Source: Crocinitomicaceae bacterium
Lineage (GTDB): Bacteria > Bacteroidota > Bacteroidia > Flavobacteriales_D > Crocinitomicaceae
Length of the DNA stretch: 64,000 nucleotides
Assembly: GCA_044361115.1 (NCBI GenBank)
Contig: JBIKJH010000001.1
Location: 228,593-292,592, forward strand
Reading direction: 5' to 3'
Part shown: in pieces, positions 1-64,000 of the stretch
Position numbering within the stretch: position 1 is the stretch's first letter
How the letters are laid out: each line of letters starts with the position of its first letter
Program-made: the position numbers and the translations under genes
Notes under the pieces: generated by a model
Seen by the model: the letters and a program-made list of their open reading frames with translations, nothing else
Told to the model about the DNA's origin: nothing
The model's database searches: none

Positions 1-1300
1 CAGCTTTTAGGACTGAATCAATTGAATTCGATAAGTCCAACAATTCCAATACTGCGTCTTTTTCTTCTTGGTTAATTTCAGCTGCGAAACCGTCTTTCAA
101 GGATTTGAAAACCAAATTATTCCAAACAACGCTGTCGTGTCCCCACGTCACATCTGGTAAATGCAAGGAATGCTCACATATAATAACAATTGCCAAAAGA
201 ACATCTTTGAAATTCTCTATCGGGAACTCATCGAAACTGCGGAATTCAAATCCACTTTGGTACATTTTCTCTTGATTGAAATCGAGACCGATATCCGACA
301 ATAAATCGTAATCCAAGGCATGTTCGATTTGATCGCGCCACCAAATGTTGTCTTCTTTTTCGAATTTCAACAACTTTCTAAATTCTTCAACTTGATAGGT
401 CAAAATTTTTCCTTTCGCCATTGATTTATTGTAGGTTCCAACGCCTGTGTAGCGAGACATTGCGTTACGCATAGAACCCATCGCAAATTTCTGGTTCAAG
501 TTGTGTTTTTGACTGATGACTGCCATAATATCTGGACTTCCCAAAGTCGCGATGAACAAAGGCTCAAACCATTGCAGCAAGTAAATCGCATTGGAATGAA
601 CAGCATCAAATTTAGGGTAATCAACGATGCGGCTGTGCTCTGTCAAAGTTGGCAAAGTCAAATGAATGTGGTACGTTCCGTTGTTGAACAAGACAATGTT
701 TTCTTGGTTCGACATGAACATGTTGAGTCCGCTATTGTAATCTGGAAAATGTAATTTTTCTCCCAAAACTTCGGATTCGTTAAGTTTATCGATGAACAGT
801 TTTTTCGTTGCTTTTAATTCATCGCACGATTCAGTAATTGTTCTATTTTCAAAGTATTTCGTCACAAATTCAATCGAATCGCCATCAAAATTGACAGAAC
901 CCATCGGGTTGTTTTTTTGCGTCAACATGCTTTTGATGTTGTATGGTTGTCCTTCCAAGAAGACTTCCAAAATAGATTTCCCCAAAAATGCAGGATTATC
1001 GACTAAGGGATTTGTCAATGCAACCGTTCGGTGTTGATAATTTAAATCAATTTTATCGAGCGAGTGACTGTTGATCATGCGCGTCACCGTGTACGTTTTA
1101 TTTTTGTCGAAACCAGCTTCCAGCACAGGTGCTAAACTTCCTGATTGGTAACATTTGCGGTAATCGATGCTGTAACGTTCGCAGCCAATTTTCTCCTGAA
1201 CGAAGGTGCCAGAAACCTCCAATGCGTTTTCGAATTGCAAATAGGTTTCGTTTTCTAATCCAATTCCCCAATAGATTTTATTTTTTTGATTCACGCTCAT
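1..1300 (-). CDS. hypothetical protein, possibly an amidoligase/GCS-like carboxylate-amine ligase; C-terminus runs off the left edge (not in the supplied ORF track)
   Basis: My own reverse-strand translation from the ATG at 1300-1298 gives MSVNQKNKIYWGIGLENETYLQFENALEVSG...SIEFVTKYF...NGTYHIHLTLPT... with no stop seen down to position 1. The pattern GhExE / ExV[ST] / GxHhH recalls amidoligase and GCS2 ligases. This is unverified. Confidence 0.6.
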   Translation of the reverse strand, partial: MSVNQKNKIYWGIGLENETYLQFENALEVSGTFVQEKIGCERYSIDYRKCYQSGSLAPVLEAGFDKNKTYTVTRMINSHSLDKIDLNYQHRTVALTNPLVDNPAFLGKSILEVFLEGQPYNIKSMLTQKNNPMGSVNFDGDSIEFVTKYFENRTITESCDELKATKKLFIDKLNESEVLGEKLHFPDYNSGLNMFMSNQENIVLFNNGTYHIHLTLPTLTEHSRIVDYPKFDAVHSNAIYLLQWFEPLFIATLGSPDIMAVISQKHNLNQKFAMGSMRNAMSRYTGVGTYNKSMAKGKILTYQVEEFRKLLKFEKEDNIWWRDQIEHALDYDLLSDIGLDFNQEKMYQSGFEFRSFDEFPIENFKDVLLAIVIICEHSLHLPDVTWGHDSVVWNNLVFKSLKDGFAAEINQEEKDAVLELLDLSNSIDSVLKA

Positions 1301-1353
1301 TGATACTGATTGACTTATTAATGTTGATAGTTGTTGATTAAATTCTTGTTGAT

Positions 1354-2127
1354 TTAATCGTGGTAATAGAACACGTGAGAAGAATATCGCTCGTGATTCC
1401 ACCAGTCTTTTCGGGCTTTCGCGAAATAGGTGTAATTCAACTTTCCGGCTTGCGATTGCAAAGGATAGAGCACCACTCCATCCACACGGTATGCTTTTTT
1501 CTTCTTCGTTTCAGGAACTATCGGAACAATGTGTCCTGACAATCCGCGTATTTTACGTTTGGCACAAATCATTCCAATTCCACCCTCCATGTTCACTTTT
1601 TCTTGAATCTCGTCCAGGTTCGACATGCGTTTCCAACCGAAGCTAGGTCCCCATTTCAACAACCAATCGTGGATTGCACTAGAATAAATTGGTTCAACCG
1701 TTTCATTCATTACAGGAACAACTTCTTCACCGTTCAACACACGTTCAAGGGCTTCTGGTGTCCACCAAACTGTCGGCAAATAGACCTTCGAGAAATAACA
1801 AAAATCGTAGGAATAGACATTGCAATAGGTATCTTCAACCGTGCGTTGATAGCGTAAACTATTTGTGACATCCAATTTTTTTATCAACTTTCGGATGCTT
1901 TTGCGTTTTGATTCAGCGTTTGTTAGATCACGATATGGTATGGATTCATCACAAATTGGGTGGGATTTCACAAGCTGTGTATCCAAGCGTGAATCGGGGT
2001 GCGGCGCTAAACTAGCGCTCTTAATCCTTGAATCTATAATCGGTTCCTCGAAGGGAGGAGTTGTACTTTGTTTTATCGTTTCTTTTTCCATTTTGGCTGG
2101 TTTGGTATGAAGCTTCATGAATGCCAT
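1354..2127 (-). CDS. hypothetical protein, possibly a papain-like (Cys/His) amidase fold
   Basis: ORF 1354..2295. I placed the start at the internal ATG (MAFMKLHT) because the longer form overlaps the upstream lipoprotein gene. 'TYCNVYSYDF' and 'GHIVPIVPE' resemble the Cys and His motifs of NlpC/P60-CHAP-like enzymes. This is a weak call. Confidence 0.55.
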   Translation of the reverse strand: MAFMKLHTKPAKMEKETIKQSTTPPFEEPIIDSRIKSASLAPHPDSRLDTQLVKSHPICDESIPYRDLTNAESKRKSIRKLIKKLDVTNSLRYQRTVEDTYCNVYSYDFCYFSKVYLPTVWWTPEALERVLNGEEVVPVMNETVEPIYSSAIHDWLLKWGPSFGWKRMSNLDEIQEKVNMEGGIGMICAKRKIRGLSGHIVPIVPETKKKKAYRVDGVVLYPLQSQAGKLNYTYFAKARKDWWNHERYSSHVFYYHD

Positions 2128-2160
2128 AGAGGCGCGAATGGATAAATTTACGAAATAATT

Positions 2161-2262
2161 AGAGATGAACGTTAGAGTGATTAACGAGGAGTGATTAACG
2201 TTATAGTGATGAGAGATGAATCCGCCGTGGCGGAAGAGATGAACGATGAACGATGAGATTGA
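2161..2262. repeat. imperfect short direct repeats in an intergenic region
   Basis: 'gagtgattaacg' occurs twice and 'gatgaacgat' twice, with a small hairpin ccgccgtggcgg. Confidence 0.5.
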
Positions 2263-2273
2263 AACCAATTCGA

Positions 2274-3026
2274 TTATTTCACAGTAACAACACATTCAAT
2301 CCTGGTTGGAACGGACTTATTGTATTTTTCTGTTGGTTTAAGGCTTGCGAAAAGGATTGTATCGATTCCAGGTGATGTGGCAATAAACATTTTGGAAACG
2401 GTTATGCTACAACCTTCACACTCTTTTTTTGCTGGCGGAACAACTACTTTCGTATCAAAATAGATTAGATGTTTGAGTTTATCTTGGTTGGGTAGGCAAT
2501 AATTACAGCAGGTATTTTCATTGAAGTACAAATTCAAGGTATCGCCATCGTTTAATGTGTAGTTCTCTTTATTTTTGAAACGAAGCTGTTCCCAATGCTC
2601 CATTGCTTTCTGATAAAATTCTTGCACACGCGCACTGTCCGCATCAATGTATACCTTGAAGCTGGAATCGTTGTGTTTGTAAATTGTGAGGTATGAAGCG
2701 TAGGTTAATTTTGTACTGAGATCTGTTAATGCTATGGAATCGATGTCTGTTGCAAAGAAGGCTGAGTGAACTTCTTTCTCTCCATCCTCGAGCCAATAAT
2801 AGGCAATTCGCTGCGAAGTAATAAATGCTCCGGCAGATTTAAGTCCGCCCCAACCGCCATTGCTTTCAAACAATTCAATTTTTTCCTCCGGTGACAAAAT
2901 CCCCAAGGATTCGATGAATGCATGATCTTCGGGAGAGATGTTTTTTTCCGTCGGGGGGTTAGTACATCCTGAAAGGGAAACCAGTAAAATCAAACAAAAA
3001 GCAATTCGGATATGGATAAATTTCAT
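2274..3026 (-). CDS. lipoprotein, function unknown
   Basis: MKFIHIRIAFCLILLVSLSGC has a signal peptide plus lipobox (LSGC). Confidence 0.7.
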   Translation of the reverse strand: MKFIHIRIAFCLILLVSLSGCTNPPTEKNISPEDHAFIESLGILSPEEKIELFESNGGWGGLKSAGAFITSQRIAYYWLEDGEKEVHSAFFATDIDSIALTDLSTKLTYASYLTIYKHNDSSFKVYIDADSARVQEFYQKAMEHWEQLRFKNKENYTLNDGDTLNLYFNENTCCNYCLPNQDKLKHLIYFDTKVVVPPAKKECEGCSITVSKMFIATSPGIDTILFASLKPTEKYNKSVPTRIECVVTVK

Positions 3027-3065
3027 GTAACAAATAAACAAAATTCTGTCACTCTATATTCTAAA

Positions 3066-4415
3066 TCACATTCCCGGCATTCCGCCTTTCATGCCTTTCA
3101 TTTGTTTCATCATGGACATCATGTTCTTCGGATTGCTCATCATTTTCATCATCTTTTTCGTGTCTTCGAACTGTTTCATTAGTTTGTTTACTTCTTGAAT
3201 GTTCGTTCCACTACCTTTGGCCAAACGATTTTTACGTTGACCATTGATGAGTTGCGGATTTGCGCGCTCTTGTGGTGTCATTGATAAGATAATCGCTTCG
3301 ATGTGCTTGAATGCGTCGTCTTGAATGTCAACATCCTTCATGGCTTTTCCCATTCCCGGAATCATTCCCATCAAGTCTTTCACATTCCCCATTTTCTTGA
3401 TTTGTTGCAATTGCCCCAAGAAATCGTTGAAATCAAATTGATCTTTTTGTATGCGTTTTTGAAGTTTACGTGCTTCTTCTTCGTCGAATTGTTCTTGTGC
3501 GCGTTCAACTAACGATACAACGTCACCCATTCCAAGAATACGATCGGCCATACGTTGCGGATAGAAAACATCCAAGGCATCCATCTTCTCGCCTGTTCCG
3601 ACAAACTTGATCGGTTTCTCAACGATTGCTTTAATAGACAAGGCAGCTCCACCGCGTGTATCACCGTCTAATTTCGTTAATACAACTCCGTCGAAGTTAA
3701 TTTTTTCGTTGAAGGCTTTCGCCGTGTTCACTGCATCTTGACCTGTCATGGAATCCACCACAAACAATGTCTCAGTTGGCTGAATTGCCTCTTTTACACG
3801 CGCAATTTCATCCATCATTTGCTCATCGATGGCTAAACGTCCGGCAGTATCGACAATCACAACATTGAATCCTTTGCTTTTAGCATGTTGAATTGCCGCA
3901 GTAGCAATTTTAACAGGATCTTTTTCTTCTTTGTTGGAATAAACTTCTACTGATAGTTGTTCTCCCAAGACATGTAATTGGTCAATCGCAGCAGGACGAT
4001 AAACGTCACACGCAACCAACAATACATTCTTGCCTTTTTTCGTTTTCAAATAGCTCGCCAACTTTCCTGAGAAGGTTGTTTTACCAGAACCTTGAAGTCC
4101 TGACATCAAAATAATACCTGGATTTCCTTTAATGTTGATTTCAGACTCGTTTCCTCCCATCAATTCTACCAACTCTTCGTGGCAGATTTTAATCATCAAC
4201 TGACTAGGAGAAACCGATTTCAATACATCGCGACCAAGGGCTTTTTCCTTAACGGTGTTTGTGAAATCTTTCGCAGTTTTAAAGTTAACGTCGGCATCTA
4301 GCAAGGCACGGCGCACTTCTTTCAAGGTCTCAGCAACATTGATTTCTGTTATTTGTCCATGTCCTTTTAGAACTTTAAACGCTCTTTCAAACTTATCGGT
4401 AAGATTTTCAAACAT
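3066..4415 (-). CDS. ffh: signal recognition particle protein Ffh
   Basis: SRP54 GTPase motifs GLQGSGKTT, DTAGR and TKLDGD, plus a Met-rich C-terminal M domain. Confidence 0.97.
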   Translation of the reverse strand: MFENLTDKFERAFKVLKGHGQITEINVAETLKEVRRALLDADVNFKTAKDFTNTVKEKALGRDVLKSVSPSQLMIKICHEELVELMGGNESEINIKGNPGIILMSGLQGSGKTTFSGKLASYLKTKKGKNVLLVACDVYRPAAIDQLHVLGEQLSVEVYSNKEEKDPVKIATAAIQHAKSKGFNVVIVDTAGRLAIDEQMMDEIARVKEAIQPTETLFVVDSMTGQDAVNTAKAFNEKINFDGVVLTKLDGDTRGGAALSIKAIVEKPIKFVGTGEKMDALDVFYPQRMADRILGMGDVVSLVERAQEQFDEEEARKLQKRIQKDQFDFNDFLGQLQQIKKMGNVKDLMGMIPGMGKAMKDVDIQDDAFKHIEAIILSMTPQERANPQLINGQRKNRLAKGSGTNIQEVNKLMKQFEDTKKMMKMMSNPKNMMSMMKQMKGMKGGMPGM

Positions 4416-4480
4416 TTTATTTCGATTTTAAGGTGCAAAAGTAGAGAAAAAAGCGTCAAGAACAAAGATGAATTTGGTTT

Positions 4481-4773
4481 TTTCAACGCAGAGATTTTTT
4501 TTCAACACAGAGGAGATTGAGGACGAAGAGAACGCGGAGAATTATCTTAGTCCAAGCAATAAAAACTCAGCGTACCTCAGCGTGCTTTGTGCCTTTGCGT
4601 TTATTTTTCAACGCAGAGATTTGTGAGGACGAAGAGAGCGCGGAGATTTTTTTTTTGATAGACCAATCTTTCTATACTTTGTTTTTCACCACAGAGGCAC
4701 AGAGAGCAAGGTGAATTAACTTGACTATTGCAATAAAATCTCGGCGAAACTTAGCGCTCTTTGTGCCTTTCAC
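4481..4773. repeat. composite REP-like intergenic repeat cluster
   Basis: ttcaac[g/a]cagag occurs at 4482, 4501 and 4607, with the related ttcaccacagaggcacagagagc at 4685. gaggacgaagaga[a/g]cgcggaga occurs at 4519 and 4625. The (G.U-tolerant) complementary agcg..ctttgtgcctttc/g occurs at 4576 and 4750. Confidence 0.75.
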
Positions 4774-4804
4774 TTCGTGGCTGCTGCGCGGTGCGTTAAA
4801 AACG

Positions 4805-6733
4805 CTACACAGTTACGGCATTGAGCTTCGAGTTGCGGCGACTGTAAGCGAAATAAATCACTAAGCCTAAGACCAACCACCCCATGAAATACAACCAGTT
4901 TGATAATTGGATCTGACTCATCATGTACAAACATGACAACAAACCCAACAATGGTATCAATGAAAGATTCTTTGCAATTGAAGCAAACGTAATGAAGATA
5001 GTGAATAGAATGAAAATCCATGTTGGAATCTTGTGCGCGAAATGATTAAATCCATGCTTATACAATTCTGTTTTGTTAAATCCAACTGCAATTACATCCG
5101 CAGAGAAATCCTTGAATTCTGCTTTTTCGTAATATGCTGTGATGTCTCCACCCACTTCTTTCATTTCCTTTGGATTCGAAGCTTCCAAATTCGTTTTTAA
5201 TTCAAGTGTTTGTTTCGGCGCTAATTCGTCAATGATTTCTTCTTTTGACTTCAATTCTTTGTCATTTTGCAAGAATGCCATTGTTTCTGCTTTGTATGTA
5301 GTAAACAATAAAACGATCGTTCCTACCAATAAAACAGGCATCACATATTTTCCATTCACATAGGGTGTTCTGAATTTTCCACGTGGAATATCTGGTTTAT
5401 TTTGAAGCACCAATACACCGCCACACACCAATACAAATGCGAACAATGTGCCGATCGAACATAAATCAGTAACCATGGTCAAGTTCATAAACAAGGCTGG
5501 CACAGCTACAACAAAACCAACCACAACTGTAGCATACGAAGGTGTTTTGAATTTCGGATGAATGCGTGAGAATTTCTTTGGTAACAAACCATCACGACTC
5601 ATGCTCATCCAAATACGTGGCTGTCCCATTTGGAATACTAACAAGACCGAAGCCATAGCGACAACAGCACTCACAGCAATGATTCCAGACATCCATTTCA
5701 AATTGATTTTCTCAAACACAAAAGCCAATGGATCGCCCACCGCCAACTCTTTGTAAGAAACAATTCCAGTAAGAATGAGCGCTATGATAATGTATAAAAC
5801 AGTACAAATGATAATCGCCCACATCATTCCGCGCGGTAAATCGCGCTGGGGATTTTCACATTCCTCAGCAGTAGTTGAAATAGCGTCAAAACCAATATAA
5901 GCAAAGAAAACGGCAGAAACTCCTTTCAAAATTCCTCCTACGCCATTTGGTGCAAAGGGACTCCAATTTTTAGTATCCACATAGAAAATTCCGACAGCAA
6001 TGACCAAGAGGATAATCGCCAATTTGACAATTACCATGGCATTTGAGGCATTGCGACTTTCTTTCATTCCGCGGTAAACCAACCATGTAATCAAGACTAT
6101 AATGAACAGCGCAGGTAAATCAAAAATTAGGTGAAAACCAAAAATAGTAGGTGAAGTTGTCCATGCAGCATGTGCTGCTTGCAAGCTACCATCCAATGAA
6201 GTAAAAGGTTTACCACCTTGTGTTAGTGCCATTACTTTTTCGTAACCATTTGATGCAGTAAGGTAATCTGTTTGAATCCATTGTGGTAAATTTATGTTCA
6301 ATCCTTCGAGCATTCCTGTGAAATAGTCGCTCCAAGATATGGCAACCGTAATATTTCCAATGGCATATTCCATGATCAAGGCCCAACCGATAATCCATGC
6401 GATGATTTCACCAAAGGCCACATACGAATACGTGTAAGCACTGCCCGAAACAGGAACCATTGATGCAAATTCAGCATACGCGAATGCTGCAAATCCACAC
6501 GCAATTGCTGTAAACAAGAACAAGAAAATAACTGCTGGTCCACCTTGCGAACTTGCTTCACCGATGGTACTGAAAATTCCAGCTCCAATAATTGCGGCAA
6601 TGCCAAAGGCTGCTAAATCGCGAACTTTCAGGTGCTTTCCAAGTGAGCCATGTGAACCGTCAGCTTGTCCAGCTTCCACTTGTTGCATGATATCTTGAAC
6701 TGTCTTTTTGCGAAATAAATCATTGAAACCCAT
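4805..6733 (-). CDS. amino acid permease (APC superfamily) with a C-terminal extension
   Basis: 642 aa and polytopic. The N-terminal core is typical of cationic amino-acid/APC transporters (LKVRDLAAFGIAAIIGAGIFS...). Confidence 0.88.
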   Translation of the reverse strand: MGFNDLFRKKTVQDIMQQVEAGQADGSHGSLGKHLKVRDLAAFGIAAIIGAGIFSTIGEASSQGGPAVIFLFLFTAIACGFAAFAYAEFASMVPVSGSAYTYSYVAFGEIIAWIIGWALIMEYAIGNITVAISWSDYFTGMLEGLNINLPQWIQTDYLTASNGYEKVMALTQGGKPFTSLDGSLQAAHAAWTTSPTIFGFHLIFDLPALFIIVLITWLVYRGMKESRNASNAMVIVKLAIILLVIAVGIFYVDTKNWSPFAPNGVGGILKGVSAVFFAYIGFDAISTTAEECENPQRDLPRGMMWAIIICTVLYIIIALILTGIVSYKELAVGDPLAFVFEKINLKWMSGIIAVSAVVAMASVLLVFQMGQPRIWMSMSRDGLLPKKFSRIHPKFKTPSYATVVVGFVVAVPALFMNLTMVTDLCSIGTLFAFVLVCGGVLVLQNKPDIPRGKFRTPYVNGKYVMPVLLVGTIVLLFTTYKAETMAFLQNDKELKSKEEIIDELAPKQTLELKTNLEASNPKEMKEVGGDITAYYEKAEFKDFSADVIAVGFNKTELYKHGFNHFAHKIPTWIFILFTIFITFASIAKNLSLIPLLGLLSCLYMMSQIQLSNWLYFMGWLVLGLVIYFAYSRRNSKLNAVTV

Positions 6734-6792
6734 TCTTCTCCTATTTTCATTACTTATGAGGTTAAAAATAGAAAAAAAAACTGACGCGCGAC

Positions 6793-9156
6793 TTAGCGTT
6801 TTCGTTTCGGATTGTAGAACATGAAAATCAACACGGGAAGTAAAGTAAGTTCTGTTATCAAAGCTACAAACAGGGTGATACAGAGCAACAAGCCCATGTA
6901 GAACGTTCCGTTAAAACTTGAAAAAACCAACATAAAGAAACCACTACACAAGACCAAAGAAGTTAGAATCATTGCTTTTCCAGTCGTCAAATAGGCCGAT
7001 TTCAAGGCATAATTCTTGGATTTCCCTTTGAGTCCTTCGAACTTAAATTTCCCGAGTATGTGAATCGTATCATCTATGGCAATTCCGAGTGCAATCGTGA
7101 AAATAATTGCTGTACTAATTTTCAAATCCACACCACAAAAACCCATTATGCCGCTAATGACCAACAAAGGAATTAAATTCGGAATCATACTAATAACCAT
7201 CATGCGAACAGACTTGTACAAAAAACCCATAATCAAAGCAACCAGCACAATTTCAAAAGACAGTCCTTGTACCAGATTCTCTGCTAAATAACGCATGTTT
7301 TTATCGAATAAATGGGCTGTTCCCGTAACTTTAAATTCAAGTTTACCCTTCAAAGCTAAGCCATTTGTAAAACGCTTAAATTCTACATTTTTCTTCACAA
7401 TCGCATGATTCCCTATATCTGGAAAATTCCCGTTGATGCGTGACACACGTTCGTCTTCATCCAACAATATACGCAAATACTTTCCTTTATTAATACCTCG
7501 TATAGCTCTTCGGTATTTTTTCAATTCGCGCTTTGTTTGGGGTAATTGATATTCCGTAGGATTCCCGCCATGCGCGGAACGATTCACTACTTTCAAGGTT
7601 CCAACTAAAGAATTTTTTATTTCTGCACCATAAACACTTTCAAGGTAATTTTCTACTTTCTCTATTTCCTGTAAAACGTCTAAATCCCACAAGGTCATTG
7701 AAGAATCTTTTATAATCACAGCCACTTCAAAAGGACGAATACCACCGTAATGTTTGTCCAGGTAATTAAAATCCTGCTTTAAGGGTTCATCAGCGCGCAA
7801 ATCATCCATGAGGAAATTGTTCGTTTTCATGAAACTCAAGCCTATCAAACTGACAATACAAACCACTGCGTATATTACCAAGATGATTTTTCGCTTGCGC
7901 AAGACAAAAATGAACCAACGACGCAAATGACGATGCCACACATTTTCACTGCGTTTTTCCGCTATAAACAAAGGTGAGGGAAATAAATACAATAATACAG
8001 GCAACAACACCATAGTAATCACGAAAGCTATAAATACGCCGATTCCAGCAACAATACCAAAGACTTGAATCGGTTGTACGTTTACAAAATAAAGTGTAAA
8101 AAATCCGAGTGAGGTTGTCACAGCTGTAACGAAAGTCGAAAAACCAACTTCTTTTAAGGTTATTTTTATTGCTTCCAATTTGCTGTGATTTTCACGCAAG
8201 GCATCGAGGTACTTGGAGACGAGGTGAATCACATCCGACATTCCGACTACAAACATGATACACGGCAATGTTACAAGTAGAATATTAATCGGCTCATCAA
8301 ACCAACCCATTAAGCCAATAACCCATACTGTTGAGAGTAAAATAACAAAAAGCGGAATAAAAATACCCCAGAAGGATCGAAAGGCGATAATCAAAAAGAT
8401 AACAATCAGAACTGCACTCAAGCAGAGGAAAAAGATCATTTCATAAATCATTTTCTCAACGTAGAGTTTTTGTCCAACCGTTCGACCAGCAATATGCACC
8501 CCTTCAAACTGGTATGTACCGACAATCGAATTGAGTTTAGCAAGCATCACATCACTTTCTTTTTTAACGATGTAGTCTTTATGACGAATAAAAATACACA
8601 GCGATTTCCCGTCTTTTGAAACGAGTGAATTGATTAGTTCTTTTGAATTATAAATGCGCGTTGAATCTTGTTTGAGTAGCTTTCGATTAAAATGGATGTA
8701 GGGGTTTTCCGCTTTAATTCCACCCGGTAAAATCAGCGTTTCATTCTGATTGGTGATGGAAGCAACTAACAAAACGTGTGGAACCTTCGCTTTCAGTTCT
8801 TTGGTGAGTTGGTCGACTTTCTTGAGAAACGAAAGGTCAAAAATCCCCTTCTTGTGTTCAATCGCAATCAGAAGAAAATCATTGTCTGATTCAAACTTTG
8901 CGCGATGTTGTCTGAAAAATACCGATTCTTCGTCGTTTGCGGGAAAGAATTTCTCAAAATCGTAATCAAATCGCAATTTGAATAAACCTGCTGAAACAAC
9001 AACCGTAGCAGCTAAAACAAGTAAAAAAATTATTCTTGCTCTCTTTTTTAATCCCTTTTCCCCAACCTTTTCCAAATTCCTGCCGTTTTTAGGTTTAAAC
9101 AAATGTAAACAGCATATTCCATTTAAATGATTTTTTTGCCGTTTAATAGGAAACAC
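6793..9156 (-). CDS. RND/MMPL-family exporter (SSD-type membrane protein)
   Basis: 787 aa with two blocks of ~6 TM helices separated by soluble loops, which is the MMPL-like layout. The start is uncertain: GTG at 9156 or TTG near 9075. Confidence 0.8.
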   Translation of the reverse strand: MFPIKRQKNHLNGICCLHLFKPKNGRNLEKVGEKGLKKRARIIFLLVLAATVVVSAGLFKLRFDYDFEKFFPANDEESVFFRQHRAKFESDNDFLLIAIEHKKGIFDLSFLKKVDQLTKELKAKVPHVLLVASITNQNETLILPGGIKAENPYIHFNRKLLKQDSTRIYNSKELINSLVSKDGKSLCIFIRHKDYIVKKESDVMLAKLNSIVGTYQFEGVHIAGRTVGQKLYVEKMIYEMIFFLCLSAVLIVIFLIIAFRSFWGIFIPLFVILLSTVWVIGLMGWFDEPINILLVTLPCIMFVVGMSDVIHLVSKYLDALRENHSKLEAIKITLKEVGFSTFVTAVTTSLGFFTLYFVNVQPIQVFGIVAGIGVFIAFVITMVLLPVLLYLFPSPLFIAEKRSENVWHRHLRRWFIFVLRKRKIILVIYAVVCIVSLIGLSFMKTNNFLMDDLRADEPLKQDFNYLDKHYGGIRPFEVAVIIKDSSMTLWDLDVLQEIEKVENYLESVYGAEIKNSLVGTLKVVNRSAHGGNPTEYQLPQTKRELKKYRRAIRGINKGKYLRILLDEDERVSRINGNFPDIGNHAIVKKNVEFKRFTNGLALKGKLEFKVTGTAHLFDKNMRYLAENLVQGLSFEIVLVALIMGFLYKSVRMMVISMIPNLIPLLVISGIMGFCGVDLKISTAIIFTIALGIAIDDTIHILGKFKFEGLKGKSKNYALKSAYLTTGKAMILTSLVLCSGFFMLVFSSFNGTFYMGLLLCITLFVALITELTLLPVLIFMFYNPKRKR

Positions 9157-9206
9157 TTGATTTATTCAATTGGTTTTAAGTATGTTTGAAAAAAAATAAA
9201 TACAAG

Positions 9207-10250
9207 ATGAAAAAACATTTACTCTTCACTGCCTTACTATTTTCGGCCGCTGCACAGGCGCAGCAATTGGATGCATCGAATGAGCCAACCGTTGGAACAA
9301 CTCAAATAATGTACTTATTGGATACATTAACAGATGCTTATCCAAATGTTACAGGTACCGGAGTTACATGGGATTATTCTAACATCGTTGGAATGAACAT
9401 GGACACACGAACCATTGAAATTTTAGATGCTGCAGCAACTCCTTTCGCTTCATCATTCCCTACCTCTACGAAAGTGATGAGCATTGAGGGTTCAATATCA
9501 AATTATTATAACACGAGTGCAACTGAGCGCGTTTCTCAAGGATTTGTATACGAAGAACCTGCGTTCGGAACTGTTTTGGCTACATTCGAAACAGACAATG
9601 AAACGTCAATTCAATATCCGTTTGCGAATGGGGATAATTTTACAGACAATTTCGCGGGAACAATCGCATTCGATTTCAATGGTCTTCCTCAAAACCCACC
9701 ATCCACTGGTGTTGCTCATGCTGCAATCGATGGACAAGGAACATTGTTATTGCCAAACTCAACTTCATTGAGTAATGTAATTCGTTATATAATGGTTGAT
9801 ACTGTTTTTACACAAGTAAACTTTATCGGGCCAATGGACATTGAATTTGTTCGCACACAATATGAATATTACGATGTTGCAAATAACACATTACCCGTTT
9901 TTATTCACACAGTAGTTGCTATTTCATTAGCAGGTGGTGGAATGCCATTAATGTCTCAAACGAATGTTGTTTCCTCTGTTGCTCCAGATTATAACTTAGG
10001 AATCAATGATGCAAAATCTGCTGAATTCTCTGTTTACCCAAATCCATCTGAAGGGTTGGTTACGTTTAAAGGAAATTTTGCGACTGATGCAACAGCCACA
10101 ATTTTTGATCAAACAGGTCGTGTTGTTTACACAGTTCAATCATTGTCGAATGGAACAACAATCGATATGACTTCAATAAACAAAGGAATCTACCTTGTAA
10201 ACATGACAAACAACGGTGTTGAATCAACACAAACCGTCGTAATCAAGTAA
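9207..10250 (+). CDS. secreted protein with a T9SS C-terminal sorting domain
   Basis: Signal peptide MKKHLLFTALLFSAAAQAQ. The C-terminus FSVYPNPSEGLVTF...GIYLVNMTNNGVESTQTVVIK is a typical type A Por-secretion CTD. Confidence 0.85.
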   Translation: MKKHLLFTALLFSAAAQAQQLDASNEPTVGTTQIMYLLDTLTDAYPNVTGTGVTWDYSNIVGMNMDTRTIEILDAAATPFASSFPTSTKVMSIEGSISNYYNTSATERVSQGFVYEEPAFGTVLATFETDNETSIQYPFANGDNFTDNFAGTIAFDFNGLPQNPPSTGVAHAAIDGQGTLLLPNSTSLSNVIRYIMVDTVFTQVNFIGPMDIEFVRTQYEYYDVANNTLPVFIHTVVAISLAGGGMPLMSQTNVVSSVAPDYNLGINDAKSAEFSVYPNPSEGLVTFKGNFATDATATIFDQTGRVVYTVQSLSNGTTIDMTSINKGIYLVNMTNNGVESTQTVVIK

Positions 10251-10270
10251 CAAAACAAAATTTATAGTAA

Positions 10271-10300
10271 ACGTCCCGCATAAACGGGACGTTTTTTTTT
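10271..10300 (+). terminator. rho-independent terminator
   Basis: Perfect 8-bp stem acgtcccg-cataa-cgggacgt followed by T9. Confidence 0.85.
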
Positions 10301-10396
10301 GCCTAAATGGAAAAAAATTGCTCAAGGCATGTTACCTTTAACACGAAAACAAGTTATTGTGCAGATGATCTTCTGCCTAATAATAAACACAACACA

Positions 10397-12661
10397 ATGA
10401 AATACATATACATTCTCTTCGTCCTGTTTCCTTTTCTAAACGTTGCACAATTGAACGAAGGATTGTCTGCAGAAGAACGTGCGTATTTGTTTCACATTGT
10501 AAAGAAAAGTCCGATTTTGGATAATTCAATTGGACGCTATTTCGATTATCAAGGGCCAGCTATTCGCTTCTATAACAAAGAAATCAACTATGATTCAGTA
10601 GAAATCATCATCATGAATAATCCTGCATCGTTGATTATTCGAAACGAAGAAATTGCGAAATCTCCAAAGGGAATTATTTCTGAAGCGGCCAATAAAATGG
10701 CGATTTGGGAATTAAATAAAGTGTTGTTGGCAAAGCGCGGAAGTGACAAAGAACTTGAACCTTACCAAGGGAAGTATGCTGAATTCGAGCAAATGCTCAT
10801 TGCTGTACTTCCGCCAAATGCGTTAAAAGCCAAAGGCGAATCCCTTGAACCTCATCCGAAAGTTATCTCGGTAATTAACCCAAGTTTATCCTTAGATGAT
10901 CGCACGGCCTTAATCGAAACTTTGCGCTTTTTGGATGCTAACGATCGATTGGTGACACTGAATGCAATCAATGAAACGATAAATCAATACGTTGAAAAAC
11001 GGACAGAAGAGATTTACCGGGCAATGGGTGGAGAAGCAATTGTCTTTCAAAACGTGCTAGTTGCTGCAGGCGATGGAAGCGCTACTTCTGGTTTATTGGA
11101 AGAACGTGAAAAAGATGAAAAAGGTCGCTGGAACAAAGGTCTACCAAAAGCGATTGGTTTGTTTCCTTATCAATTAAAACTGTCAACACCTGTACCTAAA
11201 AAAGAACAACAAATTGAGTCTGCCCTATTTACAATCAGTGATTTTGAAACAATAGGTGACAATCGTTTAACCAATCTGCACTTCGATGTTTGGGGCTACA
11301 ATTCTAAAAAGCAAACAACCGTTGTTGTTGAGAAAAATGGTTTGAGTTATCATTTATTTGGTGCTGGAGACACCCGTTTTCTATCGCCTGATTCGTCTTT
11401 CTCGGAAGGAACAACCTTTTATTCCATCATCGCCGATATGGAATTCAATAAAATTGCCAAGTTGTATGAAATGATTTACGGCAAAAAAGGATTTGATTAT
11501 TGGATTGAATACAATAAGAAGAAAAAAGATGAAACTGAACTTGAAATTGAAAAAGGTGAGCATAGTTATACGGATATGACTCAATCAACCATTACGACAA
11601 GTAATAAAGCGCCAAGAGATGTGAAAAAAGCCAAGAAAAAAGCGCGTAAAACACCCTATGGAGGAGGCCCCGTTGACTATCAACCAACAACAGATTCAAA
11701 TAAAAAAGACCGCCGTAAAAAACAACAAACAATTGTCGATTTGTACAACTTGTTTGACGAATACGGTCGTAAAATCAAAGAATTAGAAAAACAAAAACAA
11801 GAAGCAATTGATCTGATGGCTATCTACCAACAGCGTTTGGATGTATTCAAATCGATGATGGGCTATCGCTGGGCGAGTTACACCGAACAAGACGGCATAT
11901 ACACCTTTGAAGATTCTACAACCTTCGATATGCTGACGCAAGAATTTCAATTTCCTGCCTCTGCTAAAAAAGAAGCCTTTGAAGTTCGTCTGATTGCCAT
12001 TCCTGAATCATGCTTATCGAAGCAAGCAGATGAAGTGATGTTGCACATTAACATGACTGACGCTGAACCAAACTACAATGCACGCATTCAAATTGAATTG
12101 CAAGATGTTTTTGCCTCTGATGCGTTTAATTTAGACAGAAAGTTGTTCACCCAAAAAGACAGTGTAGCGCTTTTGCAATTCTTTGAAGGAATGTTAGACA
12201 AAAAAGTACCGTTCTCCATCATTGCTCGAGGACAAGGAATCGGCGAGTGGAATGGCTGTAGAACAGTGAAATGTAACAATCCTGTTGAATTAAATGCCTA
12301 CCCATCAAGTAGAAATGATTCAACGTTTTTGCGCTTAAGACGCTCGGAATTGTTTGTGCATTTAGATCGTCAAATTCGCATGGAAGTGAATTCTTACACC
12401 GATCCAGTTGCTTCCAACTTGCAAATTTCAGATGTTGACTTGCAATCCTTAGTGGCGAAATACAAATTATCGAAAAACGACATTTTAAGTGTAATGCGCA
12501 CAGCAACAATTCTTAACAAATTGAAAGACGAAGTCAATGTCTACGCTGGCACCTATTTATCGCGCGAAAATGCTAAAATTGTCATTGATCGTTTCAACAA
12601 AGAATGGGCGAAGACAAAAATTGCCGTTGGAGCAACTTCTGTCAAATTAATTGATTTGTGA
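10397..12661 (+). CDS. large secreted hypothetical protein with a Lys-rich central segment
   Basis: The ATG at 10397 gives the signal peptide MKYIYILFVLFPFLNVAQ. I recognised no domain. There is a basic, coiled central region (KKAKKKARK...KELEKQKQEAIDL). Confidence 0.75.
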   Translation: MKYIYILFVLFPFLNVAQLNEGLSAEERAYLFHIVKKSPILDNSIGRYFDYQGPAIRFYNKEINYDSVEIIIMNNPASLIIRNEEIAKSPKGIISEAANKMAIWELNKVLLAKRGSDKELEPYQGKYAEFEQMLIAVLPPNALKAKGESLEPHPKVISVINPSLSLDDRTALIETLRFLDANDRLVTLNAINETINQYVEKRTEEIYRAMGGEAIVFQNVLVAAGDGSATSGLLEEREKDEKGRWNKGLPKAIGLFPYQLKLSTPVPKKEQQIESALFTISDFETIGDNRLTNLHFDVWGYNSKKQTTVVVEKNGLSYHLFGAGDTRFLSPDSSFSEGTTFYSIIADMEFNKIAKLYEMIYGKKGFDYWIEYNKKKKDETELEIEKGEHSYTDMTQSTITTSNKAPRDVKKAKKKARKTPYGGGPVDYQPTTDSNKKDRRKKQQTIVDLYNLFDEYGRKIKELEKQKQEAIDLMAIYQQRLDVFKSMMGYRWASYTEQDGIYTFEDSTTFDMLTQEFQFPASAKKEAFEVRLIAIPESCLSKQADEVMLHINMTDAEPNYNARIQIELQDVFASDAFNLDRKLFTQKDSVALLQFFEGMLDKKVPFSIIARGQGIGEWNGCRTVKCNNPVELNAYPSSRNDSTFLRLRRSELFVHLDRQIRMEVNSYTDPVASNLQISDVDLQSLVAKYKLSKNDILSVMRTATILNKLKDEVNVYAGTYLSRENAKIVIDRFNKEWAKTKIAVGATSVKLIDL

Positions 12662-12692
12662 TTTATAATTCGTGATTTGTGATTAGTGACTA
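12651..12692. repeat. GTGATTY heptamer array (about 6 units)
   Basis: ttgattt gtgattt ataattc gtgattt gtgatta gtgacta, spanning the stop codon of the upstream CDS. Confidence 0.7.
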
Positions 12693-12767
12693 GGAATTTA
12701 AGAACAAAACTATTTTTTTGAATTGAAGTTTAATGCAATTCATCAATTACAAATCATGAATCCTGAA

Positions 12768-14201
12768 TTACGAATCTCCGAAGAAGTCTTCCGTAAAGTT
12801 TACCAAATACAATTTCTCAGTGGCACGCGTTACAGCTGTATATAACCAACGATGGTATTCCTTGTTTATTGATTCTGGTTCTATGTAGCCTTGATCGATG
12901 AACACTTGTTCCCATTGTCCACCTTGTGATTTGTGACAGGTGATGGCATAGGCATATTTCACTTGAAGCGCATTGAAATAGGGATTTTTTAAAATCAGTT
13001 CATACCGTTTCTTTTTGTTGCGTTCATGCTGATAATCTTGCTCAATGGCAAAAAACAACTCTTTTAAACGACTTCGCGAAATCGATGGAGCTTCCACTTG
13101 CAGGGCTTCCATAAACACCAAAACTTCCAGTTCTGCTAGCTCTTCATAGTCAATGAATTTAACGATTACACGCGCAAATTCAAAACCATATAGTTCTTCA
13201 ACGTTTTTAACGCGTAAGACTTTCAGCGCTTCACCATTGGCGATGAAACCCATTTTCGATTGATCATCAATCCAATAATAATTGTTCTTCACAACCATTA
13301 AACAATCGCCTGCACACAAGGCTTCTTCGTACCACAACAAGCGCGAGCGAATCTGATTGTTATAGGCATTTGCGCGTTTATTTGAACGCGTTATGATAAT
13401 CGTTTCTTCTGCCCCGCTGAATGAATATGCTGCTTCCAAAGCATCCTGAAATTCATCTCCTGGTAAACGTACAAAATCTGTATAACCTTTTGTCTGAAAT
13501 TGAGGATGGTCGTCATCGTCTAAGGAACGTAATTCTGTTGCATTGGCTAATATTCCTGATTCATTTGCTTGTCGCAACACTTCAGTCAAGGAAAATTCTG
13601 TGATGTTTAATGCAACATAATTGTTCTTCAAAAAATTGGCATCCAAAGCTGGTGAATAGTCACAACCAACAGGTGGTAACTGACCTTCATCACCGAGTAG
13701 AATCAAACGGCAATTCTTTCCTGAAAAGACATATTCGAACAAATCATCCAATAAATTTCGGTTTGAAATACTTCCATCAGTTAACAATGAATGATCGCCA
13801 ATCATTGATGCTTCATCAACTATAAAAACAGTGTTCGTATGCAGATTTGGTGCGAGCATCATTCCTGAAAACTCATCCACTTTCGAATTACGTCGATAAA
13901 TTTGTTTATGGATTGTAAACGCTTCTTTGGAAGACCGCGCACTCAGCACTTTTGCTGCTCGACCAGTTGGTGCCAATAAACGCGATTTCACTTTAAAATG
14001 CGTTAAGGTCTTCACAAAAGCACCTAAAACAGTCGTTTTTCCCGTTCCAGCATACCCTTTCAACAAAAACAGTGGATGCGACTCTTTCAATTTCATGAAA
14101 CGCTCCAATTCATCTATCAAGTGGCTTTGATCGAATGTTGGTGCATGTTCAAAAAACTGTGTTATTTGCAGTTTGAATATTGAAGATTCAGGATTTTCCA
14201 C
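12768..14201 (-). CDS. RecD/Pif1-like SF1 DNA helicase (AAA_30 / UvrD_C_2 type)
   Basis: Walker A GYAGTGKTT, Walker B FIVDEASM, and C-terminal AITCHKSQGGQW. Confidence 0.88.
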   Translation of the reverse strand: MENPESSIFKLQITQFFEHAPTFDQSHLIDELERFMKLKESHPLFLLKGYAGTGKTTVLGAFVKTLTHFKVKSRLLAPTGRAAKVLSARSSKEAFTIHKQIYRRNSKVDEFSGMMLAPNLHTNTVFIVDEASMIGDHSLLTDGSISNRNLLDDLFEYVFSGKNCRLILLGDEGQLPPVGCDYSPALDANFLKNNYVALNITEFSLTEVLRQANESGILANATELRSLDDDDHPQFQTKGYTDFVRLPGDEFQDALEAAYSFSGAEETIIITRSNKRANAYNNQIRSRLLWYEEALCAGDCLMVVKNNYYWIDDQSKMGFIANGEALKVLRVKNVEELYGFEFARVIVKFIDYEELAELEVLVFMEALQVEAPSISRSRLKELFFAIEQDYQHERNKKKRYELILKNPYFNALQVKYAYAITCHKSQGGQWEQVFIDQGYIEPESINKEYHRWLYTAVTRATEKLYLVNFTEDFFGDS

Positions 14202-14428
14202 AGCTTAAAGGTAAAGAGATTTTACGTGGAACGGAATTAGAATTGATTAGAATTTTCAATTTATGACAGAAATCCCCAATGACAGTAACAGTTACAGCTT
14301 ATTCGCTCAGTCGTTCTGTCTGGTAAGAAATTAAGAATTGAATTTTCATTTGCAACTAGTTGGAAAGCCACAGAAGGGTCAGAACTGAAACCCTTCTATA
14401 AGTCAATAAAATTGGGAGTTATAAGTAA

Positions 14429-14476
14429 CATTGTTAATTTGTAATGTTGTTAATTTGTAATGTTGTTAATTTGCAA
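14429..14476. repeat. three copies of a 16-bp tandem repeat
   Basis: (ca)ttgttaatttgtaa tgttgttaatttgtaa tgttgttaatttgcaa. Confidence 0.8.
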
Positions 14477-15219
14477 CATAACTATCTTGCTATGCTTCAA
14501 AAAATGCAAATCATTCTACAGACTCAAAAAACCGAAACTTTAATTACTTTCAACTAAAAGTATTGAAACATGCTCAAACGCATCAATCTACCTCTGGTAA
14601 CACTGATCATTTTGCAAATGTTTTTTTTTACCCATAGTTTGCACTATTCTTTTTAAGAAGAGCGGACCGGTGGGTGTTTCTTACATGCTTTTGCCTATTT
14701 AAATTCCAGTAAATGCATTACTTATTCAAGCACTTTTGACTTTCAAACGTAAATTCCGCTCTCACCCCGGATTTTTAACAAGAAATATGCTCGGTGTAGC
14801 TTGGATAACTTATTGGACACTTAGAATTTTCGGATGTTTATAACTAACCGATTTTCGATATGAATAATTGAACATAAAGAAAACCACAATTAATACCTAT
14901 CTTACACCAATAAATACTCCACTTTTGAGGATTCTTGCTAAAAGACGGAAAATTCTCACCCATCATCAAGTAACTGTTCATCTTACGCCAGACTCAAAGG
15001 TCACTGCATTCAAAAACATGCACATTTGCATAAAAGCCTATATGCGCATCGACTCTATTGACCTTCAGTAATTTACGCACAGATCTATTCACCAATACCT
15101 AGGAATTATGTAAGAAAGACTTATAAAAATGTAAGCATAATCAAAGGCTAATTATAGACCTTTGACTGAAACCAATGGCAAGACCAACTGAATAATCGAT
15201 TACCGATAAAAATGCACAC

Positions 15220-15975
15220 ATGACCAAAAAAAAATGTTTAGGAATTTGGATGGATCATTCAACTGCCCATTTGATGGAATTTACTTCGAACATTAAAACA
15301 CATGTTTTTTCGAACACTTTTGATCATCAAGAAAAGGTGGTGACACTTAAACTAAGTGAACGAAAAATGCACAATAAAGAACAGCAAGAACAACATGCTT
15401 TTTACGAGGAATTAATAAATCAGTTGAAATTATACGGTGAAATTTTGCTCTTTGGACCAACGGATGCAAAGTTGGAATTACTGAATTTAATCAAATCAGA
15501 TCTTGCCTTCTCAACTATTAAAATCACGGTAAAAAATAGTGATAAAATGACAGAAGCTCAAGAACATGCATTTGTGAAAGAATACTTCACACAAAAAAAC
15601 AAAACAGAATACAAAAATTACATCATGGACAATAAAAAAGAAATAGAGAAAGCAAAAGCACATATCGTAGTTGCGCTTATAGAATACATTCCAAATGCAG
15701 TTGTTTCTAAAACAATCATCAAGAAAACAACGGGGAACATTACAGCTACATCCTTTGACATTGGCGAAGAACTAGGTGAAAAAACCTTACCTTTTGATAC
15801 CTATGTTCAAATCATTGATGGTACAGCCGAAGTTGTGATCAACGACAAACAACTACAATTGAGTTTAGGTGAAGGCATCATTATTCCGGCCCATGCAAAA
15901 CACAGTTTCAATGCAAATGAACAATTCAAAATGCTTACAACTGTTATTAAAAGCGGTTACGAAGACTTAAATTAA
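15220..15975 (+). CDS. two-module protein: an N-terminal module of unknown function fused to a C-terminal cupin barrel
   Basis: The C-terminal ~115 aa (..FDTYVQIIDGTAEVVINDKQLQLSLGEGIIIPAHAKHSF..) looks like cupin_2. The N-terminal ~130 aa (GIWMDHSTAHLMEF...LLFGPTDAKLEL) resembles host-attachment/baeRF-like proteins, recalled from memory only. An internal ATG lies at 15625. Confidence 0.7.
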   Translation: MTKKKCLGIWMDHSTAHLMEFTSNIKTHVFSNTFDHQEKVVTLKLSERKMHNKEQQEQHAFYEELINQLKLYGEILLFGPTDAKLELLNLIKSDLAFSTIKITVKNSDKMTEAQEHAFVKEYFTQKNKTEYKNYIMDNKKEIEKAKAHIVVALIEYIPNAVVSKTIIKKTTGNITATSFDIGEELGEKTLPFDTYVQIIDGTAEVVINDKQLQLSLGEGIIIPAHAKHSFNANEQFKMLTTVIKSGYEDLN

Positions 15976-15980
15976 GAAAC

Positions 15981-16106
15981 ATGGCGAAAGAAAAAGAAGG
16001 AAAGAAAAAGTCAGATAAGACGGCCCCTTTAAAAACAACCAAAGAAAAGAAGGCTGCAAAAACAGCTAAGCGCAATGAAAAAAACGCAAATAGTAGTTTA
16101 GTATAA
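15981..16106 (+). CDS. small Lys-rich basic protein (41 aa), below the ORF-track cutoff
   Basis: MAKEKEGKKKSDKTAPLKTTKEKKAAKTAKRNEKNANSSLV. It is tightly packed between neighbouring genes, 5 nt after the upstream stop. Confidence 0.4.
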   Translation: MAKEKEGKKKSDKTAPLKTTKEKKAAKTAKRNEKNANSSLV

Positions 16107-16117
16107 ATTCAACAGCG

Positions 16118-17209
16118 ATGATAACAGTTAAAAAGGAAGGAATTCTCCTGAGTAAAACAGAACGAGCATTTGAAAATGAAGGAGTATTGAATCCTGCTGT
16201 TATCCGCGTTGGGAATCGAATTTTGGTGTTTTACCGTGCAGTAGAACGAGGAAATTTTTCTACCATTGGTCTGTGTACCTTGCGTAAACCCTTAAAAGTT
16301 GCACACCGAGATAAACAACCCTTATTGTCTCCTGAAGCAGCTTACGAAAAACATGGAATTGAAGACCCGCGAATCGTTTACATTGAAGGAACATATTATT
16401 TGAGCTATACTGCCTATGATGGTATTAACGCACTTGGCGCATTGGCAACCTCAAACGATTTGAAAACGTGGAAACGCCACGGAATTATTGTTCCAATGAT
16501 CAATTTCGAAGAATTTCTAGAACTGAAAGATCCAAAATTCGAAATGAACGAAAAATACGTGCGTTATAACAATTATCAAAAGACACATTTACCAAAGGAT
16601 AACAAAGTATTCCTTTGGGACAAAAACTTGGTTATTTTTCCGCGCAAAATAAATGGTAAATTTTGTTTTTTACACCGCATCAAACCAGACATTCAAATTG
16701 TAGTTTCAGTCAATTCCTTTGAAGAATTAACACCTGAATTTTGGCATGCTTATTTTTCTGATTTCAACAATTACATTGTATTGGAACCAAAATATGAACA
16801 TGAAGCAAGTTACATCGGAAGTGGCTGTCCACCAATTGAAACCAAAGATGGTTGGTTGATTATTTATCATGGTGTTCAAGATAAAATTGATGGCTATGTA
16901 TACTCTGCCTGCGCCGCATTATTAGATTTAAAAAATCCACAAATAGAACTGGCACGTTTACCATATCCCCTATTCTTTCCTGAAAAATCTTGGGAATTAA
17001 AAGGCGAAGTAAACAATGTTTGCTTCCCGACAGGAGCGATAATTGAAGATGAAACGCTTTACATCTATTATGGTGCTGCGGATGAGCGAATTGCTGTCGC
17101 TTCTTTAAATATAAATGAATTGCTCGCAGAACTTACTGCAACCAATATAAATCACTCAAATAATGAACACCTTACTGCAAATTTACCAACCCGAAACCAT
17201 CCCGTTTAA
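16118..17209 (+). CDS. GH130-family glycoside phosphorylase/hydrolase (DUF377-type beta-propeller)
   Basis: GVLNPAVIRVGNRILVFYRAV, IEDPRIV..GTYYLSYTAYDG, WDKNLVIFPRKINGKF, DGWLIIYHGV, LYIYYGAADERIAVAS. Confidence 0.85.
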   Translation: MITVKKEGILLSKTERAFENEGVLNPAVIRVGNRILVFYRAVERGNFSTIGLCTLRKPLKVAHRDKQPLLSPEAAYEKHGIEDPRIVYIEGTYYLSYTAYDGINALGALATSNDLKTWKRHGIIVPMINFEEFLELKDPKFEMNEKYVRYNNYQKTHLPKDNKVFLWDKNLVIFPRKINGKFCFLHRIKPDIQIVVSVNSFEELTPEFWHAYFSDFNNYIVLEPKYEHEASYIGSGCPPIETKDGWLIIYHGVQDKIDGYVYSACAALLDLKNPQIELARLPYPLFFPEKSWELKGEVNNVCFPTGAIIEDETLYIYYGAADERIAVASLNINELLAELTATNINHSNNEHLTANLPTRNHPV

Positions 17210-19463
17210 AACGCAAACAGAAAAATTACTCACAAAAAACCTGCTGCCTTCCACCATTAAAAAAGTTCAACCCTTAGACGTTCTATGCATTACTTCCTTT
17301 CCACCAAGAGAATGCGGAATTGCCACCTACTCACAAGATTTATTGAATGCACTAGCCAATAAATTCGATGATTTTAACTTAACAGTTTGTGCTTTAGAAA
17401 ACAAAAATGAACAACATCACTATACTGAAGCTCCCAACTTTATTTTAAATACGGACACTAAAAATGCGTTCTTAAAACTAGCATTTCAACTCAATAAAAA
17501 TGAAACGTTAAGTGCCGTCATCTTGCAACATGAATTCGGCTTTTTCATTAAGCATGAGAAAGAACTAATCGAGTTTGTAAGAACACTCGAAAAACCCTTA
17601 ATTATCGTTTTCCACACTGTTTTACCGAATCCATCGACCAAATTATTGCAAAACGTCACCACACTAATTGATCAGTCGGATGCAATTGTTGTAATGACCA
17701 ATCATGCCAAAGAAATTTTGCTGAACACTTATTCTGCAGCTCCGCATAAAATAAGTGTGATTCAGCATGGTACACATTTAATTACGTCGGCCAATAAAAA
17801 AGATTTAAAGTTAAAACATAGATTTACTGGTCGAAAAGTCTTGTCTACATTTGGTTTATTAAGTTCCGGAAAAAGTATCGAAACAACCCTAAATGCCTTG
17901 CCTTCTGTTATCGAGAATAATCCATCCGTTTTGTTTTTAATCATCGGAAAAACGCACCCAACAGTGATGAAAGAAGAGGGTGAAAAATACCGTAAATCGC
18001 TTGAAAAGAAAGTAAAATCGTTGAAGCTTGAAAAGAACGTTCAATTCATCAATCAGTATCTTCCATTGAATTTATTATTGGAATATTTGCAGTTGACCGA
18101 TATCTATTTGTTTACATCAAATGATCCAAACCAAGCTGTAAGTGGAACATTTTCGTATGCCATAAGTTGTGGTTGTCCGATTATCTCTACGCCCATTCCT
18201 CACGCCAGTGAAATATTAAGTCCAGAAACAGGTCGACTGATTGATTTTCAAGATTCGAATGCCTTAAGTGTCGCAATAACGGAATTGTTCAATGATACTC
18301 CGATGCGCAATTTAATGAGTTCAAATGCACTTCAAAAAATGGCACCTTGCGCCTGGGAAAATTCGGCTATTTCTCATGCCAGATTAATTCAAAACATTTG
18401 CAATAAACCCCTCAATTTAAACTTTAAAACACCGCCAATTAACTTAAATCATATACGAAAATTAACAACCAATTTTGGTATGATTCAATTTTCTGAACAC
18501 CAGCATCCTGACTTAAATTCTGGCTACACACTTGATGATAATGCGCGCGCGCTAGTTGCAATGTGTATGCATTTTCAATTGACAAAAAATCAATCGGATG
18601 TAAATCTCATTGAAACCTATCTCCATTTCATTGGGCACTGTATGCAGCCGTACGGTACATTTCTCAATTACGTAAACGAATCCTATATTTTTACTGAACA
18701 AAACGAAGAAGTTAATTTGGATGATGCGAATGGACGAGCAATTTGGGCCTTAGGATTTGTAGTCTCTATGCAAAACGATCTTCCACCACGATTTTCAGAG
18801 ATGGCATCTGAATTGATTGAAATGGCTAGTCAACAATTAAGAGAAATTCATTCTCCCAGAGCAATGGCATTTATTATAAAAGGGCTCTATTATGAAAACT
18901 CGGGAAATTACGATTGGTTGATCACGGAATTTGCGAATCGTTTAATACGTATGTATGAACACGAAGCTGATAATGATTGGCATTGGTTTGAAAGTTCAAT
19001 GACGTATGGTAACAGTATCCTTCCAGAAGCATTGTTATGCGCTTGGAGTGTAACAAACATTCCAATTTACAAAGGAATTGCAAAAGTGAGTTTTGGGTTT
19101 TTATTGTCAAAAATAATGCGTGGTTCAAAAGTGAAAGTCATCACTAACAAAGGTTGGTTACACCGTGGTTCTGAAGAAACAAGTTACGTTTTAGGTGGTG
19201 AACAAGCTATTGATGTAGCCTACACGCTCATGGCATTACAAAAATTCTACGATGTTTTTAAACTGGAACATTACAAAGAACAAATGCCAATCGTTTTTTC
19301 ATGGTTTTTGGGAAACAATCACTTGAATCAAATTATGTACAACCCGACTACTGGTGGCTGTTATGACGGCTTAGAAGAAACTGAAATCAACCTCAACCAA
19401 GGTGCGGAATCAACCGTAAGTTATTTATTAGCGCGTTTGACCATGGAGAAGATTACTGAATGA
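17163..19463 (+). CDS. GT4-type glycosyltransferase fused to a large C-terminal domain
   Basis: The N-terminal ~400 aa match the group-1 glycosyltransferase pattern (..FGLLSSGKSIE.., ..SNDPNQAVSGTFSYAISCGCPIISTP..). A C-terminal ~350 aa extension follows. The ORF overlaps the GH130 gene by 47 nt, so the start is uncertain. Confidence 0.8.
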   Translation: MNTLLQIYQPETIPFKTQTEKLLTKNLLPSTIKKVQPLDVLCITSFPPRECGIATYSQDLLNALANKFDDFNLTVCALENKNEQHHYTEAPNFILNTDTKNAFLKLAFQLNKNETLSAVILQHEFGFFIKHEKELIEFVRTLEKPLIIVFHTVLPNPSTKLLQNVTTLIDQSDAIVVMTNHAKEILLNTYSAAPHKISVIQHGTHLITSANKKDLKLKHRFTGRKVLSTFGLLSSGKSIETTLNALPSVIENNPSVLFLIIGKTHPTVMKEEGEKYRKSLEKKVKSLKLEKNVQFINQYLPLNLLLEYLQLTDIYLFTSNDPNQAVSGTFSYAISCGCPIISTPIPHASEILSPETGRLIDFQDSNALSVAITELFNDTPMRNLMSSNALQKMAPCAWENSAISHARLIQNICNKPLNLNFKTPPINLNHIRKLTTNFGMIQFSEHQHPDLNSGYTLDDNARALVAMCMHFQLTKNQSDVNLIETYLHFIGHCMQPYGTFLNYVNESYIFTEQNEEVNLDDANGRAIWALGFVVSMQNDLPPRFSEMASELIEMASQQLREIHSPRAMAFIIKGLYYENSGNYDWLITEFANRLIRMYEHEADNDWHWFESSMTYGNSILPEALLCAWSVTNIPIYKGIAKVSFGFLLSKIMRGSKVKVITNKGWLHRGSEETSYVLGGEQAIDVAYTLMALQKFYDVFKLEHYKEQMPIVFSWFLGNNHLNQIMYNPTTGGCYDGLEETEINLNQGAESTVSYLLARLTMEKITE

Positions 19464-19608
19464 AATTAGCTACCTTGAAACCATTCTTTTGAACTGATGA
19501 TTCCCATTGCAAAAAGAATCTATCCTCCCCAAACAACAAAGATGGCATTGAGATAATAAAGAGATGTAGAAGATTTGTTTTCTTACTCACCTTTTTTGTT
19601 AGGTGTCT

Positions 19609-19690
19609 AAAAAATCATCATTCGATTGATTGAACGAAGCCAGGTCAAAGGAAATGGTTGGCAATTGATTGAATGATGATTTTTTCTTTT
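19609..19690 (+). terminator. long-loop hairpin followed by a T-tract (terminator-like or structured RNA)
   Basis: aaaaatcatcattc ... gaatgatgattttt (a stem of about 13 bp with a loop of about 45 nt), then ttttttcttttt. Confidence 0.35.
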
Positions 19691-19818
19691 TCCAAAACAC
19701 TTTTATCGCTTTTCATTCGATTAATAAATTAATTTTAATCCACTATATCGCCTTTTAAGGACAAAAGTTCTACCAAAAAATCCGTACTTTTAACTTCAAG
19801 TTAAGGAAATCAAAAAAC

Positions 19819-20574
19819 GTGAAACATTTATCCATCGAATTATCCGAAGCAGCGGTGCGCTTTTCTGTTATAGAAAATGATGCTGTAAAAGCCTATGACT
19901 ATATCTTTACGGATAAAAAAGACTATCGCTACAAAGAACAATTGGATGACTTTTTGGTCCAATCAGGATTAAAAAATAGCGATTTTGATGAAACAACGGT
20001 TTCGTGGTCAAACAAGCGATCTTGTATGATCCCAACCAATATTTTTGGAGAAAGTAAACCGGATAGCATTTTGAAATTGTGCTATGGAGAAGATATTCCA
20101 ACGAATCATATTGATTATAATCGAATACCAGAGCATGGAATGGTAAATATTTACGAAATTCCATTGTGGGTCAAATCATTTTTTGTGATTCGCTATCCAC
20201 GTTCAATTATTCAACATGAAGGCTCCCATTTGTTGCGTGGAATTTTTGCAGAAAACACACACAAATTGAAAACTACACTTCTTGTTTACGACCAGTTTGT
20301 ATTAATTACAATTCTGAAAGAAAACAAATTGGAATTCTACAGTGCATTTGATTACAATGAAAATGAAGATATCATTTATCATACGCTGTTTACCCTTCAA
20401 CAAAAAGGTCTCAACACCGAAGTTGGTACCTTACAAATTTATACAGGCGTTGGGTCATCTATCAATCAAATCGAAGAGTTACATTCAAAATTCAGCGCTT
20501 TTGCTGATTTAAAATCATCAACAATCATTGTCAATACAGACTTGATTACTAAATCTCAACAACTGTGCGTATAA
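19819..20574 (+). CDS. hypothetical protein (DUF3822-like; usual upstream neighbour of rsmD in Bacteroidota)
   Basis: GTG start. It overlaps rsmD by 10 nt. The family assignment is from memory of this gene order only. Confidence 0.65.
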   Translation: MKHLSIELSEAAVRFSVIENDAVKAYDYIFTDKKDYRYKEQLDDFLVQSGLKNSDFDETTVSWSNKRSCMIPTNIFGESKPDSILKLCYGEDIPTNHIDYNRIPEHGMVNIYEIPLWVKSFFVIRYPRSIIQHEGSHLLRGIFAENTHKLKTTLLVYDQFVLITILKENKLEFYSAFDYNENEDIIYHTLFTLQQKGLNTEVGTLQIYTGVGSSINQIEELHSKFSAFADLKSSTIIVNTDLITKSQQLCV

Positions 20575-21122
20575 TAAGTGGAACATTAAAAGCTCGCCGT
20601 TTTTCCGTACCAAAAAGCTTTCCTTCACGACCAACAACTGACTTTGCAAAAGAAGGATTGTTCAATGTATTGGAACACCAAATGGCTTTGTATGATTTGG
20701 AAATTCTAGATCTTTGCGCTGGAACAGGAAATATTTCATTTGAATTTATATCGCGTGAGGCAGGAAATCTAACTGCTGTTGATATGAACTCAAACTGTTT
20801 GCGTTTTATCACTAAGAATGCCGCTGAATTGGGAATTAAAGAACACTTAGAAACAATTAAAGCTGATATTTTATTTTACCTCCGTAAAACTGAACGAAAG
20901 TTTGATTTGATTTTTGCCGATCCGCCATATGACTATAAGTTCCACCATGAAATTGCAGAAATCGTTTTTGAACGTAATTTATTGGTCGAAGGTGGATTAT
21001 TGATTATCGAGCACGGACGTCATACAAAATTGGAAGACAAAAAGCATTTCGATTTAGTGCGACAATATGGAAACGTTTATTTTAGTTTCTTCAGAAAAGA
21101 AGTCCAAGAAATTGCTGATTAA
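20565..21122 (+). CDS. rsmD: 16S rRNA (guanine966-N2)-methyltransferase RsmD
   Basis: N-terminal MRIISGTLKARRF, SAM motif LDLCAGTGNISFE, and catalytic FADPPYDY. Confidence 0.9.
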   Translation: MRIISGTLKARRFSVPKSFPSRPTTDFAKEGLFNVLEHQMALYDLEILDLCAGTGNISFEFISREAGNLTAVDMNSNCLRFITKNAAELGIKEHLETIKADILFYLRKTERKFDLIFADPPYDYKFHHEIAEIVFERNLLVEGGLLIIEHGRHTKLEDKKHFDLVRQYGNVYFSFFRKEVQEIAD

Positions 21123-21133
21123 TATAAAATGTG

Positions 21134-21592
21134 ATGAAAAAAATAGGTTTATTTCCAGGATCATTTGATCCATTCACAAAAGGTCATGAAGCTGTAGTGC
21201 GGAATGCCTTATGTTTATTTGATGAAATCATTATCGCTATTGGGGTAAACACTTCGAAAAACTATTTATTTGACCTTGACAAACGTAAAAGTCATATTCG
21301 CTCCTTGTTCGAGCATGAATCACGGCTACACATTGCAAGCTATTCGAGTTTAACAGTTGATTTTTGTAAAGAAATTGGCGCAACACATATCGTTCGCGGA
21401 TTGCGCGATTCCAAAGATTTTGAATATGAACGTTCAATTGCACACATGAATACTATGCTCAGTGGCATTGAAACAGTGTTTTTATTGACGAATCAAGAAA
21501 ATGCTGCCATAAACGCAACAATTGTAAGAGAAATATTCAAAAACAACGGCGATATTTCCTTGTTTGTAACCAATGCCAATCTACTCGTTTAA
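21134..21592 (+). CDS. coaD: phosphopantetheine adenylyltransferase
   Basis: GLFPGSFDPFTKGHEAVV (the HxGH-type nucleotidyltransferase motif). Size is ~152 aa. Confidence 0.93.
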   Translation: MKKIGLFPGSFDPFTKGHEAVVRNALCLFDEIIIAIGVNTSKNYLFDLDKRKSHIRSLFEHESRLHIASYSSLTVDFCKEIGATHIVRGLRDSKDFEYERSIAHMNTMLSGIETVFLLTNQENAAINATIVREIFKNNGDISLFVTNANLLV

Positions 21593-21636
21593 ACTGTGGT
21601 ACAAATTATGCAACGGTAGATCAAAAATAACCAGAC

Positions 21637-23103
21637 ATGCTAAAACATCTTCTTCTTTCTTGCTGCTTAATTGCTTTCACTCTTGTTGGTTTTTGCCAAG
21701 ACAAAAAGCTTGTAACAATTAATGGAACTGCACCAAGTTATGTCGGTCAGACCATATCGTTCATGGCTATTGAAGATTATTTTTCTATGATGGAAAGTCG
21801 CATAGCATCAACAACGGTTTTACCTGATAGTACCTTTACCGTTAGCTTTTATGCCAATGAAACACAAAAAATCATCGTTCGTGCAAGTAAAAACAAGAGT
21901 TTTTTATACATACAACCGAATGGCGTTTACGACATTTACATTCCAGCCAAAGACAAATTTGAACCCTATCGTCCGAGTGGGAATAATGTTGAAATCACTT
22001 TTTTCAATTTAGATTCCACAGATATCAACTACACCATTCTTCAATTTCAACGTTGGTCCGATGATTTCATTGGAAATTACTTCTACTTGCGGCAATCGAA
22101 ACCCTTAGAATTTGCAACAAAAATGGATGAATTTAAATCCATTGTTGAGAAAAAATACAAGTTGAACGATACACTTGAAAAATTCCAAAAAGGCTCACCT
22201 GAAAATTATTTAAAAGTATTCGTTCGTTACAGTTTTGCTTCGATGGACAACATCCAATTCGCAGCAGAACGCAATCGCTTTGAAAAACATGATTTCTACA
22301 TTAAACATTCTCCCGTTGAATATCAGAATGACGAATACATGTCCTATATCAATGCATTTTACGAAAAAATGACGCCACGCTTGTCTATGGAAACGAACAA
22401 CCGCGTCTATTTGGGCTTGCTTAAAAGTAGTCCAACCTTGATCATGCGCGCTTTGGGTTCTGAGTATACACTGATTAATATGCGTCTTCGTGAAATGGTA
22501 ATGATAAAAATGTTGTCGGAAGAATTTTATTCCAAAGATTTTCCACAAACGAATATTTTGACCGTTATGGACAGTGTTGCAAATCACAGTTTGTTCGATG
22601 CAAACGCGGTTATAGCCAGAAATATGAAATTGCGGTTAACAGAGTTAACTGTAGGAGGAAAAGCACCTGATTTTGTACTAAAAAATACGGCTGGTGAAAC
22701 CAAATTATTGACGAATTACGGCAAGAAACATTTGTACATTCACTTCTATGACCCATCTTCTTCAAAAAGCACACTTGAGCTTGATCCTTTGGAAAAGTTG
22801 TATGAAACGTATAAAGAAGACATACAATTCATTACTGTTTATCCAAAAAAAGAGTATAAACCAGAAGATTTAAAAAATTATTTGGATGTAATTCCTTGGG
22901 AAAAATTCCAAGTAGATGAAGCAAATGCCGTTTGGAAAAACTTTAAAATTGAAACATTCCCAAGCTATGTTTTGATTGATGGTTATGGTTATGTTGTTGG
23001 AGCTCCAGCTTTAGGCCCTATGCCGAATGGGTCCTATGAAACAATCGACAAAAGCTTTTTCTATATTCAGAAAGTAAACACAGAATTACGCGACGGTAAT
23101 TGA
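21637..23103 (+). CDS. TlpA/redoxin-like domain protein with an N-terminal extension; the CxxC motif is absent
   Basis: A C-terminal thioredoxin-fold signature is present (GKAPDFVLKNTAGETKLLTNYGKKHLYIHFYDPSSSKS...FPSYVLIDGYGYVV). The position where CxxC would sit reads SSSK. Confidence 0.75.
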   Translation: MLKHLLLSCCLIAFTLVGFCQDKKLVTINGTAPSYVGQTISFMAIEDYFSMMESRIASTTVLPDSTFTVSFYANETQKIIVRASKNKSFLYIQPNGVYDIYIPAKDKFEPYRPSGNNVEITFFNLDSTDINYTILQFQRWSDDFIGNYFYLRQSKPLEFATKMDEFKSIVEKKYKLNDTLEKFQKGSPENYLKVFVRYSFASMDNIQFAAERNRFEKHDFYIKHSPVEYQNDEYMSYINAFYEKMTPRLSMETNNRVYLGLLKSSPTLIMRALGSEYTLINMRLREMVMIKMLSEEFYSKDFPQTNILTVMDSVANHSLFDANAVIARNMKLRLTELTVGGKAPDFVLKNTAGETKLLTNYGKKHLYIHFYDPSSSKSTLELDPLEKLYETYKEDIQFITVYPKKEYKPEDLKNYLDVIPWEKFQVDEANAVWKNFKIETFPSYVLIDGYGYVVGAPALGPMPNGSYETIDKSFFYIQKVNTELRDGN

Positions 23104-23150
23104 TTCGTAGGTGAACTAGAAAATGTACTTTTGTACAAATTATATGCATC

Positions 23151-23738
23151 ATGAGATTCAATCTTTCAGAGGTCAACGAACTAATTCGCAACAGACGTAC
23201 GATTTATCCAGAGCAATTCAGTGATCGTAAAGTTCATAAAGAGCAAATCGAACTTATTCTAAACAACGCACAATGGGCGCCAACACATGGAAACACACAA
23301 CCCTGGCGCTTCAAGGTCTATTTGGAAGATGGGCGACAAAAATTAGCCGATTTTCTTGGTAAAACCTATTTGGAACTTACACCAAAAGAGCAGCAAAATG
23401 ATATGAAATTGGCTAAAATGCTTACGCGTCCCATGAAATCATCCGTGGTAATTGCTGTATGCATGGAACGTCAAACTGAAGAAAAAATTCTGGAAATTGA
23501 AGAAATTGAAGCTGTTGCATGCGCCATTCAAAACATGCATTTAACGTGCACTGCATATGGATTAGGAGGGTTTTGGGCAACGCCAAAATTAATCTATTCA
23601 ACTCAAATGAATGAATTTTTAGGCCTTGGAGAAAAAGACAAATGTTTAGGTTTGTTTTACATCGGTTATCCAGCAATTGAATGGCCAAAAGCGCATCGCA
23701 AACCATTAGAATATACGACTAACTGGATTGTTGATTAA
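23151..23738 (+). CDS. nitroreductase family protein
   Basis: RRTIYPEQF..., NAQWAPTHGNTQPWRF. Confidence 0.88.
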   Translation: MRFNLSEVNELIRNRRTIYPEQFSDRKVHKEQIELILNNAQWAPTHGNTQPWRFKVYLEDGRQKLADFLGKTYLELTPKEQQNDMKLAKMLTRPMKSSVVIAVCMERQTEEKILEIEEIEAVACAIQNMHLTCTAYGLGGFWATPKLIYSTQMNEFLGLGEKDKCLGLFYIGYPAIEWPKAHRKPLEYTTNWIVD

Positions 23739-23807
23739 CTCAATAAAAACTACCATTCAATCATTCACGACTTTTATTCCAAATAAAATAGTTTTCTTCG
23801 CGTTGTT

Positions 23808-24572
23808 ATGACAATGAAAATTAAGCTTTTACTTATTACACTTTTAATAGTTGGCGCGGCAACCTCTCAATCAAATCAGAAAAGAGAGAAATTCCCGTCT
23901 TACTTTGGCCTGCAAGTTAAACCTGTTTTTCCAACACAGTTTATTGGTTCTCCAACAACTACATTTTCCGACGGTGAATTCTCGACTACCGTTAATCAAA
24001 AAATTGGTTATTCATTCGGTGGAACAGTGCGGGCAGGATTTACAAAATTATTGGCCTTAGAAACGGGTATTAATTTCACACAACGGAATTATGGAATCGA
24101 AATGTCAATTGCTGATTCAAATGTATTTGCAAGTAATTCAATAAGTTTTATTCAATATGATGTGCCGATTAATTTACTGGTGTACGTGCAGTTAAGTGAA
24201 CGCTTTTACATGAATGCATCTTTAGGACCAGCAATTACATTTAAACCATCAGATGTTGGTGTCATTACATTGCCAGGTGGATCATTTTCTTTTGCTCATA
24301 CGGGCGTTATTCGAAGAAAGGCTGGAATTGAATTGAATGCGAATTTTGGTTTTGAATTTAGAACCGATAAAATTGGCTTCTTTTACCTCGGTGGCTCTGG
24401 TCGTATTCCAATTGCCCCTTTATTTGATATGGTAGCGCAATACAAATACCAAGGAATGAAAAAAGTGGCCTATGCCGAAATTGATGGATCGTATCTTTCC
24501 ATAGATTTAAAATACTTTTTTCCTAATATTCGGAACAGCGGTGTACAATTTCAAAACGGACCAATCTTATAA
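23808..24572 (+). CDS. outer-membrane beta-barrel protein
   Basis: Signal peptide MTMKIKLLLITLLIVGAATSQ. Alternating beta-strand pattern and an aromatic C-terminal region. Confidence 0.7.
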   Translation: MTMKIKLLLITLLIVGAATSQSNQKREKFPSYFGLQVKPVFPTQFIGSPTTTFSDGEFSTTVNQKIGYSFGGTVRAGFTKLLALETGINFTQRNYGIEMSIADSNVFASNSISFIQYDVPINLLVYVQLSERFYMNASLGPAITFKPSDVGVITLPGGSFSFAHTGVIRRKAGIELNANFGFEFRTDKIGFFYLGGSGRIPIAPLFDMVAQYKYQGMKKVAYAEIDGSYLSIDLKYFFPNIRNSGVQFQNGPIL

Positions 24573-24574
24573 AC

Positions 24575-25048
24575 ATGGAACAAGAAATAGCTTATTGGGT
24601 AGAAAAATTGGAAATGCTACCACATCCAGAAGGTGGCTTTTACAAGGAAACGTATCGTTCTAACGAAACAATTCCTGGGACAAATCGTCAACTAATGACA
24701 GGAATTTATTTCTTGTTGACTTCCGAAAATGTTTCCCGTTTTCATCGGATTAAGAGTGATGAAATTTGGTTTTTTCACGCTGGAAGCCCACTAGTTGTAC
24801 ATACCCTTGATGAAAATGGTCACAGGCAACAGCATGTAGGCTTGGATTTGAATGCTGGTCAGCAGCCACAATTTTTGGTTCCAAAAAACACCATCTTTGG
24901 CTCCTCTGTTCTTCACGAAAACAGCTACTCGCTCGTTTCCTGTGCCGTTGCACCTGGATTTGATTTCGAAGATTTCGAATTGTTTACCAAAGCAGATTTA
25001 CTTCCTTTATTTCCAGAATGCGAAGCAATAATTGAACGACTTACCTAA
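24575..25048 (+). CDS. cupin (DUF985-type) protein
   Basis: L.PHPEGGFYKETYRS...FHRIKSDEIWFFHAG. Confidence 0.8.
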   Translation: MEQEIAYWVEKLEMLPHPEGGFYKETYRSNETIPGTNRQLMTGIYFLLTSENVSRFHRIKSDEIWFFHAGSPLVVHTLDENGHRQQHVGLDLNAGQQPQFLVPKNTIFGSSVLHENSYSLVSCAVAPGFDFEDFELFTKADLLPLFPECEAIIERLT

Positions 25049-26839
25049 TTAAATCGTTCTCAACCAATAGTTGCGCAATTGCGTTTTTTTAGCATCACTT
25101 GCGTTTACTTTGAACACATATTGAGGCTTCAAGTAATTTTCGATTGAAACTTCGAGCTCCAATAAAATTTCATCGCGCGATATTAAGATGGAGAATTTAT
25201 CTCCAGCCGATAAACCTGCCACAAAATTTTCAAAAGCCTTTTGATCAACGCGATAGCCATTGCAGCCAATGATTTCGTCATTTACACTAAGTCCAGCATT
25301 TTCAGCAGATGAATTTGAACGAATTGAACGAACGATTACCTTACCACCATCTTCGCGCAAACTTGTTCCTAATGAGGGTTTAGCATAACCTACACTTTCA
25401 ACATTTATTCCAAGCAATCCAAACGTTTCATTTAACGGTGTAACTTCAGTTCCATCAACGTATTTAGCAAAAAAGTCATCCATATTTTCTCCCATGAATT
25501 TCCCTAATTCATCTTTGAATTCTTTTTCTGAAAAACCCCGGTTCAATTCTTTATAATACTTATTATACAGTACGCGCAAGAAATGATCGAGTGACTTTTC
25601 ACCTTTGTATTTTGAAATGATTTTTGCGTCTAATTGTGCTGCCAACATTCCACCACGTGAATAATAGGTCATCGTTGTATTGGCGCTGTTTTCATTCGGA
25701 CGATAGGCCTTCACCCACGCATCAAAACTTGCATGAGCAACTGGCTGAACACGACTCCCTACTGAACCTTCAACATAATTAACAGTTGATTGCATGCGAC
25801 TAATGTAGTCTTCCGAAGTGATAAAACCTGCTCGCCGAACAATTAAATCCTCGTAGTAAGAAGTCCAACCTTCCATCACCCATAAAAGGCTTGTATAGTT
25901 TTCTTCATCATAGTTGAAAGGTCCTAACTCAATTGGACGAATACGTTTTACGTTCCATAAATGGAAATATTCATGTGCAACAAGTGCCAAAAAGTCAACA
26001 TAAGCCGAACCTTCGTACGTCCAACGATTCACACTTAAGGTTGTTGAATTGGTATGTTCTAATCCACCTTGACCATCAACAACATTGTGAATGATGAAGG
26101 TGTATTTTTTGTTTGGATTTTCACCAACTATTGATGTAGCAGCCTCAACCACTTTTGCCATATCCGCTTGCAAACGTGGAATAGCGTAATTTCCTTCACC
26201 AAAAATAGCAACCGTATGTTGAACTCCCGATGCTTTAAATTCAAACACTTCATGGTTTCCAATTTCAATCGGACAATCCACTAATTGATCGTAATTATCG
26301 AATTTAAAGACCTCTGAACCATCACTAGCGACACTTTCAGCATTTTTTTCCAAAGCAGTTGTAATGCGCTTAAAATTCGCGTGTTTAAAAATCTCTAAGC
26401 TTCCTTTTTTATCTTTAAAACCTTCTACGTACATGAAAACACCAGATCCGCTTATATACCCATGTGTTAAATCCAAAAAGCTTGTGCGCACCGATAATTC
26501 AAACGAATAAACTTCATACTGAACGCGTACCTTTTTTGCGGAACCTCGAGCAATAGACCAAGCGTTTTTTGTTTGCTTTGTTACTGCAAGTGCTTTTCCA
26601 TTTTCATCGAAAGCTTTTACCAAATCGACATTTCTTGAAAATTCGCGCACCAAATAGGAACCGGGAGCCCAAACTGGCATTTTTACGACCAATTCACTTT
26701 GCTTAAAATCCACTAAATTCATTTCCACTTGGAAGTAATGATTTTGGGGTTTTGTCATTCGCAATTTGTACGAAATTTCTTGACTAAAAGCGGTTGTAAA
26801 TGAAAAGAAAGCAACAAAAAGGAAACTACTTAAACGCAT
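25049..26839 (-). CDS. M61 glycyl aminopeptidase with a C-terminal PDZ domain
   Basis: HExxH at VAHEYFHLWNVKRIRP, and a PDZ-like GLSVNDEIIGCNGYRV. Confidence 0.88.
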   Translation of the reverse strand: MRLSSFLFVAFFSFTTAFSQEISYKLRMTKPQNHYFQVEMNLVDFKQSELVVKMPVWAPGSYLVREFSRNVDLVKAFDENGKALAVTKQTKNAWSIARGSAKKVRVQYEVYSFELSVRTSFLDLTHGYISGSGVFMYVEGFKDKKGSLEIFKHANFKRITTALEKNAESVASDGSEVFKFDNYDQLVDCPIEIGNHEVFEFKASGVQHTVAIFGEGNYAIPRLQADMAKVVEAATSIVGENPNKKYTFIIHNVVDGQGGLEHTNSTTLSVNRWTYEGSAYVDFLALVAHEYFHLWNVKRIRPIELGPFNYDEENYTSLLWVMEGWTSYYEDLIVRRAGFITSEDYISRMQSTVNYVEGSVGSRVQPVAHASFDAWVKAYRPNENSANTTMTYYSRGGMLAAQLDAKIISKYKGEKSLDHFLRVLYNKYYKELNRGFSEKEFKDELGKFMGENMDDFFAKYVDGTEVTPLNETFGLLGINVESVGYAKPSLGTSLREDGGKVIVRSIRSNSSAENAGLSVNDEIIGCNGYRVDQKAFENFVAGLSAGDKFSILISRDEILLELEVSIENYLKPQYVFKVNASDAKKTQLRNYWLRTI

Positions 26840-26906
26840 ATTTGAAATTATTTAAATCCAAAGATAAGATTTGAATTATATTTACACTAATCAAAACCAC
26901 ATCAAT

Positions 26907-27758
26907 ATGCGTTCCATTCTTGCACTCACACTCTTTTCGGTCTTCTTGACTGCCTGTTCTTCAGAACCAAAGAATGCACAAACAACAGCTGAAAATTCAG
27001 ATTTAGAAACAAAAATTGCCCAATTGGAGAAAGAAAATGCTGCCAAAGACGAGCTAATCAATGAGTCTTTGGAGTTTTATTCTGACATTCAATCTAACCT
27101 TGAATCCATTGAATTAAAAAAGGATGAATTGCGCATCAAATCAACAAATGCTGAATTATCTGAAGATGATAAGCTATGGATTTTAGATCAAATTAAACAA
27201 ATCAACTTCTTGCGTGAAGAAAATGCGAAGAAAGTGAACCAACTTAACGAGAAATTGAAAGTAAATGGATTAAAAGTCAACGAACTCGAGTCAATGGTCG
27301 ATGATTTGGTGAAAAACATGAAAGCCAAAGACGAACAAATTGAAATGTTACAAACAGAATTAGGTTCCTTGGACAAAGCCTATTCAAGGTTATTTGATGC
27401 TTATCAAGAAAAAGCCCAGCTGGTCGAAGAATTAACAGATGATTTGAATACGGTATACTATTCTTATGGAACGGAGGAAGAATTGGTGAAAAATCAAGTT
27501 ATTGATCGCAAAAATGGATTTATTGGTATTGGAAAGAGAATCAAATTGATGGATAATTTCAATCAAAAATATTTCTCAAAAATCGATTTAAATCAAGAAA
27601 AAGAGATTTTTATTGAAGGTAAAGAATTAAAGTTTGTGACGGATCATCCGTCAAGTTCTTATAAGCTCATGAAGGTCGGTAAAAACACTAAAATCAAGAT
27701 TATCAATCCAAACGACTTCTGGAAAATTTCGAAGTATTTAGTAGTTATTGTTGAGTGA
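26907..27758 (+). CDS. coiled-coil lipoprotein
   Basis: MRSILALTLFSVFLTAC lipobox, followed by heptad-rich sequence. Confidence 0.7.
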   Translation: MRSILALTLFSVFLTACSSEPKNAQTTAENSDLETKIAQLEKENAAKDELINESLEFYSDIQSNLESIELKKDELRIKSTNAELSEDDKLWILDQIKQINFLREENAKKVNQLNEKLKVNGLKVNELESMVDDLVKNMKAKDEQIEMLQTELGSLDKAYSRLFDAYQEKAQLVEELTDDLNTVYYSYGTEEELVKNQVIDRKNGFIGIGKRIKLMDNFNQKYFSKIDLNQEKEIFIEGKELKFVTDHPSSSYKLMKVGKNTKIKIINPNDFWKISKYLVVIVE

Positions 27759-27759
27759 T

Positions 27760-27985
27760 ACTTTAGGATATTAAGACTTTAAGACAAAGGACTTCAGGAC
27801 AGCAAGACTTCAGGACATCAAGACATCAAGACATCAAGACATCAAGACTTTAGGACTTTAGGAAGAAAGACAAAGTACAAAAGACTTAGAATGTTAGAAT
27901 AAAGAATTCCAGTGATTTAATACTAACAAGTCTTTTAGCGAAGCGGTCTTTTGTCTTACAGCGAAGCGGTCCTTTGTCCTTACTC
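27760..27985. repeat. intergenic repeat block: an 8-bp tandem array plus long-range inverted repeats
   Basis: 'atcaagac' occurs 4 times at ~27807-27848, with 'gacttcaggac' and 'gactttagga' variants. aagacaaaggac (27781) is complementary to gtcctttgtc-ctt (27970). aagacaaag.acaaaagac is complementary to gtcttttgtctt (27946). Confidence 0.75.
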
Positions 27986-27988
27986 AAA

Positions 27989-28630
27989 CTACAGGTGATA
28001 AAACGAAAACTCCTTCGAATCATACACTTCTTCGAACAAATGAGGATAATGTGCTTTCATTTCAGCGTTCATTAATTCAATAGGCACATCGTTAAACGTT
28101 CCATAAAAGTGTTTGTATTCCATGAATTTCTTGCCTTGATCAAATTCCTGAAAGAGTGAATCTGTTTCTCCGTCCCAATCCAATGGCTTTACACCTGATA
28201 CACGGCAAATGCGTTGATCAAAAGCGGGAGTGCACTTCACCCAAACACCATTTAAATACACATCAACAAAACCGTGGAAAACAATCTCATCACGTCGCAA
28301 ATAGTTTGTTAATTTTTCTACACCAATATGATTTGTAACTATCGCATACCCCAAGCGAGACGGAATGTCAAACTTACGTAAACAGGCCGCGAGAACAGAC
28401 GATTTCTCGACACACCATGAACGCTTTTTAGATAAAACCTTGGAAGCCGTCAAGCCTTCATGTGTCAAATCGAGGTGATATGGGTCATACAAAAACGCAT
28501 CCCTTACCAAATAATACAAGGCTATAGCTTTTTCTTTTTCAGGCTGATTTGAATCAATTTCAGCGGTGAACGCATCAAAGGAAATATCCTGAAAATTAAG
28601 AAACGCTGTTTCACATAAATATTCCTTCAT
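27989..28630 (-). CDS. transglutaminase-like cysteine peptidase superfamily protein
   Basis: RSWCVEKSSVLAACLRKFDIPSRLGY (Cys motif) and HGFVDVYLNGVWVKCTP (His/Asp). Confidence 0.8.
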   Translation of the reverse strand: MKEYLCETAFLNFQDISFDAFTAEIDSNQPEKEKAIALYYLVRDAFLYDPYHLDLTHEGLTASKVLSKKRSWCVEKSSVLAACLRKFDIPSRLGYAIVTNHIGVEKLTNYLRRDEIVFHGFVDVYLNGVWVKCTPAFDQRICRVSGVKPLDWDGETDSLFQEFDQGKKFMEYKHFYGTFNDVPIELMNAEMKAHYPHLFEEVYDSKEFSFYHL

Positions 28631-28677
28631 AATCGCTAAGAATTCTTGTATTTTTGAAATACAATTTTAGGCATAAA

Positions 28678-29268
28678 ATGGAAACCCAACAAACGGAACA
28701 TCACGAAACATTATTGGACAATCCGATTCCCTTGTTACTGCGTGCTAAAAGATTTCTGTTTGGTGAAGAAAAACCAGATGGATACACGCAAGTTACCTTT
28801 TACATAAATCTTGTTTTGTGGGCTATTTTTTTTCTATGGAGTTGTATTAGTTATTTTGCCATATCGCTTCGAACGCTTATAGAAGAACAAAAATCGATTC
28901 CCGTAGAAGGAATTTTAATGAATCGTGGCATCGAACTGGGATTTCAGCCCAATGATTTTTTAGATCGTTTAACGACCTTTCATCTGATAAGCATCTTATG
29001 TTGGATTGCCGTCTTAGTTGGGCTCATTTTTCTTTGGAGAAAAGATCTTCGTTTTGTTTACTATTATTTTGGTGGTACAGCAATTTACATCGGAATGATG
29101 CTTTTTTACTTGAACTTAAGTTACTACACAGAGGACACAACGTTCTTTGATAAAATTTCGTTTATCGCAATGAATGCCTTTGGAGTAATGTATTATTTCT
29201 TGTTGAAAAAAGAAAAAAATGGAGGCAGTCTCAGCTTTTTTGGTGAAGAAGATTCAGACGACGAATAA
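28678..29268 (+). CDS. integral membrane protein, unknown function
   Basis: About 4-5 predicted TM helices. I preferred the ATG at 28678 over the TTG at 28654. Confidence 0.6.
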   Translation: METQQTEHHETLLDNPIPLLLRAKRFLFGEEKPDGYTQVTFYINLVLWAIFFLWSCISYFAISLRTLIEEQKSIPVEGILMNRGIELGFQPNDFLDRLTTFHLISILCWIAVLVGLIFLWRKDLRFVYYYFGGTAIYIGMMLFYLNLSYYTEDTTFFDKISFIAMNAFGVMYYFLLKKEKNGGSLSFFGEEDSDDE

Positions 29269-29749
29269 CGCCCTCAGGCGTTTGTTCCTCATGCTCAAAG
29301 ATAAGGTGAGCTTTAGAATATACCACTTCACGTTCAATTACCTTTTCTTCAATATAAGAAAGAAGCTCTTTATGGCTTTTTTGAGCCACTAATGGACGTA
29401 GTTCAGTATCCTTTGTTAAACGCTTGGCCAAGGTTCTTATATCGTGTTTTAAATAAATCGTAGAACCGATTGCATTCAATGTTTCCATTAAATTATTAAA
29501 ACATGGCAAACCACCGCCAACAGCTAATACATAGGATGAATTTTTCGGCAGTTTATCAATCGCTTCTTTTTCCAAATTTCTAAAGTATAATTCACCATGA
29601 TTCAAGAAAATGGAAGAAATTGATGAGTCAGTCCTTTTTTCAATAAGGGCGTCAGAATCGTAGAAAGGTAAACCTAACTTTTCAGCAAGCGCTTTGCCAA
29701 GCGTCGTTTTGCCAGCCCCCATAAAACCTACAAGTATGATTCGCTCCAT
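29231..29749 (-). CDS. aroK: shikimate kinase
   Basis: ILVGFMGAGKTTLGKALA P-loop, VLAVGGG, ~170 aa. Confidence 0.9.
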   Translation of the reverse strand: MERIILVGFMGAGKTTLGKALAEKLGLPFYDSDALIEKRTDSSISSIFLNHGELYFRNLEKEAIDKLPKNSSYVLAVGGGLPCFNNLMETLNAIGSTIYLKHDIRTLAKRLTKDTELRPLVAQKSHKELLSYIEEKVIEREVVYSKAHLIFEHEEQTPEGVIRRLNLLHQKS

Positions 29750-29862
29750 ATGACAAAGTAAATAAAATAGTTCGATATCAACTAATTATAAGTCTTCACT
29801 CCTATTTTCCAGTAACTTAGAAAGGGTACGAAAAAAAAAGAAAAAAAAATCAATTAATTTCC

Positions 29863-29892
29863 TTGTAAAAACAAATAATACACATATCTTTG
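29863..29892 (+). promoter_or_regulatory. Bacteroidetes-type promoter (-33 TTG / -7 TAnnTTTG) for tRNA-Lys
   Basis: ccTTGtaaaa...N19...TATCTTTG (29885-29892), ~43 nt upstream of the tRNA. Confidence 0.5.
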
Positions 29893-29934
29893 CACCCGCA
29901 ATAACGATTGAGAAATTGTTAACAAAAACTTAAT

Positions 29935-30007
29935 GATTCCGTAGCTCAGCTGGTAGAGCAATACACTTTTAATGTATGGGCCCTGGGTTCGAATCCCAGC
30001 GGGATCA
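29935..30007 (+). tRNA. tRNA-Lys (anticodon TTT)
   Basis: GATTCCGTAGCTCAGCTGGTAGAGC...CTTTTAA anticodon loop...GGTTCGAATCCCAGCGGGATCA. The cloverleaf folds by eye. Confidence 0.93.
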
Positions 30008-30013
30008 CAAGAA

Positions 30014-30040
30014 AGTCTCCTTTTTAAGGGGGCTTTTTTT
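30014..30040 (+). terminator. terminator after tRNA-Lys
   Basis: agtctcc-tttttaa-gggggct (with G.U pairs) followed by T7. Confidence 0.6.
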
Positions 30041-30213
30041 GTTTAAATAATTCAGAATTGACACTACTTTCGCAGATTCGAATTCATTTGGGGAAATCAA
30101 AAAAACACAACTAAATCGGCAGCAAATAAGCCAGCAGAATTTTTAATCTATCTTGCTTGATGGAAAACAACTTAAACCTTGTTACCATTCTATTTAAGCC
30201 CTGTTTCATTTTG

Positions 30214-30462
30214 ATGAAAAGAACAAATAAAACAGCAAATTTTTTGACAATTAATAGGTTTAAAAATAACAAATTTCATGTCCATTTTTATTTGAATAAA
30301 CAAAGACATAAAAATGAACTTTATCCCCTCTACATTCACATCTATGTCGAAAGCGCTCGATCCGAAATTGCGAGCACTCAGCATGTAAATCTGAAGTCTT
30401 GGGAAAGCGTCAAAATCTGCCTAAAACCAAGCGTACAAAATGCAATTTGCTTGAACAGTTAA
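30214..30462 (+). pseudogene. truncated tyrosine integrase (Arm DNA-binding N-terminal region only)
   Basis: MKRTNKTANF..FHVHFYLNKQRHKNELYPLYIHIYVESARSEIASTQHVNLKSWES matches the pattern 'V.FYL.K....PLY..I....R.E..T......W' of Bacteroidetes integrase N-termini. It stops after 82 aa, so the catalytic domain is absent. Confidence 0.55.
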
Positions 30463-30579
30463 ATCCGCAATTTACAATGAAAACAGTGTAAACATTATAT
30501 TAAACTAGTAGCAAATTAACACCACGACATTGTATGGAGTAGTCGAGGAAAAAGGTCAGCGTCAAATATGATTTCCCCG

Positions 30580-30831
30580 CTATAAATTCCGGAATATTCT
30601 TTTTATCCCTGCTAAACAAACATATGTTGAAACAAGAAAAATTGCTAAGGTTAGTAAAACAATTATAATTTTTATCCAGTCAATCGATAATAAGTCTGCA
30701 AAAGCCAAACCTATGATTGCAAAAGTGATGGTAAAGAAAGCTAAAGCGATTGAAAAAAAAATCATTTTTTTGAAATGTTCATAGTCCATAATCCAATGGT
30801 TAATTTGAATTTGCAAAGGATGTGAAAGCAT
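30580..30831 (-). CDS. small membrane protein
   Basis: 83 aa with two hydrophobic helices. Confidence 0.45.
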   Translation of the reverse strand: MLSHPLQIQINHWIMDYEHFKKMIFFSIALAFFTITFAIIGLAFADLLSIDWIKIIIVLLTLAIFLVSTYVCLAGIKRIFRNL

Positions 30832-30847
30832 GGCGTAATTATTTGCT

Positions 30848-31066
30848 TCACTGTACTTTTTTAAGAAGAATCAAATTGCCTAATTCACTTTTATGAGCAC
30901 TTAAGGAGCTTGAATTGACATAGTAGTTCAAGGCATTCTTGATTTTGTTTTCCAAGGTGTGTAAAACAAAGAAAACGATCGCTATGAACAAAAGTATTAT
31001 GGATGCTTCCGCTTGTACAAGACTGGTAAGCACATAATAAAAAGTAGTTTCTTTCATAATCAACAT
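30848..31066 (-). CDS. small membrane protein
   Basis: 72 aa with one or two hydrophobic helices. It sits directly upstream of 30580..30831 on the same strand. Confidence 0.4.
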   Translation of the reverse strand: MLIMKETTFYYVLTSLVQAEASIILLFIAIVFFVLHTLENKIKNALNYYVNSSSLSAHKSELGNLILLKKVQ

Positions 31067-31185
31067 TCAGCTTTAAAGTGCGGGGAGGTACCACACAATA
31101 GCATCGTTTTTTTGTAAACCTTTTATTCCTTTGTCACAGATCCATCTGTTAATTCAACTGAGCTGCGAGACGCTAGGCATTTAAG

Positions 31186-32265
31186 TTAATGTGAAATAAT
31201 TAAGGTTCCAAGACATTGTTGCTCACTGAATAACAAATAATATCCATTTGATAGTTCTTGAACAGCTATTTGTTGATTCTCCATGGTACAAACAACTTCT
31301 TTAACGATTCTTCCGTCAAATGAAATAAGCTTGATTCTTTCTATATTTCCCTGGATTTGTATATAATCACTTGCTGGATTCGGAAAAAATGACGGCTGCA
31401 ATTGGCCTATTTCTGGAATAGTCAAATCAATACACGCAATATTCTGGTTATCAAGAAGTGTACTAAAACTTGAAAATACCGTTTGCCTCATTTTTTCTTT
31501 TTGTCCTTTTGTAAACATGTTTTGACATCCAAAATGATAAGACATGAAGTTCTCGATCATATCAGGTGCATCTTCATTCCAAAAGGCAAAATCACTGTTA
31601 CATGTATTAATTGTAATATCTGCTGGCGAGCATGTACTTGAGGGTCCTATATTTTCATTCGAACAGGGTGTGTCATTAATGTTATCTGAGTCAAACGTAT
31701 GTAACAACCCAAAATAATGTCCTACTTCATGTGTTGCTAAATTTGCAAAAATAGAGGCTGATGTTGAAAAGTCTTTATTGATAATACAACCCACTGGCTC
31801 ATTGACTACAAAAACCATATCACCTGGAATAATAGCGTAACCGCCCATAACTTCTGCGCTTTGAGGTCCCCAAGAATAAATCCAAAGATTGAAAAAATTT
31901 GTAACGTCCCATTTTGGCGAAATCATTGTAGGGAATGCAAAATCACCGAATAAACTTGTCATATTCGTTTGTGCTCTAACAATGCCGGAGGTAGACTGCC
32001 CATTAGGATCGAGTGTCGCTAAACAGAGCTTTATTTCCGTGTTGGCGCGTAAGGTGTCAAAAATTTCACGTGAAATCATGGAATTAGTAGATGCTCCTTT
32101 TAAATTTTCATTCACTTGAATCAAAAGTTGGTGAACCTCTGCATCGGTCATATTTTGAGATGCTTCATTGTAGACAATATGAACAACTGTTGGAATTGTC
32201 AGTTCTTGACCAATTGTATTAAAGGAAGCCAGTATTATTGCAAGAATAGATAATTTTCTAATCAT
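31186..32265 (-). CDS. M43-like zinc metalloprotease with a T9SS C-terminal domain
   Basis: Signal peptide, HEVGHYFGLLHTFD zincin motif, and C-terminal FFPNPASDYIQIQG...NGYYLL sorting domain. Confidence 0.82.
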   Translation of the reverse strand: MIRKLSILAIILASFNTIGQELTIPTVVHIVYNEASQNMTDAEVHQLLIQVNENLKGASTNSMISREIFDTLRANTEIKLCLATLDPNGQSTSGIVRAQTNMTSLFGDFAFPTMISPKWDVTNFFNLWIYSWGPQSAEVMGGYAIIPGDMVFVVNEPVGCIINKDFSTSASIFANLATHEVGHYFGLLHTFDSDNINDTPCSNENIGPSSTCSPADITINTCNSDFAFWNEDAPDMIENFMSYHFGCQNMFTKGQKEKMRQTVFSSFSTLLDNQNIACIDLTIPEIGQLQPSFFPNPASDYIQIQGNIERIKLISFDGRIVKEVVCTMENQQIAVQELSNGYYLLFSEQQCLGTLIISH

Positions 32266-32384
32266 CGGACTTAATTTTTAAATTATGTAAATAAGTTTCA
32301 CTTCAGTTAGTGCTTCATGGAGTGGTTCATTATTTATTCAGCCTATTCAGGCTACTTAGTAGGATTTAATTCAGTTGACCTAAC

Positions 32385-33257
32385 TTAAAACTTGTACTTT
32401 ATAATTGGATGATTTGATGATAATTTTCTATACACTAATACATTGAAATTATAATACGAATCTTTTCCATCTTTTCCGCGTGTTTCACCCGTGTAATCAA
32501 TGGTTTCATTTAAAGCTGGATTGGCTAAATAAGCCTCATTTGAATTTTGAAATAGATTTGGAGAACAATAGGTTCCGCCAACATCATCAATATAATCAGA
32601 GTAGGTTTTAAAATAAGTAGCTTCAACTCCTATTTGCCAGTACTTATTTACATTATACTTAGCACCAACTCCAAATGGAATGATTAATGTGTTTCGGCGG
32701 TATTTTGTTTTCCCGGGAATTCTACCTTGCCCTTCTGTACCAATGGGTTGAAGTGCCACCCATTTATCATCAACTTTTGCTTTTGGATTGAAAAAAGTGA
32801 CCCCTAAGCCTGAAAAAACATAAACACTTGATAAAAATTTTTTGGACGAAAATTGCTTATACGATTTATGTTTCGGTTGAAATAGACTAATATTCATTCT
32901 ACTTTCCAAACTGACGTAATTTGATCTAAAGTGTAAATTTCTATTTTGTCTAGAGGGCTCTTGTGTAAATTCGTCATTTCCTTTGAATATTCCGTAGGTT
33001 AAAAAAGAAGATGAACAAAACCACCGATTCAATTCAATCAAATATCCTGCTTTTAAATTAAAGGTAGTTGACCTAAAATCTAAATCGCGCAAACTATGCG
33101 CCTGTCCTAATTGATCCGAGCCACCCAAATCGCCAAGAAACTGATTCAAACCGGCACTTACTGCTATTTGTTTGTAGCCAGTGAAGTCATTAAATTGCGC
33201 TGTTAATTGATTTTGACAACACACGATAACGAATAAAATCCAAAAATACTTTTTCAA
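32385..33257 (-). CDS. outer-membrane beta-barrel protein (DUF6089-like)
   Basis: Signal peptide MKKYFWILFVIVCCQNQLTAQ, beta-strand periodicity, and a terminal aromatic residue (..IIKYKF). Confidence 0.65.
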   Translation of the reverse strand: MKKYFWILFVIVCCQNQLTAQFNDFTGYKQIAVSAGLNQFLGDLGGSDQLGQAHSLRDLDFRSTTFNLKAGYLIELNRWFCSSSFLTYGIFKGNDEFTQEPSRQNRNLHFRSNYVSLESRMNISLFQPKHKSYKQFSSKKFLSSVYVFSGLGVTFFNPKAKVDDKWVALQPIGTEGQGRIPGKTKYRRNTLIIPFGVGAKYNVNKYWQIGVEATYFKTYSDYIDDVGGTYCSPNLFQNSNEAYLANPALNETIDYTGETRGKDGKDSYYNFNVLVYRKLSSNHPIIKYKF

Positions 33258-33314
33258 TGTTCAATGTTTTTAAATTAGTATTCAAAGTTGATTGAACTTT
33301 CTTAAAAACATATA

Positions 33315-33330
33315 TACCTAATCATCGGTA
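33315..33330. promoter_or_regulatory. island 7-2-7 palindrome, upstream of the OMP gene
   Basis: TACCTAA-TC-ATCGGTA, ~60 nt upstream of the ATG at 33257. Confidence 0.5.
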
Positions 33331-33351
33331 AAATCAACTATTTTTTTCTTT

Positions 33352-33372
33352 TACCTAGCAATAGGATGGGTA
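33352..33372. promoter_or_regulatory. island 7-2-7 palindrome plus an extra half-site, heading unit A
   Basis: TACCTAG-CA-ATAGGAT, overlapped by ATGGGTA. Confidence 0.5.
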
Positions 33373-33492
33373 TAAAAAGCCGATAACAATTAATTTTGGT
33401 CTGATTACATAGGACTGATCATATGAGTAGTAGTTAGGAGACATTGGTAACATTGTCGAAAATGGGTTCATTCATTTGAACCCATTTTTTTT
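33373..33492 (+). ncRNA. candidate small RNA, unit A (motif, then ~110 nt, then terminator)
   Basis: No ORF longer than 5 codons. It ends in aaatgggttc-attcattt-gaacccattt followed by a T-tract (33460-33492). Confidence 0.4.
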
Positions 33493-33729
33493 ATCCATTT
33501 AGCTCCGAAGCAACTGATTTGAAAATCGTTAAACGACATTCGAAAGAAACCATCAATTGAAGAATGCTTTACATAAAAAGAAACTCTTGAGAAGCGTTTG
33601 AATGAATATCTCCCTAAAATTGCGCGCATTTCAGAGGTGTAAATTGAACCGTAATAAATTATTGAAACCGAATTACAAGGATAACAGAACGTTCATAATT
33701 ACACCATCACCTAAAAATAGAATAGTTGC

Positions 33730-33903
33730 TCAAAGAAATACCAACACTGCTTCTACTGCAATAGTACCATTGGCTTCTAATTGCAATAATTGTCCAGTTT
33801 GAATTGTAGTAGGATGGTTTCCTACTTTTACTTGGGAAGCTGTCCTTGTTGTAAATACTCCTACTAGAAGAAGTAAGAGTAAATAATTGTTTGATTTGTT
33901 CCT
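33730..33903 (-). pseudogene. orphan 5' fragment of a paralogue of the glycine-rich gene (35230..36693)
   Basis: The reverse strand reads (AGG)NKSNNYLLLLLLVGVFTTRTASQVKVGNHPTTIQTGQLLQLEANG...stop. Compare MNKSNSYLFLLLLVGLFTTKAAAQVKIGNNPTTIGNSSLLELES. AGG replaces the ATG. Confidence 0.7.
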
Positions 33904-33917
33904 GCTATATTAGGTTA

Positions 33918-35162
33918 TTAATTCATTTCTTCTAGTACCCAAGTACTATTTGTATTCTTTAAATAATAAAGCGAAGGGGTACCTCTGGTAACATATTTTA
34001 AATAGCTATCTTTTTCCTCCGGGTGATAAAAAACTATGCTAGGATATTTATCTTCTTCAATTTGTGTACTTTCGGTTTCACACTTGGTACAAATGGCTAA
34101 CACCTTCTGTGTGGTATTTTTTAGTTGTTCTAATACCTCTTTACACGAACCACAACTGTTAGAATAAAAAAGTAGCACAATTTTATTCTCGTTTGTTTGA
34201 ATGAAGGATTTTATAGGTATTGGAATATCAAAAGGTTGTCCTATTTTAAAATTTTCATGCATTAAAAGTTTGGATTCCCATGCAATTAATTGATTTTCAC
34301 TAGCCTTTTTTAGTTGTAACATTTTTTTTAGAGCTATAACAAAATAAGTATTAGTACTATTATAATCGTAATTAGTATTAATCCAGTTATCTATAAAGAC
34401 TATGCCTTCTTCGGTTTTACCGATGTTAAAAAGTAAACTATCTATAAAACCTTCAAAATGGCTGAGCTCATTTTCATGCACTTTTTTCTGGTCTATCCAC
34501 CATTTATTTAAAACCCTATTCATCAATGGCGTATGAAATAAATAGGATTCATTGGGTGTAAGATTGTTCCAAAATGTACTTAAATAGACACTATTATCTG
34601 AATTTTCTAGATACATTAAATAATTATCCCATTGGGTACTGTTGTTTTTTATACTCTCCTCCAGCTCCTTTAGCTGTTGATTAATGTTTTGACCCAAAGT
34701 ATCTTTAAGGTTAAACAAACCGTAATCTTTGAAAACCAATTGATTATCGATATTAAATTTTAGCTGTTGCTGGAGTAAATTCCATTTAAATTTCGATTGG
34801 TTAAGTACAAACGATTGCGGCGCATTATCAAAAAACACATAATTGTTAGATGGATTCCAAAAAATAGTGTGTGTATTTTCATTACTGTCTATCACTACAT
34901 CTATAAAAGAAGATTCTTGAAGTATATGATCCTTAGCATAATAAATAGAGTAGATGCCCTCCTTAAGGGTTCGAACATCTAATATTGCTTTACCCTCCGT
35001 TACATTGGCTTGACTAAGGGGTTGATTTTTGGTATTGTTTGGGTAATATGAAAACAAATACACATGTCCTTCCTTAAAAGCAGGAGGTAAATACACTGTT
35101 ATTTGAGCCCTTGCAGACACCAAACACACAAAGCATAGCGCTATGTAAATTAACTTTTTCAT
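33918..35162 (-). CDS. secreted thioredoxin-fold protein (CGSC) with an N-terminal domain of unknown function
   Basis: Signal peptide MKKLIYIALCFVCLVSARAQ. The C-terminal region LLFYSNSCGSCKEVLEQL...TPSLYYL is thioredoxin-like. Confidence 0.75.
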   Translation of the reverse strand: MKKLIYIALCFVCLVSARAQITVYLPPAFKEGHVYLFSYYPNNTKNQPLSQANVTEGKAILDVRTLKEGIYSIYYAKDHILQESSFIDVVIDSNENTHTIFWNPSNNYVFFDNAPQSFVLNQSKFKWNLLQQQLKFNIDNQLVFKDYGLFNLKDTLGQNINQQLKELEESIKNNSTQWDNYLMYLENSDNSVYLSTFWNNLTPNESYLFHTPLMNRVLNKWWIDQKKVHENELSHFEGFIDSLLFNIGKTEEGIVFIDNWINTNYDYNSTNTYFVIALKKMLQLKKASENQLIAWESKLLMHENFKIGQPFDIPIPIKSFIQTNENKIVLLFYSNSCGSCKEVLEQLKNTTQKVLAICTKCETESTQIEEDKYPSIVFYHPEEKDSYLKYVTRGTPSLYYLKNTNSTWVLEEMN

Positions 35163-35176
35163 ATTCTGTTTTAGTA

Positions 35177-35218
35177 AACAGCAACACCCCATTTCTTTGT
35201 GAATGGGGTGTTACTGTT
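35177..35218 (-). terminator. intercistronic hairpin (15-bp stem, one mismatch)
   Basis: aacagcaacacccca-tttctttgtgaa-tggggtgttactgtt, between the stop at 35230 and the start at 35162. There is no clear U-tract. Confidence 0.4.
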
Positions 35219-35229
35219 TGTATTTTATA

Positions 35230-36693
35230 TTAAGGGCAGGTATAAGTAATTACAACCCTTCCATCACCACCAGAACCTCCAGTTGAATCATTACAAGCAG
35301 AATTTATTCCCCCTCCAGCTCCTGAGCCACCTGGTTGTGCACCATTACCTCCATTTCCACTTGAAGATGTACCACCAGCCCCTCCTGAAGGACCCGCACC
35401 AGCTACTCCTCCTCTTCCATTGACATTACAAGATGAAAAAGTGCCATTTACACCACTAGCTCCATTAGTATTTACATCTCCTCCTGTAGCCGTAACAGCA
35501 ACACCGCCTCCAAAAGGAGTAGTACCTTCACCGCCACGACCGCCACGTGCAGTTATGGTGTTAGAGGCATAAGTAATAATAGAATTGCCCCCTGCAACTC
35601 CATCCGCTGTAGTTATACCTCCACTACCTCCATTACCTACAGTATAGCTTATGCTAGTATTACCTGATGAAACCGTATAAAGTTTTAGGGTATAAGCACC
35701 ACTACCCCCTGAACCTCCGATTTGATCGGGTGCACAACCCCCGCAAGCGCCACCGCCACCACCGCCAGCGCCATACGCTTCTGCTTGGAATGATACGATA
35801 TCTGTGCCAGGAATTGTAAGAGTGCCTGAACCTGATGAATTGAAGGTTCTCCTGTAGTCATTAACTGTATATAGTTTTCCAACTCTATAATTGGTGCCAG
35901 TTTTTAAAGCATGTATGTAAACATTACCTGTATTTACTCCTGTTAGCAAACCAGTAGATGAGTTAATAGTAGCATTACCGGTATTATTCGATACCCAACT
36001 AGACAAACCTGTTCCTGTAGCAGTTTGTGTACAGGTCGTTAAAATAGTTTTACTTAAGGTAGGCGTTACAGTTACATCTAAGGTATTTGAACAGGTTAAC
36101 CCATTCTTTACAAAAGTAGCAGTTACCACCCCTGTTGATGGCACTGTGCCGCCTAGGGTGTAGGTAATGGTGAGCGAACCACCACCTGGTATTGCAGTAG
36201 TGGTAGAAGGAGATACAGAAGCGATGGTTAAACCCGATGCCCCTGATAATGTTACATCAGATGTAGCAGGTGTAATAGAACCCTCAAACAAAGAATTGTT
36301 TACTAACGTTACTTTAAAAGATTTAGCTCCTAAAATACTTACAGACTCCCCAGGTGCATAAGTACCCAGAAAACCATTGGTGTTAGGATCGCAGTTGGCA
36401 GAAATTGCACTTGGACCACCCCCACTTAGGCAACCCGACCATGCTCCGTTTTCATAACTTTTTGCGCATTTAGACGACATGTCATACACAAACATTCCAT
36501 CTACAGGGTTTGCTATAGCACTGGTATTTGCAACTCTGGGTAATACTAGCCCTTTGTTGGTGCTTTCCAGTTCTAACAGCGAACTGTTGCCGATGGTGGT
36601 AGGGTTGTTACCAATTTTTACTTGGGCAGCAGCCTTTGTTGTAAATAATCCTACTAATAGTAGTAAGAATAGATAACTGTTTGATTTGTTCAT
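35230..36693 (-). CDS. secreted protein with a C-terminal glycine-rich domain (phage-fibre-associated type); distant member of the island N-terminal family
   Basis: Signal peptide, then QVKIGNNPTTIGNSSLLELESTNKGLVLPRV. C-terminal AYGAGGGGGGACGG..GGSGGSGAY..VGNGGSGG..ARGGRGGEG..GGAGG..GGSGGDGRVVITYTCP. Confidence 0.8.
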   Translation of the reverse strand: MNKSNSYLFLLLLVGLFTTKAAAQVKIGNNPTTIGNSSLLELESTNKGLVLPRVANTSAIANPVDGMFVYDMSSKCAKSYENGAWSGCLSGGGPSAISANCDPNTNGFLGTYAPGESVSILGAKSFKVTLVNNSLFEGSITPATSDVTLSGASGLTIASVSPSTTTAIPGGGSLTITYTLGGTVPSTGVVTATFVKNGLTCSNTLDVTVTPTLSKTILTTCTQTATGTGLSSWVSNNTGNATINSSTGLLTGVNTGNVYIHALKTGTNYRVGKLYTVNDYRRTFNSSGSGTLTIPGTDIVSFQAEAYGAGGGGGGACGGCAPDQIGGSGGSGAYTLKLYTVSSGNTSISYTVGNGGSGGITTADGVAGGNSIITYASNTITARGGRGGEGTTPFGGGVAVTATGGDVNTNGASGVNGTFSSCNVNGRGGVAGAGPSGGAGGTSSSGNGGNGAQPGGSGAGGGINSACNDSTGGSGGDGRVVITYTCP

Positions 36694-36726
36694 AATATAT
36701 TATTTATTTTTAGTTTAAGTTTTTTT

Positions 36727-36799
36727 TCTTTGTGTTCTTTGTGTTCTTTGTGTTCTTTGTGTTCTTTGTGTTCATTGTGTTCTTTTTGTCTTTGTAGTG
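36727..36799. repeat. 9-bp tandem repeat (gtgttcttt, about 6-7 units)
   Basis: tctttgtgttctttgtgttctttgtgttctttgtgttctttgtgttcattgtgttcttt... It directly abuts the homology breakpoint of the neighbouring gene fragment. Confidence 0.85.
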
Positions 36800-36845
36800 T
36801 TTTTTATTTACCAAGGAGGCACTGAGGGCCCTGAGATTTTTAGTT

Positions 36846-37033
36846 TTTAGTTCATTTCCTGTTAAGCGAGGAGCCATAATACCATCTGCAATGGTCGTAG
36901 CTCAAGGGTCTCCAACAACCTGAAGCCTTGTATGCGGACTTATCGTTCCTTCGCCAACTTGTGCATGTACTTGTGCGCTGAAAAAGAGTGCACTGAAAAA
37001 GAGAATGTTTGTTTTCATAAAGTTGTATTTCAT
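36846..37033 (-). pseudogene. orphan 5' fragment of a tail-fibre-like paralogue (in-frame stop, truncated)
   Basis: MKYNFMKTNILFFSALFFSAQVHAQVGEGTISPHTRLQVVGDP*ATTIADGIMAPRLTGNELK. There are long identical nucleotide runs with 38684-38800, for example ttcatttcctgttaagcgaggagccataat. Confidence 0.8.
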
Positions 37034-37063
37034 ATATTATTTGGTTTGCTTTTATTTACTAAT

Positions 37064-37101
37064 TCAAAGAAATCGAATCTAAGCTGATTCGATTTCTTTG
37101 A
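37064..37101 (-). terminator. 14-bp perfect hairpin 22 nt after the stop of the 37123 gene
   Basis: caaagaaatcgaat-ctaagctg-attcgatttctttg. There is no U-tract on either strand. Confidence 0.45.
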
Positions 37102-37122
37102 AATGGGATTAAAAAAATGGGT

Positions 37123-38853
37123 TTACTTCTTTGTTAATTTCTCTACCAAGCCCTTCAACTCGTCTAGTTGTTTTTGCTGGTCTTCTAGCTGGACTTGTTG
37201 CTTTTCTATTTGGACTTGTTGATTAACATTCTGAGCTTGCTGTTTTTCTAGTTGTAACAACAATCCCTTTGTAGCACTCAAATTAAGTATGGTAAGACGG
37301 TCATAATCTATATTGCGGAAATCTGACACCTCTTTACCATAGACAAATGCTTCTTTAGTAGTTAACTTAGTGTTGATACTTAGTTGATTGTTAGCTGTAG
37401 CTACAACTTGCGCTGTTTTCTCGGTTTCTACTTTGTTTTCCAACACATAAAACTTAATTACATCACCCACCGCAATATCACTGCTATTAATTCCCATAAA
37501 AACAGTTTGTTCTCCAACGGTTTTTACCTCAGCTTTGCTGTATACATTGGGGATGAATTCTTTGCCTTTTAATACTGCTTCTGGAAATACGGCCTCTACA
37601 TCTTGCGCAAAAACACCTGTTTTGATGCCATCACCTTTTGTTTTTGTATCTTTATAACTGTATTTTAAGATGTTTAATTTAGCAACGGTGTTTAACGACG
37701 CCATATGATCTACTGTTCCTTGTTTTACTTTAATACGTGCATCCGAATAGGCTCTAAATTCATGACCTGTTGCAATCAGACCTGTAGCGTAGATACTCGC
37801 AGGTGTATTAACCGATGAAGCTGTTCCATTGCCTACATTGTTTAAGTATCCATAGTTACCAGACATGTTACTTCCACCTACTCCATTTACGTGAAGCTTT
37901 GCAATAACAGTAGTTGTATTTATACCCACATTTCCTGCGGTAGTAATCATTAATCGAGGTTGCCCAACTGATTCATCCGCAATAGCAAAGGAACCAACAA
38001 AATCTGGTCTTGAAGCCACAGACCACGTTCTATTTGTGCCTACACTTTCTAAATACAAGGCACTTGAAGCATAATTGCCACTTGTACCTTTTATGTGTAA
38101 CCTTGATAAAGGCGTAGTTATACCCATTCCAATATAACCGTCGTCTGTAATTCTCATCCTCTCTACAGCGACAGAACCAGCTGGAGATGAACCAAAGGCT
38201 AAATGATGATTATGGTTTATAGAACCTGTATGGATACCTTCGATATATGCACCTCTTCCAGATCCTGAACCCATTAGAATTCTTGAACTGTGACTTACAC
38301 CTGTCCCACCAGTGGAATTATTGCCTATGACCAATCCTGGAAATATATTTGATACAGAAGAACCTCTGATCTCCAAACTTAGGTTTGGAGTATTGGTACC
38401 AATTCCAACTCTGTCGTTCGTTCCATCAATAAACAAGGTGTTGTTATCAAAATTTAGGTTATCGGTTACACCTACGGTTCTTCCCGCTCCGACTGTTCCG
38501 TTGGTGGTGTATAGGTTTTCCATTGCTGTTCCAGGTACCAATTTTTGCCAAACCGTTCCATCGAAATAGTAGTAACCCACCGATAAAACATTCGCTGTTT
38601 TGGTGGTTGGACCTGTAACGGCAGATGTTATGTAGACCATGGCACCGATTTCATCCGTTCCGTAAACTGCATCCTTCGCTTTTAGTTCATTTCCTGTTAA
38701 GCGAGGAGCCATAATGCCATCTGCAATGGTCGTAATTCCGGGGTCTCCAACAACCTGAAGCGTTGTCTGCGGACTTGTCGTTCCTACGCCAACTTGACTT
38801 TGCGCGTATTGGTTTACGGATATTAGTGCAGCGATAATAAAAATTTGTTTCAT
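37123..38853 (-). CDS. tail-fibre-like secreted protein with a C-terminal S74 intramolecular-chaperone domain (P1)
   Basis: The ATG at 38853 gives the signal peptide MKQIFIIAALISVNQYAQSQ. Repeated G.VGIGT..P...L.V.G motifs are present. Also SDARIK...GVFAQDVEAVFPEAV (endosialidase-chaperone signature) and a terminal coiled coil. Confidence 0.85.
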   Translation of the reverse strand: MKQIFIIAALISVNQYAQSQVGVGTTSPQTTLQVVGDPGITTIADGIMAPRLTGNELKAKDAVYGTDEIGAMVYITSAVTGPTTKTANVLSVGYYYFDGTVWQKLVPGTAMENLYTTNGTVGAGRTVGVTDNLNFDNNTLFIDGTNDRVGIGTNTPNLSLEIRGSSVSNIFPGLVIGNNSTGGTGVSHSSRILMGSGSGRGAYIEGIHTGSINHNHHLAFGSSPAGSVAVERMRITDDGYIGMGITTPLSRLHIKGTSGNYASSALYLESVGTNRTWSVASRPDFVGSFAIADESVGQPRLMITTAGNVGINTTTVIAKLHVNGVGGSNMSGNYGYLNNVGNGTASSVNTPASIYATGLIATGHEFRAYSDARIKVKQGTVDHMASLNTVAKLNILKYSYKDTKTKGDGIKTGVFAQDVEAVFPEAVLKGKEFIPNVYSKAEVKTVGEQTVFMGINSSDIAVGDVIKFYVLENKVETEKTAQVVATANNQLSINTKLTTKEAFVYGKEVSDFRNIDYDRLTILNLSATKGLLLQLEKQQAQNVNQQVQIEKQQVQLEDQQKQLDELKGLVEKLTKK

Positions 38854-38958
38854 GAAAAATTGAAATAGAGTGAATAAATGGACCACGTTGTTTAATCGTT
38901 ATTTGCTTAACCAATTCAAATAATGCGTGAAATTAGCTGGGTCTGCCTTAGGGGGGTA

Positions 38959-38974
38959 TACCTACTACTAGGTT
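38959..38974. promoter_or_regulatory. island 7-2-7 palindrome upstream of P1
   Basis: TACCTAC-TA-CTAGGTT, ~105 nt upstream of the ATG at 38853. Confidence 0.5.
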
Positions 38975-39338
38975 ATTTCACTAATTGGTTGAATAACTTT
39001 CAATTGCACCTAAATCTCTGCAGCGACAAACAAGCTGATTTGAGTCAATGAATGAATGGATTGATTCTTTCCTGTAAAAATAACGCTAACGAAGTTTAGT
39101 TGATTGTATATTATTTGGATGGTTGTGTACGTGCTGACAAACTTCTTCCGCGATACATTGTATCACTCCGATTCTTTATTCACCAGTGTTTCCAATTGCT
39201 TTTTGAAAAAGTTGGATTTGTTAAATAAGTCTCAATATTCGGGATTTTAAAATAGTTGGGGTTATCCATTTCCCATTTAATTAAAAAAATTAATTTTATG
39301 CCCTTAAATATTGATTATGAATAACATTACTACCATAA

Positions 39339-39370
39339 TACCTAATATTGGGTATACCTACCAATGGGAT
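39339..39370. promoter_or_regulatory. two abutting island palindromes upstream of the sensor kinase
   Basis: TACCTAA-TA-TTGGGTA, immediately followed by TACCTAC-CA-ATGGGAT. The second ends 35 nt before the ATG at 39405. Confidence 0.55.
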
Positions 39371-39404
39371 AATCGCATTAGTTTTGGTCTTAAATAAAAA
39401 TAAA

Positions 39405-41369
39405 ATGACCGCTCACGTTAAATTTAGAATGCTGCTTTTTACCCTTGCTCTAGCGTTCAGCCACACCACTTTTGCATTGCAAAATCCGTTTTTTAAAAAC
39501 ATTCCACAATTAACGGATCCCGAAGTTTATTTGAAACAAATTAAACACTTTGCCGAAACAGATGATTGTTTGATTCATACCAAGCATTTTATGAAAATTT
39601 ATGCGCGTAATGGGTTAAAACTTTTACCTCAGCATATTAATGAACTCCGCGCAATTAATAAATTATTAATTAGCAAATCGACTGAATATAGGGGCTATGC
39701 TATTTATTCGAATGCCTTATGTTTTTTCTCTGAAGGCAACTATCAGCAGGCTTTAACCATTTTAAATAAGGAACTAGTTAAACTTGGTAAAAAAGGAAAT
39801 CCAGAGCTTAAGTTTTATTTAGTAGGGTTGAAAGCATCGTGTTATTACTTTCTTGGAGACTTTGACCAATCAACTAAATTTTACTTGAAGGCCTTAAAAA
39901 CGTATAAGGTGGAGTATGATCGAAAGTATACCATTTATCAAAACATTGGATCTAATTTTTATGCTCTACGTTTGTCGGATAAAGCGCTTGAATACTATTT
40001 AAAAGCAGATGAACATTATAAGCATAAAAAAAATGATATACTGATGTTTATCACTTGGATCTATACAGATTTTCAGGATTTTAAAAATGCGGATAAGTAT
40101 GCTGGCTATTTAATAGCGAATCAATCAATGATGACGGATTTTGAATTAACAGCACTATACGAAACACTGGCTAAAATTGAACATATTAAACAAAATAACG
40201 TGAAAGCTTTAGAGCTGATGGATCAATCAATAGCTATCCTAAAAAATAACAATGTTTCTACTTTCGATTTGATAAATATAGATTATATATTAATCTCAAA
40301 GTTGGCTATTAAAGGTGAAATTTTAATGGATTTAAAGAAGTATAGCGCAGCCTTAGATGTTTTTAATGAAGGTTTGGCAATTGCTAAAAAAACCAATAGG
40401 ACAATAAGTGAAATTGAAATTTATCAAAATCTATACAATGTATCCAAATTATTAGGTCAAAATGACAAGGCTCTTTTTTATTTAGAGCGTTTTAATAAAT
40501 TAGAAGACGATCTACATAAAAAAGAACTTAAAAGTGAAATTGTCAAGCTTGAACGGGTGTACAATTTTGAAAAGAAAAATACGGATATAAAAATTCTGCA
40601 AAATGATAAAAAAATCAAGCAAATTGAAATTCAAAAATCCAAGCAGTATATACTTTTGTTAACTATCACAATCTTACTTGTTTCAATTGGTTTGTTCACA
40701 CTTTTCAAATTGAATATTGATAGCAAGAAAAAAAATGCGCTGAAGATAGATTTACTAGTAAAGAATACAGAATTACAGTTAGTGAAATCACAATTGATGG
40801 GACAAGAAATTGAAAAATCGCGCATTTCACAAGAATTACATGATGGGGTGGCAAATAATCTTTTATCCTTGATATATGCGAATGAAAATACGCTAAAAGA
40901 ACCTTTACGGGCAATTTATAACGAAATACGCATTATTTCCCATAACTTATCGACTGTTGCAATTCGGAACAATAGTTCATTAAAGGAAATAGTGCTGGAA
41001 CTATTTTATCGTATTTTTGACGAACAAGAAGTGACGCTTGACTTGATATGGGATAAAAAAAATGAAACATTTATGTGTGAAGAAGAGGTTAATTTAGTGC
41101 TTTATCGTGTTTTTCAAGAGTTGTTTATCAACATTGTAAAGCATGCTGAAGCAACCTCTGTGATTATTGAATTTCAAAAAGATGCACATGAGTTTACAAT
41201 CGTTATTGCAGATGATGGAAAGGGTCCTGATAAAAAAACGCAAGGAATTGGACTTAGCAATATTGAGGATCGAATTAAAACGATAACTGGTCGTTTTAGT
41301 ATTCTTTTTAACACCCAATACAAGCAAAAGACAATGGGTGCTGTTTCAAGTATTGTTATTCCTATTTAA
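39405..41369 (+). CDS. TPR-containing sensor histidine kinase (HisKA_3 / HATPase_c)
   Basis: Signal/TM segment, TPR-like helical repeats, TM helix ILLLTITILLVSIGLFTLF, H-box SRISQELHDGVANNL, and ATPase motifs ADDGKG..GIGLSNIEDR. Confidence 0.88.
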   Translation: MTAHVKFRMLLFTLALAFSHTTFALQNPFFKNIPQLTDPEVYLKQIKHFAETDDCLIHTKHFMKIYARNGLKLLPQHINELRAINKLLISKSTEYRGYAIYSNALCFFSEGNYQQALTILNKELVKLGKKGNPELKFYLVGLKASCYYFLGDFDQSTKFYLKALKTYKVEYDRKYTIYQNIGSNFYALRLSDKALEYYLKADEHYKHKKNDILMFITWIYTDFQDFKNADKYAGYLIANQSMMTDFELTALYETLAKIEHIKQNNVKALELMDQSIAILKNNNVSTFDLINIDYILISKLAIKGEILMDLKKYSAALDVFNEGLAIAKKTNRTISEIEIYQNLYNVSKLLGQNDKALFYLERFNKLEDDLHKKELKSEIVKLERVYNFEKKNTDIKILQNDKKIKQIEIQKSKQYILLLTITILLVSIGLFTLFKLNIDSKKKNALKIDLLVKNTELQLVKSQLMGQEIEKSRISQELHDGVANNLLSLIYANENTLKEPLRAIYNEIRIISHNLSTVAIRNNSSLKEIVLELFYRIFDEQEVTLDLIWDKKNETFMCEEEVNLVLYRVFQELFINIVKHAEATSVIIEFQKDAHEFTIVIADDGKGPDKKTQGIGLSNIEDRIKTITGRFSILFNTQYKQKTMGAVSSIVIPI

Positions 41370-41380
41370 TACTACAAGTG

Positions 41381-42049
41381 ATGTTAGATATACTTCTCGT
41401 AGATGATCATAAATTATTCCTCGAAGGAATCAAGGGTATTTTAATTCAAAATCCAAAAGTAAATAGCGTTACTATGTTGACCGAACCCAAAAAAGTATTG
41501 CCTTTTTTGATTTCGCATAAAACGGATGTTTTGTTTACCGACTTAAATATGCCTGATTTCGACGGAATTGACTTAATACAAAAAGTAAGAAATGAACATC
41601 CTAAAGTAAAAATTTGTGTTCTGACAATGTATTATAACTTTAATCTGTTGGCCTCACTAAAAAAGCACCATGTTGATGCTTATTTACATAAAAGTATGGA
41701 GGTTTCAGAGTTTGACGATGCACTGGAAGCCATTAACAGAAATGAACGTTATTATTCCTATGAACCTGCAAAAGTTAATCAAGCGTACGATCTTATTGTA
41801 AACAAGGAAAAAGAAGGCGAAAACATTAAAGACGATTTTATCCGAAAACACATGCTTTCACCACGCGAATTTGAGGTATTGAAATTAATTGTTGAAAATT
41901 ATTCCACAAAAGAAATTGCTGAGAAACTCTTCTTATCCGAACTAACAATATCAACGTATAGGAAATACATCATTAAAAAAACGGGATGTAAAACGGCCGT
42001 TGAATTGTATAAATATGCACTTGATGCCGGAATAATGAAACACGATTAG
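41381..42049 (+). CDS. NarL/FixJ (LuxR-type HTH) response regulator
   Basis: REC domain ILLVDDHKLF...DLNMPDFDG. C-terminal GerE HTH LSPREFEVLKLIVENYSTKEIAEKLFLSELTISTYRKYI. Confidence 0.9.
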   Translation: MLDILLVDDHKLFLEGIKGILIQNPKVNSVTMLTEPKKVLPFLISHKTDVLFTDLNMPDFDGIDLIQKVRNEHPKVKICVLTMYYNFNLLASLKKHHVDAYLHKSMEVSEFDDALEAINRNERYYSYEPAKVNQAYDLIVNKEKEGENIKDDFIRKHMLSPREFEVLKLIVENYSTKEIAEKLFLSELTISTYRKYIIKKTGCKTAVELYKYALDAGIMKHD

Positions 42050-42449
42050 CGTTTCAATCATTCGATTTCGCTATTTTTTTATTTAGATTTTCGACACAAA
42101 CAATGCCTGTAATTCTATTATAAGTAACATGTTAATTCTCCCTACTGGGATTGATATTTCTTCATACCTATCCTCTTGTTGACCAAGCAAAAAGTCATTT
42201 ACGCGAGTGCTACTATGACATACAAATTCAATCTTTATTCAATAATGCCATAAGGGTTAGTAAAATAAAATCTAAATCTATTGCGCTTTTTGCGTCGTTT
42301 GAACATGCAACTCAATATCTTTCAACAAGGCTTATTCACCGGAGCAAAATTCCGATAAAAGAAAAACCCAACAGTGAGAACTTACGTCTTACTGTTGAGT
42401 CTATCAATTGAAAAGAACAATTGTTCCTTGAATTCAGTTTAGTTGTCGG

Positions 42450-42558
42450 TTAAATGCAGCGTCTTTTCTGGTTTGTTGTACCTATTCCTACCTGTGCATG
42501 CCCCAATTCAGCGCAAATAATTATTAGAAGTGCTACTGAATTTTCCTTAAGCCGTCAC
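42450..42558 (-). pseudogene. orphan 5' fragment of a tail-fibre-like paralogue
   Basis: The reverse strand reads (V)TALKENSVALLIIICAELGHAQVGIGTTNQKRRCI*. Compare the P2 N-terminus ..LVCVGLANAQVGIGTTNPQTT. It lies directly 3' of P2. Confidence 0.6.
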
Positions 42559-42595
42559 AAAATTCAAATCAATCAACATTCGATTTAAAGGAGTT

Positions 42596-44119
42596 TTACT
42601 TTTGCTTCTCTTTCTTTAAATCTTCAATTTCTTTTCTCAAAGTCTCTATTTGAACTTGTTGATCCTGAATTGCCTTAACCAAAAGAGGTGTCAATTTTCC
42701 ATAATCAACCCCCCATGGGTTTTTAGTTTCATCTTCTCCACCCGCAGAAACTGCGTTAGGATAAATACCGTGGAGTTGTTGTGCCAAAAATCCAGTTTGT
42801 GGGTCTTCATGGTTTTTATCTGTTTTATAATAATAATCAGCCACTTTTATTTTCATCAAGTCATTAATACCATAAGCTGTTTCTTTGATGTTTTCTTTTA
42901 AACGAATATCAGAGGTTGTAGTGTAATTAACACCACCAAAAGCGATTGGATTAATTCTGCCTATAACTGAACCTCCTGCACTTTTAAACGAAATCAATTG
43001 ATTTGTAACACCATTAGTTGTTGAAGTAGTTTGAATACTCACAACTCCATCTAAATTTGTACCATTCCCAATTACATCCAAATCAGCGTTAGGAACGATA
43101 ACACCAATTCCGATATGTCCTTTTTCGTCCATTCTAAGTCCACTGATAGTTCCGGCTGATGACCATGGTGCAATAACTAATCCGTTAGTACTATTAGAAG
43201 CGTTATTATTGTCTGTACTAAAAATTATTCGTGCATCTCCAGCTTGCACAATGTCATTAAATGCGTTAACGGTAGATGATTTGGGTTCGAAAGATAGAAA
43301 TGAACCATTATTAGTTAAGCGCATTGCCGTGTTACCACTTGTAGTGATATCATCATTGGTAACTGATAATTTAAACAAGGGATTTGTTGTCCCAATACCC
43401 ACATTCCCATTGGCCAATATTCTCATTTTCTCTGTAGGTGCCGCACCAGAGCTTGTGGCAAATGCTAAATCATGATCATTATTTATAACGCCTGTATGGA
43501 TACCTTCTACATATGCACCTCGTGCTGCTCCAGAACCTAATATAATCCTTGCGCTATGACTTGTACCTCCAGTTGCACTCGTATTTCGTAATAATAAACC
43601 CGAAAAAACATTCGACCCATTGCTAGAGCCACTTATTTCCAAACTATTAGCGGGTGCTGTTGTACCGATACCAACTCTATTATTTGTGGCATCAATTACA
43701 AATGTACCAGCATCGAAATTCACAACATCGTCTACACCGACTGTTCTTCCTGTGCCAATCGTTCCATTTGTAGTATAGATATTTTCTTGTGCTGTACCAT
43801 TGACTAATTTTTGCCAAACGGTACCATCAAAATAAAAGTAGCCCGGTGATGTTACATTGATTGTTTTTGCAGATGCAGTTCCTACGGAAGCAGTAACATA
43901 AACAATGGCTCCGATTTCGTTTGAACTATACACAGCATCTTTCGCTTTCAGTTCATTTCCTGTTAAACGAGGAGCCATAACACCATCAGCTATTGTCGCA
44001 ACTCCAGGGTCCCCAACAACTTGTAACGTTGTCTGCGGATTTGTCGTTCCTATTCCTACCTGTGCATTCGCCAATCCGACACAAACTAAGGTAATTAATG
44101 TTGCTAGATTTTTTTTCAT
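42596..44119 (-). CDS. tail-fibre-like secreted protein with a C-terminal S74 intramolecular-chaperone domain (P2)
   Basis: N-terminal ~150 aa are near-collinear with P1 (TTLQVVGDPG, MAPRLTGNELKAKDAVY, FDGTVWQKLV, YTTNGT). Also SDIRLKENI...GFLAQQLHGIYPNAV and a terminal coiled coil. Confidence 0.85.
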   Translation of the reverse strand: MKKNLATLITLVCVGLANAQVGIGTTNPQTTLQVVGDPGVATIADGVMAPRLTGNELKAKDAVYSSNEIGAIVYVTASVGTASAKTINVTSPGYFYFDGTVWQKLVNGTAQENIYTTNGTIGTGRTVGVDDVVNFDAGTFVIDATNNRVGIGTTAPANSLEISGSSNGSNVFSGLLLRNTSATGGTSHSARIILGSGAARGAYVEGIHTGVINNDHDLAFATSSGAAPTEKMRILANGNVGIGTTNPLFKLSVTNDDITTSGNTAMRLTNNGSFLSFEPKSSTVNAFNDIVQAGDARIIFSTDNNNASNSTNGLVIAPWSSAGTISGLRMDEKGHIGIGVIVPNADLDVIGNGTNLDGVVSIQTTSTTNGVTNQLISFKSAGGSVIGRINPIAFGGVNYTTTSDIRLKENIKETAYGINDLMKIKVADYYYKTDKNHEDPQTGFLAQQLHGIYPNAVSAGGEDETKNPWGVDYGKLTPLLVKAIQDQQVQIETLRKEIEDLKKEKQK

Positions 44120-44160
44120 CCTATAAAATTTAAATTATCAACTAACGGTTGAGTCGTGTT

Positions 44161-45627
44161 TTACTCTATTTTCGAAATTTTGAAAGATTCAGAATGATTG
44201 TCATCAAATACGACGAGGTAATACAAGCCATTTGCGAATTCACTCATATCAATTGTTGTTTGAAATTGATCTTCCTGCAAGCTTATTTTTTCGATTGTTT
44301 GGCCATTTCCGTTGATTATTTGATAGCTAGAAATTGGGAATTCATTTGAAGCAAGGTTGAGTGCGTTGATTACTGGATTTGGAAAAACCTGAAAGACGTG
44401 TTCCTGGGCATCATCAATGCTGACTGAACGAATAGCTGAAAAGGTAAAATTTCCATCAAAATCTGTTTGTTTCAAGCGGTAATAACTTAAACCAGAATAC
44501 GGATCGATATCCTCACTTTCGTAGGCTCTTGTTCCTTGTGAAAAGCCAGCTCCATCAATCGTTGACACGAAATCCCAATCTTCACCATTTTGGGTGCGCT
44601 CTATGGTGAAATAGTCGTTGTTGATTTCGGAATACGTTTTCCATGTTAAATCCACTTTTCTTAACGCTTTATTGTAGACTGCATCGAAGTTCAACAGGGT
44701 AATTGGCAATGGATTGGCAGAGGTTGAGCTCGCTAAGGTAAAAGGGCTGAACGAAGTTACAGCGCTAGTTGTTTCAATTGTACCAGCAGTAGTATTTCCT
44801 GATGTTCCGCCATTGCCTAGATCCAACCACGTAGTTCCATCCCACTTTGCCACACGAAGGTCGTTAATGGCAGTTACACCACACGATGTATTTGAATCCC
44901 AAGATAAGTGCACCTTCACATTGGAAGAACCGTTGGTTCGATTCAACATCCAGTATTCACAACTCGAAATATGATCTAAAGTAAGGTCAAGTGAATTGTC
45001 GGCATAGGTTGGACCTGGATCTGCGTGGATATACGAACATTCAAACCGGTCTGTCGAATTGCTGGGTGCAGTTATAGAAACTTCTCGTACATACGTCCCA
45101 TCACCAACAGGAAATGTAAATGCCGTATTTCCAATTTTAGCAACCGTACCAACGATATGAGAATCATTGGAAGAATTGAAATGGGCTGCTGTATTGCGAA
45201 AAACCAGCTGATTATTGCCTGTTACAATATTTCCATTAACAAACGTAATTTCTTTAGAAACTTGTAAATCATTATTCGAAATCGGTGAAATTCCACTTGA
45301 AATGTTATTCATTTCAATATCGGAATAAAGCGAAAAAAAGCAATCGATTAGAATTCCGTTCGCATCGATTGTTTGTGTGTTTGTACCACGGAATTCGATT
45401 TCTCCATCTCCCGTCACACTTGAATTTGAATTGAACGAAATATTATCCGATTCAATGCGTAAAACACCATCATTATCCAACACACCTTGTTGATTAGTTA
45501 GTATATCAGTTTCTCCTATTGTTACAGTTGCGTTTGGCCCAATATACATGTCTGTGCCTAAGAAGAATTGCCCATTCGAAATGAATGTCATAAGCACAAG
45601 GCTTATAGTACTAAGTAACTTTTTCAT
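44161..45627 (-). CDS. secreted protein with a T9SS C-terminal sorting domain
   Basis: Signal peptide MKKLLSTISLVLMTFISNGQ. C-terminal VFPNPVINALNLAS...NGLYYLVVFDDNHSESFKISKIE. Confidence 0.8.
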   Translation of the reverse strand: MKKLLSTISLVLMTFISNGQFFLGTDMYIGPNATVTIGETDILTNQQGVLDNDGVLRIESDNISFNSNSSVTGDGEIEFRGTNTQTIDANGILIDCFFSLYSDIEMNNISSGISPISNNDLQVSKEITFVNGNIVTGNNQLVFRNTAAHFNSSNDSHIVGTVAKIGNTAFTFPVGDGTYVREVSITAPSNSTDRFECSYIHADPGPTYADNSLDLTLDHISSCEYWMLNRTNGSSNVKVHLSWDSNTSCGVTAINDLRVAKWDGTTWLDLGNGGTSGNTTAGTIETTSAVTSFSPFTLASSTSANPLPITLLNFDAVYNKALRKVDLTWKTYSEINNDYFTIERTQNGEDWDFVSTIDGAGFSQGTRAYESEDIDPYSGLSYYRLKQTDFDGNFTFSAIRSVSIDDAQEHVFQVFPNPVINALNLASNEFPISSYQIINGNGQTIEKISLQEDQFQTTIDMSEFANGLYYLVVFDDNHSESFKISKIE

Positions 45628-45655
45628 AATTGTTTTGATTTTAGATTAATAAGGC

Positions 45656-46819
45656 TTAATTCCCTAGATAAATAAAAGTGTTTACACTTAAGCTCTTTGG
45701 TGTAATGTCTAATGCGGTACCACTGCCTCCCAAAGGAACATTATGGGTATGACCTGGTAATGCACTGCCTGAAAAGGTGTGCGTATGATTTGGTTCTGCA
45801 TCTGTCGAAACTAAATTTCCAGATGCACCGTCCGAAAAAACACCAGGGGTTGGTCCACCTGTTACACCTGTCCTATACCTAATAAAAGCACTCAAATTAT
45901 GCGAATGCGCACCGCCGCCGCCGATAGTACCGCTTGGGGTACCTGCAGTAACTGAAGCTGCTGTTAAATTTATATTGGGTAAATTGGCTTGCGTGATTGT
46001 TTTACTGTTTGATCCACTTACACTTCCCAGCGCTGTTCCATTTTGAATTAAACAAGAGTTTGTTGCATCAGGCAAGTTTGTAACAATACCAAGCGCCGTA
46101 GCTCGGATTTGCTGATCTGCAGAAAGTGTAGACTTTACTCTACCGTCTAGCTTGACCCATCCGCCATGATCGACAGTTTGGATACCCGTTTTAATATCAC
46201 CATAGGTCATATTGGGAACATTTACCCAGTTTGGTGCACTTCCAGCACCGTTACTTACCAAGACCTGACCAGCAGTGCCAGCGGTATTATTTGGCATCAA
46301 TGCTCCCGAGAATTTAACATTTCCAGTAAGATCTAATTTTTCTGTTGGTGTAGATGTGCCGATACCAATTCGGTTATTTGTTCCATCAAGAAATAAGGTT
46401 CCGGCATCGAAATTCACGGTATTTGTTACATTGACCGTTCTTCCACTTCCAATTGTTCCGTTAGTCGTATAAATATTGTCAGTACTAGAACCTGTAACGA
46501 TTCGTTGCCAAACACTGCCATCGTAATAAAAATAGCCTGTCGAATTCACGTTCGTTGTTTTCGCAGAGGCAGAAGTAACTGCAGCAGAAACATAAACGAT
46601 TGTTCCCCTGTGATCTGACCCGTAAACAGCATCTTTCGCTTTCAGTTCGTTTCCTGTCAATGTGGGTGCAATCATTCCATCGGCGATTGTACTGTTTGTA
46701 GGCGCTCCTTTTACGTCTAAGGTTGTTGCTGGAGATGTTGTGCCAATCCCTACTTGTGAGAAGGCATTAAATTGTACACTGATTACTAGTGCTGCAATTG
46801 GTAAAAATTTTTTAAACAT
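45656..46819 (-). CDS. secreted protein with the shared N-terminal module and a phage tail-collar (MdpB-like) C-terminal domain (P3)
   Basis: N-terminal QVGIGTTSPATTL..LTGNELKAKDAVYGS..NIYTTNGTIGSGRTV..DGTNNRIGIGT. C-terminal GDIKTG...GWVKLDGR...LPD...HSH..HTHTF..GHTHNV...LSVNTFIYLGN. Confidence 0.8.
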   Translation of the reverse strand: MFKKFLPIAALVISVQFNAFSQVGIGTTSPATTLDVKGAPTNSTIADGMIAPTLTGNELKAKDAVYGSDHRGTIVYVSAAVTSASAKTTNVNSTGYFYYDGSVWQRIVTGSSTDNIYTTNGTIGSGRTVNVTNTVNFDAGTLFLDGTNNRIGIGTSTPTEKLDLTGNVKFSGALMPNNTAGTAGQVLVSNGAGSAPNWVNVPNMTYGDIKTGIQTVDHGGWVKLDGRVKSTLSADQQIRATALGIVTNLPDATNSCLIQNGTALGSVSGSNSKTITQANLPNINLTAASVTAGTPSGTIGGGGAHSHNLSAFIRYRTGVTGGPTPGVFSDGASGNLVSTDAEPNHTHTFSGSALPGHTHNVPLGGSGTALDITPKSLSVNTFIYLGN

Positions 46820-46910
46820 AATTAAAATTTGTAGTGTGGTTTTTAAAATAACCTGTTAATAAACAATTAATAATGAGAGCAAAATTATCAGGGTCTTACA
46901 ACTTCATATC

Positions 46911-46926
46911 TACCTACTGCTAGGTA
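46911..46926. promoter_or_regulatory. island 7-2-7 palindrome upstream of the P3-P5-P2 operon
   Basis: TACCTAC-TG-CTAGGTA, ~95 nt upstream of the ATG at 46819. It is near-perfectly symmetric. Confidence 0.55.
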
Positions 46927-47426
46927 TATTTTTAACAAATGCAAAAAAAGTTTTTGCCCAAAAATTTATCTAGGAAAGTAGTTCACTTTATTTTAGTGAA
47001 ATTGCATATGGATTTTGAAGTGTTAAGATGATACGTTATTTAATACATTGAGCGAAATAGCCAAACCAATTAAAATGTTGCACAAGCGCTACATAATTCT
47101 GTAATATGTTTTCTTCTTTTTTGAAGCATTTCAATGTCATAGGTTCGTTTAAAAGAGGAATAAATGGAAAAAAAGAGAATCCATTTGAATATTTTCAATG
47201 ACAACTTTTGAATTTAAGTCGTTGCAACATAAAGTAACATCGCCAATTGGCAAAAACACCAATTGATCGATCAGCAAGTTGCATCCCATTTTAAATCGTT
47301 TTTGAATCAATTTTGTTCCTTCATTTACCTTACCATTTTTGAGGTTGGATTCTAGGATTGATGAAATCACCTTGCTGCATAAAACCTAAGTGTAGGATAG
47401 TTAACTCATTCCATTTTGACATGGTA

Positions 47427-47547
47427 AAATAAAAAAGCCCACCTTTTACTCGAGGTGGGCTCCAAAGTAATCTTAATTACTTGTACCTAACTTTACTAAC
47501 CACTACACTAGCATACAATTTTAAGGACTCTCAACAATAAACTATTA
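47427..47547 (-). ncRNA. candidate small RNA, unit B
   Basis: Downstream (minus strand) of the palindrome at 47548-47563. It has no meaningful ORF and ends in agcccacc-N10-ggtgggct followed by TTTTTTATTTT on the minus strand (47427-47461). Confidence 0.45.
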
Positions 47548-47563
47548 TACCTATTAGTAGGTT
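47548..47563. promoter_or_regulatory. island 7-2-7 palindrome heading unit B
   Basis: TACCTAT-TA-GTAGGTT. Confidence 0.5.
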
Positions 47564-47731
47564 ATTATTAATTTAATCGCGTCATTTTTGCTTCTCGGAG
47601 AAAGAGGCAAACAAACCTAAAAATGACGAAACTCCAGTTTTAATAAACCCTGCAGGATCTTTTTTTTGTCTACAATAGGTTGTTTTTTTGAAATGTGATG
47701 CATGGATCATTCGGTTAAGATTTATGCAATT

Positions 47732-47747
47732 TACCTACCAATGGGTA
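47732..47747. promoter_or_regulatory. island 7-2-7 palindrome upstream of the S8 protease
   Basis: TACCTAC-CA-ATGGGTA, ending 44 nt before the ATG at 47791. The right half is exactly AKRRGTA. Confidence 0.55.
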
Positions 47748-47790
47748 TAGTTGTTGTGAGCTGATAGCCATCAACTTTGCGCAAAAAAAC

Positions 47791-49893
47791 ATGAAGTTAA
47801 GTTGGTTTACGTTTGTCTTTTTATTAATTGGTCATCAACTCTATTGTCAAGAAAATTATACAATTTGGGTAACAAGTAAAAGTGATAATTTAGCGTCCAA
47901 TCGCCCAAAAGAATTCGATCATTATTCTTTGATAAAACTATCGAAAGCATTTCCATCCTCGAAAATGGCAAACTTGCAAAAGGTTTATGAACTTGAATTT
48001 TCAACGAATGCTCAGGCCCTTATTGATTCAATAAATAGTGGCGTTTACACCGATTTATATTATGCTGTTCAAGCGCCCGAACTAGCGCCGCTGTTTGTGC
48101 CCAATGATTATGCCTTGGTTAGTGGACCAAATTATGCGCTGGGATTGATAAATGCGTCGAGTGCTTGGGAGCTGACCCATGGTGACAGTTTAATTCGCAT
48201 TGGTATTTTGGATACTAATTATGATCTAAATCATGAGGATTTGCAAACTAAAATTGCTTTTATCGAACCTACGAACACCAATTCACAAACAGTTCATGGA
48301 ACGGCCGTTGCGATAACAGCTGCGGGAGGAACAAATAACAATGTTGGTATCAGTTCAATTGGTTTTAACACAAAAGTTGAATTGCGGTCAATGAATTATA
48401 ATCAGATTTTGGAGGCTTCGTATTCAGGCGCCAAGGTAATTAATTTAAGTTGGGCTTCTGGATGTGCATATAATCAATATTGCCAGGATATAATTGATGA
48501 GGCCTATTTCAATGGATCAATAATTGTTGCTGCGGCAGGAAACGGAAGCACATGTGGAGGAGCAACAAACTATGTTTATCCAGCAAGTTTTAATCATGTT
48601 TTTTCAGTAAGTAGTATTGGACCTTTGAATAATCATGAGCGAACCATCGGAATTCCGAGTACAACACATCAACACAATGATAGTGTAGATCTTTGTGCTC
48701 CTGGGTATGATGTATTATTGTCTACTGCAAACGGTGTTTACTTAACTGGGAATGGAACTTCCTTTGCGGCACCATTTGTATCTGGTACAATTGCGCTTAT
48801 GCTCGCGGTTAATCCATGTTTAAATTTTGAGCAAATCGATGAGATTTTTAAATTATCCTCTTTTGATTTGGATACCATTAATCCGAGTTATTCTGGCCTT
48901 TTGGGTCATGGCCGGTTGGATGCAGGTTTAGCTGTTTCGTTGGCGGCCAATTATTCAACCATTCCCTTTAACTACCACGAATCATTTAGTTGTTCAGATT
49001 CAAGCTATACTGTACTAATTGACAATGTAGGAGCTTCAAATTACGACGTTGTTTGGGAGGATGGAACTATTGGTAATACTTTAACAGCGGTTTCTGAAGG
49101 TTCACTAGTACGGGGGGAAATAATATCAACAGAAGGCTGCTTCTCAACATTCGAACTAAGTTTAGATTCAATTGCGCCCTTGGAAATTATAACTGAAAAA
49201 ACGGATGTTACGTGCTTTGGTCAAAACAGCGCTAGTATTTCTGCTGAACTGAACTCATCAGATATTGCCTATAGCTGGAGTAACGGAGAAACTGGATTAC
49301 ACTTGAATAATTTATATGCTGGAAACTATACTTTAACCGTTTACCGATATGAGGATTGTATCGATAGTATAGAATTTACAATTACACAACCTGAAGAAAT
49401 TGTAATTGACATTGCTATTGAACAAACTAGCCTAGCGGGTCCCATTACACTTCATTCAATTATCAATGGCGGTGTACCTGACTATACGTACAGCTGGAAT
49501 ACGGGTGAAACGGACAGCCTACTTCAAGGCGTTTTAGGAGGATTTTATGAACTTGAAGTGACTGATTTTAAGGGTTGTACAGATAGCAAAAATATATACG
49601 TCCCAGCTCATACATTTAACGTCCTGAATAGCCCAAATGCGAACAATTACGCTCTTATAGAGAATACTGTTGTAAATAACGAGTTGTATTATTATGACAA
49701 ACGCTTGTATTTCAGTTCACTTGACATAGAAGCGTATTCTTTGTACAATTCAATTGGTCAAAAAGTGCAAATCAACGTTGAGAAAAACGATAATTTCTTC
49801 GATTTATCTGGTCTAGTCAGTGGTAACTATTTCGTTTTTATATTCTTAAAGAATGGAAAGCAAATTTCAATGCCAATTCTTGTTTACGAATAA
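47791..49893 (+). CDS. S8 subtilisin-family peptidase with SprB repeats and a T9SS C-terminal domain
   Basis: Catalytic triad contexts GILDTN, HGTAVA and GTSFAAPFVSG. SprB-type repeats (TCFGQNSASI..YSWSNGETG..AGNYTLTV). A CTD at the end. Confidence 0.88.
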   Translation: MKLSWFTFVFLLIGHQLYCQENYTIWVTSKSDNLASNRPKEFDHYSLIKLSKAFPSSKMANLQKVYELEFSTNAQALIDSINSGVYTDLYYAVQAPELAPLFVPNDYALVSGPNYALGLINASSAWELTHGDSLIRIGILDTNYDLNHEDLQTKIAFIEPTNTNSQTVHGTAVAITAAGGTNNNVGISSIGFNTKVELRSMNYNQILEASYSGAKVINLSWASGCAYNQYCQDIIDEAYFNGSIIVAAAGNGSTCGGATNYVYPASFNHVFSVSSIGPLNNHERTIGIPSTTHQHNDSVDLCAPGYDVLLSTANGVYLTGNGTSFAAPFVSGTIALMLAVNPCLNFEQIDEIFKLSSFDLDTINPSYSGLLGHGRLDAGLAVSLAANYSTIPFNYHESFSCSDSSYTVLIDNVGASNYDVVWEDGTIGNTLTAVSEGSLVRGEIISTEGCFSTFELSLDSIAPLEIITEKTDVTCFGQNSASISAELNSSDIAYSWSNGETGLHLNNLYAGNYTLTVYRYEDCIDSIEFTITQPEEIVIDIAIEQTSLAGPITLHSIINGGVPDYTYSWNTGETDSLLQGVLGGFYELEVTDFKGCTDSKNIYVPAHTFNVLNSPNANNYALIENTVVNNELYYYDKRLYFSSLDIEAYSLYNSIGQKVQINVEKNDNFFDLSGLVSGNYFVFIFLKNGKQISMPILVYE

Positions 49894-49965
49894 CAATAAA
49901 AAATATTCAAGTCTTTATCTAATGGAATTCATTTCGGTGAAAAAGAGTGCAAATACTTTATGAAA

Positions 49966-49982
49966 TACCCAATGATTAGGTA
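49966..49982. promoter_or_regulatory. island palindrome (7-3-7 variant) heading unit C
   Basis: TACCCAA-TGA-TTAGGTA. Confidence 0.45.
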
Positions 49983-50096
49983 GATCAATACTTTGCTTTT
50001 TAAGCTAACTTTATATGAGGGACTTATGGTTTCAGTTCCCTTTTATGTTTTTCAATAACAGGTGTTGAAGATTTCAATGCCTGTTATTCTTTTTCT
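49983..50096 (+). ncRNA. candidate small RNA, unit C
   Basis: About 110 nt whose only ORF is a 17-codon one not conserved in the other units. It ends in aataacagg-N17-cctgttatt followed by cttttt (50054-50096). Confidence 0.4.
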
Positions 50097-50203
50097 GTAA
50101 GCCACCACATCTGCTAAGAAATGTTTATAAAGTCTTTTTCCATTTCGTAAACACAACTCATATTTTCCTTTAACAGCGTGAAATTGGGCTATTATTACCA
50201 AAA

Positions 50204-51136
50204 TTACGAAAGGTGTAATTCAACCATTTTCATATAGAATTTTAGGCATTCTTTAATATGAATAAGAATCATATATTCATTGTTTATTGGTTGGATAGTG
50301 ATCGTGAAGTTTTCATAATTGATGTATTTACTAGATGTAGATTTTAGACCCGGTAGGGATAAGGTTGAAAAGAAATCTTTGTACAACTTGTTGATTTCGA
50401 TGCTATTTAATGGGCTCGACACAATAGCAGTAATAAAAACTCCACTGCATCTATCCAGGTACATACAATTTGTAAAATGATCAATTTGATAAGAAAACTC
50501 GTGTTTTCTTTTTGAAACAGCTTTTAAACGATAGAATACTTCCCTTAGTTCATTTAACACAATATTCTCAGCTGCTCTTGTATCGAATGCATCATTTTTG
50601 GTTTCCACTTGTGGATAAAATGTAGAAAAGTATTCTTTACCAACTACCACTTTCATGGAATTGATTTTCACAAGTGATTCAGCCAATGGACTAAAAAGAA
50701 AATGCCCGGATCCAGCAATTGGATAAGGTAATGTTACTTTAGAAAATTGGTTATTTTGACTAGCTTGGTGATTTTGAAGGTTGTAATCATACCATGATGC
50801 AAATGTAAAAGCCCTACTCATGTCAATTATTTTAATTTGTTTGTCTCTTGAATCGATTGTTGCAAAGTTTTTGCGGACTGAATCTGGATTAGCACATACC
50901 AAGAGTGTATCCAATTTTTCAAAATTAAATTTGGATCTAAATTTGAAATTTCGATCGACTTGGTCTTTTTCTCTAACATCTTTTTCAAAAAAATCCTTTT
51001 CTAATGCTCTTTTGTCAATTTGTTGATCGATTACACATTGAATGGTATCAAGATTTTTTATGCGTAATAAGGAATTGAATAATTTTTTCGATTGCTGATT
51101 CTTGGATAAGAATAAGCCTACTTTTCTGCGTGGCAT
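50204..51136 (-). CDS. hypothetical protein; possible degenerate ArgC-like (N-acetyl-gamma-glutamyl-phosphate reductase fold) pseudoenzyme
   Basis: It looks collinear with ArgC landmarks recalled from memory: LLVCANPDS / IKIIDMSRAF (cf. iDLSaDfR), LPYPIAGSGHFLFSPLAE (cf. NPGCYpT..L.L.PL), and SGVFITAIV (cf. RGI.aT). The GxxGxxG motif and the catalytic Cys are missing. Confidence 0.6.
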   Translation of the reverse strand: MPRRKVGLFLSKNQQSKKLFNSLLRIKNLDTIQCVIDQQIDKRALEKDFFEKDVREKDQVDRNFKFRSKFNFEKLDTLLVCANPDSVRKNFATIDSRDKQIKIIDMSRAFTFASWYDYNLQNHQASQNNQFSKVTLPYPIAGSGHFLFSPLAESLVKINSMKVVVGKEYFSTFYPQVETKNDAFDTRAAENIVLNELREVFYRLKAVSKRKHEFSYQIDHFTNCMYLDRCSGVFITAIVSSPLNSIEINKLYKDFFSTLSLPGLKSTSSKYINYENFTITIQPINNEYMILIHIKECLKFYMKMVELHLS

Positions 51137-51200
51137 GTATTGATTTTTTTAGTGTACTAATTTCAACCTCAAAAATCCTTTTATTTGCTTAATCCATGTA

Positions 51201-51216
51201 TACCTACTTGTAGGAA
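51201..51216. promoter_or_regulatory. island 7-2-7 palindrome upstream of the ArgC-like gene
   Basis: TACCTAC-TT-GTAGGAA, ~65 nt upstream of the ATG at 51136. Confidence 0.5.
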
Positions 51217-51312
51217 GATTCTAACTAATTTGAAAAAATCTACATTCTTGAGTTGATCTAGCAAATAAAAGAATGAACAACTGAAGTAATTAAGCGAAAG
51301 TATCTTTACCGA

Positions 51313-51461
51313 ATAAAAAAGTCTCTGAACATTAACTATCCAGAGACTTTGCCGAAAATTAACTGATTCGTCAGTATGCCTTACCTAAACTTAACAATTG
51401 TAATTACGAACCATTCATAATTAATTGGTTCAAACTTCATGTTATTTGAGTTATTTGAGAC
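51313..51461 (-). ncRNA. candidate small RNA, unit D
   Basis: Downstream (minus strand) of the palindrome at 51462-51477. It ends in agtctctg-N13-cagagact followed by TTTTTTATT on the minus strand (51313-51348). The only ORF is a 19-codon one. Confidence 0.45.
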
Positions 51462-51477
51462 CTACCTATTTATAGGG
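51462..51477. promoter_or_regulatory. island 7-2-7 palindrome heading unit D
   Basis: TACCTAT-TT-ATAGGGA. Confidence 0.5.
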
Positions 51478-51561
51478 AATTTTAAAAATAAGGATCTGAC
51501 TATCTGCTCAGACACTACAATAATCCGAGCACCAGGATAGAATTCTAAGCATAAAAATAGA

Positions 51562-52209
51562 TCATGAAATCTTTCTCCAAAACGTCAATGTTTCCCCAAA
51601 AGCACTTTTTACCAATTCAAATGAAGGTGGAAATTGTGTTTTTGATGTCCAATATGAAGCGATTCTGGTGCCAACACTTAGCGAATCAAACTGTTTGTAG
51701 ACATAAGCGCTATAGGTTTCGTACTCTTTTAATCCTTCTTTCAACGCTTTATCCATTTGCGCAGTTGGGTCTTTTGACTCAAGAAAAGGGTTAAAAATAT
51801 AGAATGCGTTGTAATTCGAAAAATCAATGTTTAGAATGTCATCAGCAATGAATTCACAATTGTGTAAACCAAAACGTTTTGCACAATCATTGCCAATTTC
51901 AACGTGATATGTACGATGTTCAACACCTGTAAAATTTGCGTTGGATATTGCCGAAGCCACCAAACAAAATTTACCCGTTCCAGAACCAATATCCAAAATA
52001 GTTTTAGCGCCTTCTTCTGTTAAAAAAGCTGCTGCTTGTTGAGCAATGAAAACCGAAGTAAAATGGCGATTGGAATGTTCGCGAACATCTTCAGGAAAAA
52101 TCAAATCAAATTCTTCGTCGAAAACGGCAACTTTATTCTTTAGCTTACAAAAAACATCCATTCTTTCAGATTTTGAGTGCAAAGGTACGTTTTCGCAAAA
52201 TAATGGCAC
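51562..52209 (-). CDS. class I SAM-dependent methyltransferase
   Basis: Motif I ILDIGSGTGKFCL. Confidence 0.75.
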   Translation of the reverse strand: MPLFCENVPLHSKSERMDVFCKLKNKVAVFDEEFDLIFPEDVREHSNRHFTSVFIAQQAAAFLTEEGAKTILDIGSGTGKFCLVASAISNANFTGVEHRTYHVEIGNDCAKRFGLHNCEFIADDILNIDFSNYNAFYIFNPFLESKDPTAQMDKALKEGLKEYETYSAYVYKQFDSLSVGTRIASYWTSKTQFPPSFELVKSAFGETLTFWRKIS

Positions 52210-52255
52210 AAAAAAAGCGATTCAATCGAACCGCTTTCCTTCTAACTGATAACTG

Positions 52256-52561
52256 TTATCTGATTTTAGATTGCAATGAATGCCATCCTCCGCCATTGTG
52301 TGCATCAAAACCTTTCGATTTCAATATTCCTTTTGCCGAAGCACTTCTCATTCCAGATGCACAGCATGTAATGATTGTTTTATCCTTTTTCAATTTGCCT
52401 AAACTTCCGTCTAATGCTTGTAAGGGGATGTTGATAGAACCTTTGATATGTCCACCTTGGTATTCTGCTGGTGAGCGAACGTCAACAATTACCGCTCCTT
52501 GTTTTACTAACTCTTTTAAGTCCACTTTTGGCCCTCCGAATAATTTGTCTAAAAATCCCAT
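52256..52561 (-). CDS. rhodanese-like domain protein
   Basis: VIVDVRSPAEYQGGHIKGSINIP and the active-site loop CCASGMRS. Confidence 0.88.
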   Translation of the reverse strand: MGFLDKLFGGPKVDLKELVKQGAVIVDVRSPAEYQGGHIKGSINIPLQALDGSLGKLKKDKTIITCCASGMRSASAKGILKSKGFDAHNGGGWHSLQSKIR

Positions 52562-52565
52562 CTTC

Positions 52566-52829
52566 TTATTTGCTTAAATTATAATTCACATCCAACCACG
52601 AACCGCCATTTTCACATTCGTATCCTGCTTGTTTAAAATAGTGTGTTGCTTGTCCACTTCTATTTCCACTTGCGCAACAAAAAATGATTGGCTGCTTCAA
52701 TGCTTTTAATTCTTCTTCTCTTTCAACAATTTCTTGTAAAGGGATGTTGATTGAACCTGCAACATTTCCTCCCATAAATTCTGCTCTTGAACGTACGTCT
52801 ACTACTGTAAAGTCTTTGTTTTCCATCAT
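52566..52829 (-). CDS. rhodanese-like domain protein
   Basis: VVDVRSRAEFMGGNVAGSINIP and CCASGNRS. Confidence 0.88.
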   Translation of the reverse strand: MMENKDFTVVDVRSRAEFMGGNVAGSINIPLQEIVEREEELKALKQPIIFCCASGNRSGQATHYFKQAGYECENGGSWLDVNYNLSK

Positions 52830-53035
52830 TTTGATTTTTTTTGAATTTCTGATTCGATCATATTAAACAACAATCCACCCATGAAAATACCGTAAAGTGT
52901 GCTGTTGATTGGACTTGAAGTAATAGCACAAGAACCAGAGGAACAGCCAACGAAATAGTAATAACTATAACCTCCAATTGACCCGAGAATTGCTCCCACA
53001 ATTGTTAGTTTGTATTTTTTAAGTTTACTCGTCAT
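52826..53035 (-). CDS. small membrane protein with a CSSGSC motif, translationally coupled to the rhodanese genes
   Basis: Two TM helices. 4-nt overlap with the downstream rhodanese gene. Confidence 0.6.
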   Translation of the reverse strand: MTSKLKKYKLTIVGAILGSIGGYSYYYFVGCSSGSCAITSSPINSTLYGIFMGGLLFNMIESEIQKKSK

Positions 53036-53121
53036 TTAATTATTATTTCCACAAAGGTAAATCGACACATTCGAACAGAATGTATCAAAAGTTACAAACC
53101 CAAAAATTGATGAACTTATTT

Positions 53122-53805
53122 TTAAACCGCGGTTTGAAAAAATTGCCACAAGCTCTCTTCTGGAACTGGCGCAGTGATTGAAATTAGTTCTTTGCTTGTA
53201 GGATGTGTAAAGGTCAATGATCGAGCGTGCAAGCCTACCGATCCATCAGGATTTGATCGTCGCGCACCATATTTCACATCGCCTTTTATGATGCAACCAA
53301 TTGTAGACAATTGCACGCGAATCTGGTGATGTCTACCCGTTTCCAATCGAACTTCTAACAGGTGGTATTTATCTGAAGAAGCAATTAAGGTATACTGCAA
53401 AACGGCTCTTTTAGAACCTGGAGTTTCCGTTAAAGAGGCATAGGATTTATTCTGCTTCTCATTCTTTTTTAAGTAATGAGTTAATGTTGCAGAAGACTTT
53501 TCTGGCATGGATTCAACGATTGCCCAATACACTTTATTGGTTTCTTTGTCTCTAAATTGAGCATTCAATCGCTCCAAAGCCTTGCTGGTACGAGCAAAAA
53601 CTACTGCGCCACTGGTTGGACGATCCAAACGGTGAACAACCCCACAAAAAACATTTCCTGGTTTCTGGTACTTTTCTTTTAAATATGCTTTGATTGTGTC
53701 AGGCATTGTTTCATCACCCGTTTTATCGCCTTGAACAATGTCAGATGCTTTCTTGTTGACAACAATAAGGTGATTGTCTTCGTATAAAATGGTTAATTCA
53801 TTCAC
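53122..53805 (-). CDS. RluA-family pseudouridine synthase
   Basis: Catalytic motif VHRLDRPTSGAVVFA. Confidence 0.88.
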   Translation of the reverse strand: MNELTILYEDNHLIVVNKKASDIVQGDKTGDETMPDTIKAYLKEKYQKPGNVFCGVVHRLDRPTSGAVVFARTSKALERLNAQFRDKETNKVYWAIVESMPEKSSATLTHYLKKNEKQNKSYASLTETPGSKRAVLQYTLIASSDKYHLLEVRLETGRHHQIRVQLSTIGCIIKGDVKYGARRSNPDGSVGLHARSLTFTHPTSKELISITAPVPEESLWQFFQTAV

Positions 53806-53819
53806 AATCTAAAGAATTT

Positions 53820-53868
53820 GTGATTCGTGATTCGTGATTTGTGATTCGTGATTTGTGATTTGTGATTC
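53820..53868. repeat. GTGATTY heptamer tandem array (7 units)
   Basis: gtgattc gtgattc gtgattt gtgattc gtgattt gtgattt gtgattc, between the panB stop and the rluA-like start. Confidence 0.9.
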
Positions 53869-53885
53869 AAATCTTCAATTTTGAA

Positions 53886-54701
53886 TTAATATTGCTCTTT
53901 CTCATTTGGAAAATCTCCTGACTTCACATCCTTAATGTACTCTTGAAATGAACCCATCATTTGCTCGTACAAATTATTGTATTTACGCAAGAATCGTGGA
54001 CTAAACTCATTGTTGATTCCCAACATGTCGTGAACAACTAAAACCTGACCATCAACGCCATTTCCAGCACCAATACCAATGATAGGAATAGAAACTGTTT
54101 TAGCAACTAATTCAGCTAATTGGGCAGGAATTTTTTCCAAAACAATCGCAAAACAACCAGCTTCCTCTAAAGCTTTCGCATCTTCAATTAAGCGTTGTGC
54201 CTCTTGTTCTTCTTTCGCTCGAACAACATACGTTCCAAACTTATAGATTGATTGAGGTGTTAATCCAAGGTGCCCCATTACCGGAATTCCAGCAGTTAAA
54301 ATACGTTTAATCGATTCCAAAATCTCAATTCCACCTTCCATTTTTACAGCGTGTCCACCCGATTCTTTCATGATTTTAATCGCACTCGACAAGGCTTCTT
54401 TCGAATTTCCTTGGTAGGATCCAAATGGCATGTCAACAACAACTAAGGCCCTATTTACAGCTCTTACAACAGATGATGCATGATAGATCATTTGATCCAA
54501 GGTAATCGGTAAAGTCGTTTCGTGACCCGCCATTACATTCGAAGCAGAATCTCCAACCAAAATCACATCAATTCCCGCTTCATCAATGATACGCGCCATT
54601 GAAAAATCATACCCTGTTAACATAGAGATTTTTTCTCCACTGTTTTTCATTTCTTGTAAGGTGTGGGTCGTTACCTTCTTAACATTTTTGTGAACAGACA
54701 T
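53886..54701 (-). CDS. panB: 3-methyl-2-oxobutanoate hydroxymethyltransferase
   Basis: [27 protein letters not shown], and the conserved GHLGLTPQS. Confidence 0.93.
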
Positions 54702-54752
54702 ACGTTCTAATATTTACAGTAAAAGTAGAAAAAACTTAGCGAACCGAACCTT

Positions 54753-54808
54753 TAGATTCGTGATTCGTAATTCATGATTCGTGATTCGTGATTCGTGATT
54801 CATGATTA
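54753..54808. repeat. GTGATTY-family heptamer tandem array (8 units)
   Basis: tagattc gtgattc gtaattc atgattc gtgattc gtgattc gtgattc atgatta, upstream of panB. Confidence 0.9.
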
Positions 54809-54871
54809 GCCTCGCTTGGGCCTTCGGCAGTAATGATTTATAATTATCAATCGTTCATTCTAACTTTTCAA

Positions 54872-55840
54872 TTATTTATTGATTTCCTTTCCGATATGAA
54901 AAATCGCATCACCTTTGTATACCACAGGTGATTCATTTAAGCAAATTATATACCCTTTTGACGCTGCTTTCACCTTGCGTTCAATTTTTCCATAAGGATC
55001 TGTTACTATTCCGATGACATCACCTTTTTCGACTTTAGCGCCATTCGTTACTGTTGCTTGGAACATTCCAGAATTTGGTGAGCGCATCCATTTGCTTTCA
55101 CTCAGGAAAATAGGATTTCGATCTTTTGAAATATCTATTTTAAATGAGCGCATACCTAGGTGACTCAACATGCGTTTAACGCCATTCAAACCTTCTTCTA
55201 CAATCATTTCTTCGATAGAATTGGCTTTACCACCTTCAAATAAAAGCATTTTCTTCCCTTTTTTTGTAATGGATTCTCGGATTGTTTTCGGAATATAGGA
55301 AGAATTCAAAACGAAAGGTGGATTAAAAATCTTTGCTAATTCAACGCTATCGACATCTGACATGACACATCGAATTTGCGGAAAATTGTTTCGCTGAGCT
55401 GCCCCGGTATGAAAATCTAAAACATAATCCACATGTGGTGCTATTTCTTTCATGAAGTGGTAAGCAAACTGAGCTGCCAACGAACCCGATTCGCTACCAG
55501 GGAAACTGCGGTTCAAATCGCGACCATCCGGTAAATCTCGTTTTAAGTTGAGAAAACCAAAAATATTGAAGACAGGAAGACAAATAATTGTTCCAACTTG
55601 TGGTTTATTGAATCCTTTACGAATCACACGCCGAATAATTTCAATACCGTTTATTTCATCACCGTGTAAACCTGCCATCAACAGAACCGTTGGTCCATCC
55701 ACCTTAGCGCGTTCAACAATTACTGGTACTAAAATCGGAGTTGTAGTATGCAATTTCGCTACATCAAGGTTTAATTGCGCACCTTTACCTGGAAGAATTT
55801 CTTTCCCTAAAATGACAAATTTCTTGTGTTTCTCTTGCAT
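54872..55840 (-). CDS. succinylglutamate desuccinylase/aspartoacylase-family zinc hydrolase
   Basis: LLMAGLHGDEINGIEI (H..E zinc motif). It is a typical rimK neighbour. Confidence 0.82.
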   Translation of the reverse strand: MQEKHKKFVILGKEILPGKGAQLNLDVAKLHTTTPILVPVIVERAKVDGPTVLLMAGLHGDEINGIEIIRRVIRKGFNKPQVGTIICLPVFNIFGFLNLKRDLPDGRDLNRSFPGSESGSLAAQFAYHFMKEIAPHVDYVLDFHTGAAQRNNFPQIRCVMSDVDSVELAKIFNPPFVLNSSYIPKTIRESITKKGKKMLLFEGGKANSIEEMIVEEGLNGVKRMLSHLGMRSFKIDISKDRNPIFLSESKWMRSPNSGMFQATVTNGAKVEKGDVIGIVTDPYGKIERKVKAASKGYIICLNESPVVYKGDAIFHIGKEINK

Positions 55841-55842
55841 AC

Positions 55843-56721
55843 TTAACGGTTCACGTTTTTTTCAATGTACTGAATAATTTTACCTGCAATATTTTCTTGG
55901 GTTGTTTTTTCAATTCCTTCCAACCCTGGTGATGAATTCACTTCCAATACCAAGGGTCCGCGCTCTGACTGAAGCATGTCGACCCCGGCAATTCCTAATC
56001 CAACGGCTTTAGCAGCTAAAATTGCCGTGTATTTTTCTTCAACTGAAAGTTCGATAATACGGGAAGAACCACCACGGTGTAAATTCGATCTAAACTCACC
56101 CGGTTTTCCTTGGCGTTTCATGGCTCCCACTACTTCACCATCAACGACAAAGGCACGAATATCTGCACCTTTGGCTTCACGCACAAATTCTTGTACAATT
56201 ACGCGCGCTTTCAATCCATTAAATGCTTCCAATACCGATTGGGCAGCATTTTGATTTTCAGCCAATACAACGCCTAACCCTTGTGTTCCTTCCAATAATT
56301 TCAATACGACTGGCGCACCACCAGCGGATTCAACAACGTGTTCAACGTTCTTTGAATAATTCGTAAAAACCGTTTTCGGTAAGCCTATTCCTTCTTTCGA
56401 AAGTACTTGTAAGCATCTCAATTTATCGCGTGAATGCACAATTCCTCTGGAGCTCACAGCTGAGAAAACATTCATCATTTCAAATTGACGAACCACAGCT
56501 GTTCCATAAAACGTGACCGATGCTCCAATTCTTGGAATCACTGCATCAAATCCGGTCAAATAACTATCTCCATAATAGATCGATGGTCCACCTTGCTCAA
56601 TTTCGATGTTGCATTTTAAGTGATCAACAACGTGCGCTTCATGTCCGCGTTCAATTGCTGCTTCCACCAAACGGCGTGTAGAATATAAATTCGTATTGCG
56701 CGATAAAATTCCAATTTTCAT
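55843..56721 (-). CDS. rimK: RimK-family ATP-grasp alpha-L-glutamate ligase
   Basis: [18 protein letters not shown]..., and ATP-grasp motifs through ..[14 protein letters not shown]. Confidence 0.92.
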
Positions 56722-56722
56722 A

Positions 56723-57172
56723 TTATTCGTTCTTTTTTTTAGACACGTTCACTAAGGAAGTATCAATGATAAATCGTTTATTGAGTAGTTTTCTTCCCAA
56801 CAGAATGGGATAGCGCATTCCTTTTCGTTCGGTTAGTGAAAATTCAGTTCTTATTTTTCGCCCTAAGAGTTCAATTGAACATTTTATAAAATAGCGCAGT
56901 TGTTCTTGACCATTGGAGCTTTTAACTTTTTTTCTGCGATATTCTTGAAAGTAGTGCTTTTCATTATCATAAGCAAGATGGTTTTCATCCAAGAATATAA
57001 CTTCCAACACCATTGTACCTTCCAATTCCACCTCTTTGCAAGAACTAACATGAATACTTGAAGTATAGGCACCCGAATCGACTTTCACATCCACATGATA
57101 CAAACCAAACTGGGGCAGATTGGCGATTTCGCGGCGTCCAATGATTGTTTTCTCTCTTTCTTTCGGCTTCAT
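56723..57172 (-). CDS. RimK-associated retropepsin-like protease (DUF785 / 'ATP-dependent zinc protease')
   Basis: [13 protein letters not shown] aspartyl-protease-like motif. It is adjacent to rimK (2-nt gap). Confidence 0.8.
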
Positions 57173-57348
57173 ACTGAAATTTGAATGGGTAAATCTATTA
57201 AATTTGCACAATAGAAGTTGAGATTCTGCCTATTTTTGTGGCAGGTTTAAAATTTTCTAAAATAATTCTGCAATTATTCGATTGTTTTAGAAATAATTTG
57301 TAATATTGCACCCCCGTTTACGCGGTAGAACACAGATAAAAAAGAGTC

Positions 57349-57705
57349 ATGGATATTATTAGAGAAATTCAGAGCGAACTTGTTGAGGTAAAACAATTCC
57401 CTCAGTTTGGAGCAGGAGATACAATTACAGTTTCTTACAAAATTAAAGAAGGTAATAAAGAGCGTATTCAGCAATACCAAGGAGTTGTATTACAACGTCG
57501 TGGTTCTGGAACAACTGAAACGTTTACAGTTCGTAAAATGTCTGGAAACATTGGTGTTGAGCGTATCTTCCCTATTTCTTCTCCATTTTTAGACGAAATT
57601 GTTGTGAACAAAAAAGGTCGTGTACGTCGTGCTCGTATTTTCTACTTCCGTGGCTTGACTGGTAAAGCAGCTCGTATCAAAGAAAAAAGAAGATTCACAA
57701 ACTAA
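57349..57705 (+). CDS. rplS: 50S ribosomal protein L19
   Basis: [33 protein letters not shown]... Confidence 0.96.
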
Positions 57706-57728
57706 GATATTCGAATTATTCGATACTA

Positions 57729-57757
57729 GGCTTTCTCTAACGAGGAGGCCTTTTTTT
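57729..57757 (+). terminator. rho-independent terminator after rplS
   Basis: ggctttctc-taac-gaggaggcc (with G.U pairs) followed by T7. Confidence 0.7.
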
Positions 57758-57767
57758 ATTTAAGACA

Positions 57768-58532
57768 ATGGCGAAGAAAATAAAAACAACATTAAAGACG
57801 AAACGAACGAAGAAATCCGTTAAGCAATCAAAATTGGTTGTGATCAGTCTTTTGTTAATTGGATTGATTTTGGCCCTGCTCTATTATTACGTACAAGATG
57901 AGGAAACCATGAAGCGCAAAACAGTAATCGAATCGATACCAGCAGGATTCCCTTCTTTTGGAATTGATATTTCGCATCATCAAGGTGAAATTGATTGGGG
58001 AAAATTAATGGTTACGGAACATTACGACACGATTATTCAATTCGTTTACTGCAAAGCCACAGAGGGTTCTGATCATTTTGATACGCAATGGGAGCGCAAT
58101 AGGACTGAATTGCGTAAACTTGGAATTCCACACGGAGCCTACCATTTTTTTAATCCCAAATCTGAACCGCGTCCTCAGGCACAGCATTTCCTCAAGTATT
58201 GGAAGAAAGAAGACATGGATTTACCTCCTGTTTTAGATGTTGAAACGGAAGGTTTTTCTGACGCTGATTTAATTGCTAAAATGAAAATTTGGATGACGGT
58301 TGTTGAAAATGAAACAGGCATGCGTCCGATTATTTATTGCTCCTTAAATTACTTCGAAACAAAATTTATCAATGACTTCAAAGATTATAAATTCTGGATT
58401 GCAGCTTACAGTCGAAAACCAGCATTCATCGATGATAGCCGCATTATTCATTGGCAATATTCCGAAACAGGAGAATTACCTGGAATCGATGAGAAAGTAG
58501 ATTTTAACGTTTCAAAAATCGCTTACGAGTAA
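57768..58532 (+). CDS. GH25 muramidase (lysozyme) with an N-terminal membrane anchor
   Basis: GIDISHHQGEIDW, ATEGSDHFD, and a DxE-type region LDVETEG. Confidence 0.85.
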   Translation: MAKKIKTTLKTKRTKKSVKQSKLVVISLLLIGLILALLYYYVQDEETMKRKTVIESIPAGFPSFGIDISHHQGEIDWGKLMVTEHYDTIIQFVYCKATEGSDHFDTQWERNRTELRKLGIPHGAYHFFNPKSEPRPQAQHFLKYWKKEDMDLPPVLDVETEGFSDADLIAKMKIWMTVVENETGMRPIIYCSLNYFETKFINDFKDYKFWIAAYSRKPAFIDDSRIIHWQYSETGELPGIDEKVDFNVSKIAYE

Positions 58533-58538
58533 GAACAT

Positions 58539-60461
58539 TTGAAAAGCAAAGCAACGTTTGATTCGCTTTGTCGTTTAGAGAATGTGAATCGCTACTTAAT
58601 TTTGTTCGTATTTTTTTTTCTTTCTATTGCTAGTTGGAGTCAAGTAGACCAATCTGCGAATTCAAATTTAGAAACGGACGTTGAAGATACAATTCGCTTG
58701 TATTTAATTCCTACTCCACAAATTGACACAAGAGCGTTCATTCAGCCAATTACTGTTCCTCCTATCTCTTATCCACCACCTTACCCTCACGATTACCCTC
58801 CTTATGTTTGGCAATTTCCTATTTCACCTACAATTGGTTATCCTACAATTGGTTATTATATTGTACAACCAATCTGTGGGGAAACGCGCCACCCGAATGG
58901 AAAACTTTCAAGTCGAATTGCATGTAAAAAGGGTATTCGACATGGGAAATCAGAATATTTTAATGAGAAAGGTATAAAAACACAAGAAGATTATTACCTC
59001 CAAGGAAAGTTTATTTCTGGTAAATCCTATAATTCGAAAGGTAAATTGCTTTCATGGGTAAACTACGATGGAAAAGGTGAATTACACGGTATTAATTGGT
59101 CGTTCGATGAACAAGAACAGAAAAAAATTATCACACATTATTTGCATGGCATCGAACATGGTACACGACAAGAATTTCTAAATGGTAACTTGAATTTACA
59201 AGAAGAATACGATCATGGAACTGTCGTTGATAGGAAATATTATTTTGAAAATAATCGCCTATATGAACACATTGTTTACTACAATGGATCGATATTGGAG
59301 CATACAACATTTTATGAAAAAGGTGGGATAAACACTTATGCTTTAAGTGATTCAAGCGGAAACCGTGTCGTTGATTACACCAAAAATGAACGTGGAATTA
59401 TCAATTCCGAAAGACATTATTTAAACAATGCACCCGTAGGAACAACACTTGAATCATATGATGATTTAACTGGATATAAATTAACCGCAGACTACCAAAA
59501 CGGCTTTATTCAAGCTTCTTATGAATACAACAAATCAATTCTAGTTCGAAAAAAGCACTTTACAAATGGGCAATTTGATTCCTTGATTAGTTTCTATTCA
59601 ACTGGCGACACGTCAGAATTGCTGCTTGCTGGGTTGAAATACCATCAACAAAAATGGAATTCGAAACGTGAGAAAACCGACGATTATAGGTATTACCATG
59701 AGATTTTCTTTGGCAGCGGTCATTTCACAAAGCAAGATACGACGTATGTCTTCGAAGCACCGAATGATCCAAATTCGTATAATCAAGATCCGATTAAACT
59801 TTGGGTGATTTACAAAAACGACACCTTGCGCTTGGATTACATTAACAACAATAAAAACATTACTAACCAATCCGGTCCATTTGTTTTAAACCGAAATCAT
59901 TTTGTGTATGATTCAATTTCCAATTCATTTGTTCGTAACGGTCAATGGTCGAACTTCAACGGAAATGTGATAACAGAAGTGATCACCTATAAAAGCGGAA
60001 TTTTAGACGGTGGGTATATTCATTATAATGAATCGAATCCACCCATTCCAATTATTACAGGTCATTATGCAGCTGGACAAAAAGATGGCTTGTGGATCAC
60101 TAAATACGGGGAAACCGAAATGGCAAGCTATTCAAAAGGCATTTTAAACGGATCTTACAAAAGGTTTGACAGTCAAACGGTTTTACTTGAAAACGGAACA
60201 TTTAGCAACGGTCAAATAATTGGCGATTATATAACTTATCATAGCAATTCAAACAGGAAATCCGTCGTAACTTTTGCCCAAGGACAAGAAATTGGTCATG
60301 AAAAACGATTTGACTCCAACGACCGATTATTCAGTGAAGGTAGCATCAAGCGTAACTTGAATTCGAACTCCCCTAAACAATTCAAAGCAATAGGAAAATG
60401 GTTTTACTTTACCTATAAATCTAATGGGAAGGTGAAACGAAAGACTGTTAAAATCAAATAA
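58539..60461 (+). CDS. MORN-variant (YwqK-like) repeat protein
   Basis: Many G.x.Y...G repeats (GKSEYFNEKGI.., GELHGINWSF.., GIEHGTRQEF..). The start is non-ATG and uncertain (TTG 58539 or GTG 58584). Confidence 0.75.
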   Translation: MKSKATFDSLCRLENVNRYLILFVFFFLSIASWSQVDQSANSNLETDVEDTIRLYLIPTPQIDTRAFIQPITVPPISYPPPYPHDYPPYVWQFPISPTIGYPTIGYYIVQPICGETRHPNGKLSSRIACKKGIRHGKSEYFNEKGIKTQEDYYLQGKFISGKSYNSKGKLLSWVNYDGKGELHGINWSFDEQEQKKIITHYLHGIEHGTRQEFLNGNLNLQEEYDHGTVVDRKYYFENNRLYEHIVYYNGSILEHTTFYEKGGINTYALSDSSGNRVVDYTKNERGIINSERHYLNNAPVGTTLESYDDLTGYKLTADYQNGFIQASYEYNKSILVRKKHFTNGQFDSLISFYSTGDTSELLLAGLKYHQQKWNSKREKTDDYRYYHEIFFGSGHFTKQDTTYVFEAPNDPNSYNQDPIKLWVIYKNDTLRLDYINNNKNITNQSGPFVLNRNHFVYDSISNSFVRNGQWSNFNGNVITEVITYKSGILDGGYIHYNESNPPIPIITGHYAAGQKDGLWITKYGETEMASYSKGILNGSYKRFDSQTVLLENGTFSNGQIIGDYITYHSNSNRKSVVTFAQGQEIGHEKRFDSNDRLFSEGSIKRNLNSNSPKQFKAIGKWFYFTYKSNGKVKRKTVKIK

Positions 60462-60500
60462 TATTTGAATATTTGAATATTTGAATATTTGAATATTTGA
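60461..60500. repeat. five copies of an 8-bp tandem repeat filling the whole convergent intergenic gap
   Basis: atatttga x5, between the stop at 60459-60461 and the minus-strand stop at 60502-60504. Confidence 0.9.
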
Positions 60501-60501
60501 A

Positions 60502-62544
60502 TTACAATTTTTCAATAACAAAATCTGTACGACGATTAATTGCTCTGTTTTCCTCTGAAGTATTCTCCACTTTTGGGATGGTTTCACCGTAACCTTTTGC
60601 TGTTAGGCGTTTTGGATCAATTCCCAGAGAAACCAAATAGTCTCTCACCCCTTTCGCACGATTTTCGGATAAGGTCATATTTTTACCATCGTCTCCAACA
60701 TCATCTGTATGTCCTTGAATTGCTACAGAAATTGTTGGATTTTCTTTTAAGAATCGTGCGAAGCCTTTCAAAATGAATTTTGATTTATCATTCAATGCGT
60801 AAGAACTTGTAGCGTATAAAATGTCGTTAATTGTGTAGGCTGCGCCAACTTTAAGTTCTTTCACTGTCAAATCATTGTTGCGAATAGACACTTCTTCTGG
60901 TTTAATTTCTTCTTTGGTAATTAACTTAGAATCAAAAGCATGACCTTCTTTTTTAACAGTCACCATGACATCTTGTTTTGTATCTGTTTTTACAACAGCA
61001 GCATATTTACCATCATCACCATTTACTTTCACTTGTGTCACTTCATCCGAACCGGCATACGCAATTTCAATCGTAGCATCTTTCACTGGGGCTCCTTTTT
61101 CATCTTTTAACTCACCTTTTAAAATCGCTACTGATTTCGGACGTGCTTCTTCGTATAATTCAAACGAATAAATATTCCAGTTTCCACCAACGCGTGATGA
61201 ATAGTAGGCCAAATGTCCATCTGTAGAAACAAACAATCCAAGTTCATCTTCTTTCGAATTAATTGGATAACCAATATTTTTTGGTTCTGACCATTTACCA
61301 TTTTCTTCTCGGCAATAAAAAATATCTAAACCACCAACTCCTTTGCGCTTATCTGTGCACGATGAAACAAAGTACAATGTTTCACTATCTTGGTGTAAGA
61401 ATGGACTTTTATCCTTTCCATCCGTGTTAATTTCATCAAACGGTCTCACTTCTCCCCATGTTCCATCAGGTTGCCGTTTGGCAATGTAAATATCATTATC
61501 GCGCGATGTTGGGCGTGCAACAGTATAAAACAAGGTATTTCCATCTGCTGAAAGAGACGGTTGTGCCTCCCAACCATCAGGTGTGTTGATTTTTGAACCC
61601 ATATTTTTTAGCGGAGACCATTTGAAATCATTGCCACCTTCTCCTGTGCGCTCATAGGTCGTTGTATACAAATCACAATTTTGGTATTCTTTGCCGTAGA
61701 TTTGCTCTGTTTTACAGGCACAAATGATCATTTCTTTATTATCAACAGAAAGCGTTGCTGAACCATAATTCGAAAATGTCCCATCATTGAATGGTGCTTT
61801 TAAGGGATTCCCCATATTGAACAAATCCATAACACTTGCCCGATACGAAAACGTGAATTCTTCGACAACTCGCGACATTAAATCACCCAAATTCGCACGA
61901 TCTACTTTTCGCGTATAAAAAATCAACTCATTATCTGGAGAAATCATCGGGAAATATTCGTCTTTTGCGGAACTTACATTTTTTACCATTGTTGGCTCAA
62001 AAGGCACAGACGTTGAAAGAATTTCTTGCTCAGCTTCTAAACCATTCAACACTTCATTTACATCTTTTAGTTTTTTTGAATAATCTTCGGGAAAACGCGA
62101 ATTATCCGAATTTTTGAAGGCCTTAAATTCTTTGAACCATTTGATAGCCGTTTCTTGATCTTGCTGCGTATAATTGATGACTCCCAAGTAATAGGAACAG
62201 TTTGCATGATAATCCGAACAATTTTCCAAGGCCTTTTGAAACATTTCCTCTGCTTTTGAGAAGCTTTTATCACCCATTGCTGGATTTGGTTGTTTCTCAT
62301 AATAACTTAAACCAGCTTCGTATGCATACATTCCATATTCATAATACACCATTGCATTATCCGATGACTCGGCAATTGCTGAATTAAAATTATCTACAGC
62401 TGTTTTTGCATCTATGGCTTTTGAACCTGCCTCTATAAATTTTAATGCTTTTTTAGAAGGTGGTAAACACGATTCATCTTCTTCTTGAGAGAAAAGGGAA
62501 AAAGTAGTTATAAGCGCTAGAAATAAGAAATAATACTGTTTCAT
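60502..62544 (-). CDS. OmpA-family protein with TPR and TolB-like beta-propeller (PD40) regions
   Basis: The C-terminus IQGHTDDVGDDGKNMTLSENRAKGVRDYL...NRRTDFVI is an OmpA_C domain. A signal peptide is present. Confidence 0.88.
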   Translation of the reverse strand: MKQYYFLFLALITTFSLFSQEEDESCLPPSKKALKFIEAGSKAIDAKTAVDNFNSAIAESSDNAMVYYEYGMYAYEAGLSYYEKQPNPAMGDKSFSKAEEMFQKALENCSDYHANCSYYLGVINYTQQDQETAIKWFKEFKAFKNSDNSRFPEDYSKKLKDVNEVLNGLEAEQEILSTSVPFEPTMVKNVSSAKDEYFPMISPDNELIFYTRKVDRANLGDLMSRVVEEFTFSYRASVMDLFNMGNPLKAPFNDGTFSNYGSATLSVDNKEMIICACKTEQIYGKEYQNCDLYTTTYERTGEGGNDFKWSPLKNMGSKINTPDGWEAQPSLSADGNTLFYTVARPTSRDNDIYIAKRQPDGTWGEVRPFDEINTDGKDKSPFLHQDSETLYFVSSCTDKRKGVGGLDIFYCREENGKWSEPKNIGYPINSKEDELGLFVSTDGHLAYYSSRVGGNWNIYSFELYEEARPKSVAILKGELKDEKGAPVKDATIEIAYAGSDEVTQVKVNGDDGKYAAVVKTDTKQDVMVTVKKEGHAFDSKLITKEEIKPEEVSIRNNDLTVKELKVGAAYTINDILYATSSYALNDKSKFILKGFARFLKENPTISVAIQGHTDDVGDDGKNMTLSENRAKGVRDYLVSLGIDPKRLTAKGYGETIPKVENTSEENRAINRRTDFVIEKL

Positions 62545-62704
62545 ACGTTTGAAAAATCATAGTTCGTTGGGCAATTTCAAATACCGTACCCAAAAAATAG
62601 TATATCGAAAAATCGAAAGAAAGGTTACAGGAAAATGAAGAAACTACTACCTTAAATTATGACTTGTAGCACGTTTATATTATTTTAGCTACCAAATTGA
62701 AAAA

Positions 62705-64000
62705 ATGAAAAAACAACTATACATTTCGCTTTTTGCAATCAGTGTCATTTCGCCACTTTTTGGACAAAAAAAAGATACTAAAACAGCTGCTCCCCTTTTT
62801 GAATCCTCTACACTCGGAGGATTAAACTTTAGAATGGTTGGTCCAGCACTAACTTCTGGTCGCGTAATTGACATTGCTGTAAATCCAAAAAATCCGGATC
62901 ATTGGTACGTTGCTGCTGCCTGCGGCGGTGTTTGGACAACTACAAATCACGGAACAACATTCTCCCCAATTTTTGATAATTATGGTTCTTTTTCAATCGC
63001 TTGTGTAGAACTGGCGCCATCAAATTCAGCCACTGTTTGGGTTGGAACAGGAGAAAATAACAACCAACGATCGGTTTCTTACGGTGATGGTGTATACAAA
63101 TCAATAGACGGTGGAAAATCATTCACCAACATGGGATTGAAAAACTCAGAACATATTGGAAACATTATTATTCACCCTACGAATGAAAATATTCTTTGGG
63201 TTGCTGCTTATGGTCCTGTTTGGAGTTCAGGAGGTGAACGTGGTGTTTATAAATCAATGGACGGGGGTAAAACATGGGAACGCACCTTATTTGTTTCTGA
63301 TGAAACAGGAATTTCAGAAATAGCTATTGACCCAACAAATCCAGATATTTTATATGCAGCGGCTCATCAGCGCCGAAGACACGAATGGACATACATTGGT
63401 GGTGGACCAGAATCAGCCATGTTTAAATCAACAGATGGTGGGAAAAATTGGCGTAAAATCAACGTAGGATTACCAGAAGGTAAAATGGGAAGAATTGGAA
63501 TTGCCGTTTCTCCAGTTGATGGAAATTATGTTTACGCAATTGTAGAAGGTCGAGAAGACAAAGGAGGATTTTTCCGCTCAACAAATAGTGGTGAAAGTTG
63601 GACCAAAATGTCAGGTTTCAATACTTCAGGAAATTACTACCAAGAAATTATATGTGATGTGAAAGACAAAAACAAAGTCTTCGCGATGGATACCTACATG
63701 CATCACACAGAAGATGGAGGTAAAACATTTAAACAAACGGGTGAAAACCAAAAGCATGTAGATAATCATGCTTTATGGATTGATCCAAATAACACCGATC
63801 ACTGGTTAGCTGGATGTGATGGTGGAGTTTATGAAACGTATAATCATGCGCAGCAATGGAAATACTATTCTAATTTGCCAATTATTCAATTCTATAAAGT
63901 TGTAACTGATAATGCTTATCCATTCTACAATATTTATGGTGGAACGCAAGATAACAACTCAATGGGCGGACCTTCAGAAACCAATAATGTTGGCGGAATA
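62705..64000 (+). CDS. BNR/sortilin-type (VPS10-like) repeat glycosyl-hydrolase-like protein; partial, continues past the window end
   Basis: My own translation from the ATG at 62705 gives MKKQLYISLFAISVISPLFGQ... with repeated S.DGG.[ST]W motifs (KSIDGGKSF, KSMDGGKTWE, KSTDGGKNW, RSTNSGESW, TEDGGKTF). It is not listed in the ORF track because it has no stop in the window. Confidence 0.8.
   Translation, partial: MKKQLYISLFAISVISPLFGQKKDTKTAAPLFESSTLGGLNFRMVGPALTSGRVIDIAVNPKNPDHWYVAAACGGVWTTTNHGTTFSPIFDNYGSFSIACVELAPSNSATVWVGTGENNNQRSVSYGDGVYKSIDGGKSFTNMGLKNSEHIGNIIIHPTNENILWVAAYGPVWSSGGERGVYKSMDGGKTWERTLFVSDETGISEIAIDPTNPDILYAAAHQRRRHEWTYIGGGPESAMFKSTDGGKNWRKINVGLPEGKMGRIGIAVSPVDGNYVYAIVEGREDKGGFFRSTNSGESWTKMSGFNTSGNYYQEIICDVKDKNKVFAMDTYMHHTEDGGKTFKQTGENQKHVDNHALWIDPNNTDHWLAGCDGGVYETYNHAQQWKYYSNLPIIQFYKVVTDNAYPFYNIYGGTQDNNSMGGPSETNNVGGI

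Follow-up and report, generated by a model that had tools for sequence, protein, structure and literature searches.

A variable block beside tRNA-Lys in a freshwater Flavobacteriales genome as the probable local regulon of a lineage-specific two-component system

In a freshwater Flavobacteriales genome, a variable block of ~21 kb adjoins a tRNA-Lys gene and carries fibre-like genes, secreted proteases, a sensor kinase with its regulator, and several short units devoid of open reading frames. A preliminary description, made from the sequence alone, took the block for a degraded island and, at the same time, for a single regulatory unit of an undescribed kind. Here we ask what holds these genes together: acquisition as one block, or control by a common regulator. 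The window analyzed is the 64-kb stretch of the genome around the block, and the operator scan covered it together with a few related contigs.

Results

The left landmark of the variable region is tRNA-Lys(ttt) (29935..30008, + strand; ARAGORN; Rfam RF00005, 72.8 bits), and the order aroK-tRNA-Lys is also found in the sister species L091 and in the distant Crocinitomicaceae MAG L006. The integrase remnant noted behind the tRNA is indeed present as an 82-aa stub (30214..30462, +; PF17293, E 4.7e-8). Its ORF (30157-30462, ATG at 30214) matched positions 1-59 of 87 of Arm-DNA-bind_5 at E 4.7e-8 and gave no catalytic-domain match in the profile search, so that the stub consists of the Arm DNA-binding domain only; L091 and L092 carry a 74-aa integrase stub at the same place (E 1.7e-11). 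It is followed by a gene for a 161-aa membrane protein (30580..31066, -), which a 1-nt insertion near 30856 disrupts in the window and which is unbroken in L001, L091, and L092. On the right, the first conserved flanking gene, encoding a methyltransferase (51562..52209, -; Pfam, synteny), serves as boundary marker; synteny with L093 and L094 spans 62556 to 51565 and ends there.

The island reading is borne out in part. The content of the region differs between congeners, with the 33.5-39.2 kb segment missing from L091 and the right junction occupied by other T9SS cargo in further congeners, and the composition of the block is atypical. However, other observations speak against acquisition as one block: both the left end (integrase stub, M43 protease, outer-membrane protein [OMP], kinase, and regulator) and the right end (S8 protease, 310-aa gene, and small RNA-like units) occupy the same places in sister species, no attR repeat was found for the block, and no empty tRNA-Lys site was found among the relatives compared. 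As stated previously, the block is neither a prophage nor a tailocin; a PHROG search matched no capsid, terminase, sheath, or baseplate gene in it.

Evidence for common control comes from a 16-bp palindrome, TACCTA-N4-TAGGTA. It has 10 matches at no more than two mismatches versus 1.09 expected, a count reached by 0 of 100 shuffles. Nine of the 10 are intergenic, and all lie within 33.3-51.5 kb, in agreement with the earlier observation that the motif is confined to the block within the window, although the genome may contain further copies outside it; weaker copies occur at 39355, 47383, and 49967. Furthermore, 9 of 11 operator sites are followed at 23-24 nt by a Bacteroidota sigma-A -7 box (nAnnTTTG, at least 5/6) that faces either a gene or a unit ending in a terminator (P ~3.5e-13 for one orientation to 1.5e-10 for either, against a background of 1.3% per position for boxes at 5/6 or better).

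On the left, the operator of the OMP(-M43) unit (33315..33330, -; box CAACTTTG 24 nt downstream) is identical in L091 and L092, and that of the small unit u1 (33352..33367, +; TAATTTTG 23 nt downstream) is kept in both. The site upstream of fibre 2 (38959..38974, -) has a weaker box, TAATTTCA (4/6), 23 nt downstream and lies inside the segment missing from L091. Two abutting operators precede the kinase gene (39339..39370, +; both kept in L091 and L092), the first at activation distance (TAGTTTTG 24 nt downstream) and the second overlapping the promoter spacer. A perfect operator precedes the fibre 4-partner-fibre 3 operon (46911..46926, -; TAATTTTG 23 nt downstream). Further right are those of u2 (47548..47563, -; TAAAATTG 24 nt downstream), the S8 protease gene (47732..47747, +; CAACTTTG 24 nt downstream), u3 (49967..49982, +; degenerate, nearer consensus in the sister species L097), the 310-aa gene (51201..51216, -; GATTTTTG 23 nt downstream, kept in L097 and L098), and u4 (51463..51478, -; a perfect palindrome in L097 and L098). 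The palindrome thus stands before about ten promoters; no own operator was found for the M43, fibre 1, or thioredoxin-like genes, which are probably operon-internal, the M43 gene being probably cotranscribed with the OMP gene.

A composite operator-box scan at threshold 14 returned nothing but palindrome sites within the window, their well-matched boxes lying on the side that is transcribed, and outside it the orthologous places in L091 plus one non-orthologous match in L094; at this threshold the scan has no discriminating power alone, as shuffles average 5.5 matches. The motif might also recur because a promoter cassette had been copied. Outside operator and box the promoter regions are unalike, which argues that the motif is not merely such a cassette; u2, u4, and a unit in L091 are paralogous, so that its recurrence stems partly from duplication. 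Against sister species at 83-90% nucleotide identity, 102 of the 108 positions that make up operators and boxes (94%) are kept versus 757 of 1,045 other intergenic positions (72%; Fisher P 2.5e-8), and two sites are nearer consensus in the sister species than in the window. The fixed distance to the -7 box and this conservation uphold the claim of one regulatory unit.

The Bacteroidota sigma-A -7 box is placed at -12..-5 (PMC9723704), and the operator would therefore span ~-52..-36, centered near -44, with start sites placed from the consensus. No -33 element was found at the operator promoters. NarL binds TACCCCTAAAGGGGTA as a dimer, and the 7-2-7 sites from which it activates lie at -40..-49 and -38..-47 (PMC4549865); the block operator is likewise a 7-2-7-type inverted repeat at a class-II-like position.

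The putative source of this control is encoded within the block, where profile searches confirmed the domains of the TPR-HisKA_3 kinase and NarL-type regulator described before. The sensor histidine kinase (39405..41369, +) comprises a signal/TM segment, a periplasmic TPR region, a second TM segment, a HisKA_3-type H-box, and HATPase_c. The response regulator (41381..42049, +) combines REC (PF00072, E 2.6e-19) with a GerE HTH (PF00196, E 5.6e-15) and has sub-cutoff matches to NarL, GacA/UvrY, and RcsB models. Reading the translations by eye shows the acidic residues of its receiver, and likewise the H-box of the kinase, to be intact. Apart from the regulator, no intact DNA-binding protein was found in the block, and an operator precedes the regulator's own operon; both points we count in favor of an autoregulated local regulon. 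This NarL/FixJ-family protein is presumed to bind the operator; its recognition helix is unlike that of NarL, and the likeness between the operators is thus no proof that it does. Kinase homologues show 100, 90, 87, 87, and 85% identity and the next only 28%; since the latter has an unrelated genomic context, it lends no wider comparative support to this particular pairing.

As described, four ORF-less units with strong terminators follow the sites at 33352, 47548, 49967, and 51463. The first, u1 (33404..33496, +; about 90 nt, start placed by the -7 box), consists of an unpaired GUUAGG, a small hairpin, and a terminator, holds no usable ORF on direct reading, and is 80% identical to L091 (fold z -3.1). 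For u2 (47426..47518, -), GUUAGGU and a strong terminator are supported by folding and by alignment with u4 and the L091 unit. A 17-codon ORF in u3 (50019..50098, +; fold z -4.6; 86% identity to L097) is not kept in the L097 alignment. With GUUUAGGUAAGG, a strong terminator, and a supporting fold, u4 (51310..51419, -) is 93% identical to L097 and has its paralogous unit in L091 at 6625-6795. Taken together, the small units are 80-93% identical, whereas the remaining intergenic bases of these three alignments reach 68%; the units also out-fold shuffles (z -2.0 to -5.6) and contain no conserved ORFs; no target stood out in an sRNA target search.

The fibre-like genes comprise two Peptidase_S74 proteins, one Gly_rich_2 protein, each of these three with PHROG tail-fibre matches, and a fourth with HxH motifs. 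Three of the four proposed paralogues, fibre 2 (37123..38853, -), fibre 3 (42596..44119, -), and fibre 4 (45656..46819, -), share an N-terminal domain of ~170 aa with ~55% identity. Fibre 1 (35230..36693, -), by contrast, has a shorter, dissimilar N-terminus by alignment and a Gly-rich C-terminus (Gly_rich_2, E 1e-6; phrog_863, E 5.8e-21). Fibre 2 bears an S74 chaperone (PF13884, E 5.5e-12), a coiled-coil tail, a match to phrog_9942, and PF26696 by precomputed annotation. Fibre 3, also with an S74 chaperone (PF13884, E 4.9e-11), matches 22 PHROG tail-fibre families and has over 2,600 relatives annotated as "tail fiber domain-containing". Fibre 4 was recognized by alignment and N-terminal PHROG matches; its C-terminus, which bears HxH motifs and has no Pfam match, presumably resembles phage tail-collar tips. 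Between fibres 4 and 3 lies a T9SS-secreted partner of 488 aa (44161..45627, -; Por_Secre_tail, PF18962, E 3.3e-10), with no known domain beyond this C-terminal sorting domain. Its homologues adjoin fibre genes in Dyadobacter (E 7e-38) and bacterium AO1-C (E 4e-39), so the gene pair recurs in Cytophagales.

The three orphan 5' fragments reported earlier were recovered by tblastn. One is of fibre-1 type (33772..33900, -; aa 2-44, 67% identity, E 2.8e-9; repeat D4), one of fibre-2/3/4 type (36836..37018, -; aa 1-61, 57-66% identity, E to 8e-16; repeat D3), and the third is weak (42465..42551, -; fibre-3 aa 1-29, 48% identity, E 8e-4). In the population L096, a fibre-2 body is fused to fibre-3-type upstream sequence. 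This junction and the fragments indicate that the fibre genes recombine at conserved 5' ends. The 9-bp tandem repeat TTCTTTGTG (36726..36779), 33 nt upstream of fibre 1, has six copies in the window and L087, four in L086, and five in L096.

Among the remaining genes, the M43 metalloprotease (31186..32265, -; PF05572, E 3e-12) ends in a T9SS domain (PF18962, E 2.6e-8). The S8 subtilase (47791..49893, +; PF00082, E 3.3e-27) is probably T9SS cargo as well, with a subthreshold C-terminal domain (TIGR04183, E 7e-4, 19.5 bits versus 23); of the three cargo proteins proposed, M43 and the 488-aa partner thus carry Por_Secre_tail. The OMP, a beta-barrel protein (32385..33257, -), narrowly misses the cutoff for OMP_b-brl (E 1.1e-5) and for DUF6089 (E 1.5e-4). 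A secreted thioredoxin-like protein (33918..35192, -; Thioredoxin_2 and Thioredoxin, E about 1e-4), encoded downstream of fibre 1, was confirmed, and its gene falls within the segment missing from L091. The cytoplasmic 310-aa protein of unknown function (50204..51136, -) is a lineage-restricted orphan: 5.8 billion proteins contained 3 clusters, 1.84 billion representatives yielded one more at 33% identity, and its AF2 pLDDT is 37.6. An "ArgC-like pseudoenzyme" is unsupported, its sole basis being a Semialdhyde_dh match at E 0.025.

Discussion

The observed anatomy of the block, the motif statistics, and the conservation favor, with a probability of about 0.68, the reading that a single lineage-specific two-component system governs the block as its local regulon, set in a rapidly changing stretch bounded by tRNA-Lys and the methyltransferase gene. 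According to this model, the kinase would sense a periplasmic signal via its TPR region and phosphorylate the regulator, a dimer of which would bind TACCTA-N4-TAGGTA. Bound near -44 at promoters with a -7 box and no -33 element, it would recruit RNA polymerase in a class-II-like manner, i.e., probably activate rather than repress. Predicted targets are the kinase/regulator operon, where the second abutting site may limit expression; the OMP-M43 unit; fibre 2, possibly with the downstream fibre 1 and thioredoxin-like genes; the fibre 4-T9SS partner-fibre 3 operon; the S8 protease; the 310-aa orphan; and four putative terminator-ended RNAs of ~80-110 nt, probably base-pairing regulators. The output would be a changed set of secreted and surface proteins, namely proteases together with trimers that resemble phage fibres and have exchangeable tips; the fibre genes would diversify through recombination at their conserved 5' ends.

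The earlier suggestion of an undescribed kind of system did not hold, as the operator is of the NarL-type 7-2-7 form (PMC4549865) and the proteins are members of large families already known. What is new here is the fixed operator-to-box spacing, which places the operator center near -44. Rather than a new kind of system, the block would be a tidy and testable regulon made of known kinds of parts.

Gene content of the block and its source population

The host is an uncultured freshwater member of the Flavobacteriales that is known from freshwater metagenomes only. Scanning a genome collection with the shikimate kinase (AroK) encoded in the window yielded a Crocinitomicaceae MAG as the best match (46% identity). 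Exact-protein look-ups with AroK and the regulator led to the same population only, and near-identical contigs are present in several lake metagenomes. A first metagenome scan with the kinase gave no match.

The block of about 30.0 to 51.5 kb begins at tRNA-Lys(ttt) (29935-30008, plus strand), which is followed by an 82-amino-acid open reading frame (ORF) matching solely the Arm DNA-binding N terminus of tyrosine integrases, and reaches to a methyltransferase gene (51562-52209, minus strand). Pfam, PHROGs, and other model searches bore out the gene list that the preliminary description had given for 30.5 to 51.5 kb, apart from the points corrected here. The block encodes an M43 protease with a type IX secretion system (T9SS) sorting domain, a beta-barrel outer membrane protein (OMP), a thioredoxin-like protein, four phage-fibre-like secreted proteins (fibres 1 to 4; 35230-36693, 37123-38853, 42596-44119, and 45656-46819), a kinase with a periplasmic TPR region and a HisKA_3-type core (39405-41369, plus strand), a REC-GerE regulator (41381-42049, plus strand), a T9SS protein of 488 amino acids without other known domain (44161-45627, here called the partner), an S8 protease, and a protein of 310 amino acids without family (50204-51136). 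Three of these had been described as T9SS cargo. The sorting domain (PF18962/TIGR04183) is indeed carried by the M43 protease (E = 2.6e-8) and the partner (E = 3.3e-10), while the S8 protease stays below the cutoff (19.5 versus 23 bits).

The 310-amino-acid protein does not bear out its earlier designation as ArgC-like. Its only hit is a partial Semialdhyde_dh match (15.4 bits, E = 0.025), short of the NAD-binding and catalytic domains of an ArgC/semialdehyde dehydrogenase, and we rejected this identity. A single remote homologue was retrieved among 1.84 billion representatives, no relative was found by PDB sequence search, and the AF2 model is unusable (pLDDT 37.6). PDB sequence searches with this protein, the partner, and the fibre-4 protein were empty or insignificant. 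PADLOC models run against the block returned no defence system, only generic HTH and subtilase matches, and a defence island was dismissed.

Some smaller features were also observed. A gene for a 161-amino-acid membrane protein (30580-31066) is split by a 1-nt insertion after an A-run at about 30856 into ORFs of 83 and 72 amino acids. An unbroken copy is found in contig L001, which is 99.6% identical, and in the sister species. The split stems either from a recent frameshift or from a mistake in the assembly. A 73-amino-acid ORF (47149-47370) between the small unit u2 and the fibre-4 promoter has a weak SPASM-domain match (E = 0.0014) and may be what is left of a gene; just upstream, at 47383, stands a degenerate copy of the operator. 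Furthermore, thioredoxin/AhpC-like secreted proteins occur in or beside variable secreted-protein loci of several lineages (window 33918-35192; L091 12902-14293; L093 14183-15022; L094 10707-11498; L102 20884-22049). These proteins are mutually only distant (19% identity between those of the window and L091), and their recurrence may simply reflect the commonness of the family in Bacteroidota.

A candidate palindromic operator at fixed distance from sigma-A-type promoter boxes

A 16-bp palindrome had been reported in front of nearly every transcription unit of the block. The window scan confirmed the motif: TACCTA-N4-TAGGTA occurs in 10 copies with up to two mismatches, where 1.09 are expected. 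All 10 lie within 33.3 to 51.5 kb, nine of them intergenic, and none was found at this stringency in the 45.8 kb of the window outside that interval. Weaker copies are located at 39355, 47383, and 49967. The motif first emerged from a family of direct repeats (D8), and a search for exact palindromes of 12 to 18 nt detected no recurrent one.

What is new here is a fixed link between the palindrome and the promoter, which sharpens the original observation. Nine of the 11 sites have a Bacteroidota sigma-A -7 box (TAnnTTTG, matched at 5/6 or better) that begins 23 to 24 nt past the palindrome and always lies on the side of the gene or terminator-ended unit. With a background rate of 1.3% per position, the probability of 9 in 11 is about 1.5e-10 to 3.5e-13. 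A tenth site, at 38959, has only a 4/6 box (TAATTTCA) at this spacing. When operator and box were combined into one pattern (threshold 14), well-matched boxes on the transcribed side were found in the window at palindrome sites only, and further matches lay at the orthologous places of the sister species plus one non-orthologous place in contig L094; the threshold itself is not discriminating, as shuffled sequences average 5.5 matches. A sigma-70 promoter scan was uninformative (65 matches versus 75 expected), since Bacteroidota promoters need a TAnnTTTG model.

Comparison with the sister species revealed a conservation footprint over these elements: operator and box positions are conserved at 102/108, against 757/1045 of other intergenic positions (P = 2.5e-8). 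The protein-coding target promoters share operator and box only, and their remaining sequence is unrelated. Because of this, the motif is read as a shared regulatory signal and not as a copied cassette.

The -7 box of Flavobacterium psychrophilum occupies -12 to -5 (PMC9723704). By this measure, the operator would reach from about -52 to -36 and be centred near -44. The promoter listing shows no -33 TTTG after the operator. The heptamer consensus of NarL is TACYYMT, which the block half-site TACCTAn fits. NarL binds as a dimer to inverted heptamers 2 bp apart (7-2-7, e.g., TACCCCTAAAGGGGTA) and activates napF and yeaR from sites at -40 to -49 and -38 to -47 (PMC4549865). The block operator is likewise a 16-bp inverted repeat of two heptamers 2 bp apart, its outer bases TACC...GGTA are identical to those of the high-affinity NarL site, and its predicted position at about -44 resembles that of the napF and yeaR sites (PMC4549865). 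By analogy, the operator geometry matches that of NarL activating sites.

The kinase and regulator and their own promoter

The presence of a TPR-HisKA_3 kinase with a NarL-type regulator was upheld at the family level by domain and model searches. The receiver domain of the regulator (PF00072, E = 2.6e-19, residues 5 to 116) retains the expected residues in its translation, i.e., DD at 8 and 9, D in FTDLNMPD, T in VLTMY, and K in YLHKS, and the output domain is a GerE/LuxR helix-turn-helix (PF00196, E = 5.6e-15, residues 159 to 214). The protein matches models for NarL, GacA, RcsB, EvgA, and FixJ, all below equivalog cutoffs. In the kinase, Pfam detected HisKA_3 weakly (E = 0.0027, below cutoff) and HATPase_c at E = 2.4e-5. 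This region is matched by models for MctS (E = 2.7e-19), UhpB (E = 3.1e-18), LiaS, and NarX; the H-box (SQELHDGVANNL) is intact in the translation, and the periplasmic part is a TPR array (TPR_12, E = 3.4e-12). The kinase family is narrow, with homologues at 100, 90, 87, 87, and 85% identity and then at 28%. One distant homologue, P0006, is an orphan kinase in an unrelated context.

The likeness to NarX/NarL of E. coli lies in the combination of a HisKA_3-class kinase with a REC-GerE regulator, and it is one of family membership only, not orthology, since the model scores fall far below the equivalog cutoffs (kinase against NarX, 22.7 bits versus 578; regulator against NarL, 84.7 versus 250). 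In contrast to NarX, the window sensor has a periplasmic TPR array instead of a nitrate-binding P-box module. The recognition helix of the regulator differs from that of NarL, the promoters of the block are of the Bacteroidota sigma-A type (-7 TAnnTTTG), and secreted proteins and small RNAs take the place of respiratory genes among the predicted targets.

Apart from the regulator, no intact DNA-binding protein was found in the block. Two abutting operators (39339-39370), both conserved in contigs L091 and L092 of the sister species, precede the operon of kinase and regulator. The first stands at activation distance, and the second overlaps the promoter spacer, where it would cover about -35 to -20. 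A 7-2-7 inverted repeat suited to dimer binding is thus present in front of the regulator's own operon, and it is conserved. From these features we infer that the regulator binds the operator and activates the promoters; the second operator before the kinase could cap autoinduction.

Alternatively, the palindrome could be the site of a different, unlinked transcription factor, or belong to a much larger genome-wide regulon of the regulator, with the clustering reflecting a concentration of secreted-protein genes. Bacteroidota have large numbers of LuxR-type helix-turn-helix proteins, of which many recognize inverted repeats like this one, and the scan covered 64 kb, of which the flanks (30 kb left, 12 kb right) are a small sample. 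Yet these flanks are devoid of sites with up to two mismatches, as is the left flank of the sister species over about 10 kb, and the regulator and the operators are retained together in that species, including the tandem site directly before the kinase/regulator operon. The lone two-mismatch matches in the congener contigs L093 (3378) and L094 (83) lie at orthologous positions of the syntenic flank and were not among the matches of the composite scan. We therefore regard an unlinked factor or a larger regulon as unlikely, and the block as probably a coherent, self-regulating local regulon.

Four small units with predicted operator control

Four units without ORFs, u1 (33404-33496, plus strand), u2 (47426-47518, minus strand), u3 (50019-50098, plus strand), and u4 (51310-51419, minus strand), each consist of an operator, a -7 box, a body of 80 to 110 nt, and a strong intrinsic terminator. 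They fold into one small hairpin plus the terminator, and an unpaired GUUAGG(U/A) followed by a short hairpin is common to u1, u2, u4, and the L091 units. Short ORFs within the units are trivial or not conserved in the sister-species alignment. No Rfam family matches u1 to u4. An RNAduplex target scan of the four units covered 47 start regions, and its best z, about -3, is what chance would give; a search for the seed complement (ACCTAAC) revealed no target pattern.

In L091, an additional unit with operator, -7 box, and RNA-like body (6625-6795), paralogous to u4, sits between the integrase stub and the 161-amino-acid gene, where the window is about 200 nt shorter.

These units might be debris, i.e., copies of a promoter-leader-terminator cassette or stumps of deleted genes without regulatory RNA function, dispersed by the recombination that also rearranges the fibre genes. 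The region is rich in gene fragments; u2, u4, and the extra L091 unit are recognizably paralogous (alignment; 76% by blastn); and neither an Rfam family nor a convincing target speaks for a function. Against this, the unit bodies are 80 to 93% identical to the sister species, where the remaining intergenic bases of the three alignments concerned reach 68%, and there is free divergence immediately beyond the operators and terminators. Each unit has kept an intact terminator, and the limitation of promoter similarity to operator and box at the protein-coding targets does not fit a copied cassette either. Debris is thus a rather improbable explanation, and from their sequence, u1 to u4 are best read as regulator-dependent small RNAs.

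Their nearest parallels, by analogy, are the GacA-Rsm arrangement and the F. psychrophilum sRNA Rfp18 (PMC9723704). As in the GacS/GacA (BarA/UvrY)-Rsm/Csr systems of Gammaproteobacteria, a NarL/FixJ-family regulator is accompanied by a palindromic site before several paralogous small-RNA genes. Operator and -7 box stand at fixed spacing before the four window units and the fifth unit in L091, from which a dependence of the small units on the regulator is deduced. The similarity of the regulator to the UvrY/SirA/GacA model is sub-cutoff at 90.5 bits. The block differs in that its operator, which is unlike the GacA box in sequence, also directly precedes protein-coding operons. Moreover, u1 to u4 lack the repeated GGA hairpin loops of Rsm RNAs, the shared element being instead the unpaired GUUAGGU noted above, and no CsrA/RsmA gene is found within the window; CsrA is, to our knowledge, not a typical Bacteroidota protein. 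Rfp18 is a small, structured, terminator-ended RNA that has been linked to the expression of metalloproteases and an adhesin (PMC9723704). Similarly, the small units share a predicted regulon with the M43 and S8 proteases and the fibre-like proteins. We found no sequence or Rfam relationship between Rfp18 and u1 to u4, and a dedicated two-component operator, as predicted for the block, is not described for Rfp18 in that study (PMC9723704).

Comparison with relatives

On the left side, L091 and L092, whose kinase is 87% identical, share aroK, tRNA-Lys, the integrase stub, the 161-amino-acid gene, the M43 protease, the OMP, and u1 with the window. Kinase and regulator then follow directly after u1, as window positions 33498-39226 (the thioredoxin-like gene, fibre 1, a fragment, fibre 2, and site 38959) are absent. 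Beyond the regulator, these contigs carry a different thioredoxin-like gene and a Fib_succ_major protein. On the right side, contigs L097 and L098 (83% nucleotide identity) have kept the S8 protease, u3, the 310-amino-acid gene, u4, and the methyltransferase, and all three right-side operators are present, two of them closer to consensus than in the window. L093 and L094, congeners of similar divergence, are syntenic from 62556 down to the methyltransferase and then encode other T9SS cargo. Neither the palindrome nor the composite operator-box site was found there beyond the methyltransferase, and each contig has one two-mismatch palindrome in the syntenic flank. The right junction is polymorphic among congeners, L097/L098 versus L093/L094. 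In L094, a 3.4-kb insertion (6630-10000) encoding a thioredoxin_5/FAD-binding fusion protein and an aminotransferase lies between the orthologues of window 52259-52573 and 51562-52209.

These comparisons bear on the earlier label of a degraded tRNA-Lys island, according to which the block would have been acquired horizontally at tRNA-Lys as one unit and, after loss of its integrase, persist as a self-contained module. As in tRNA-linked integrative islands, the block lies 3' of a tRNA gene next to an integrase remnant, is atypical in composition, and varies in content between relatives. The tetranucleotide correlation drops from 0.95 to 0.98 in the flanks to 0.79 to 0.93 inside the block. Furthermore, the kinase and the 310-amino-acid protein are restricted to this lineage; L093 and L094, about as divergent as the block-carrying congener, have different T9SS cargo at the methyltransferase junction; and a distant Crocinitomicaceae MAG with aroK-tRNA-Lys is not syntenic past the tRNA.

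However, the block lacks an intact integrase, a flanking direct repeat, and an observed empty site. Only the Arm-binding N terminus (82 amino acids) stands beside the tRNA, and the same stub occurs in the sister species. The longest repeats of the tRNA region elsewhere in the window are 10 to 15 nt, which is chance level, and none of these is near 51.5 kb, so that no attR copy of the tRNA 3' end was identified. No relative found joins tRNA-Lys to the methyltransferase, the aroK relatives in the genome collection being distant. The strongest compositional deviation (32.5 to 40 kb) corresponds to the Gly/Thr/Ser-rich fibre genes, whose amino acid bias shifts k-mers and confounds the measure, and it coincides with the segment that is variable within the lineage. 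Both ends are conserved: the integrase stub, 161-amino-acid gene, M43 protease, OMP, kinase, and regulator have the same order in the sister species, and the S8 protease, u3, 310-amino-acid gene, and u4 are likewise conserved at the right junction. Since this gene order is shared, any acquisition predates these species, and content differs piecewise, not blockwise. We consider acquisition as one self-contained unit somewhat unlikely. Judged by these alignments, the region is long-lived, piecewise variable, and bounded by tRNA-Lys and the methyltransferase gene, which does not fit a recent insertion as a block. It may have had an integrative origin in the distant past, and the term island is only loosely justified.

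Fibre-like genes and their T9SS partner

The four fibre-like proteins had been described as secreted paralogues. Sec signal peptides can be read from their translations, and fibres 2 to 4 share an N-terminal domain of about 170 amino acids with differing tips, but the N terminus of fibre 1 is different. All four carry PF26696 (PTL_trimer) in precomputed annotation. The Peptidase_S74 chaperone (PF13884) was detected near the C terminus of fibre 2 (E = 5.5e-12) and fibre 3 (E = 4.9e-11) and is absent from fibres 1 and 4. The proteins fall within the bacterial S74 "tail fiber domain-containing protein" family, which has more than 2,600 matches, chromosomal, in Bacteroidota and beyond. They are built like phage fibres, with a conserved N-terminal domain and exchangeable C-terminal tips. 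What distinguishes the genes in the block is their chromosomal location, the signal peptides, a predicted two-component control, and the pairing with a T9SS protein.

The fibre-like genes might nevertheless be remnants of a prophage or tailocin, with the rest as unrelated neighbouring cargo, in view of strong PHROG tail-fibre matches, the S74 intramolecular chaperone domains, and the integrase stub close by. The preliminary description had argued against such an origin, and rightly so, as Pfam and PHROGs gave only tail-fibre-type matches in the block and none to capsid, terminase, sheath, tube, or baseplate proteins. The signal peptides, the large chromosomal family, and the pairing with a T9SS protein in three lineages indicate a cellular, not a viral, context. 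A prophage or tailocin remnant is thus highly improbable and was rejected.

Three orphan 5' fragments of these genes were confirmed, each just downstream of a full-length gene. A hybrid arrangement was found in contig L096 from another population, of which positions 1-3481 correspond to window 35579-38786 and 43459-44342. In this contig, the body of fibre 2 (94% identity) is preceded by upstream sequence of the fibre-3 type together with the 3' end of the partner gene, and it is followed by the fragment and fibre 1. Such a hybrid is the product expected of recombination between directly repeated, conserved 5' ends, an event that would delete the intervening fibre 3, regulator, and kinase. In addition, a 9-bp tandem repeat (TTCTTTGTG; 36726-36779) lies 33 nt upstream of the fibre-1 start codon. 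It has six copies in the window and in contig L087, four in L086, and five in L096, and may be an expression-tuning or phase-variable tract.

The partner gene sits between fibres 4 and 3. Two other lineages, Dyadobacter (30% identity, E = 7e-38) and the marine bacterium AO1-C (28%, E = 4e-39), encode full-length homologues immediately next to PTL_trimer/S74 fibre genes, so that the pair is represented at window 44161-45627, L099 10001-12846, L101 10001-12846, and L102 8256-14490. Divergently upstream of the Dyadobacter pair lie genes for a Y_Y_Y histidine kinase and three GerE regulators. Because the gene pair recurs, a functional partnership between fibres and partner is suggested, and, speculatively, the partner might anchor the fibres at the cell surface. 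A scan of viral contigs with an alignment of the partner protein matched only the generic pre-CTD domain. In the literature on PF26696/PTL_trimer and on cellular S74 fibre proteins in Bacteroidetes, we found no paper on function.

Taken further, the fibre-like proteins and the T9SS-secreted 488-amino-acid protein might form an undescribed cell-surface fibre apparatus of Bacteroidota, a proposal we put forward tentatively and consider doubtful. In such an apparatus, the T9SS protein would serve as surface anchor and the N-terminal domain of fibres 2 to 4 as docking module, comparable to phage fibres on a baseplate. The exchangeable C-terminal tips (S74-matured, collar/HxH-type, and Gly-rich) would each have their own binding targets, 5'-end recombination would reshuffle the repertoire and the 9-bp repeat tract would tune it, and one NarL-type operator would gate fibres, proteases, and four small RNAs in this lineage.

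Implications for Bacteroidota regulation

The combination of parts had been thought to be without a described counterpart. This does not hold, as the parts are of known kinds and the block would work like a NarL-type activator system. For a two-component system with links to T9SS-related genes, PorX/PorY of Porphyromonas gingivalis is a precedent in the phylum; its PorX is not of the GerE type. PorX/PorY is reported to regulate T9SS machinery genes via the ECF sigma factor SigP (PMC7712824), whereas the GerE-type regulator of the block appears to act directly on cargo genes.

None of these findings on the block overturns current understanding. They are of value because they offer a regulon that can be cleanly tested in an understudied phylum, where regulation is poorly mapped outside a few model species. 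Here, sequence alone yields a near-complete, compact predicted regulon with sensor, regulator, operator, promoter geometry, and autoregulatory site, and with about 10 target units, four candidate small RNAs among them. The recurring fibre/T9SS-partner pairing and the cassette-like recombination offer a lead on a very large family without known cellular role. Furthermore, the promoter geometry suggests that NarL-type class II activation works with the unusual sigma-A promoters of Bacteroidota, with the operator replacing the missing -33 element.

What the first reader, a model, noticed from the sequence alone, without database searches (positions are those of the whole stretch)
32349..51477. 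A 16-bp 7-2-7 palindrome (TACCYAn-NN-nTRGGTA) occurs at least 11 times, only in intergenic DNA of the island, and resembles NarL heptamer pairs
Copies read by eye:
- 33315 TACCTAA-TC-ATCGGTA
- 33352 TACCTAG-CA-ATAGGAT
- 38959 TACCTAC-TA-CTAGGTT
- 39339 TACCTAA-TA-TTGGGTA
- 39355 TACCTAC-CA-ATGGGAT
- 46911 TACCTAC-TG-CTAGGTA
- 47548 TACCTAT-TA-GTAGGTT
- 47732 TACCTAC-CA-ATGGGTA
- 49966 TACCCAA-TGA-TTAGGTA (one extra spacer base)
- 51201 TACCTAC-TT-GTAGGAA
- 51462 TACCTAT-TT-ATAGGGA
- a weaker copy at ~32349 (GCTAC-TTA-GTAGG) upstream of the M43 protease.
Each copy lies 35-105 nt upstream of a start codon or at the head of an ORF-less unit. E. coli NarL/NarP bind TACYYMT heptamers, with the best sites arranged as 7-2-7 inverted repeats. 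The half-site and spacing here fit that arrangement. The only NarL/LuxR-type response regulator in the window (41381..42049) is encoded in the middle of the motif field. I infer that this is the operator of that regulator and that it defines an island-restricted regulon.
Basis: partly seen in the sequence, partly recalled or inferred. Interest (0 to 1): 0.8.

Follow-up and report, generated by a model that had tools for sequence, protein, structure and literature searches.

The report
Operator of a Bacteroidota two-component regulator
A 16-bp palindrome (TACCTA-N4-TAGGTA) sits at one fixed distance upstream of every promoter in an 18-kb gene island, and is most likely where the island's own NarL-type response regulator binds to switch on surface and secreted protein genes, its own operon and four small RNA-like transcripts; the mechanism is ordinary, but this regulator family and its targets have not been described.

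Summary
A weight matrix finds 10 sites of 15.8-21.7 bits, all intergenic and all between 33315 and 51478. The next best hit in the 64 kb scores 12.7. The 17-bp copy at 49966 is a one-base-insertion variant. The weak copy at 32349 is not supported.

The new result is geometry. Ten of 11 sites lie exactly 23-24 nt upstream of a Bacteroidota sigma-A -7 box (TAnnTTTG); the eleventh, 38959, has a decayed box at 23 nt. No -33 element lies between. Ten sites are therefore centred at about -43.5/-44.5, as NarL 7-2-7 activator sites are. The second site at the kinase promoter (39355) is centred at -28.5.

Between strains about 88% identical, the arms show no change in 72 positions and the central 4 nt show 7 changes in 24.

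The same palindrome class with the same geometry recurs beside homologues of the regulator down to 38% identity, including at their own kinase promoters. It is about 80-fold rarer around 63 other NarL-family loci.

Four sites head conserved ORF-less units of 80-116 nt that end in terminators; these are candidate sRNAs.

Binding, transcription starts and genome-wide restriction to the island are untested. This is a new member of a known kind.

The parts
33315..33330 (-). Operator site. Read towards its promoter it is TACCGATGATTAGGTA. It lies 24 nt from the -7 box CAACTTTG (33283-33290), so its centre is about -44.5. It drives the PorG-like/DUF6089 outer-membrane protein gene 32385-33257 and probably the M43 peptidase gene 31186-32265.
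   Evidence: identical in L071 and L075
33352..33367 (+). Operator site TACCTAGCAATAGGAT. It lies 23 nt from a perfect -7 box TAATTTTG (33391-33398), centre about -43.5. It heads ORF-less unit A.
   Evidence: in L071 and L075 only the central bases differ
33403..33495 (+). ORF-less unit A, a candidate sRNA of about 93 nt. It contains GUAGUUAGGAG, a strain-variable (GTA)n run, and a terminator hairpin AAATGGGTTCA...TGAACCCATTT followed by T8.
   Evidence: the L069 counterpart carries AGTAGTTAGG and its own terminator
38959..38974 (-). Operator site AACCTAGTAGTAGGTA. It lies 23 nt from a decayed -7 box TAATTTCA (38928-38935), centre about -43.5. It drives the tail-fibre-like S74 gene 37123-38886 and probably the Gly-rich gene 35230-36693 and the thioredoxin-like gene 33918-35192.
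   Evidence: the promoter is paralogous to that of site 46911; the whole block 33492-39224 is absent from L071
39339..39354 (+). Operator site TACCTAATATTGGGTA at the activating position of the kinase-regulator operon. It lies 24 nt from a perfect -7 box TAGTTTTG (39379-39386), centre about -44.5.
39355..39370 (+). Second operator site TACCTACCAATGGGAT, abutting the first. It lies 8 nt from the same -7 box, centre about -28.5, covering the place of the -33 element. Probably cooperative binding or negative feedback.
39405..41369 (+). Sensor histidine kinase. By reading the sequence: an N-terminal signal or transmembrane segment, a TPR region, a transmembrane segment near residue 440, then HisKA_3 and HATPase_c domains.
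   Evidence: gene called as 654 aa in L001 and L071
41381..42049 (+). NarL/FixJ-type response regulator (REC + GerE/LuxR HTH), the proposed binder of the palindrome. The receiver residues D8, D9, D54 and K104 are conserved.
46911..46926 (-). Operator site TACCTAGCAGTAGGTA, the best site at 21.7 bits. It lies 23 nt from a perfect -7 box TAATTTTG (46880-46887), centre about -43.5. It drives genes 45656-46819, 44161-45627 (type IX secretion C-terminal domain) and 42596-44119 (S74).
47548..47563 (-). Operator site AACCTACTAATAGGTA. It lies 24 nt from the -7 box TAAAATTG (47516-47523), centre about -44.5. It heads ORF-less unit B.
47426..47511 (-). ORF-less unit B, a candidate sRNA of about 86 nt. 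It contains AAGUUAGGUACA and ends in a strong intrinsic terminator (stem 47463-47434 followed by a T run).
   Evidence: nearly invariant between the window and L071
47732..47747 (+). Operator site TACCTACCAATGGGTA. It lies 24 nt from the -7 box CAACTTTG (47772-47779), centre about -44.5. It drives the S8 subtilase gene 47791-49893.
49966..49982 (+). 17-bp variant site TACCCAATGATTAGGTA, with one extra base in the distal half. The proximal half TAGGTA lies 23 nt from the -7 box TAACTTTA (50006-50013). It heads ORF-less unit C.
   Evidence: L071 has the 16-mer TACCGATGATTAGGTA followed by a perfect TAAATTTG
50018..50097 (+). ORF-less unit C, a candidate sRNA of about 80 nt. It has a 5' hairpin GGGACU...GUUCCC and a 16-bp terminator stem (50054-50088).
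51201..51216 (-). Operator site TTCCTACAAGTAGGTA. It lies 23 nt from the -7 box GATTTTTG (51170-51177), centre about -43.5. It drives the 310-aa gene of unknown function 50204-51136.
51463..51478 (-). Operator site TCCCTATAAATAGGTA. It lies 24 nt from the -7 box GAAGTTTG (51431-51438), centre about -44.5. It heads ORF-less unit D.
51311..51426 (-). ORF-less unit D, a candidate sRNA of about 116 nt. It has a 5' hairpin, the conserved stretch CAAUUGUUAAGUUUAGGUAAGG, the hairpin CUGACGAAUCAG and a terminator (51350-51318).
   Evidence: homologues in L071, L075 and L069, with a compensatory change in the terminator stem

Best explanation
The palindrome TACCTA-N4-TAGGTA is the DNA operator of a dimeric helix-turn-helix activator. 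That activator is most likely the phosphorylated NarL/FixJ-type response regulator encoded at 41381-42049, which is paired with the TPR-containing HisKA_3 kinase at 39405-41369.

Shown by sequence analysis:
- Each site lies 23-24 nt upstream of a sigma-A -7 box (TAnnTTTG).
- No -33 TTG lies between the site and the box.
- The half-site nearer the promoter, T[AG]GGTA, is intact in 9 of the 10 promoter-heading sites. The distal half tolerates mismatches.

Inferred:
- The box spans -12 to -5 in flavobacteria (PMC9723704). The site therefore covers about -36 to -52, centred at -43.5/-44.5.
- From there a bound dimer would replace the missing -33 contact and recruit RNA polymerase, in the manner of a class II activator. 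NarL does this from 7-2-7 sites at napF and yeaR (PMC4549865).
- The kinase presumably senses an envelope or extracellular cue through its TPR domain and phosphorylates Asp54 of the regulator.
- The regulator then turns on every transcription unit between about 31.2 and 51.5 kb. There are six protein units: the PorG-like outer-membrane protein with the M43 protease, two operons of tail-fibre-like (PTL_trimer/S74) and type-IX-secreted proteins, the S8 protease, a 310-aa protein of unknown function, and the kinase-regulator operon itself. There are also four ORF-less units of 80-116 nt that end in terminators.
- At its own promoter a second, abutting site centred at -28.5 probably adds cooperative binding or negative feedback at high regulator levels.
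For: 1. Motif statistics. Ten sites score 15.8-21.7 bits against 12.7 for the next hit. All are intergenic and lie within 18 kb of the 64-kb window.

2. Fixed geometry.
- Ten of 11 sites have a 5/6 or better match to TAnnTTTG exactly 23-24 nt away in one orientation. The eleventh, 38959, has a decayed box TAATTTCA at 23 nt.
- A random intergenic position shows this 4.9% of the time. That gives P of about 1e-11 to 1e-12.
- Of the 58 T[AG]GGTA hexamers in the window, 9 have the box at that distance, and 8 of those 9 are listed sites.
- Predicted centres are -43.5/-44.5. This uses the -12 to -5 box position from PMC9723704.

3. Footprint between strains. In window versus L071 alignments (about 88% identical), the arms of the six strong orthologous sites scored show 0 changes in 72 positions. 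Their central 4 nt show 7 changes in 24. With the weak 47383 site included, the computed figures are 1/84 against 9/28, Fisher P = 1e-5.

4. Autoregulation and sole regulator. A tandem site pair lies at the kinase-regulator promoter. No other regulator was found among the island ORFs scanned.

5. Co-inheritance with the regulator family. Sites with the same 23-24 nt spacing occur beside these homologues:
- L069, 58% identical: two sites 23 nt from perfect TAAATTTG boxes, heading homologues of units A and D.
- L077, 41%: TACCTAGGTCTAGGTA upstream of its kinase gene, plus two more sites.
- L079, 43%: a site upstream of a PTL_trimer operon and one heading an sRNA-like unit.
- L081, 38%: TACCCT-N4-AGGGTA in two divergent regions between a PTL_trimer gene and a kinase gene.
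- L082, 39%: a site upstream of a SprB-like gene.

6. Control loci. Six family loci (93 kb) give 16 hits of 12 bits or more with the right geometry. Sixty-three other NarL-family loci (1.05 Mb) give 2. One of those 2 is the kinase promoter region of a 35%-identical Pedobacter homologue.

7. Fit to the protein family. The closest solved structure is NarL (E = 7e-18), followed by EvgA, RcsB and VraR. The NarL output domain binds the 16-bp palindrome TACCCCTAAAGGGGTA as a dimer. It activates from 7-2-7 sites at about -40 to -49 (PMC4549865).
Against: - There is no binding or expression data. Transcription starts are predicted from -7 boxes only.
- One homologue contig, L070 (51% identity, 5 kb, 27% GC), has no recognisable site.
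- The DNA-contact residues differ from NarL: K188/V189/K192 correspond to S/T/K here. I found no simple co-variation between recognition helix and half-site variants such as TACCTA, TACCCT or TCACTA/TAGCGA.
- The strain comparison involves close relatives, and the flanking promoter DNA is also well conserved.
- Genome-wide restriction could not be tested.
- A regulator encoded outside the window cannot be excluded.
Confidence: 0.72

Rival explanations
1. The sites are operators, but for a different transcription factor encoded elsewhere in the genome. The neighbouring response regulator would have other targets.
For: No binding data exist. L070 carries a 51%-identical homologue and no site. 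I saw no clear co-variation between recognition helix and half-site.
Against: - The regulator is the only one found among the island ORFs scanned, and a tandem site lies at its own promoter.
- The motif travels with homologues of this regulator in five further lineages and sits at kinase promoters in L077, L081 and L030.
- It is about 80-fold rarer around other NarL-family loci.
- The half-site and spacing are typical of GerE/NarL-type HTH dimers.
Confidence: 0.12
2. The local regulator binds the sites but acts mainly as a repressor. The island would be silenced until the regulator is released.
For: The site at 39355 overlaps the core of the kinase promoter (centre -28.5). NarL represses some promoters, such as frdA, from 7-2-7 sites (PMC4549865).
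Against: - Ten of 11 sites lie wholly upstream of the core promoter at one fixed distance.
- The promoters lack a -33 element, which is the signature of activator dependence.
- Repressor sites normally overlap the -33 to +1 region and have no need for fixed phasing at -44.
Confidence: 0.08
3. The palindromes belong to a dispersed repeat or MITE, or are recombination sites for phase-variable inversion of the promoters.
For: The sites are short perfect palindromes clustered in an island next to tRNA-Lys and an integrase fragment. Gene content differs between strains.
Against: - Similarity between copies stops at about 22 nt. I saw no terminal repeats or target duplications.
- Every shared block is collinear and in the same orientation in the window and L071, so no inversion is seen between sites.
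- No intact recombinase is present.
- The fixed distance to -7 boxes is unexplained by this model.
Confidence: 0.02
4. The palindromes act as RNA or DNA hairpins, for example terminators, attenuators or processing sites.
For: A 6-bp stem with a 4-nt loop can form.
Against: - The sites lie upstream of the predicted transcription starts.
- Mismatches in one arm are not compensated in the other, as in TACCTA/ATCCTA, TTCCTA/TACCTA and TCCCTA/TACCTA.
- No T run follows them. The real terminators of the units lie elsewhere.
Confidence: 0.01

Closest known systems
E. coli NarL/NarP 7-2-7 heptamer pairs (consensus TACYYMT-N2-AKRRGTA; engineered palindrome TACCCCTAAAGGGGTA)
   Same: - A 16-bp inverted repeat with TACC...GGTA ends and the same half-site spacing.
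- Bound by a dimer of a REC + GerE response regulator.
- Activating sites centred near -42.5/-44.5, at yeaR and napF (PMC4549865).
- NarL is the closest solved structure to this regulator.
   Different: - The regulator scores 84.7 bits against the NCBIfam NarL model, whose cut-off is 250.
- Contact residues K188 and V189 are replaced by S and T.
- The kinase has a TPR sensor. It scores far below the NarX model cut-off (22.7 against 578 bits).
- Heptamer position 7 is not conserved.
- The targets are surface and secreted proteins and small RNAs, not respiratory genes.
- The promoters are of the Bacteroidota -33/-7 type.
E. coli EvgA box (18-bp inverted repeat TTCYTACA-N2-TGTARGAA; from my own knowledge, Masuda and Church 2003)
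   Same: - A similar half-site core, YTAC/GTAR, next to TTC or TAC.
- A similar recognition-helix motif: T-V-S-T-Y-K in EvgA against T-I-S-T-Y-R here.
- Same protein family.
   Different: The EvgA hexamer cores lie 2 bp further apart. The kinase type (EvgS) and the regulon are unrelated.
Class II activator-dependent promoters (activator centred near -41.5 to -44.5, weak or absent upstream hexamer)
   Same: A fixed site position abutting where the upstream promoter element should be. No -33 TTG is present. The promoter-proximal half-site is the better conserved one.
   Different: The promoters here are of the Bacteroidota sigma-A type (TAnnTTTG at -12 to -5; PMC9723704). For these, activator-polymerase contacts are essentially uncharacterised.
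Other GerE/LuxR-type HTH operators (B. subtilis GerE half-site TRGGY; RcsB, VraR and LiaR boxes; from my own knowledge)
   Same: The core T[AG]GGT matches the GerE-type TRGGY core, and dimers bind inverted repeats.
   Different: Different spacing and regulons. GerE has no receiver domain.

Membership tests
NarL/FixJ (LuxR-type) response regulator family | N-terminal receiver domain with the acidic pocket, the phospho-accepting Asp and the conserved Lys | tested here: met
   Pfam Response_reg, E = 2.6e-19. D8, D9, D54 and K104 are invariant across the homologues aligned.
NarL/FixJ (LuxR-type) response regulator family | C-terminal GerE/LuxR four-helix HTH output domain | tested here: met
   Pfam GerE, E = 5.6e-15. 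Full-length alignments to NarL, EvgA, RcsB and VraR structures.
NarL/FixJ (LuxR-type) response regulator family | An adjacent cognate HisKA_3-type histidine kinase | tested here: met
   The kinase at 39405-41369 has HisKA_3, HATPase_c and TPR domains. The two genes are 11 nt apart on the same strand.
NarL orthologue (nitrate/nitrite regulator) | Equivalog-level similarity to NarL or NarP and a NarX/NarQ-type sensor | tested here: not met
   NCBIfam NarL 84.7 bits against a cut-off of 250. NarP 59.2 against 343. The kinase against NarX scores 22.7 against 578.
NarL-type 7-2-7 operator | Inverted heptamers separated by 2 bp, giving a 16-bp dyad | tested here: met
   Ten 16-bp dyads, with the same end-to-end layout as TACCCCTAAAGGGGTA.
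NarL-type 7-2-7 operator | Half-site matches TACYYMT | tested here: inconclusive
   By my count from the half-sites listed, the hexamer TACYYM is matched by 13 of 20 half-sites. The seventh base T is present in only 3 of those 13. The consensus here is TACCTA(n).
NarL-type 7-2-7 operator | Bound by a dimer of the cognate phosphorylated regulator | not testable with these tools
   Needs EMSA, footprinting or DAP-seq.
Class II activator site | Site centred about -41.5 to -44.5 from the transcription start, next to or overlapping the upstream promoter element | tested here: met
   Centres of -43.5/-44.5 are predicted from the -7 boxes. The transcription starts are inferred from PMC9723704, not measured.
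Class II activator site | Transcription depends on the activator | not testable with these tools
   The only sequence hint is the missing -33 TTG.
MITE or dispersed repeat | Copies share an extended body with terminal inverted repeats and target-site duplications | tested here: not met
   Shared similarity is limited to about 22 nt and the flanks are unrelated.
Small regulatory RNA (units A-D) | Own promoter, intrinsic terminator, no conserved ORF, and conservation above that of the flanks | tested here: met
   - Promoters.
- Terminators.
- No ORF longer than 17 codons.
- Conservation and a compensatory pair in unit D across four genomes.
- Units B and C nearly invariant between the window and L071.
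- No Rfam family matched.
Small regulatory RNA (units A-D) | A detectable transcript and a target | not testable with these tools
   No expression data. A search for sequence complementary to the shared GUUAGGU gave no obvious target in the island.

The most novel reading that the evidence does not exclude
The window may hold one instance of a previously undescribed, conserved and portable Bacteroidota regulatory module. Its parts would be:
- a TPR-sensor kinase;
- a NarL-type regulator;
- the regulator's TACC-N8-GGTA operator placed at -44 of promoters that lack a -33 element;
- a family of co-regulated small RNAs sharing an unpaired G(U)UAGGU motif.

Together these would control interchangeable cassettes of phage-tail-fibre-like (PTL_trimer/S74) and type-IX-secreted surface proteins. 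Cargo cassettes would carry their own copy of the operator, so newly acquired genes would come under the resident regulator at once. The module could then serve rapid, signal-dependent remodelling of the cell surface, for example in response to phage or to other cells.
Probability: 0.3. Interest if true: 0.65.

Novelty: new member of a known kind. Interest (0 to 1): 0.5.

Why it matters
Transcription-factor operators and activator-dependent promoter architecture are poorly charted in Bacteroidota. Their sigma-A recognises -33/-7 elements rather than -35/-10.

This locus offers a clean case that can be tested directly. It has 11 sites, one fixed position, an obvious cognate regulator and defined target promoters. 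It would:

- give the first operator for a widespread but uncharacterised family of TPR-kinase/NarL-type systems that is genetically linked to tail-fibre-like surface proteins;
- suggest that class II-type activation geometry carries over to Bacteroidota promoters;
- nominate four candidate sRNAs, one conserved across at least three lineages, for a phylum in which few sRNAs are known.

If the regulator does not bind, the very tight geometry would still demand another explanation.

Tried and rejected
1. Close relatives in reference genomes. The search with the regulator protein returned nothing above 39% identity. The repeated PWM hit at about 9537 in the Chitinophaga loci lies inside the kinase coding sequence (..DDTYRQVRD..). 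It is a coding coincidence.

2. Metagenome scan for the unit D core. The pattern ATTGTTAAGNTTAGGTAAGG gave three hits with no homology beyond the pattern. This used the only metagenome scan.

3. Rfam search of 30-53 kb. Only sub-threshold chance hits appeared.

4. Small ORFs in the ORF-less units. Nothing plausible was found, and the 30-aa ORF at 47330-47422 is not conserved in L071.

5. Weak candidates:
- The weak site at 47383 has no -7 box at the right distance by eye.
- The weak site at 32349 scores below 8 bits.
- The pattern hits at 49475 and 58825 are coding.
All were rejected.

6. sRNA targets. A search for sequence complementary to GUUAGGU gave no pattern near the starts of island genes.

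7. Island boundaries. No direct repeat of the tRNA-Lys 3' end was found.

8. Literature. A search for the motif sequence and one for PTL_trimer/PF26696 gave nothing usable.

9. Recognition code. I looked for co-variation between recognition-helix residues and half-site variants and found none that was clear.

10. Organism identity. The cluster look-up gave no taxon names. From type IX secretion domains and 36% GC the organism is an uncultured Bacteroidota, probably from fresh water.

Full report
**Observation**

The motif is real.
- TACCYANNNNTRGGTA with up to 2 mismatches occurs 12 times, against 4.2 expected. None of 100 shuffles reached 12.
- A symmetric weight matrix built from the sites separates 10 sites of 15.8-21.7 bits from everything else in the 64 kb. 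These are 33315, 33352, 38959, 39339, 39355, 46911, 47548, 47732, 51201 and 51463. The next hit scores 12.7 and is coding.
- The 17-bp copy at 49966 is the only 6-5-6 match. In a relative it is a normal 16-mer.
- The 'weaker copy' at 32349 scores below 8 bits and has no promoter element at the right distance by eye. I reject it.
- All 10 strong sites are intergenic, although intergenic DNA is only 18.5% of the window.
- Similarity between copies ends after about 22 nt, so this is not a MITE.

**Context**

- The window is Bacteroidota-like: 36% GC, type IX secretion C-terminal domains and a PorG-like protein.
- The region from about 31 to 51.5 kb follows tRNA-Lys (29935-30008) and an integrase arm-binding fragment (30157-30462).
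- It encodes an M43 protease, a PorG-like/DUF6089 outer-membrane protein, a thioredoxin-like protein and a glycine-rich protein. It also encodes two S74 'tail-fibre chaperone' proteins and a related 387-aa protein, a type-IX-secreted protein, an S8 subtilase and a 310-aa protein of unknown function.
- The S74 proteins and the 387-aa protein are all marked PTL_trimer in precomputed annotations.
- In the middle lie a TPR/HisKA_3 kinase (39405-41369) and a REC + GerE response regulator (41381-42049).
- No other DNA-binding regulator was found among the island ORFs scanned.

**Geometry, the main new result**

- I oriented each palindrome and looked downstream for the Bacteroidota sigma-A -7 box, TAnnTTTG. 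Ten of 11 sites have a 5/6 or better match exactly 23 or 24 nt away in one orientation.
- The eleventh, 38959, has TAATTTCA at 23 nt. That promoter is visibly paralogous to the one at site 46911.
- A random intergenic position meets this criterion 4.9% of the time, giving P of about 1e-11 to 1e-12.
- Conversely, of the 58 T[AG]GGTA hexamers in the window, only 9 have such a box at that distance, and 8 of those are listed sites.
- In Flavobacterium psychrophilum the box occupies -12 to -5 (PMC9723704). On that basis the sites are centred at -43.5/-44.5.
- No -33 TTG lies in the gap; the site abuts the place where it should be.
- Read towards the promoter, the proximal half is a perfect T[AG]GGTA at 9 of the 10 promoter-heading sites. 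The distal half varies (TACCGA, AACCTA, TTCCTA, TCCCTA).
- This is the anatomy of a class II, activator-dependent promoter.
- E. coli NarL binds the 16-bp palindrome TACCCCTAAAGGGGTA as a dimer. It activates napF and yeaR from 7-2-7 sites at about -40 to -49 and -38 to -47 (PMC4549865).

**Assignment of sites to transcription units**

| Site (strand) | Unit driven |
|---|---|
| 33315 (-) | PorG-like gene 32385-33257, probably also the M43 gene 31186-32265 |
| 33352 (+) | ORF-less unit A |
| 38959 (-) | 37123-38886 and probably 35230-36693 and 33918-35192 |
| 39339 (+) | kinase-regulator operon; 39355 abuts it, centred at -28.5 |
| 46911 (-) | 45656-46819, 44161-45627, 42596-44119 |
| 47548 (-) | ORF-less unit B |
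| 47732 (+) | S8 protease gene 47791-49893 |
| 49966 (+) | ORF-less unit C |
| 51201 (-) | 50204-51136 |
| 51463 (-) | ORF-less unit D |

Every transcription unit I could define in the island is headed by a site.

**The ORF-less units**

- Each runs 80-116 nt from the predicted start to an intrinsic terminator. Unit B ends at 47463-47434, unit C at 50054-50088 and unit D at 51350-51318. Unit A ends in the hairpin AAATGGGTTCA...TGAACCCATTT followed by T8.
- None has an ORF longer than 17 codons.
- None matches an Rfam family.
- Units B and C are almost invariant between strains whose flanks differ.
- Unit D has homologues in L071, L075 and L069. The core CAATTGTTAAGKTTAGGTAAGG is conserved, and the terminator stem carries a compensatory U-A to C-G change.
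- Units A, B and D, and their counterparts elsewhere, share G(T)TAGGT(A/T) in a stretch mostly predicted to be unpaired.
- They are candidate sRNAs. I found no target.

**Comparative evidence linking motif and regulator**

*How rare the regulator is.* Among 5.8 billion proteins, homologues above 40% identity are few. They fall at 98, 58 and 52%, and a profile search added others at about 40-47% to P0002, which is 38-43% to the window protein.

*Close strains (L071, L075, L076; 85-92% DNA identity).*
- They keep the sites at syntenic promoters with the same spacing.
- In the six strong sites scored, the arms show 0 changes in 72 positions and the central four bases show 7 changes in 24.
- With the weak 47383 site included, the computed figures are 1/84 against 9/28, Fisher P = 1e-5.
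- Gene content differs between these strains. The block 33492-39224, with its own site, is missing from L071. L075 carries other cargo. L071 has a radical-SAM gene that is mostly deleted in the window. The operator-promoters persist through these changes.

*More distant lineages.*

| Locus | Regulator identity to window | Sites with the 23-24 nt geometry |
|---|---|---|
| L069 | 58% | Two degenerate sites, ATACTAGTTGTAGGTA and ATCCTACTTAAAGGTA. Each lies 23 nt from a perfect TAAATTTG and heads a homologue of unit A or D. |
| L077 | 41% | TACCTAGGTCTAGGTA upstream of its kinase gene. TACCGAGACCTAGGTA upstream of a small gene. TACCTAGGAATAGGTA heading an sRNA-like unit with GGTTAGGTTT. |
| L079 | 43% | TCACTACTACTAGGTA upstream of a PTL_trimer operon. 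CACCTAATAGTAGGTA heading an sRNA-like unit. |
| L081 | 38% | TACCCT-N4-AGGGTA in two divergent regions between a PTL_trimer gene and a kinase gene. The locus has three kinase-regulator pairs. |
| L082 | 39% | TCACCACCTCTAGGTA upstream of a SprB-like gene. |
| L070 | 51% | None (5-kb contig). |

*Controls.*
- 1.05 Mb around 63 other NarL-family regulators contains 21 hits of 12 bits or more, and only 2 have the geometry. Six family loci (93 kb) give 16 of 21.
- One of the 2 control hits lies in the kinase promoter region of a 35%-identical Pedobacter homologue.
- The recurrent Chitinophaga hit is inside the kinase coding sequence.

**Comparison with known systems**

- The regulator is a canonical NarL/FixJ-family member. 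It has a receiver domain with D8, D9, D54 and K104, a GerE HTH and an adjacent HisKA_3 kinase.
- Its closest solved relatives are NarL, EvgA, RcsB and VraR.
- It is not a NarL orthologue. It scores 84.7 bits against a cut-off of 250, and the sensor is a TPR kinase rather than NarX. NarL contact residues K188 and V189 are S and T here, while K192 is kept. The helix reads T-I-S-T-Y-R-K, which is closer to EvgA.
- So it works like a NarL 7-2-7 activator site but does not belong to the Nar system.
However, position 7 is not conserved, so 6-4-6 describes it better.

**Rivals**

- A regulator encoded elsewhere cannot be excluded without binding data. The autoregulatory tandem site and co-inheritance across lineages argue against it.
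- A purely repressive role fits only the -28.5 site.
- Repeat-element, recombination-site and hairpin explanations fail. Their grounds are the flank comparison, collinearity between strains, uncompensated arm mismatches and the position upstream of the predicted starts.

**Verdict**

- Mechanistically this is an ordinary two-component activator and its operator, so I class it as a new member of a known kind.
- The value lies in three things: the unusually clean promoter geometry in a phylum where activator sites are scarcely known, the conserved link between this kinase/regulator family and tail-fibre-like surface-protein cassettes, and four candidate sRNAs.
- Interest 0.5. Confidence in the stated mechanism about 0.72.

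Noticed in passing
window 29935-30008 and 30157-30462: tRNA-Lys(ttt) is followed directly by a 101-aa ORF containing only an integrase Arm-DNA-binding domain. This looks like the scar of an island integrated at a tRNA. I found no direct repeat of the tRNA 3' end to mark the other boundary.
   Followed up: partly
window ~47070-47346; L071 16594-17592: The close relative L071 has a radical-SAM/SPASM gene downstream of unit B. The window lacks about 870 bp of it, and only the 3' 260 bp or so remain. So part of the 970-bp 'ORF-less' gap at 46820-47790 is a gene remnant.
   Followed up: partly
window 33403-33495, 47426-47511, 51311-51426; L069 1486-1562 and 1745-1850; L077 ~10660-10735 (-); L079 ~11290-11385 (-): The operator-driven ORF-less units in four lineages share G(U)UAGGU(A/U), which contains the operator half-site TAGGTA, in a stretch mostly predicted to be unpaired. 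This could be a seed sequence or a downstream half-site. No complementary target was found in the island.
   Followed up: partly
window 33425-33435; L071 ~7740-7790: A (GTA)n microsatellite lies inside unit A and varies between strains: 3 copies in the window and many more (roughly 16 by eye) in L071.
   Followed up: no
window 36702-36808: A 9-bp tandem repeat (TTTGTGTTC, about 10 copies) lies immediately upstream of the glycine-rich protein gene 35230-36693. It could be a contingency locus.
   Followed up: no
window 36840-36961 and 33803-33912: Two orphan gene fragments. The first is a 91% copy of the 5' end of the S74 gene (38675-38796). The second is an 81% copy of 36593-36702, at the 5' end of the glycine-rich gene. 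Together with the conserved N-termini of three paralogues (family D1), this suggests cassette shuffling among the tail-fibre-like genes.
   Followed up: no
window 33492-39224, compared with L071, L075 and L076: A 5.7-kb block is present only in the window lineage. It holds site 38959 and the S74, glycine-rich and thioredoxin-like genes. The relatives carry other cargo, such as an AhpC/thioredoxin gene after the regulator. The cargo is modular, and the window's extra block brings its own operator.
   Followed up: partly
L079 11446-11461 and 12400-12415; L082 8134-8149: A second palindrome, TCACTA-N4-TAGCGA, shows the same 23-24 nt distance to a -7 box in two lineages whose regulators are 39-43% identical to the window's. 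It may be a diverged operator of the same family.
   Followed up: partly
L081 1-19413: Three TPR-kinase/NarL-type regulator pairs are interleaved with five PTL_trimer/S74 genes, a redoxin gene and a SiaC-like gene. TACCCT-N4-AGGGTA sites lie in two divergent intergenic regions between a PTL_trimer gene and a kinase gene. The link between this regulator family and PTL_trimer genes is conserved.
   Followed up: partly
L030 8020-8035 (Pedobacter sp. Leaf170): TACCGAGTATTAGGTA lies in the divergent intergenic region upstream of a TPR-kinase/regulator pair (35% identity), with -7-like boxes at 23 and 24 nt on either side. This is a cultured organism in which the operator hypothesis could be tested.
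   Followed up: partly
L006, L020, L022 and others, ~9537: A recurrent strong PWM hit (TACCTACCGCCAGGTA) in Chitinophaga loci lies inside the HisKA_3 coding region (..DDTYRQVRD..). Genome-wide scans should watch for this false positive.
   Followed up: yes

Follow-up and report, generated by a model that had tools for sequence, protein, structure and literature searches.

We propose that an island at about 30–51.5 kb of the window (the whole 64-kb stretch of DNA analyzed here), adjacent to tRNA-Lys, forms a regulon under the two-component system that it encodes, and that four intergenic units within it, A to D, are non-coding, regulator-dependent regulatory small RNAs; judged from the sequence, we put the probability of this reading at about 65%. 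The type of circuit is well known, and units A–D would be a new example of it.

Operator and promoter layout of the island

Using TACCTANNNNTAGGTA as the query and allowing at most two mismatches, we found 10 matches to the palindrome TACCTA-N4-TAGGTA in the window against 1.09 expected, an approximately 10-fold enrichment that was reached in 0 of 100 shuffled controls. An extra copy with a 5-nt centre (N5 variant) lies at 49966-49982, and every copy falls within 33315-51478. The copy at 49475-49490, inside the S8 ORF, is without a −7 box and probably arose by chance. The operator has the NarL-type 7-2-7 shape, that is, inverted heptamers with 2 bp between them (TACCTAN-NN-NTAGGTA), and TACCTACTGCTAGGTA and TACCTACCAATGGGTA fit two inverted heptamers matching TACYYMT with a 2-bp gap. 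A −7 box of the Bacteroidota σA type (TAnnTTTG-like) is found 23–24 nt past the operator at all ten intergenic copies, and nine of these ten match it at 5 or more of 6 positions, against a background of 0.02 per site. Because of this spacing, and because the −7 box of Flavobacterium covers −12 to −5 (PMC9723704), the operator centre is predicted to lie at −43.5 or −44.5. In E. coli, the activating 7-2-7 sites of NarL, as defined in PMC10853779, are centred at −43.5 in yeaR and at −44.5 in ogt (PMC10853779). Reading of the sequence also showed that the −33 TTG is missing from most of the ten operator promoters.

Six of the ten promoters that combine an operator with a −7 box belong to protein genes or operons and four to units A–D (Table 1). 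The protein-gene targets are an outer-membrane protein (OMP), tail-fibre-like and T9SS surface proteins, the S8 protease, a 310-aa protein and the kinase/regulator operon. The label "ArgC-like", given to the 310-aa gene (50204-51136) in the initial annotation, is unsupported, since searches of Pfam and NCBIfam with its product returned zero matches. The island is heavily rearranged and contains many gene fragments. The only DNA-binding protein found in it is the response regulator encoded at 41381..42049 (also called NarL/FixJ family regulator in the sources), whose closest solved structure is E. coli NarL (E=7e-18). The double operator upstream of the kinase/regulator operon, which is also present ahead of the kinase operon in relatives L009 and L011, suggests that this operon may be autoregulated. 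In L011, a distant relative whose kinase orthologue is 38% identical, the same operator precedes both the kinase and the S8 orthologues.

Table 1. Coordinates of operators, −7 boxes, predicted RNAs and two-component genes in the window.
Feature	Position	Strand	Details
OMP gene operator	33315..33330	-	points away from unit A; −7 box CAACTTTG at 33283-33290
Unit A operator	33352..33367	+	TACCTAGCAATAGGAT; 7-2-7 inverted repeat; kept in L009, L018, L019
Unit A −7 box	33391..33398	+	TAATTTTG; 23 nt past operator; 8/8 identical in L009
Predicted RNA A	33403..33492	+	~90 nt; start inferred from −7 box at −12..−5 (PMC9723704)
Operator of tail-fibre-like (Peptidase_S74) gene 37123-38886	38959..38974	-	
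Kinase/regulator operon operators	39339..39370	+	two abutting copies upstream of operon
Sensor histidine kinase	39405..41369	+	TPR repeats, HisKA_3, HATPase_c
NarL/FixJ-family response regulator	41381..42049	+	Response_reg + GerE; presumed operator-binding activator
Operator of operon 46819-42596	46911..46926	-	perfect palindrome
Predicted RNA B	47431..47511	-	~81 nt; start 47511
Unit B −7 box	47516..47523	-	TAAAATTG; 24 nt past operator; invariant in L009, L010
Unit B operator	47548..47563	-	AACCTACTAATAGGTA on minus strand
S8 protease gene operator	47732..47747	+	divergent from unit B
Unit C operator	49966..49982	+	TACCCAATGATTAGGTA; 1-nt insertion here (7-3-7); 16-bp TACCGATGATTAGGTA in relatives
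Unit C −7 box	50006..50013	+	TAACTTTA; 5/6 match; TAAATTTG in relatives
Predicted RNA C	50018..50094	+	~77 nt
Operator of 310-aa gene 50204-51136	51201..51216	-	~100 nt downstream of unit D terminator
Predicted RNA D	51315..51426	-	~112 nt; start 51426
Unit D −7 box	51431..51438	-	GAAGTTTG; 24 nt past operator
Unit D operator	51463..51478	-	TCCCTATAAATAGGTA on minus strand

Predicted transcripts of units A–D

As the initial annotation had stated, each unit begins directly after a palindrome, the palindromes of the OMP gene and unit A are 21 nt apart, and each unit ends in a hairpin and a T-tract on the transcribed strand. In a terminator scan, B, C and D supplied the hairpins ranked first, third and fourth; that of A was absent from the scan output and was seen in the fold. 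Units A–D are predicted to have independent promoters because their operator and −7 box layout is the same as that of the six protein-gene promoters and is preserved in relatives. Together with the T-tracts, which in the sequence lie on each unit's own strand only, these promoters argue against the hairpins being mere bidirectional terminators of the neighbouring genes, an outcome that the initial annotation had allowed for.

The units gave folding z-scores of −2.7 to −4.3, and their minimum-free-energy folds had no competing structure. Predicted RNA A consists of a 5′ GAUUACAUAGGACU, followed by GUAGUUAGGAG, a 7-bp hairpin (loop GUAA), a 13-bp terminator (33458-33489) and U8. RNA B opens with an invariant 5′ part (CUAGUGUAGUGGUUAGUA..UUAGGUAC), continues with a 7-bp hairpin whose tetraloop varies, and ends in an 11-bp GC-rich terminator (47434-47463) and U6. 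In RNA C, the conserved GAGGGAYUURUGGUUUCARUUCC is followed by a 16–17-bp terminator (50054-50088) and a U-tract, and this terminator probably doubles as the end of the S8 mRNA. RNA D comprises a 5′ hairpin that varies, the unpaired and near-invariant CAAUUGUUAAGUUUAGGUAAGGCAUA, a 5-bp hairpin (ACUGA/UCAGU), a 14-bp terminator (51318-51350) and U6. The 1-nt insertion in the operator of unit C may weaken it in this strain, where unit C may be poorly expressed because of this 7-3-7 operator and its 5/6 −7 box.

The units had initially been described as a candidate family of co-regulated small RNAs, and the common operator and −7 box layout points to co-regulation. By their sequences they do not form one homologous family: the only paralogous-looking pairs are A/B, linked by a weak covariance-model match, and D/D2, where D2 is a fifth unit, found in L018/L019, that has an operator of its own, matches the −7 box perfectly and retains the unpaired core and terminator of D. 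An analogous unit after the S8 gene of L011 has a folding z-score of −5. An internal half-site, AGTTAGG[A/T]A, had been reported in three units; it is present in B (AGTTAGGTA) and D (AGTTTAGGTA), whereas the element of A (AGTTAGGAG; GTTAGGTG in orthologues) is not an exact match. TTAGG occurs on the sense strand in three of units A–D as well as in D2 and the L011 unit, with a chance probability of about 0.05 per occurrence. No unit matched the Rfam 15 covariance models (best sub-threshold scores 19–21 bits, E>3), so that the check for known families proposed with the initial annotation came out clean; in the window, a tRNA alone reached the gathering threshold, and ARAGORN found tRNA-Lys alone. 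A crude duplexfold scan of the units against 47 translation-start regions of the 64-kb window gave no outlier.

Conservation of the units and alternative readings

All four units were found in relatives that are about 86–87% identical in protein. Core identity was 0.79 in unit A (0.34 in adjacent intergenic DNA), 0.84–0.90 in B (0.51–0.57) and 0.87 in C (0.56); in D it was 96%, against 42% in the operator-to-box spacer and 51% downstream. Since four-fold-site identity of the neighbouring genes is 0.74–0.86, the cores of A, B and C (79–90%) are modestly above this level (74–86%), and constraint is clear for unit D and, for A, B and C, only against flanking intergenic DNA. Over all units, with the structure taken from the same alignments, 19/208 paired columns were variable compared with 44/158 unpaired ones (p=2.6e-6), and in unit B the counts were 0/50 and 11/31 (p=7e-6); the substitutions cluster in loops. 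The cores appear to be kept as RNA within fast-evolving intergenic DNA, a pattern that favours the initial small-RNA reading. Covariation is essentially absent because just 3–6 close sequences are available, among which both partners of a pair change in only one or two cases (RNAalifold covariation term +0.53), including one compensatory change from A-U to U-A at the stem base of unit C. Not all relatives keep the 5′ hairpins of C and D well.

It is unlikely that the units are orphan promoter–terminator modules without a function in trans, that is, left behind by promoter duplication or gene decay and serving at most as regulator-binding sites or as insulators/terminators (for S8 in the case of C and for the methyltransferase in that of D). 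Such modules could be expected in an island so rearranged and fragmented, transcription from the S8 and methyltransferase genes would meet no terminator before those of C and D, the conservation of A, B and C exceeds synonymous-site identity modestly, and the scan of 47 start regions yielded no target. However, the sequence between box and terminator is far better kept than the operator-box spacer or the DNA after the terminator, and a pure module needs none of that. Nor would it account for substitutions that avoid stems, or for the 24-nt unpaired core that is 21/24 identical between D and D2, which are 76% identical overall, and there is no upstream co-oriented gene for A or B to terminate.

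Palindromes that overlap the −35/−33 region can also repress, and the operator could be a repressor site or the site of another factor, in which case the units would not be co-activated by the local response regulator. This is rather improbable, given that a missing −33 TTG at most of the promoters is typical of activator dependence, that the site agrees with NarL activation sites in sequence, 7-2-7 geometry and position, that the island's sole DNA-binding protein belongs to the NarL family, and that operator and kinase co-occur in the distant L011.

We see only a slim chance that the units are cis-acting leaders or tandem upstream promoters whose read-through feeds the next gene on the same strand, from A into the kinase/regulator operon (in the L009 arrangement), from D into the 310-aa gene and from B into the operon starting at 46819. 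The spacing is suggestive: in L009, L018 and L019 about 115 nt separate unit A from the kinase operators downstream on its strand, about 100 nt separate D from the 51201-51216 operator downstream of it, and the 46819 operon is downstream of B. Yet the gene that follows unit C is convergent with it, no co-oriented gene follows D2 or the window's unit A, and every other downstream gene has a complete operator and promoter of its own, a layout unlike that of a riboswitch or attenuator leader. Furthermore, conservation is lowest (34–57%) in the stretch from the terminator to the next operator, and the long, stable terminators end in U6–U8 in folds with no alternative pairing.

Coding capacity was low, in agreement with the initial view that the units hold no credible ORF: on the transcribed strand of units A–D there was no ORF of at least 20 aa, except for a 21-aa TTG ORF in C that starts upstream of the predicted transcript, and no small ORF survives the indels seen across relatives (3 nt and 1 nt in A, 1 nt and 2 nt in B, 5 nt deleted in D) in any of the units. 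It is therefore very improbable that they are small-peptide genes (leader, signalling or RiPP-type precursors), even though short ATG ORFs are present (MSSS in A, MLV in B, 10 and 17 aa in C, MNGS in D), a Shine-Dalgarno sequence is not required in Bacteroidota (PMC7797042) and unit B is followed by an ORF with a weak, sub-threshold likeness to SPASM, because the ORFs of C are broken in relatives (ATG to TTG; a 1-nt indel leading to an early stop), non-triplet indels cross B and D, and substitutions track stems and loops rather than codons.

Proposed circuit and related systems

Units A–D are thus probably regulator-dependent small RNAs. In the circuit that we propose, a dimer of the phosphorylated regulator would bind TACCTAN-NN-NTAGGTA directly upstream of the σA −7 box; the operator position and the lack of a −33 TTG at most promoters point to class-II-like activation, as by E. 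coli NarL. Four of the promoters would drive stand-alone transcripts of about 77–112 nt, each stopping at a strong one-directional intrinsic terminator, so that small RNAs A–D would be produced alongside the surface-protein and protease genes. Each would consist of a conserved unpaired segment, one small hairpin and the terminator hairpin, and the unpaired segment may pair with mRNAs or bind a protein. If this is true, the small RNAs give the regulon a post-transcriptional arm.

In layout, the units resemble Rfp18, which has been linked to protease expression in Flavobacterium psychrophilum (PMC9723704), and the other 'indep' small RNAs of that species, which are stand-alone and structured and have a σA TAnnTTTG promoter and an intrinsic terminator; by contrast, a NarL-type operator is not known to drive Rfp18. 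The promoters themselves are closest to those of E. coli yeaR and ogt, which likewise have a single 7-2-7 site of inverted heptamers with a 2-bp gap, abutting or overlapping the upstream promoter element, as the predicted centre at −43.5/−44.5 implies for the island. The NarL heptamer consensus is TACYYMT, and the island half-site TACCTAY fits it. The island differs in its Bacteroidota host, whose σA uses −7/−33 rather than −10/−35 boxes, in its sensor, a TPR-containing kinase rather than NarX, and in its predicted regulon, which would cover surface proteins, proteases and small RNAs rather than nitrate respiration.

The proteobacterial systems RcsB–RprA, OmpR–OmrA/OmrB and LuxO–Qrr1-5 also place small RNAs, several of them under one operator type, within the envelope or surface regulon of one response regulator, and RcsB, which also belongs to the NarL/FixJ family, binds immediately upstream of the −35 element. 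Those RNAs are Hfq-dependent and have known seeds and targets, whereas Hfq is not known from Bacteroidota; moreover, the Qrr and Omr RNAs are close siblings, whereas the island units are mostly unrelated in sequence. The GacS/GacA–RsmX/Y/Z and BarA/UvrY–CsrB/C systems combine a NarL/FixJ regulator, a palindromic upstream sequence and several small RNAs with intrinsic terminators (PMC2375449). They share with the island the predicted control of several small non-coding RNA genes by a NarL/FixJ regulator through an upstream palindrome, although the GacA box differs in sequence from the island operator. It also sits further upstream. In the Rsm RNAs, numerous GGA loops serve to sequester CsrA/RsmA, whereas the units have zero to two GGA motifs, mostly outside loops and not repeated in hairpin loops, and share instead the element UUAGG(U), with one or two UUAG(G) per unit. 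A last difference is that the island regulator also seems to act directly on many protein genes.

Operator promoters and the regulator pair

The −7-box promoters of the window, its T9SS sorting domains and the source label of a near-identical protein (a 'Bacteroidota bacterium' MAG) assign it to Bacteroidota. A scan of the window (G+C content, 36.5%) with the palindrome TACCTANNNNTAGGTA, allowing at most two mismatches, returned 10 matches where 1.09 were expected, a number that none of 100 shuffles reached. An extra copy with a 5-nt centre lies at 49966-49982. All copies are confined to positions 33315-51478 and ten of them are intergenic; the one at 49475-49490 lies within the S8 protease ORF, is not accompanied by a promoter box and is probably there by chance. 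The palindrome, hereafter the operator, parses as two inverted heptamers 2 bp apart (TACCTAN-NN-NTAGGTA). Each of the ten intergenic copies, oriented toward its gene or unit, is followed 23-24 nt downstream by the Bacteroidota −7 box (TAnnTTTG), with agreement at five or more of the six specified positions at 9 of the 10 sites, against a background rate of 0.02 per site.

Because the −7 box is taken as −12 to −5, as in Flavobacterium psychrophilum (PMC9723704), the operator is predicted to span about −51/−52 to −36/−37, with its centre at −43.5 or −44.5. NarL of Escherichia coli uses the same 7-2-7 arrangement, activating yeaR via a single 7-2-7 site at −43.5 and ogt via sites at −44.5 and −77.5 (PMC10853779). 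The transcriptional layout of the island promoters works like that of NarL-activated promoters, and the 7-2-7 geometry appears to be kept, at these predicted positions, on σA promoters of the Bacteroidota −7-box type. Reading of the operator promoters showed that most do not possess a TTG at −33, which fits activator dependence. A σ70 promoter scan gave 64 matches against 72 expected, the σ70 model not being meaningful for Bacteroidota.

The island encodes a single regulatory pair, a kinase and a response regulator, and the best solved-structure relative of the regulator is NarL itself (E=7e-18). We infer that this regulator binds the operators. The kinase/regulator promoter carries two abutting operators (39339-39370), as do the corresponding loci in two related contigs (2012-2043 in L009 and 2027-2058 in the distant relative L011). 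That the pair is kept even where the kinase is only 38% identical suggests cooperative or dose-dependent autoregulation. Six protein genes or operons lie behind operators, and the other four operator-driven transcription units are the candidate small RNA units A to D. The six protein targets are an outer-membrane β-barrel protein (OMP), the S8 protease, a 310-aa protein, the kinase/regulator operon and two surface-protein operons encoding tail-fibre-like (Peptidase_S74) and T9SS-sorted proteins. The 310-aa protein (50204-51136, minus strand), labelled ArgC-like in the initial annotation, has no Pfam or NCBIfam match, and the label lacks support; the protein is an operator-controlled orphan whose clusters at 90% identity number only three in 5.8 billion proteins.

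Three paralogous surface-protein genes (37123-38886, 42596-44119 and 45656-46819) are all under operator-driven promoters and share an N-terminal segment (300 nt, about 66-69% identical at the DNA level); two of the three encode Peptidase_S74, an intramolecular-chaperone domain that is typical of phage tail fibres. At the left edge of the island, a truncated integrase fragment (Arm-DNA-bind_5, 30157-30462) comes after tRNA-Lys (29935-30008), and together they mark an old integration site; a search for a matching attR repeat found none.

Predicted RNAs and their conservation

The four units were recovered where they had been proposed, each starting directly after a palindrome and closing with a stable hairpin and a T-tract. 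Units B, C and D ranked first, third and fourth in the terminator scan; the 13-bp hairpin and T8 of unit A are absent from that scan and present in the fold. Folding z-scores of the four units range from −2.7 to −4.3. Setting the predicted +1 five nucleotides past the −7 box defines RNAs of 77-112 nt.

Predicted RNAs, the additional unit D2 and the regulator pair, with unit identities between the window and its relatives
Feature	Position	Strand	Length	Core identity	Flanking identity	Description
RNA A	33403-33492	+	90 nt	0.79	downstream 0.34	predicted RNA
RNA B	47511-47431	-	81 nt	0.84-0.90	downstream 0.51-0.57	predicted RNA
RNA C	50018-50094	+	77 nt	0.87	downstream 0.56	predicted RNA
RNA D	51426-51315	-	112 nt	0.96	operator-to-box spacer 0.42; after terminator 0.51	predicted RNA
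D2 in L018	6622-6792					operator-driven paralogue of D
D2 in L019	537-707	-				operator-driven paralogue of D
Kinase	39405-41369					TPR/HisKA_3/HATPase (domain matches)
Regulator	41381-42049					Response_reg + GerE (domain matches)

In the fold, A and B are built alike: their 5′ part is unpaired (GUAGURGUUAGG...), and a single hairpin of 7 bp precedes the terminator hairpin. D starts with a 5′ hairpin; a long stretch without pairing (CAAUUGUUAAGUUUAGGUAAGGCAUA) then leads to a hairpin of 5 bp and to the terminator. No sense-strand ORF of at least 20 aa was found in the predicted transcripts. Neither the gathering threshold nor a permissive E-value gave a relevant Rfam match for any unit. ARAGORN made no tRNA-like call in the units; the 5′ sequence of unit B, GUAGUGGUUAG, resembles a D-arm.

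The lineage is rare and uncultured, and few relatives turned up in 5.8 billion proteins. The kinase has five close clusters, and a GTDB genome scan with it returned only one unrelated Bacillota match, showing that the GTDB species representatives do not include this lineage. A metagenome scan with the kinase alignment yielded only remote matches (25-44% over fragments), which were left unused. Contigs of relatives were those found by exact-protein look-ups. Five of them (L001 and L004-L007) belong to a 99% strain and six (L002, L003, L009, L010, L018 and L019) to lineages about 86-87% identical in protein. All four units were found in the latter relatives with operator and −7 box intact. In this strain, a 1-nt insertion gives the unit C operator 7-3-7 spacing, and the −7 box matches at 5/6, so that C may be down-tuned or decaying here; in relatives the operator reads TACCGATGATTAGGTA, the same as the OMP operator, and is followed by a perfect TAAATTTG box.

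Four-fold degenerate sites of the neighboring genes are 0.74-0.86 identical; the transcribed core is therefore clearly constrained in D and moderately so in A, B and C. Variable columns amount to 19 of 208 paired and 44 of 158 unpaired positions (one-sided Fisher p=2.6e-6), and in unit B to 0 of 50 paired versus 11 of 31 unpaired positions, the structures being derived from the same alignments in both counts. The tetraloop of the B hairpin varies (UAAG, GAAA, GUUA), as do the terminator loops, while the stems are constant. Covariation is nearly absent among the 3-6 sequences, which are few and close, apart from one A-U to U-A exchange at the base of the C terminator. Since the paired and unpaired positions come from those alignments, the structural evidence consists of conservation and thermodynamics and not of covariation.

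These data bear on what the units are. It is possible that they are non-functional relics, but this would leave unexplained why the transcribed core is the best conserved part of each intergenic region. We reject the reading that they are leaders or attenuators of the next gene: B, D and, in the L009 arrangement, A do lie upstream of other regulon promoters, but no co-oriented gene lies downstream of C, of D2 or of A as placed in the window, and the downstream genes have operators of their own. Bidirectional or shared terminators devoid of promoters, an alternative raised in the initial annotation, are rejected on the promoter architecture and on T-tracts that occur on the unit's strand only. 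The mRNAs of S8 and of the methyltransferase probably also stop at the terminators of C and D, respectively, and would therefore carry small-RNA sequence in their 3′ UTRs. Peptide genes are rejected on start loss and indels: no intact small ORF is conserved in relatives, in which C has TTG in place of ATG and is cut short by a 1-nt indel, B differs by indels of 1 and 2 nt, A by indels of 3 and 1 nt, and D of L009 by a 5-nt deletion. The palindrome-unit association is real, and co-regulated small RNAs, as first proposed, are its best-supported interpretation.

Several differences in island content were observed. Two pairs of segmental duplicates of gene 5′ parts (33803-33912/36593-36702, 81% identical; 36840-36961/38675-38796, 91% identical) lie within a block at 33.5-38.9 kb that is missing from L009, L018 and L019, where unit A shares the strand of the kinase operators and precedes them by about 115 nt. 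In L020, whose kinase is 85% identical, the region upstream of the kinase is arranged as in the window and contributes no new copy of unit A. L004, of the 99% strain, does not contain the tail-fibre-like gene 42596-44119 (corresponding region, 16966-17513), and L010 has a 107-aa fragment in place of the 381-387-aa gene of others. A 9-nt repeat (TTTGTGTTC) occurs about 8 times in tandem at 36702-36808, within the 430-nt gap that precedes the gene for a glycine-rich protein (35230-36693); this tract could be prone to slippage. Downstream of B, a 73-aa ORF (47149-47370, minus strand) has a weak SPASM-domain match (E=1.4e-3, below the Pfam threshold), is poorly conserved in L009 and is probably a gene remnant or a chance ORF.

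Additional units and the UUAGG element

D2, a fifth unit carried by L018 and L019, is located near the integrase fragment, where the window has no unit. It has operator ATCCTAGTCATAGGTA, a 23-nt spacer and box TAAATTTG, and is 76% identical to D overall, with 21 of 24 nt of the unpaired core and the terminator kept. In L011, whose S8 orthologue and kinase are 49% and 38% identical, operators precede the kinase (paired) and S8, and another lies directly past the S8 stop codon, followed at 24 nt by TATTTTAT. The unit behind it is about 85 nt long, non-coding, and folds with z=−5. Thus, the association of an operator with a short structured RNA recurs together with the two-component system and did not arise by accident in a single genome. 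The covariance model built from B recovered A only weakly, as the next-best match in three lineages (E about 0.1, 15-16 bits), and did not recover the L011 unit. Units A and B are thus probable old paralogues, and C and D are unrelated to them.

The sense strands of A, B, D, D2 and the L011 unit contain TTAGG, mostly as TTAGGT or TTAGGTA, the promoter-proximal operator half-site; C does not contain it. At the window's own frequency, the chance of TTAGG per 90 nt is about 0.05 and that of finding it in three of four units is roughly 5e-4, a value valid for a motif named in advance. In D of L009, the 5-nt deletion has removed TAGGTA and left UUAGGC. Because of this loss, and because the distance from the operator centre is not constant (about 68, 76 and 85 bp), a role as a downstream DNA site for the regulator is unlikely.

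At the RNA level, the element could act as a seed or protein-binding element. We consider it rather improbable that the A, B, D, D2 and L011 RNAs form a functionally linked set via an exposed UUAGGU(A), an RNA copy of the operator half-site. If they did, they may be decoys for a putative UUAGG-binding protein, or may pair with ACCUAA-containing read-through transcripts that cross regulon operators; in the latter case, feedback would be encoded by the operator sequence itself. To our knowledge, Bacteroidota are devoid of Hfq and largely of CsrA. RNAduplex searches against 47 start regions yielded duplexes that were long and unrealistic, none of them an outlier, and a pairing noted by eye between the 5′ end of B and the 5′ UTR of gene 46819 (AACCAC..UACA) was dropped, as it did not stand out.

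Relation to known circuits

The small-RNA biology of Bacteroidota is thin outside Bacteroides, with few characterized circuits in Flavobacteriia-like Bacteroidota. Here, one 20-kb stretch combines four to five putative small RNA genes, a presumed activator, its operator and co-regulated surface-protein and protease genes, in a clean and testable circuit whose start sites are predicted to the nucleotide. In Proteobacteria, small RNAs are driven by two-component systems such as RcsB-RprA, OmpR-OmrA/B and LuxO-Qrr. The island circuit as a whole works like these, and is of a kind already known. Rsm-type RNAs have repeated GGA loops; the units are not of this type, because such loops are missing from them. 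In circuit design, the nearest system is GacA-RsmX/Y/Z, where a NarL/FixJ regulator likewise acts on several genes for small RNAs through an upstream palindrome (PMC2375449).
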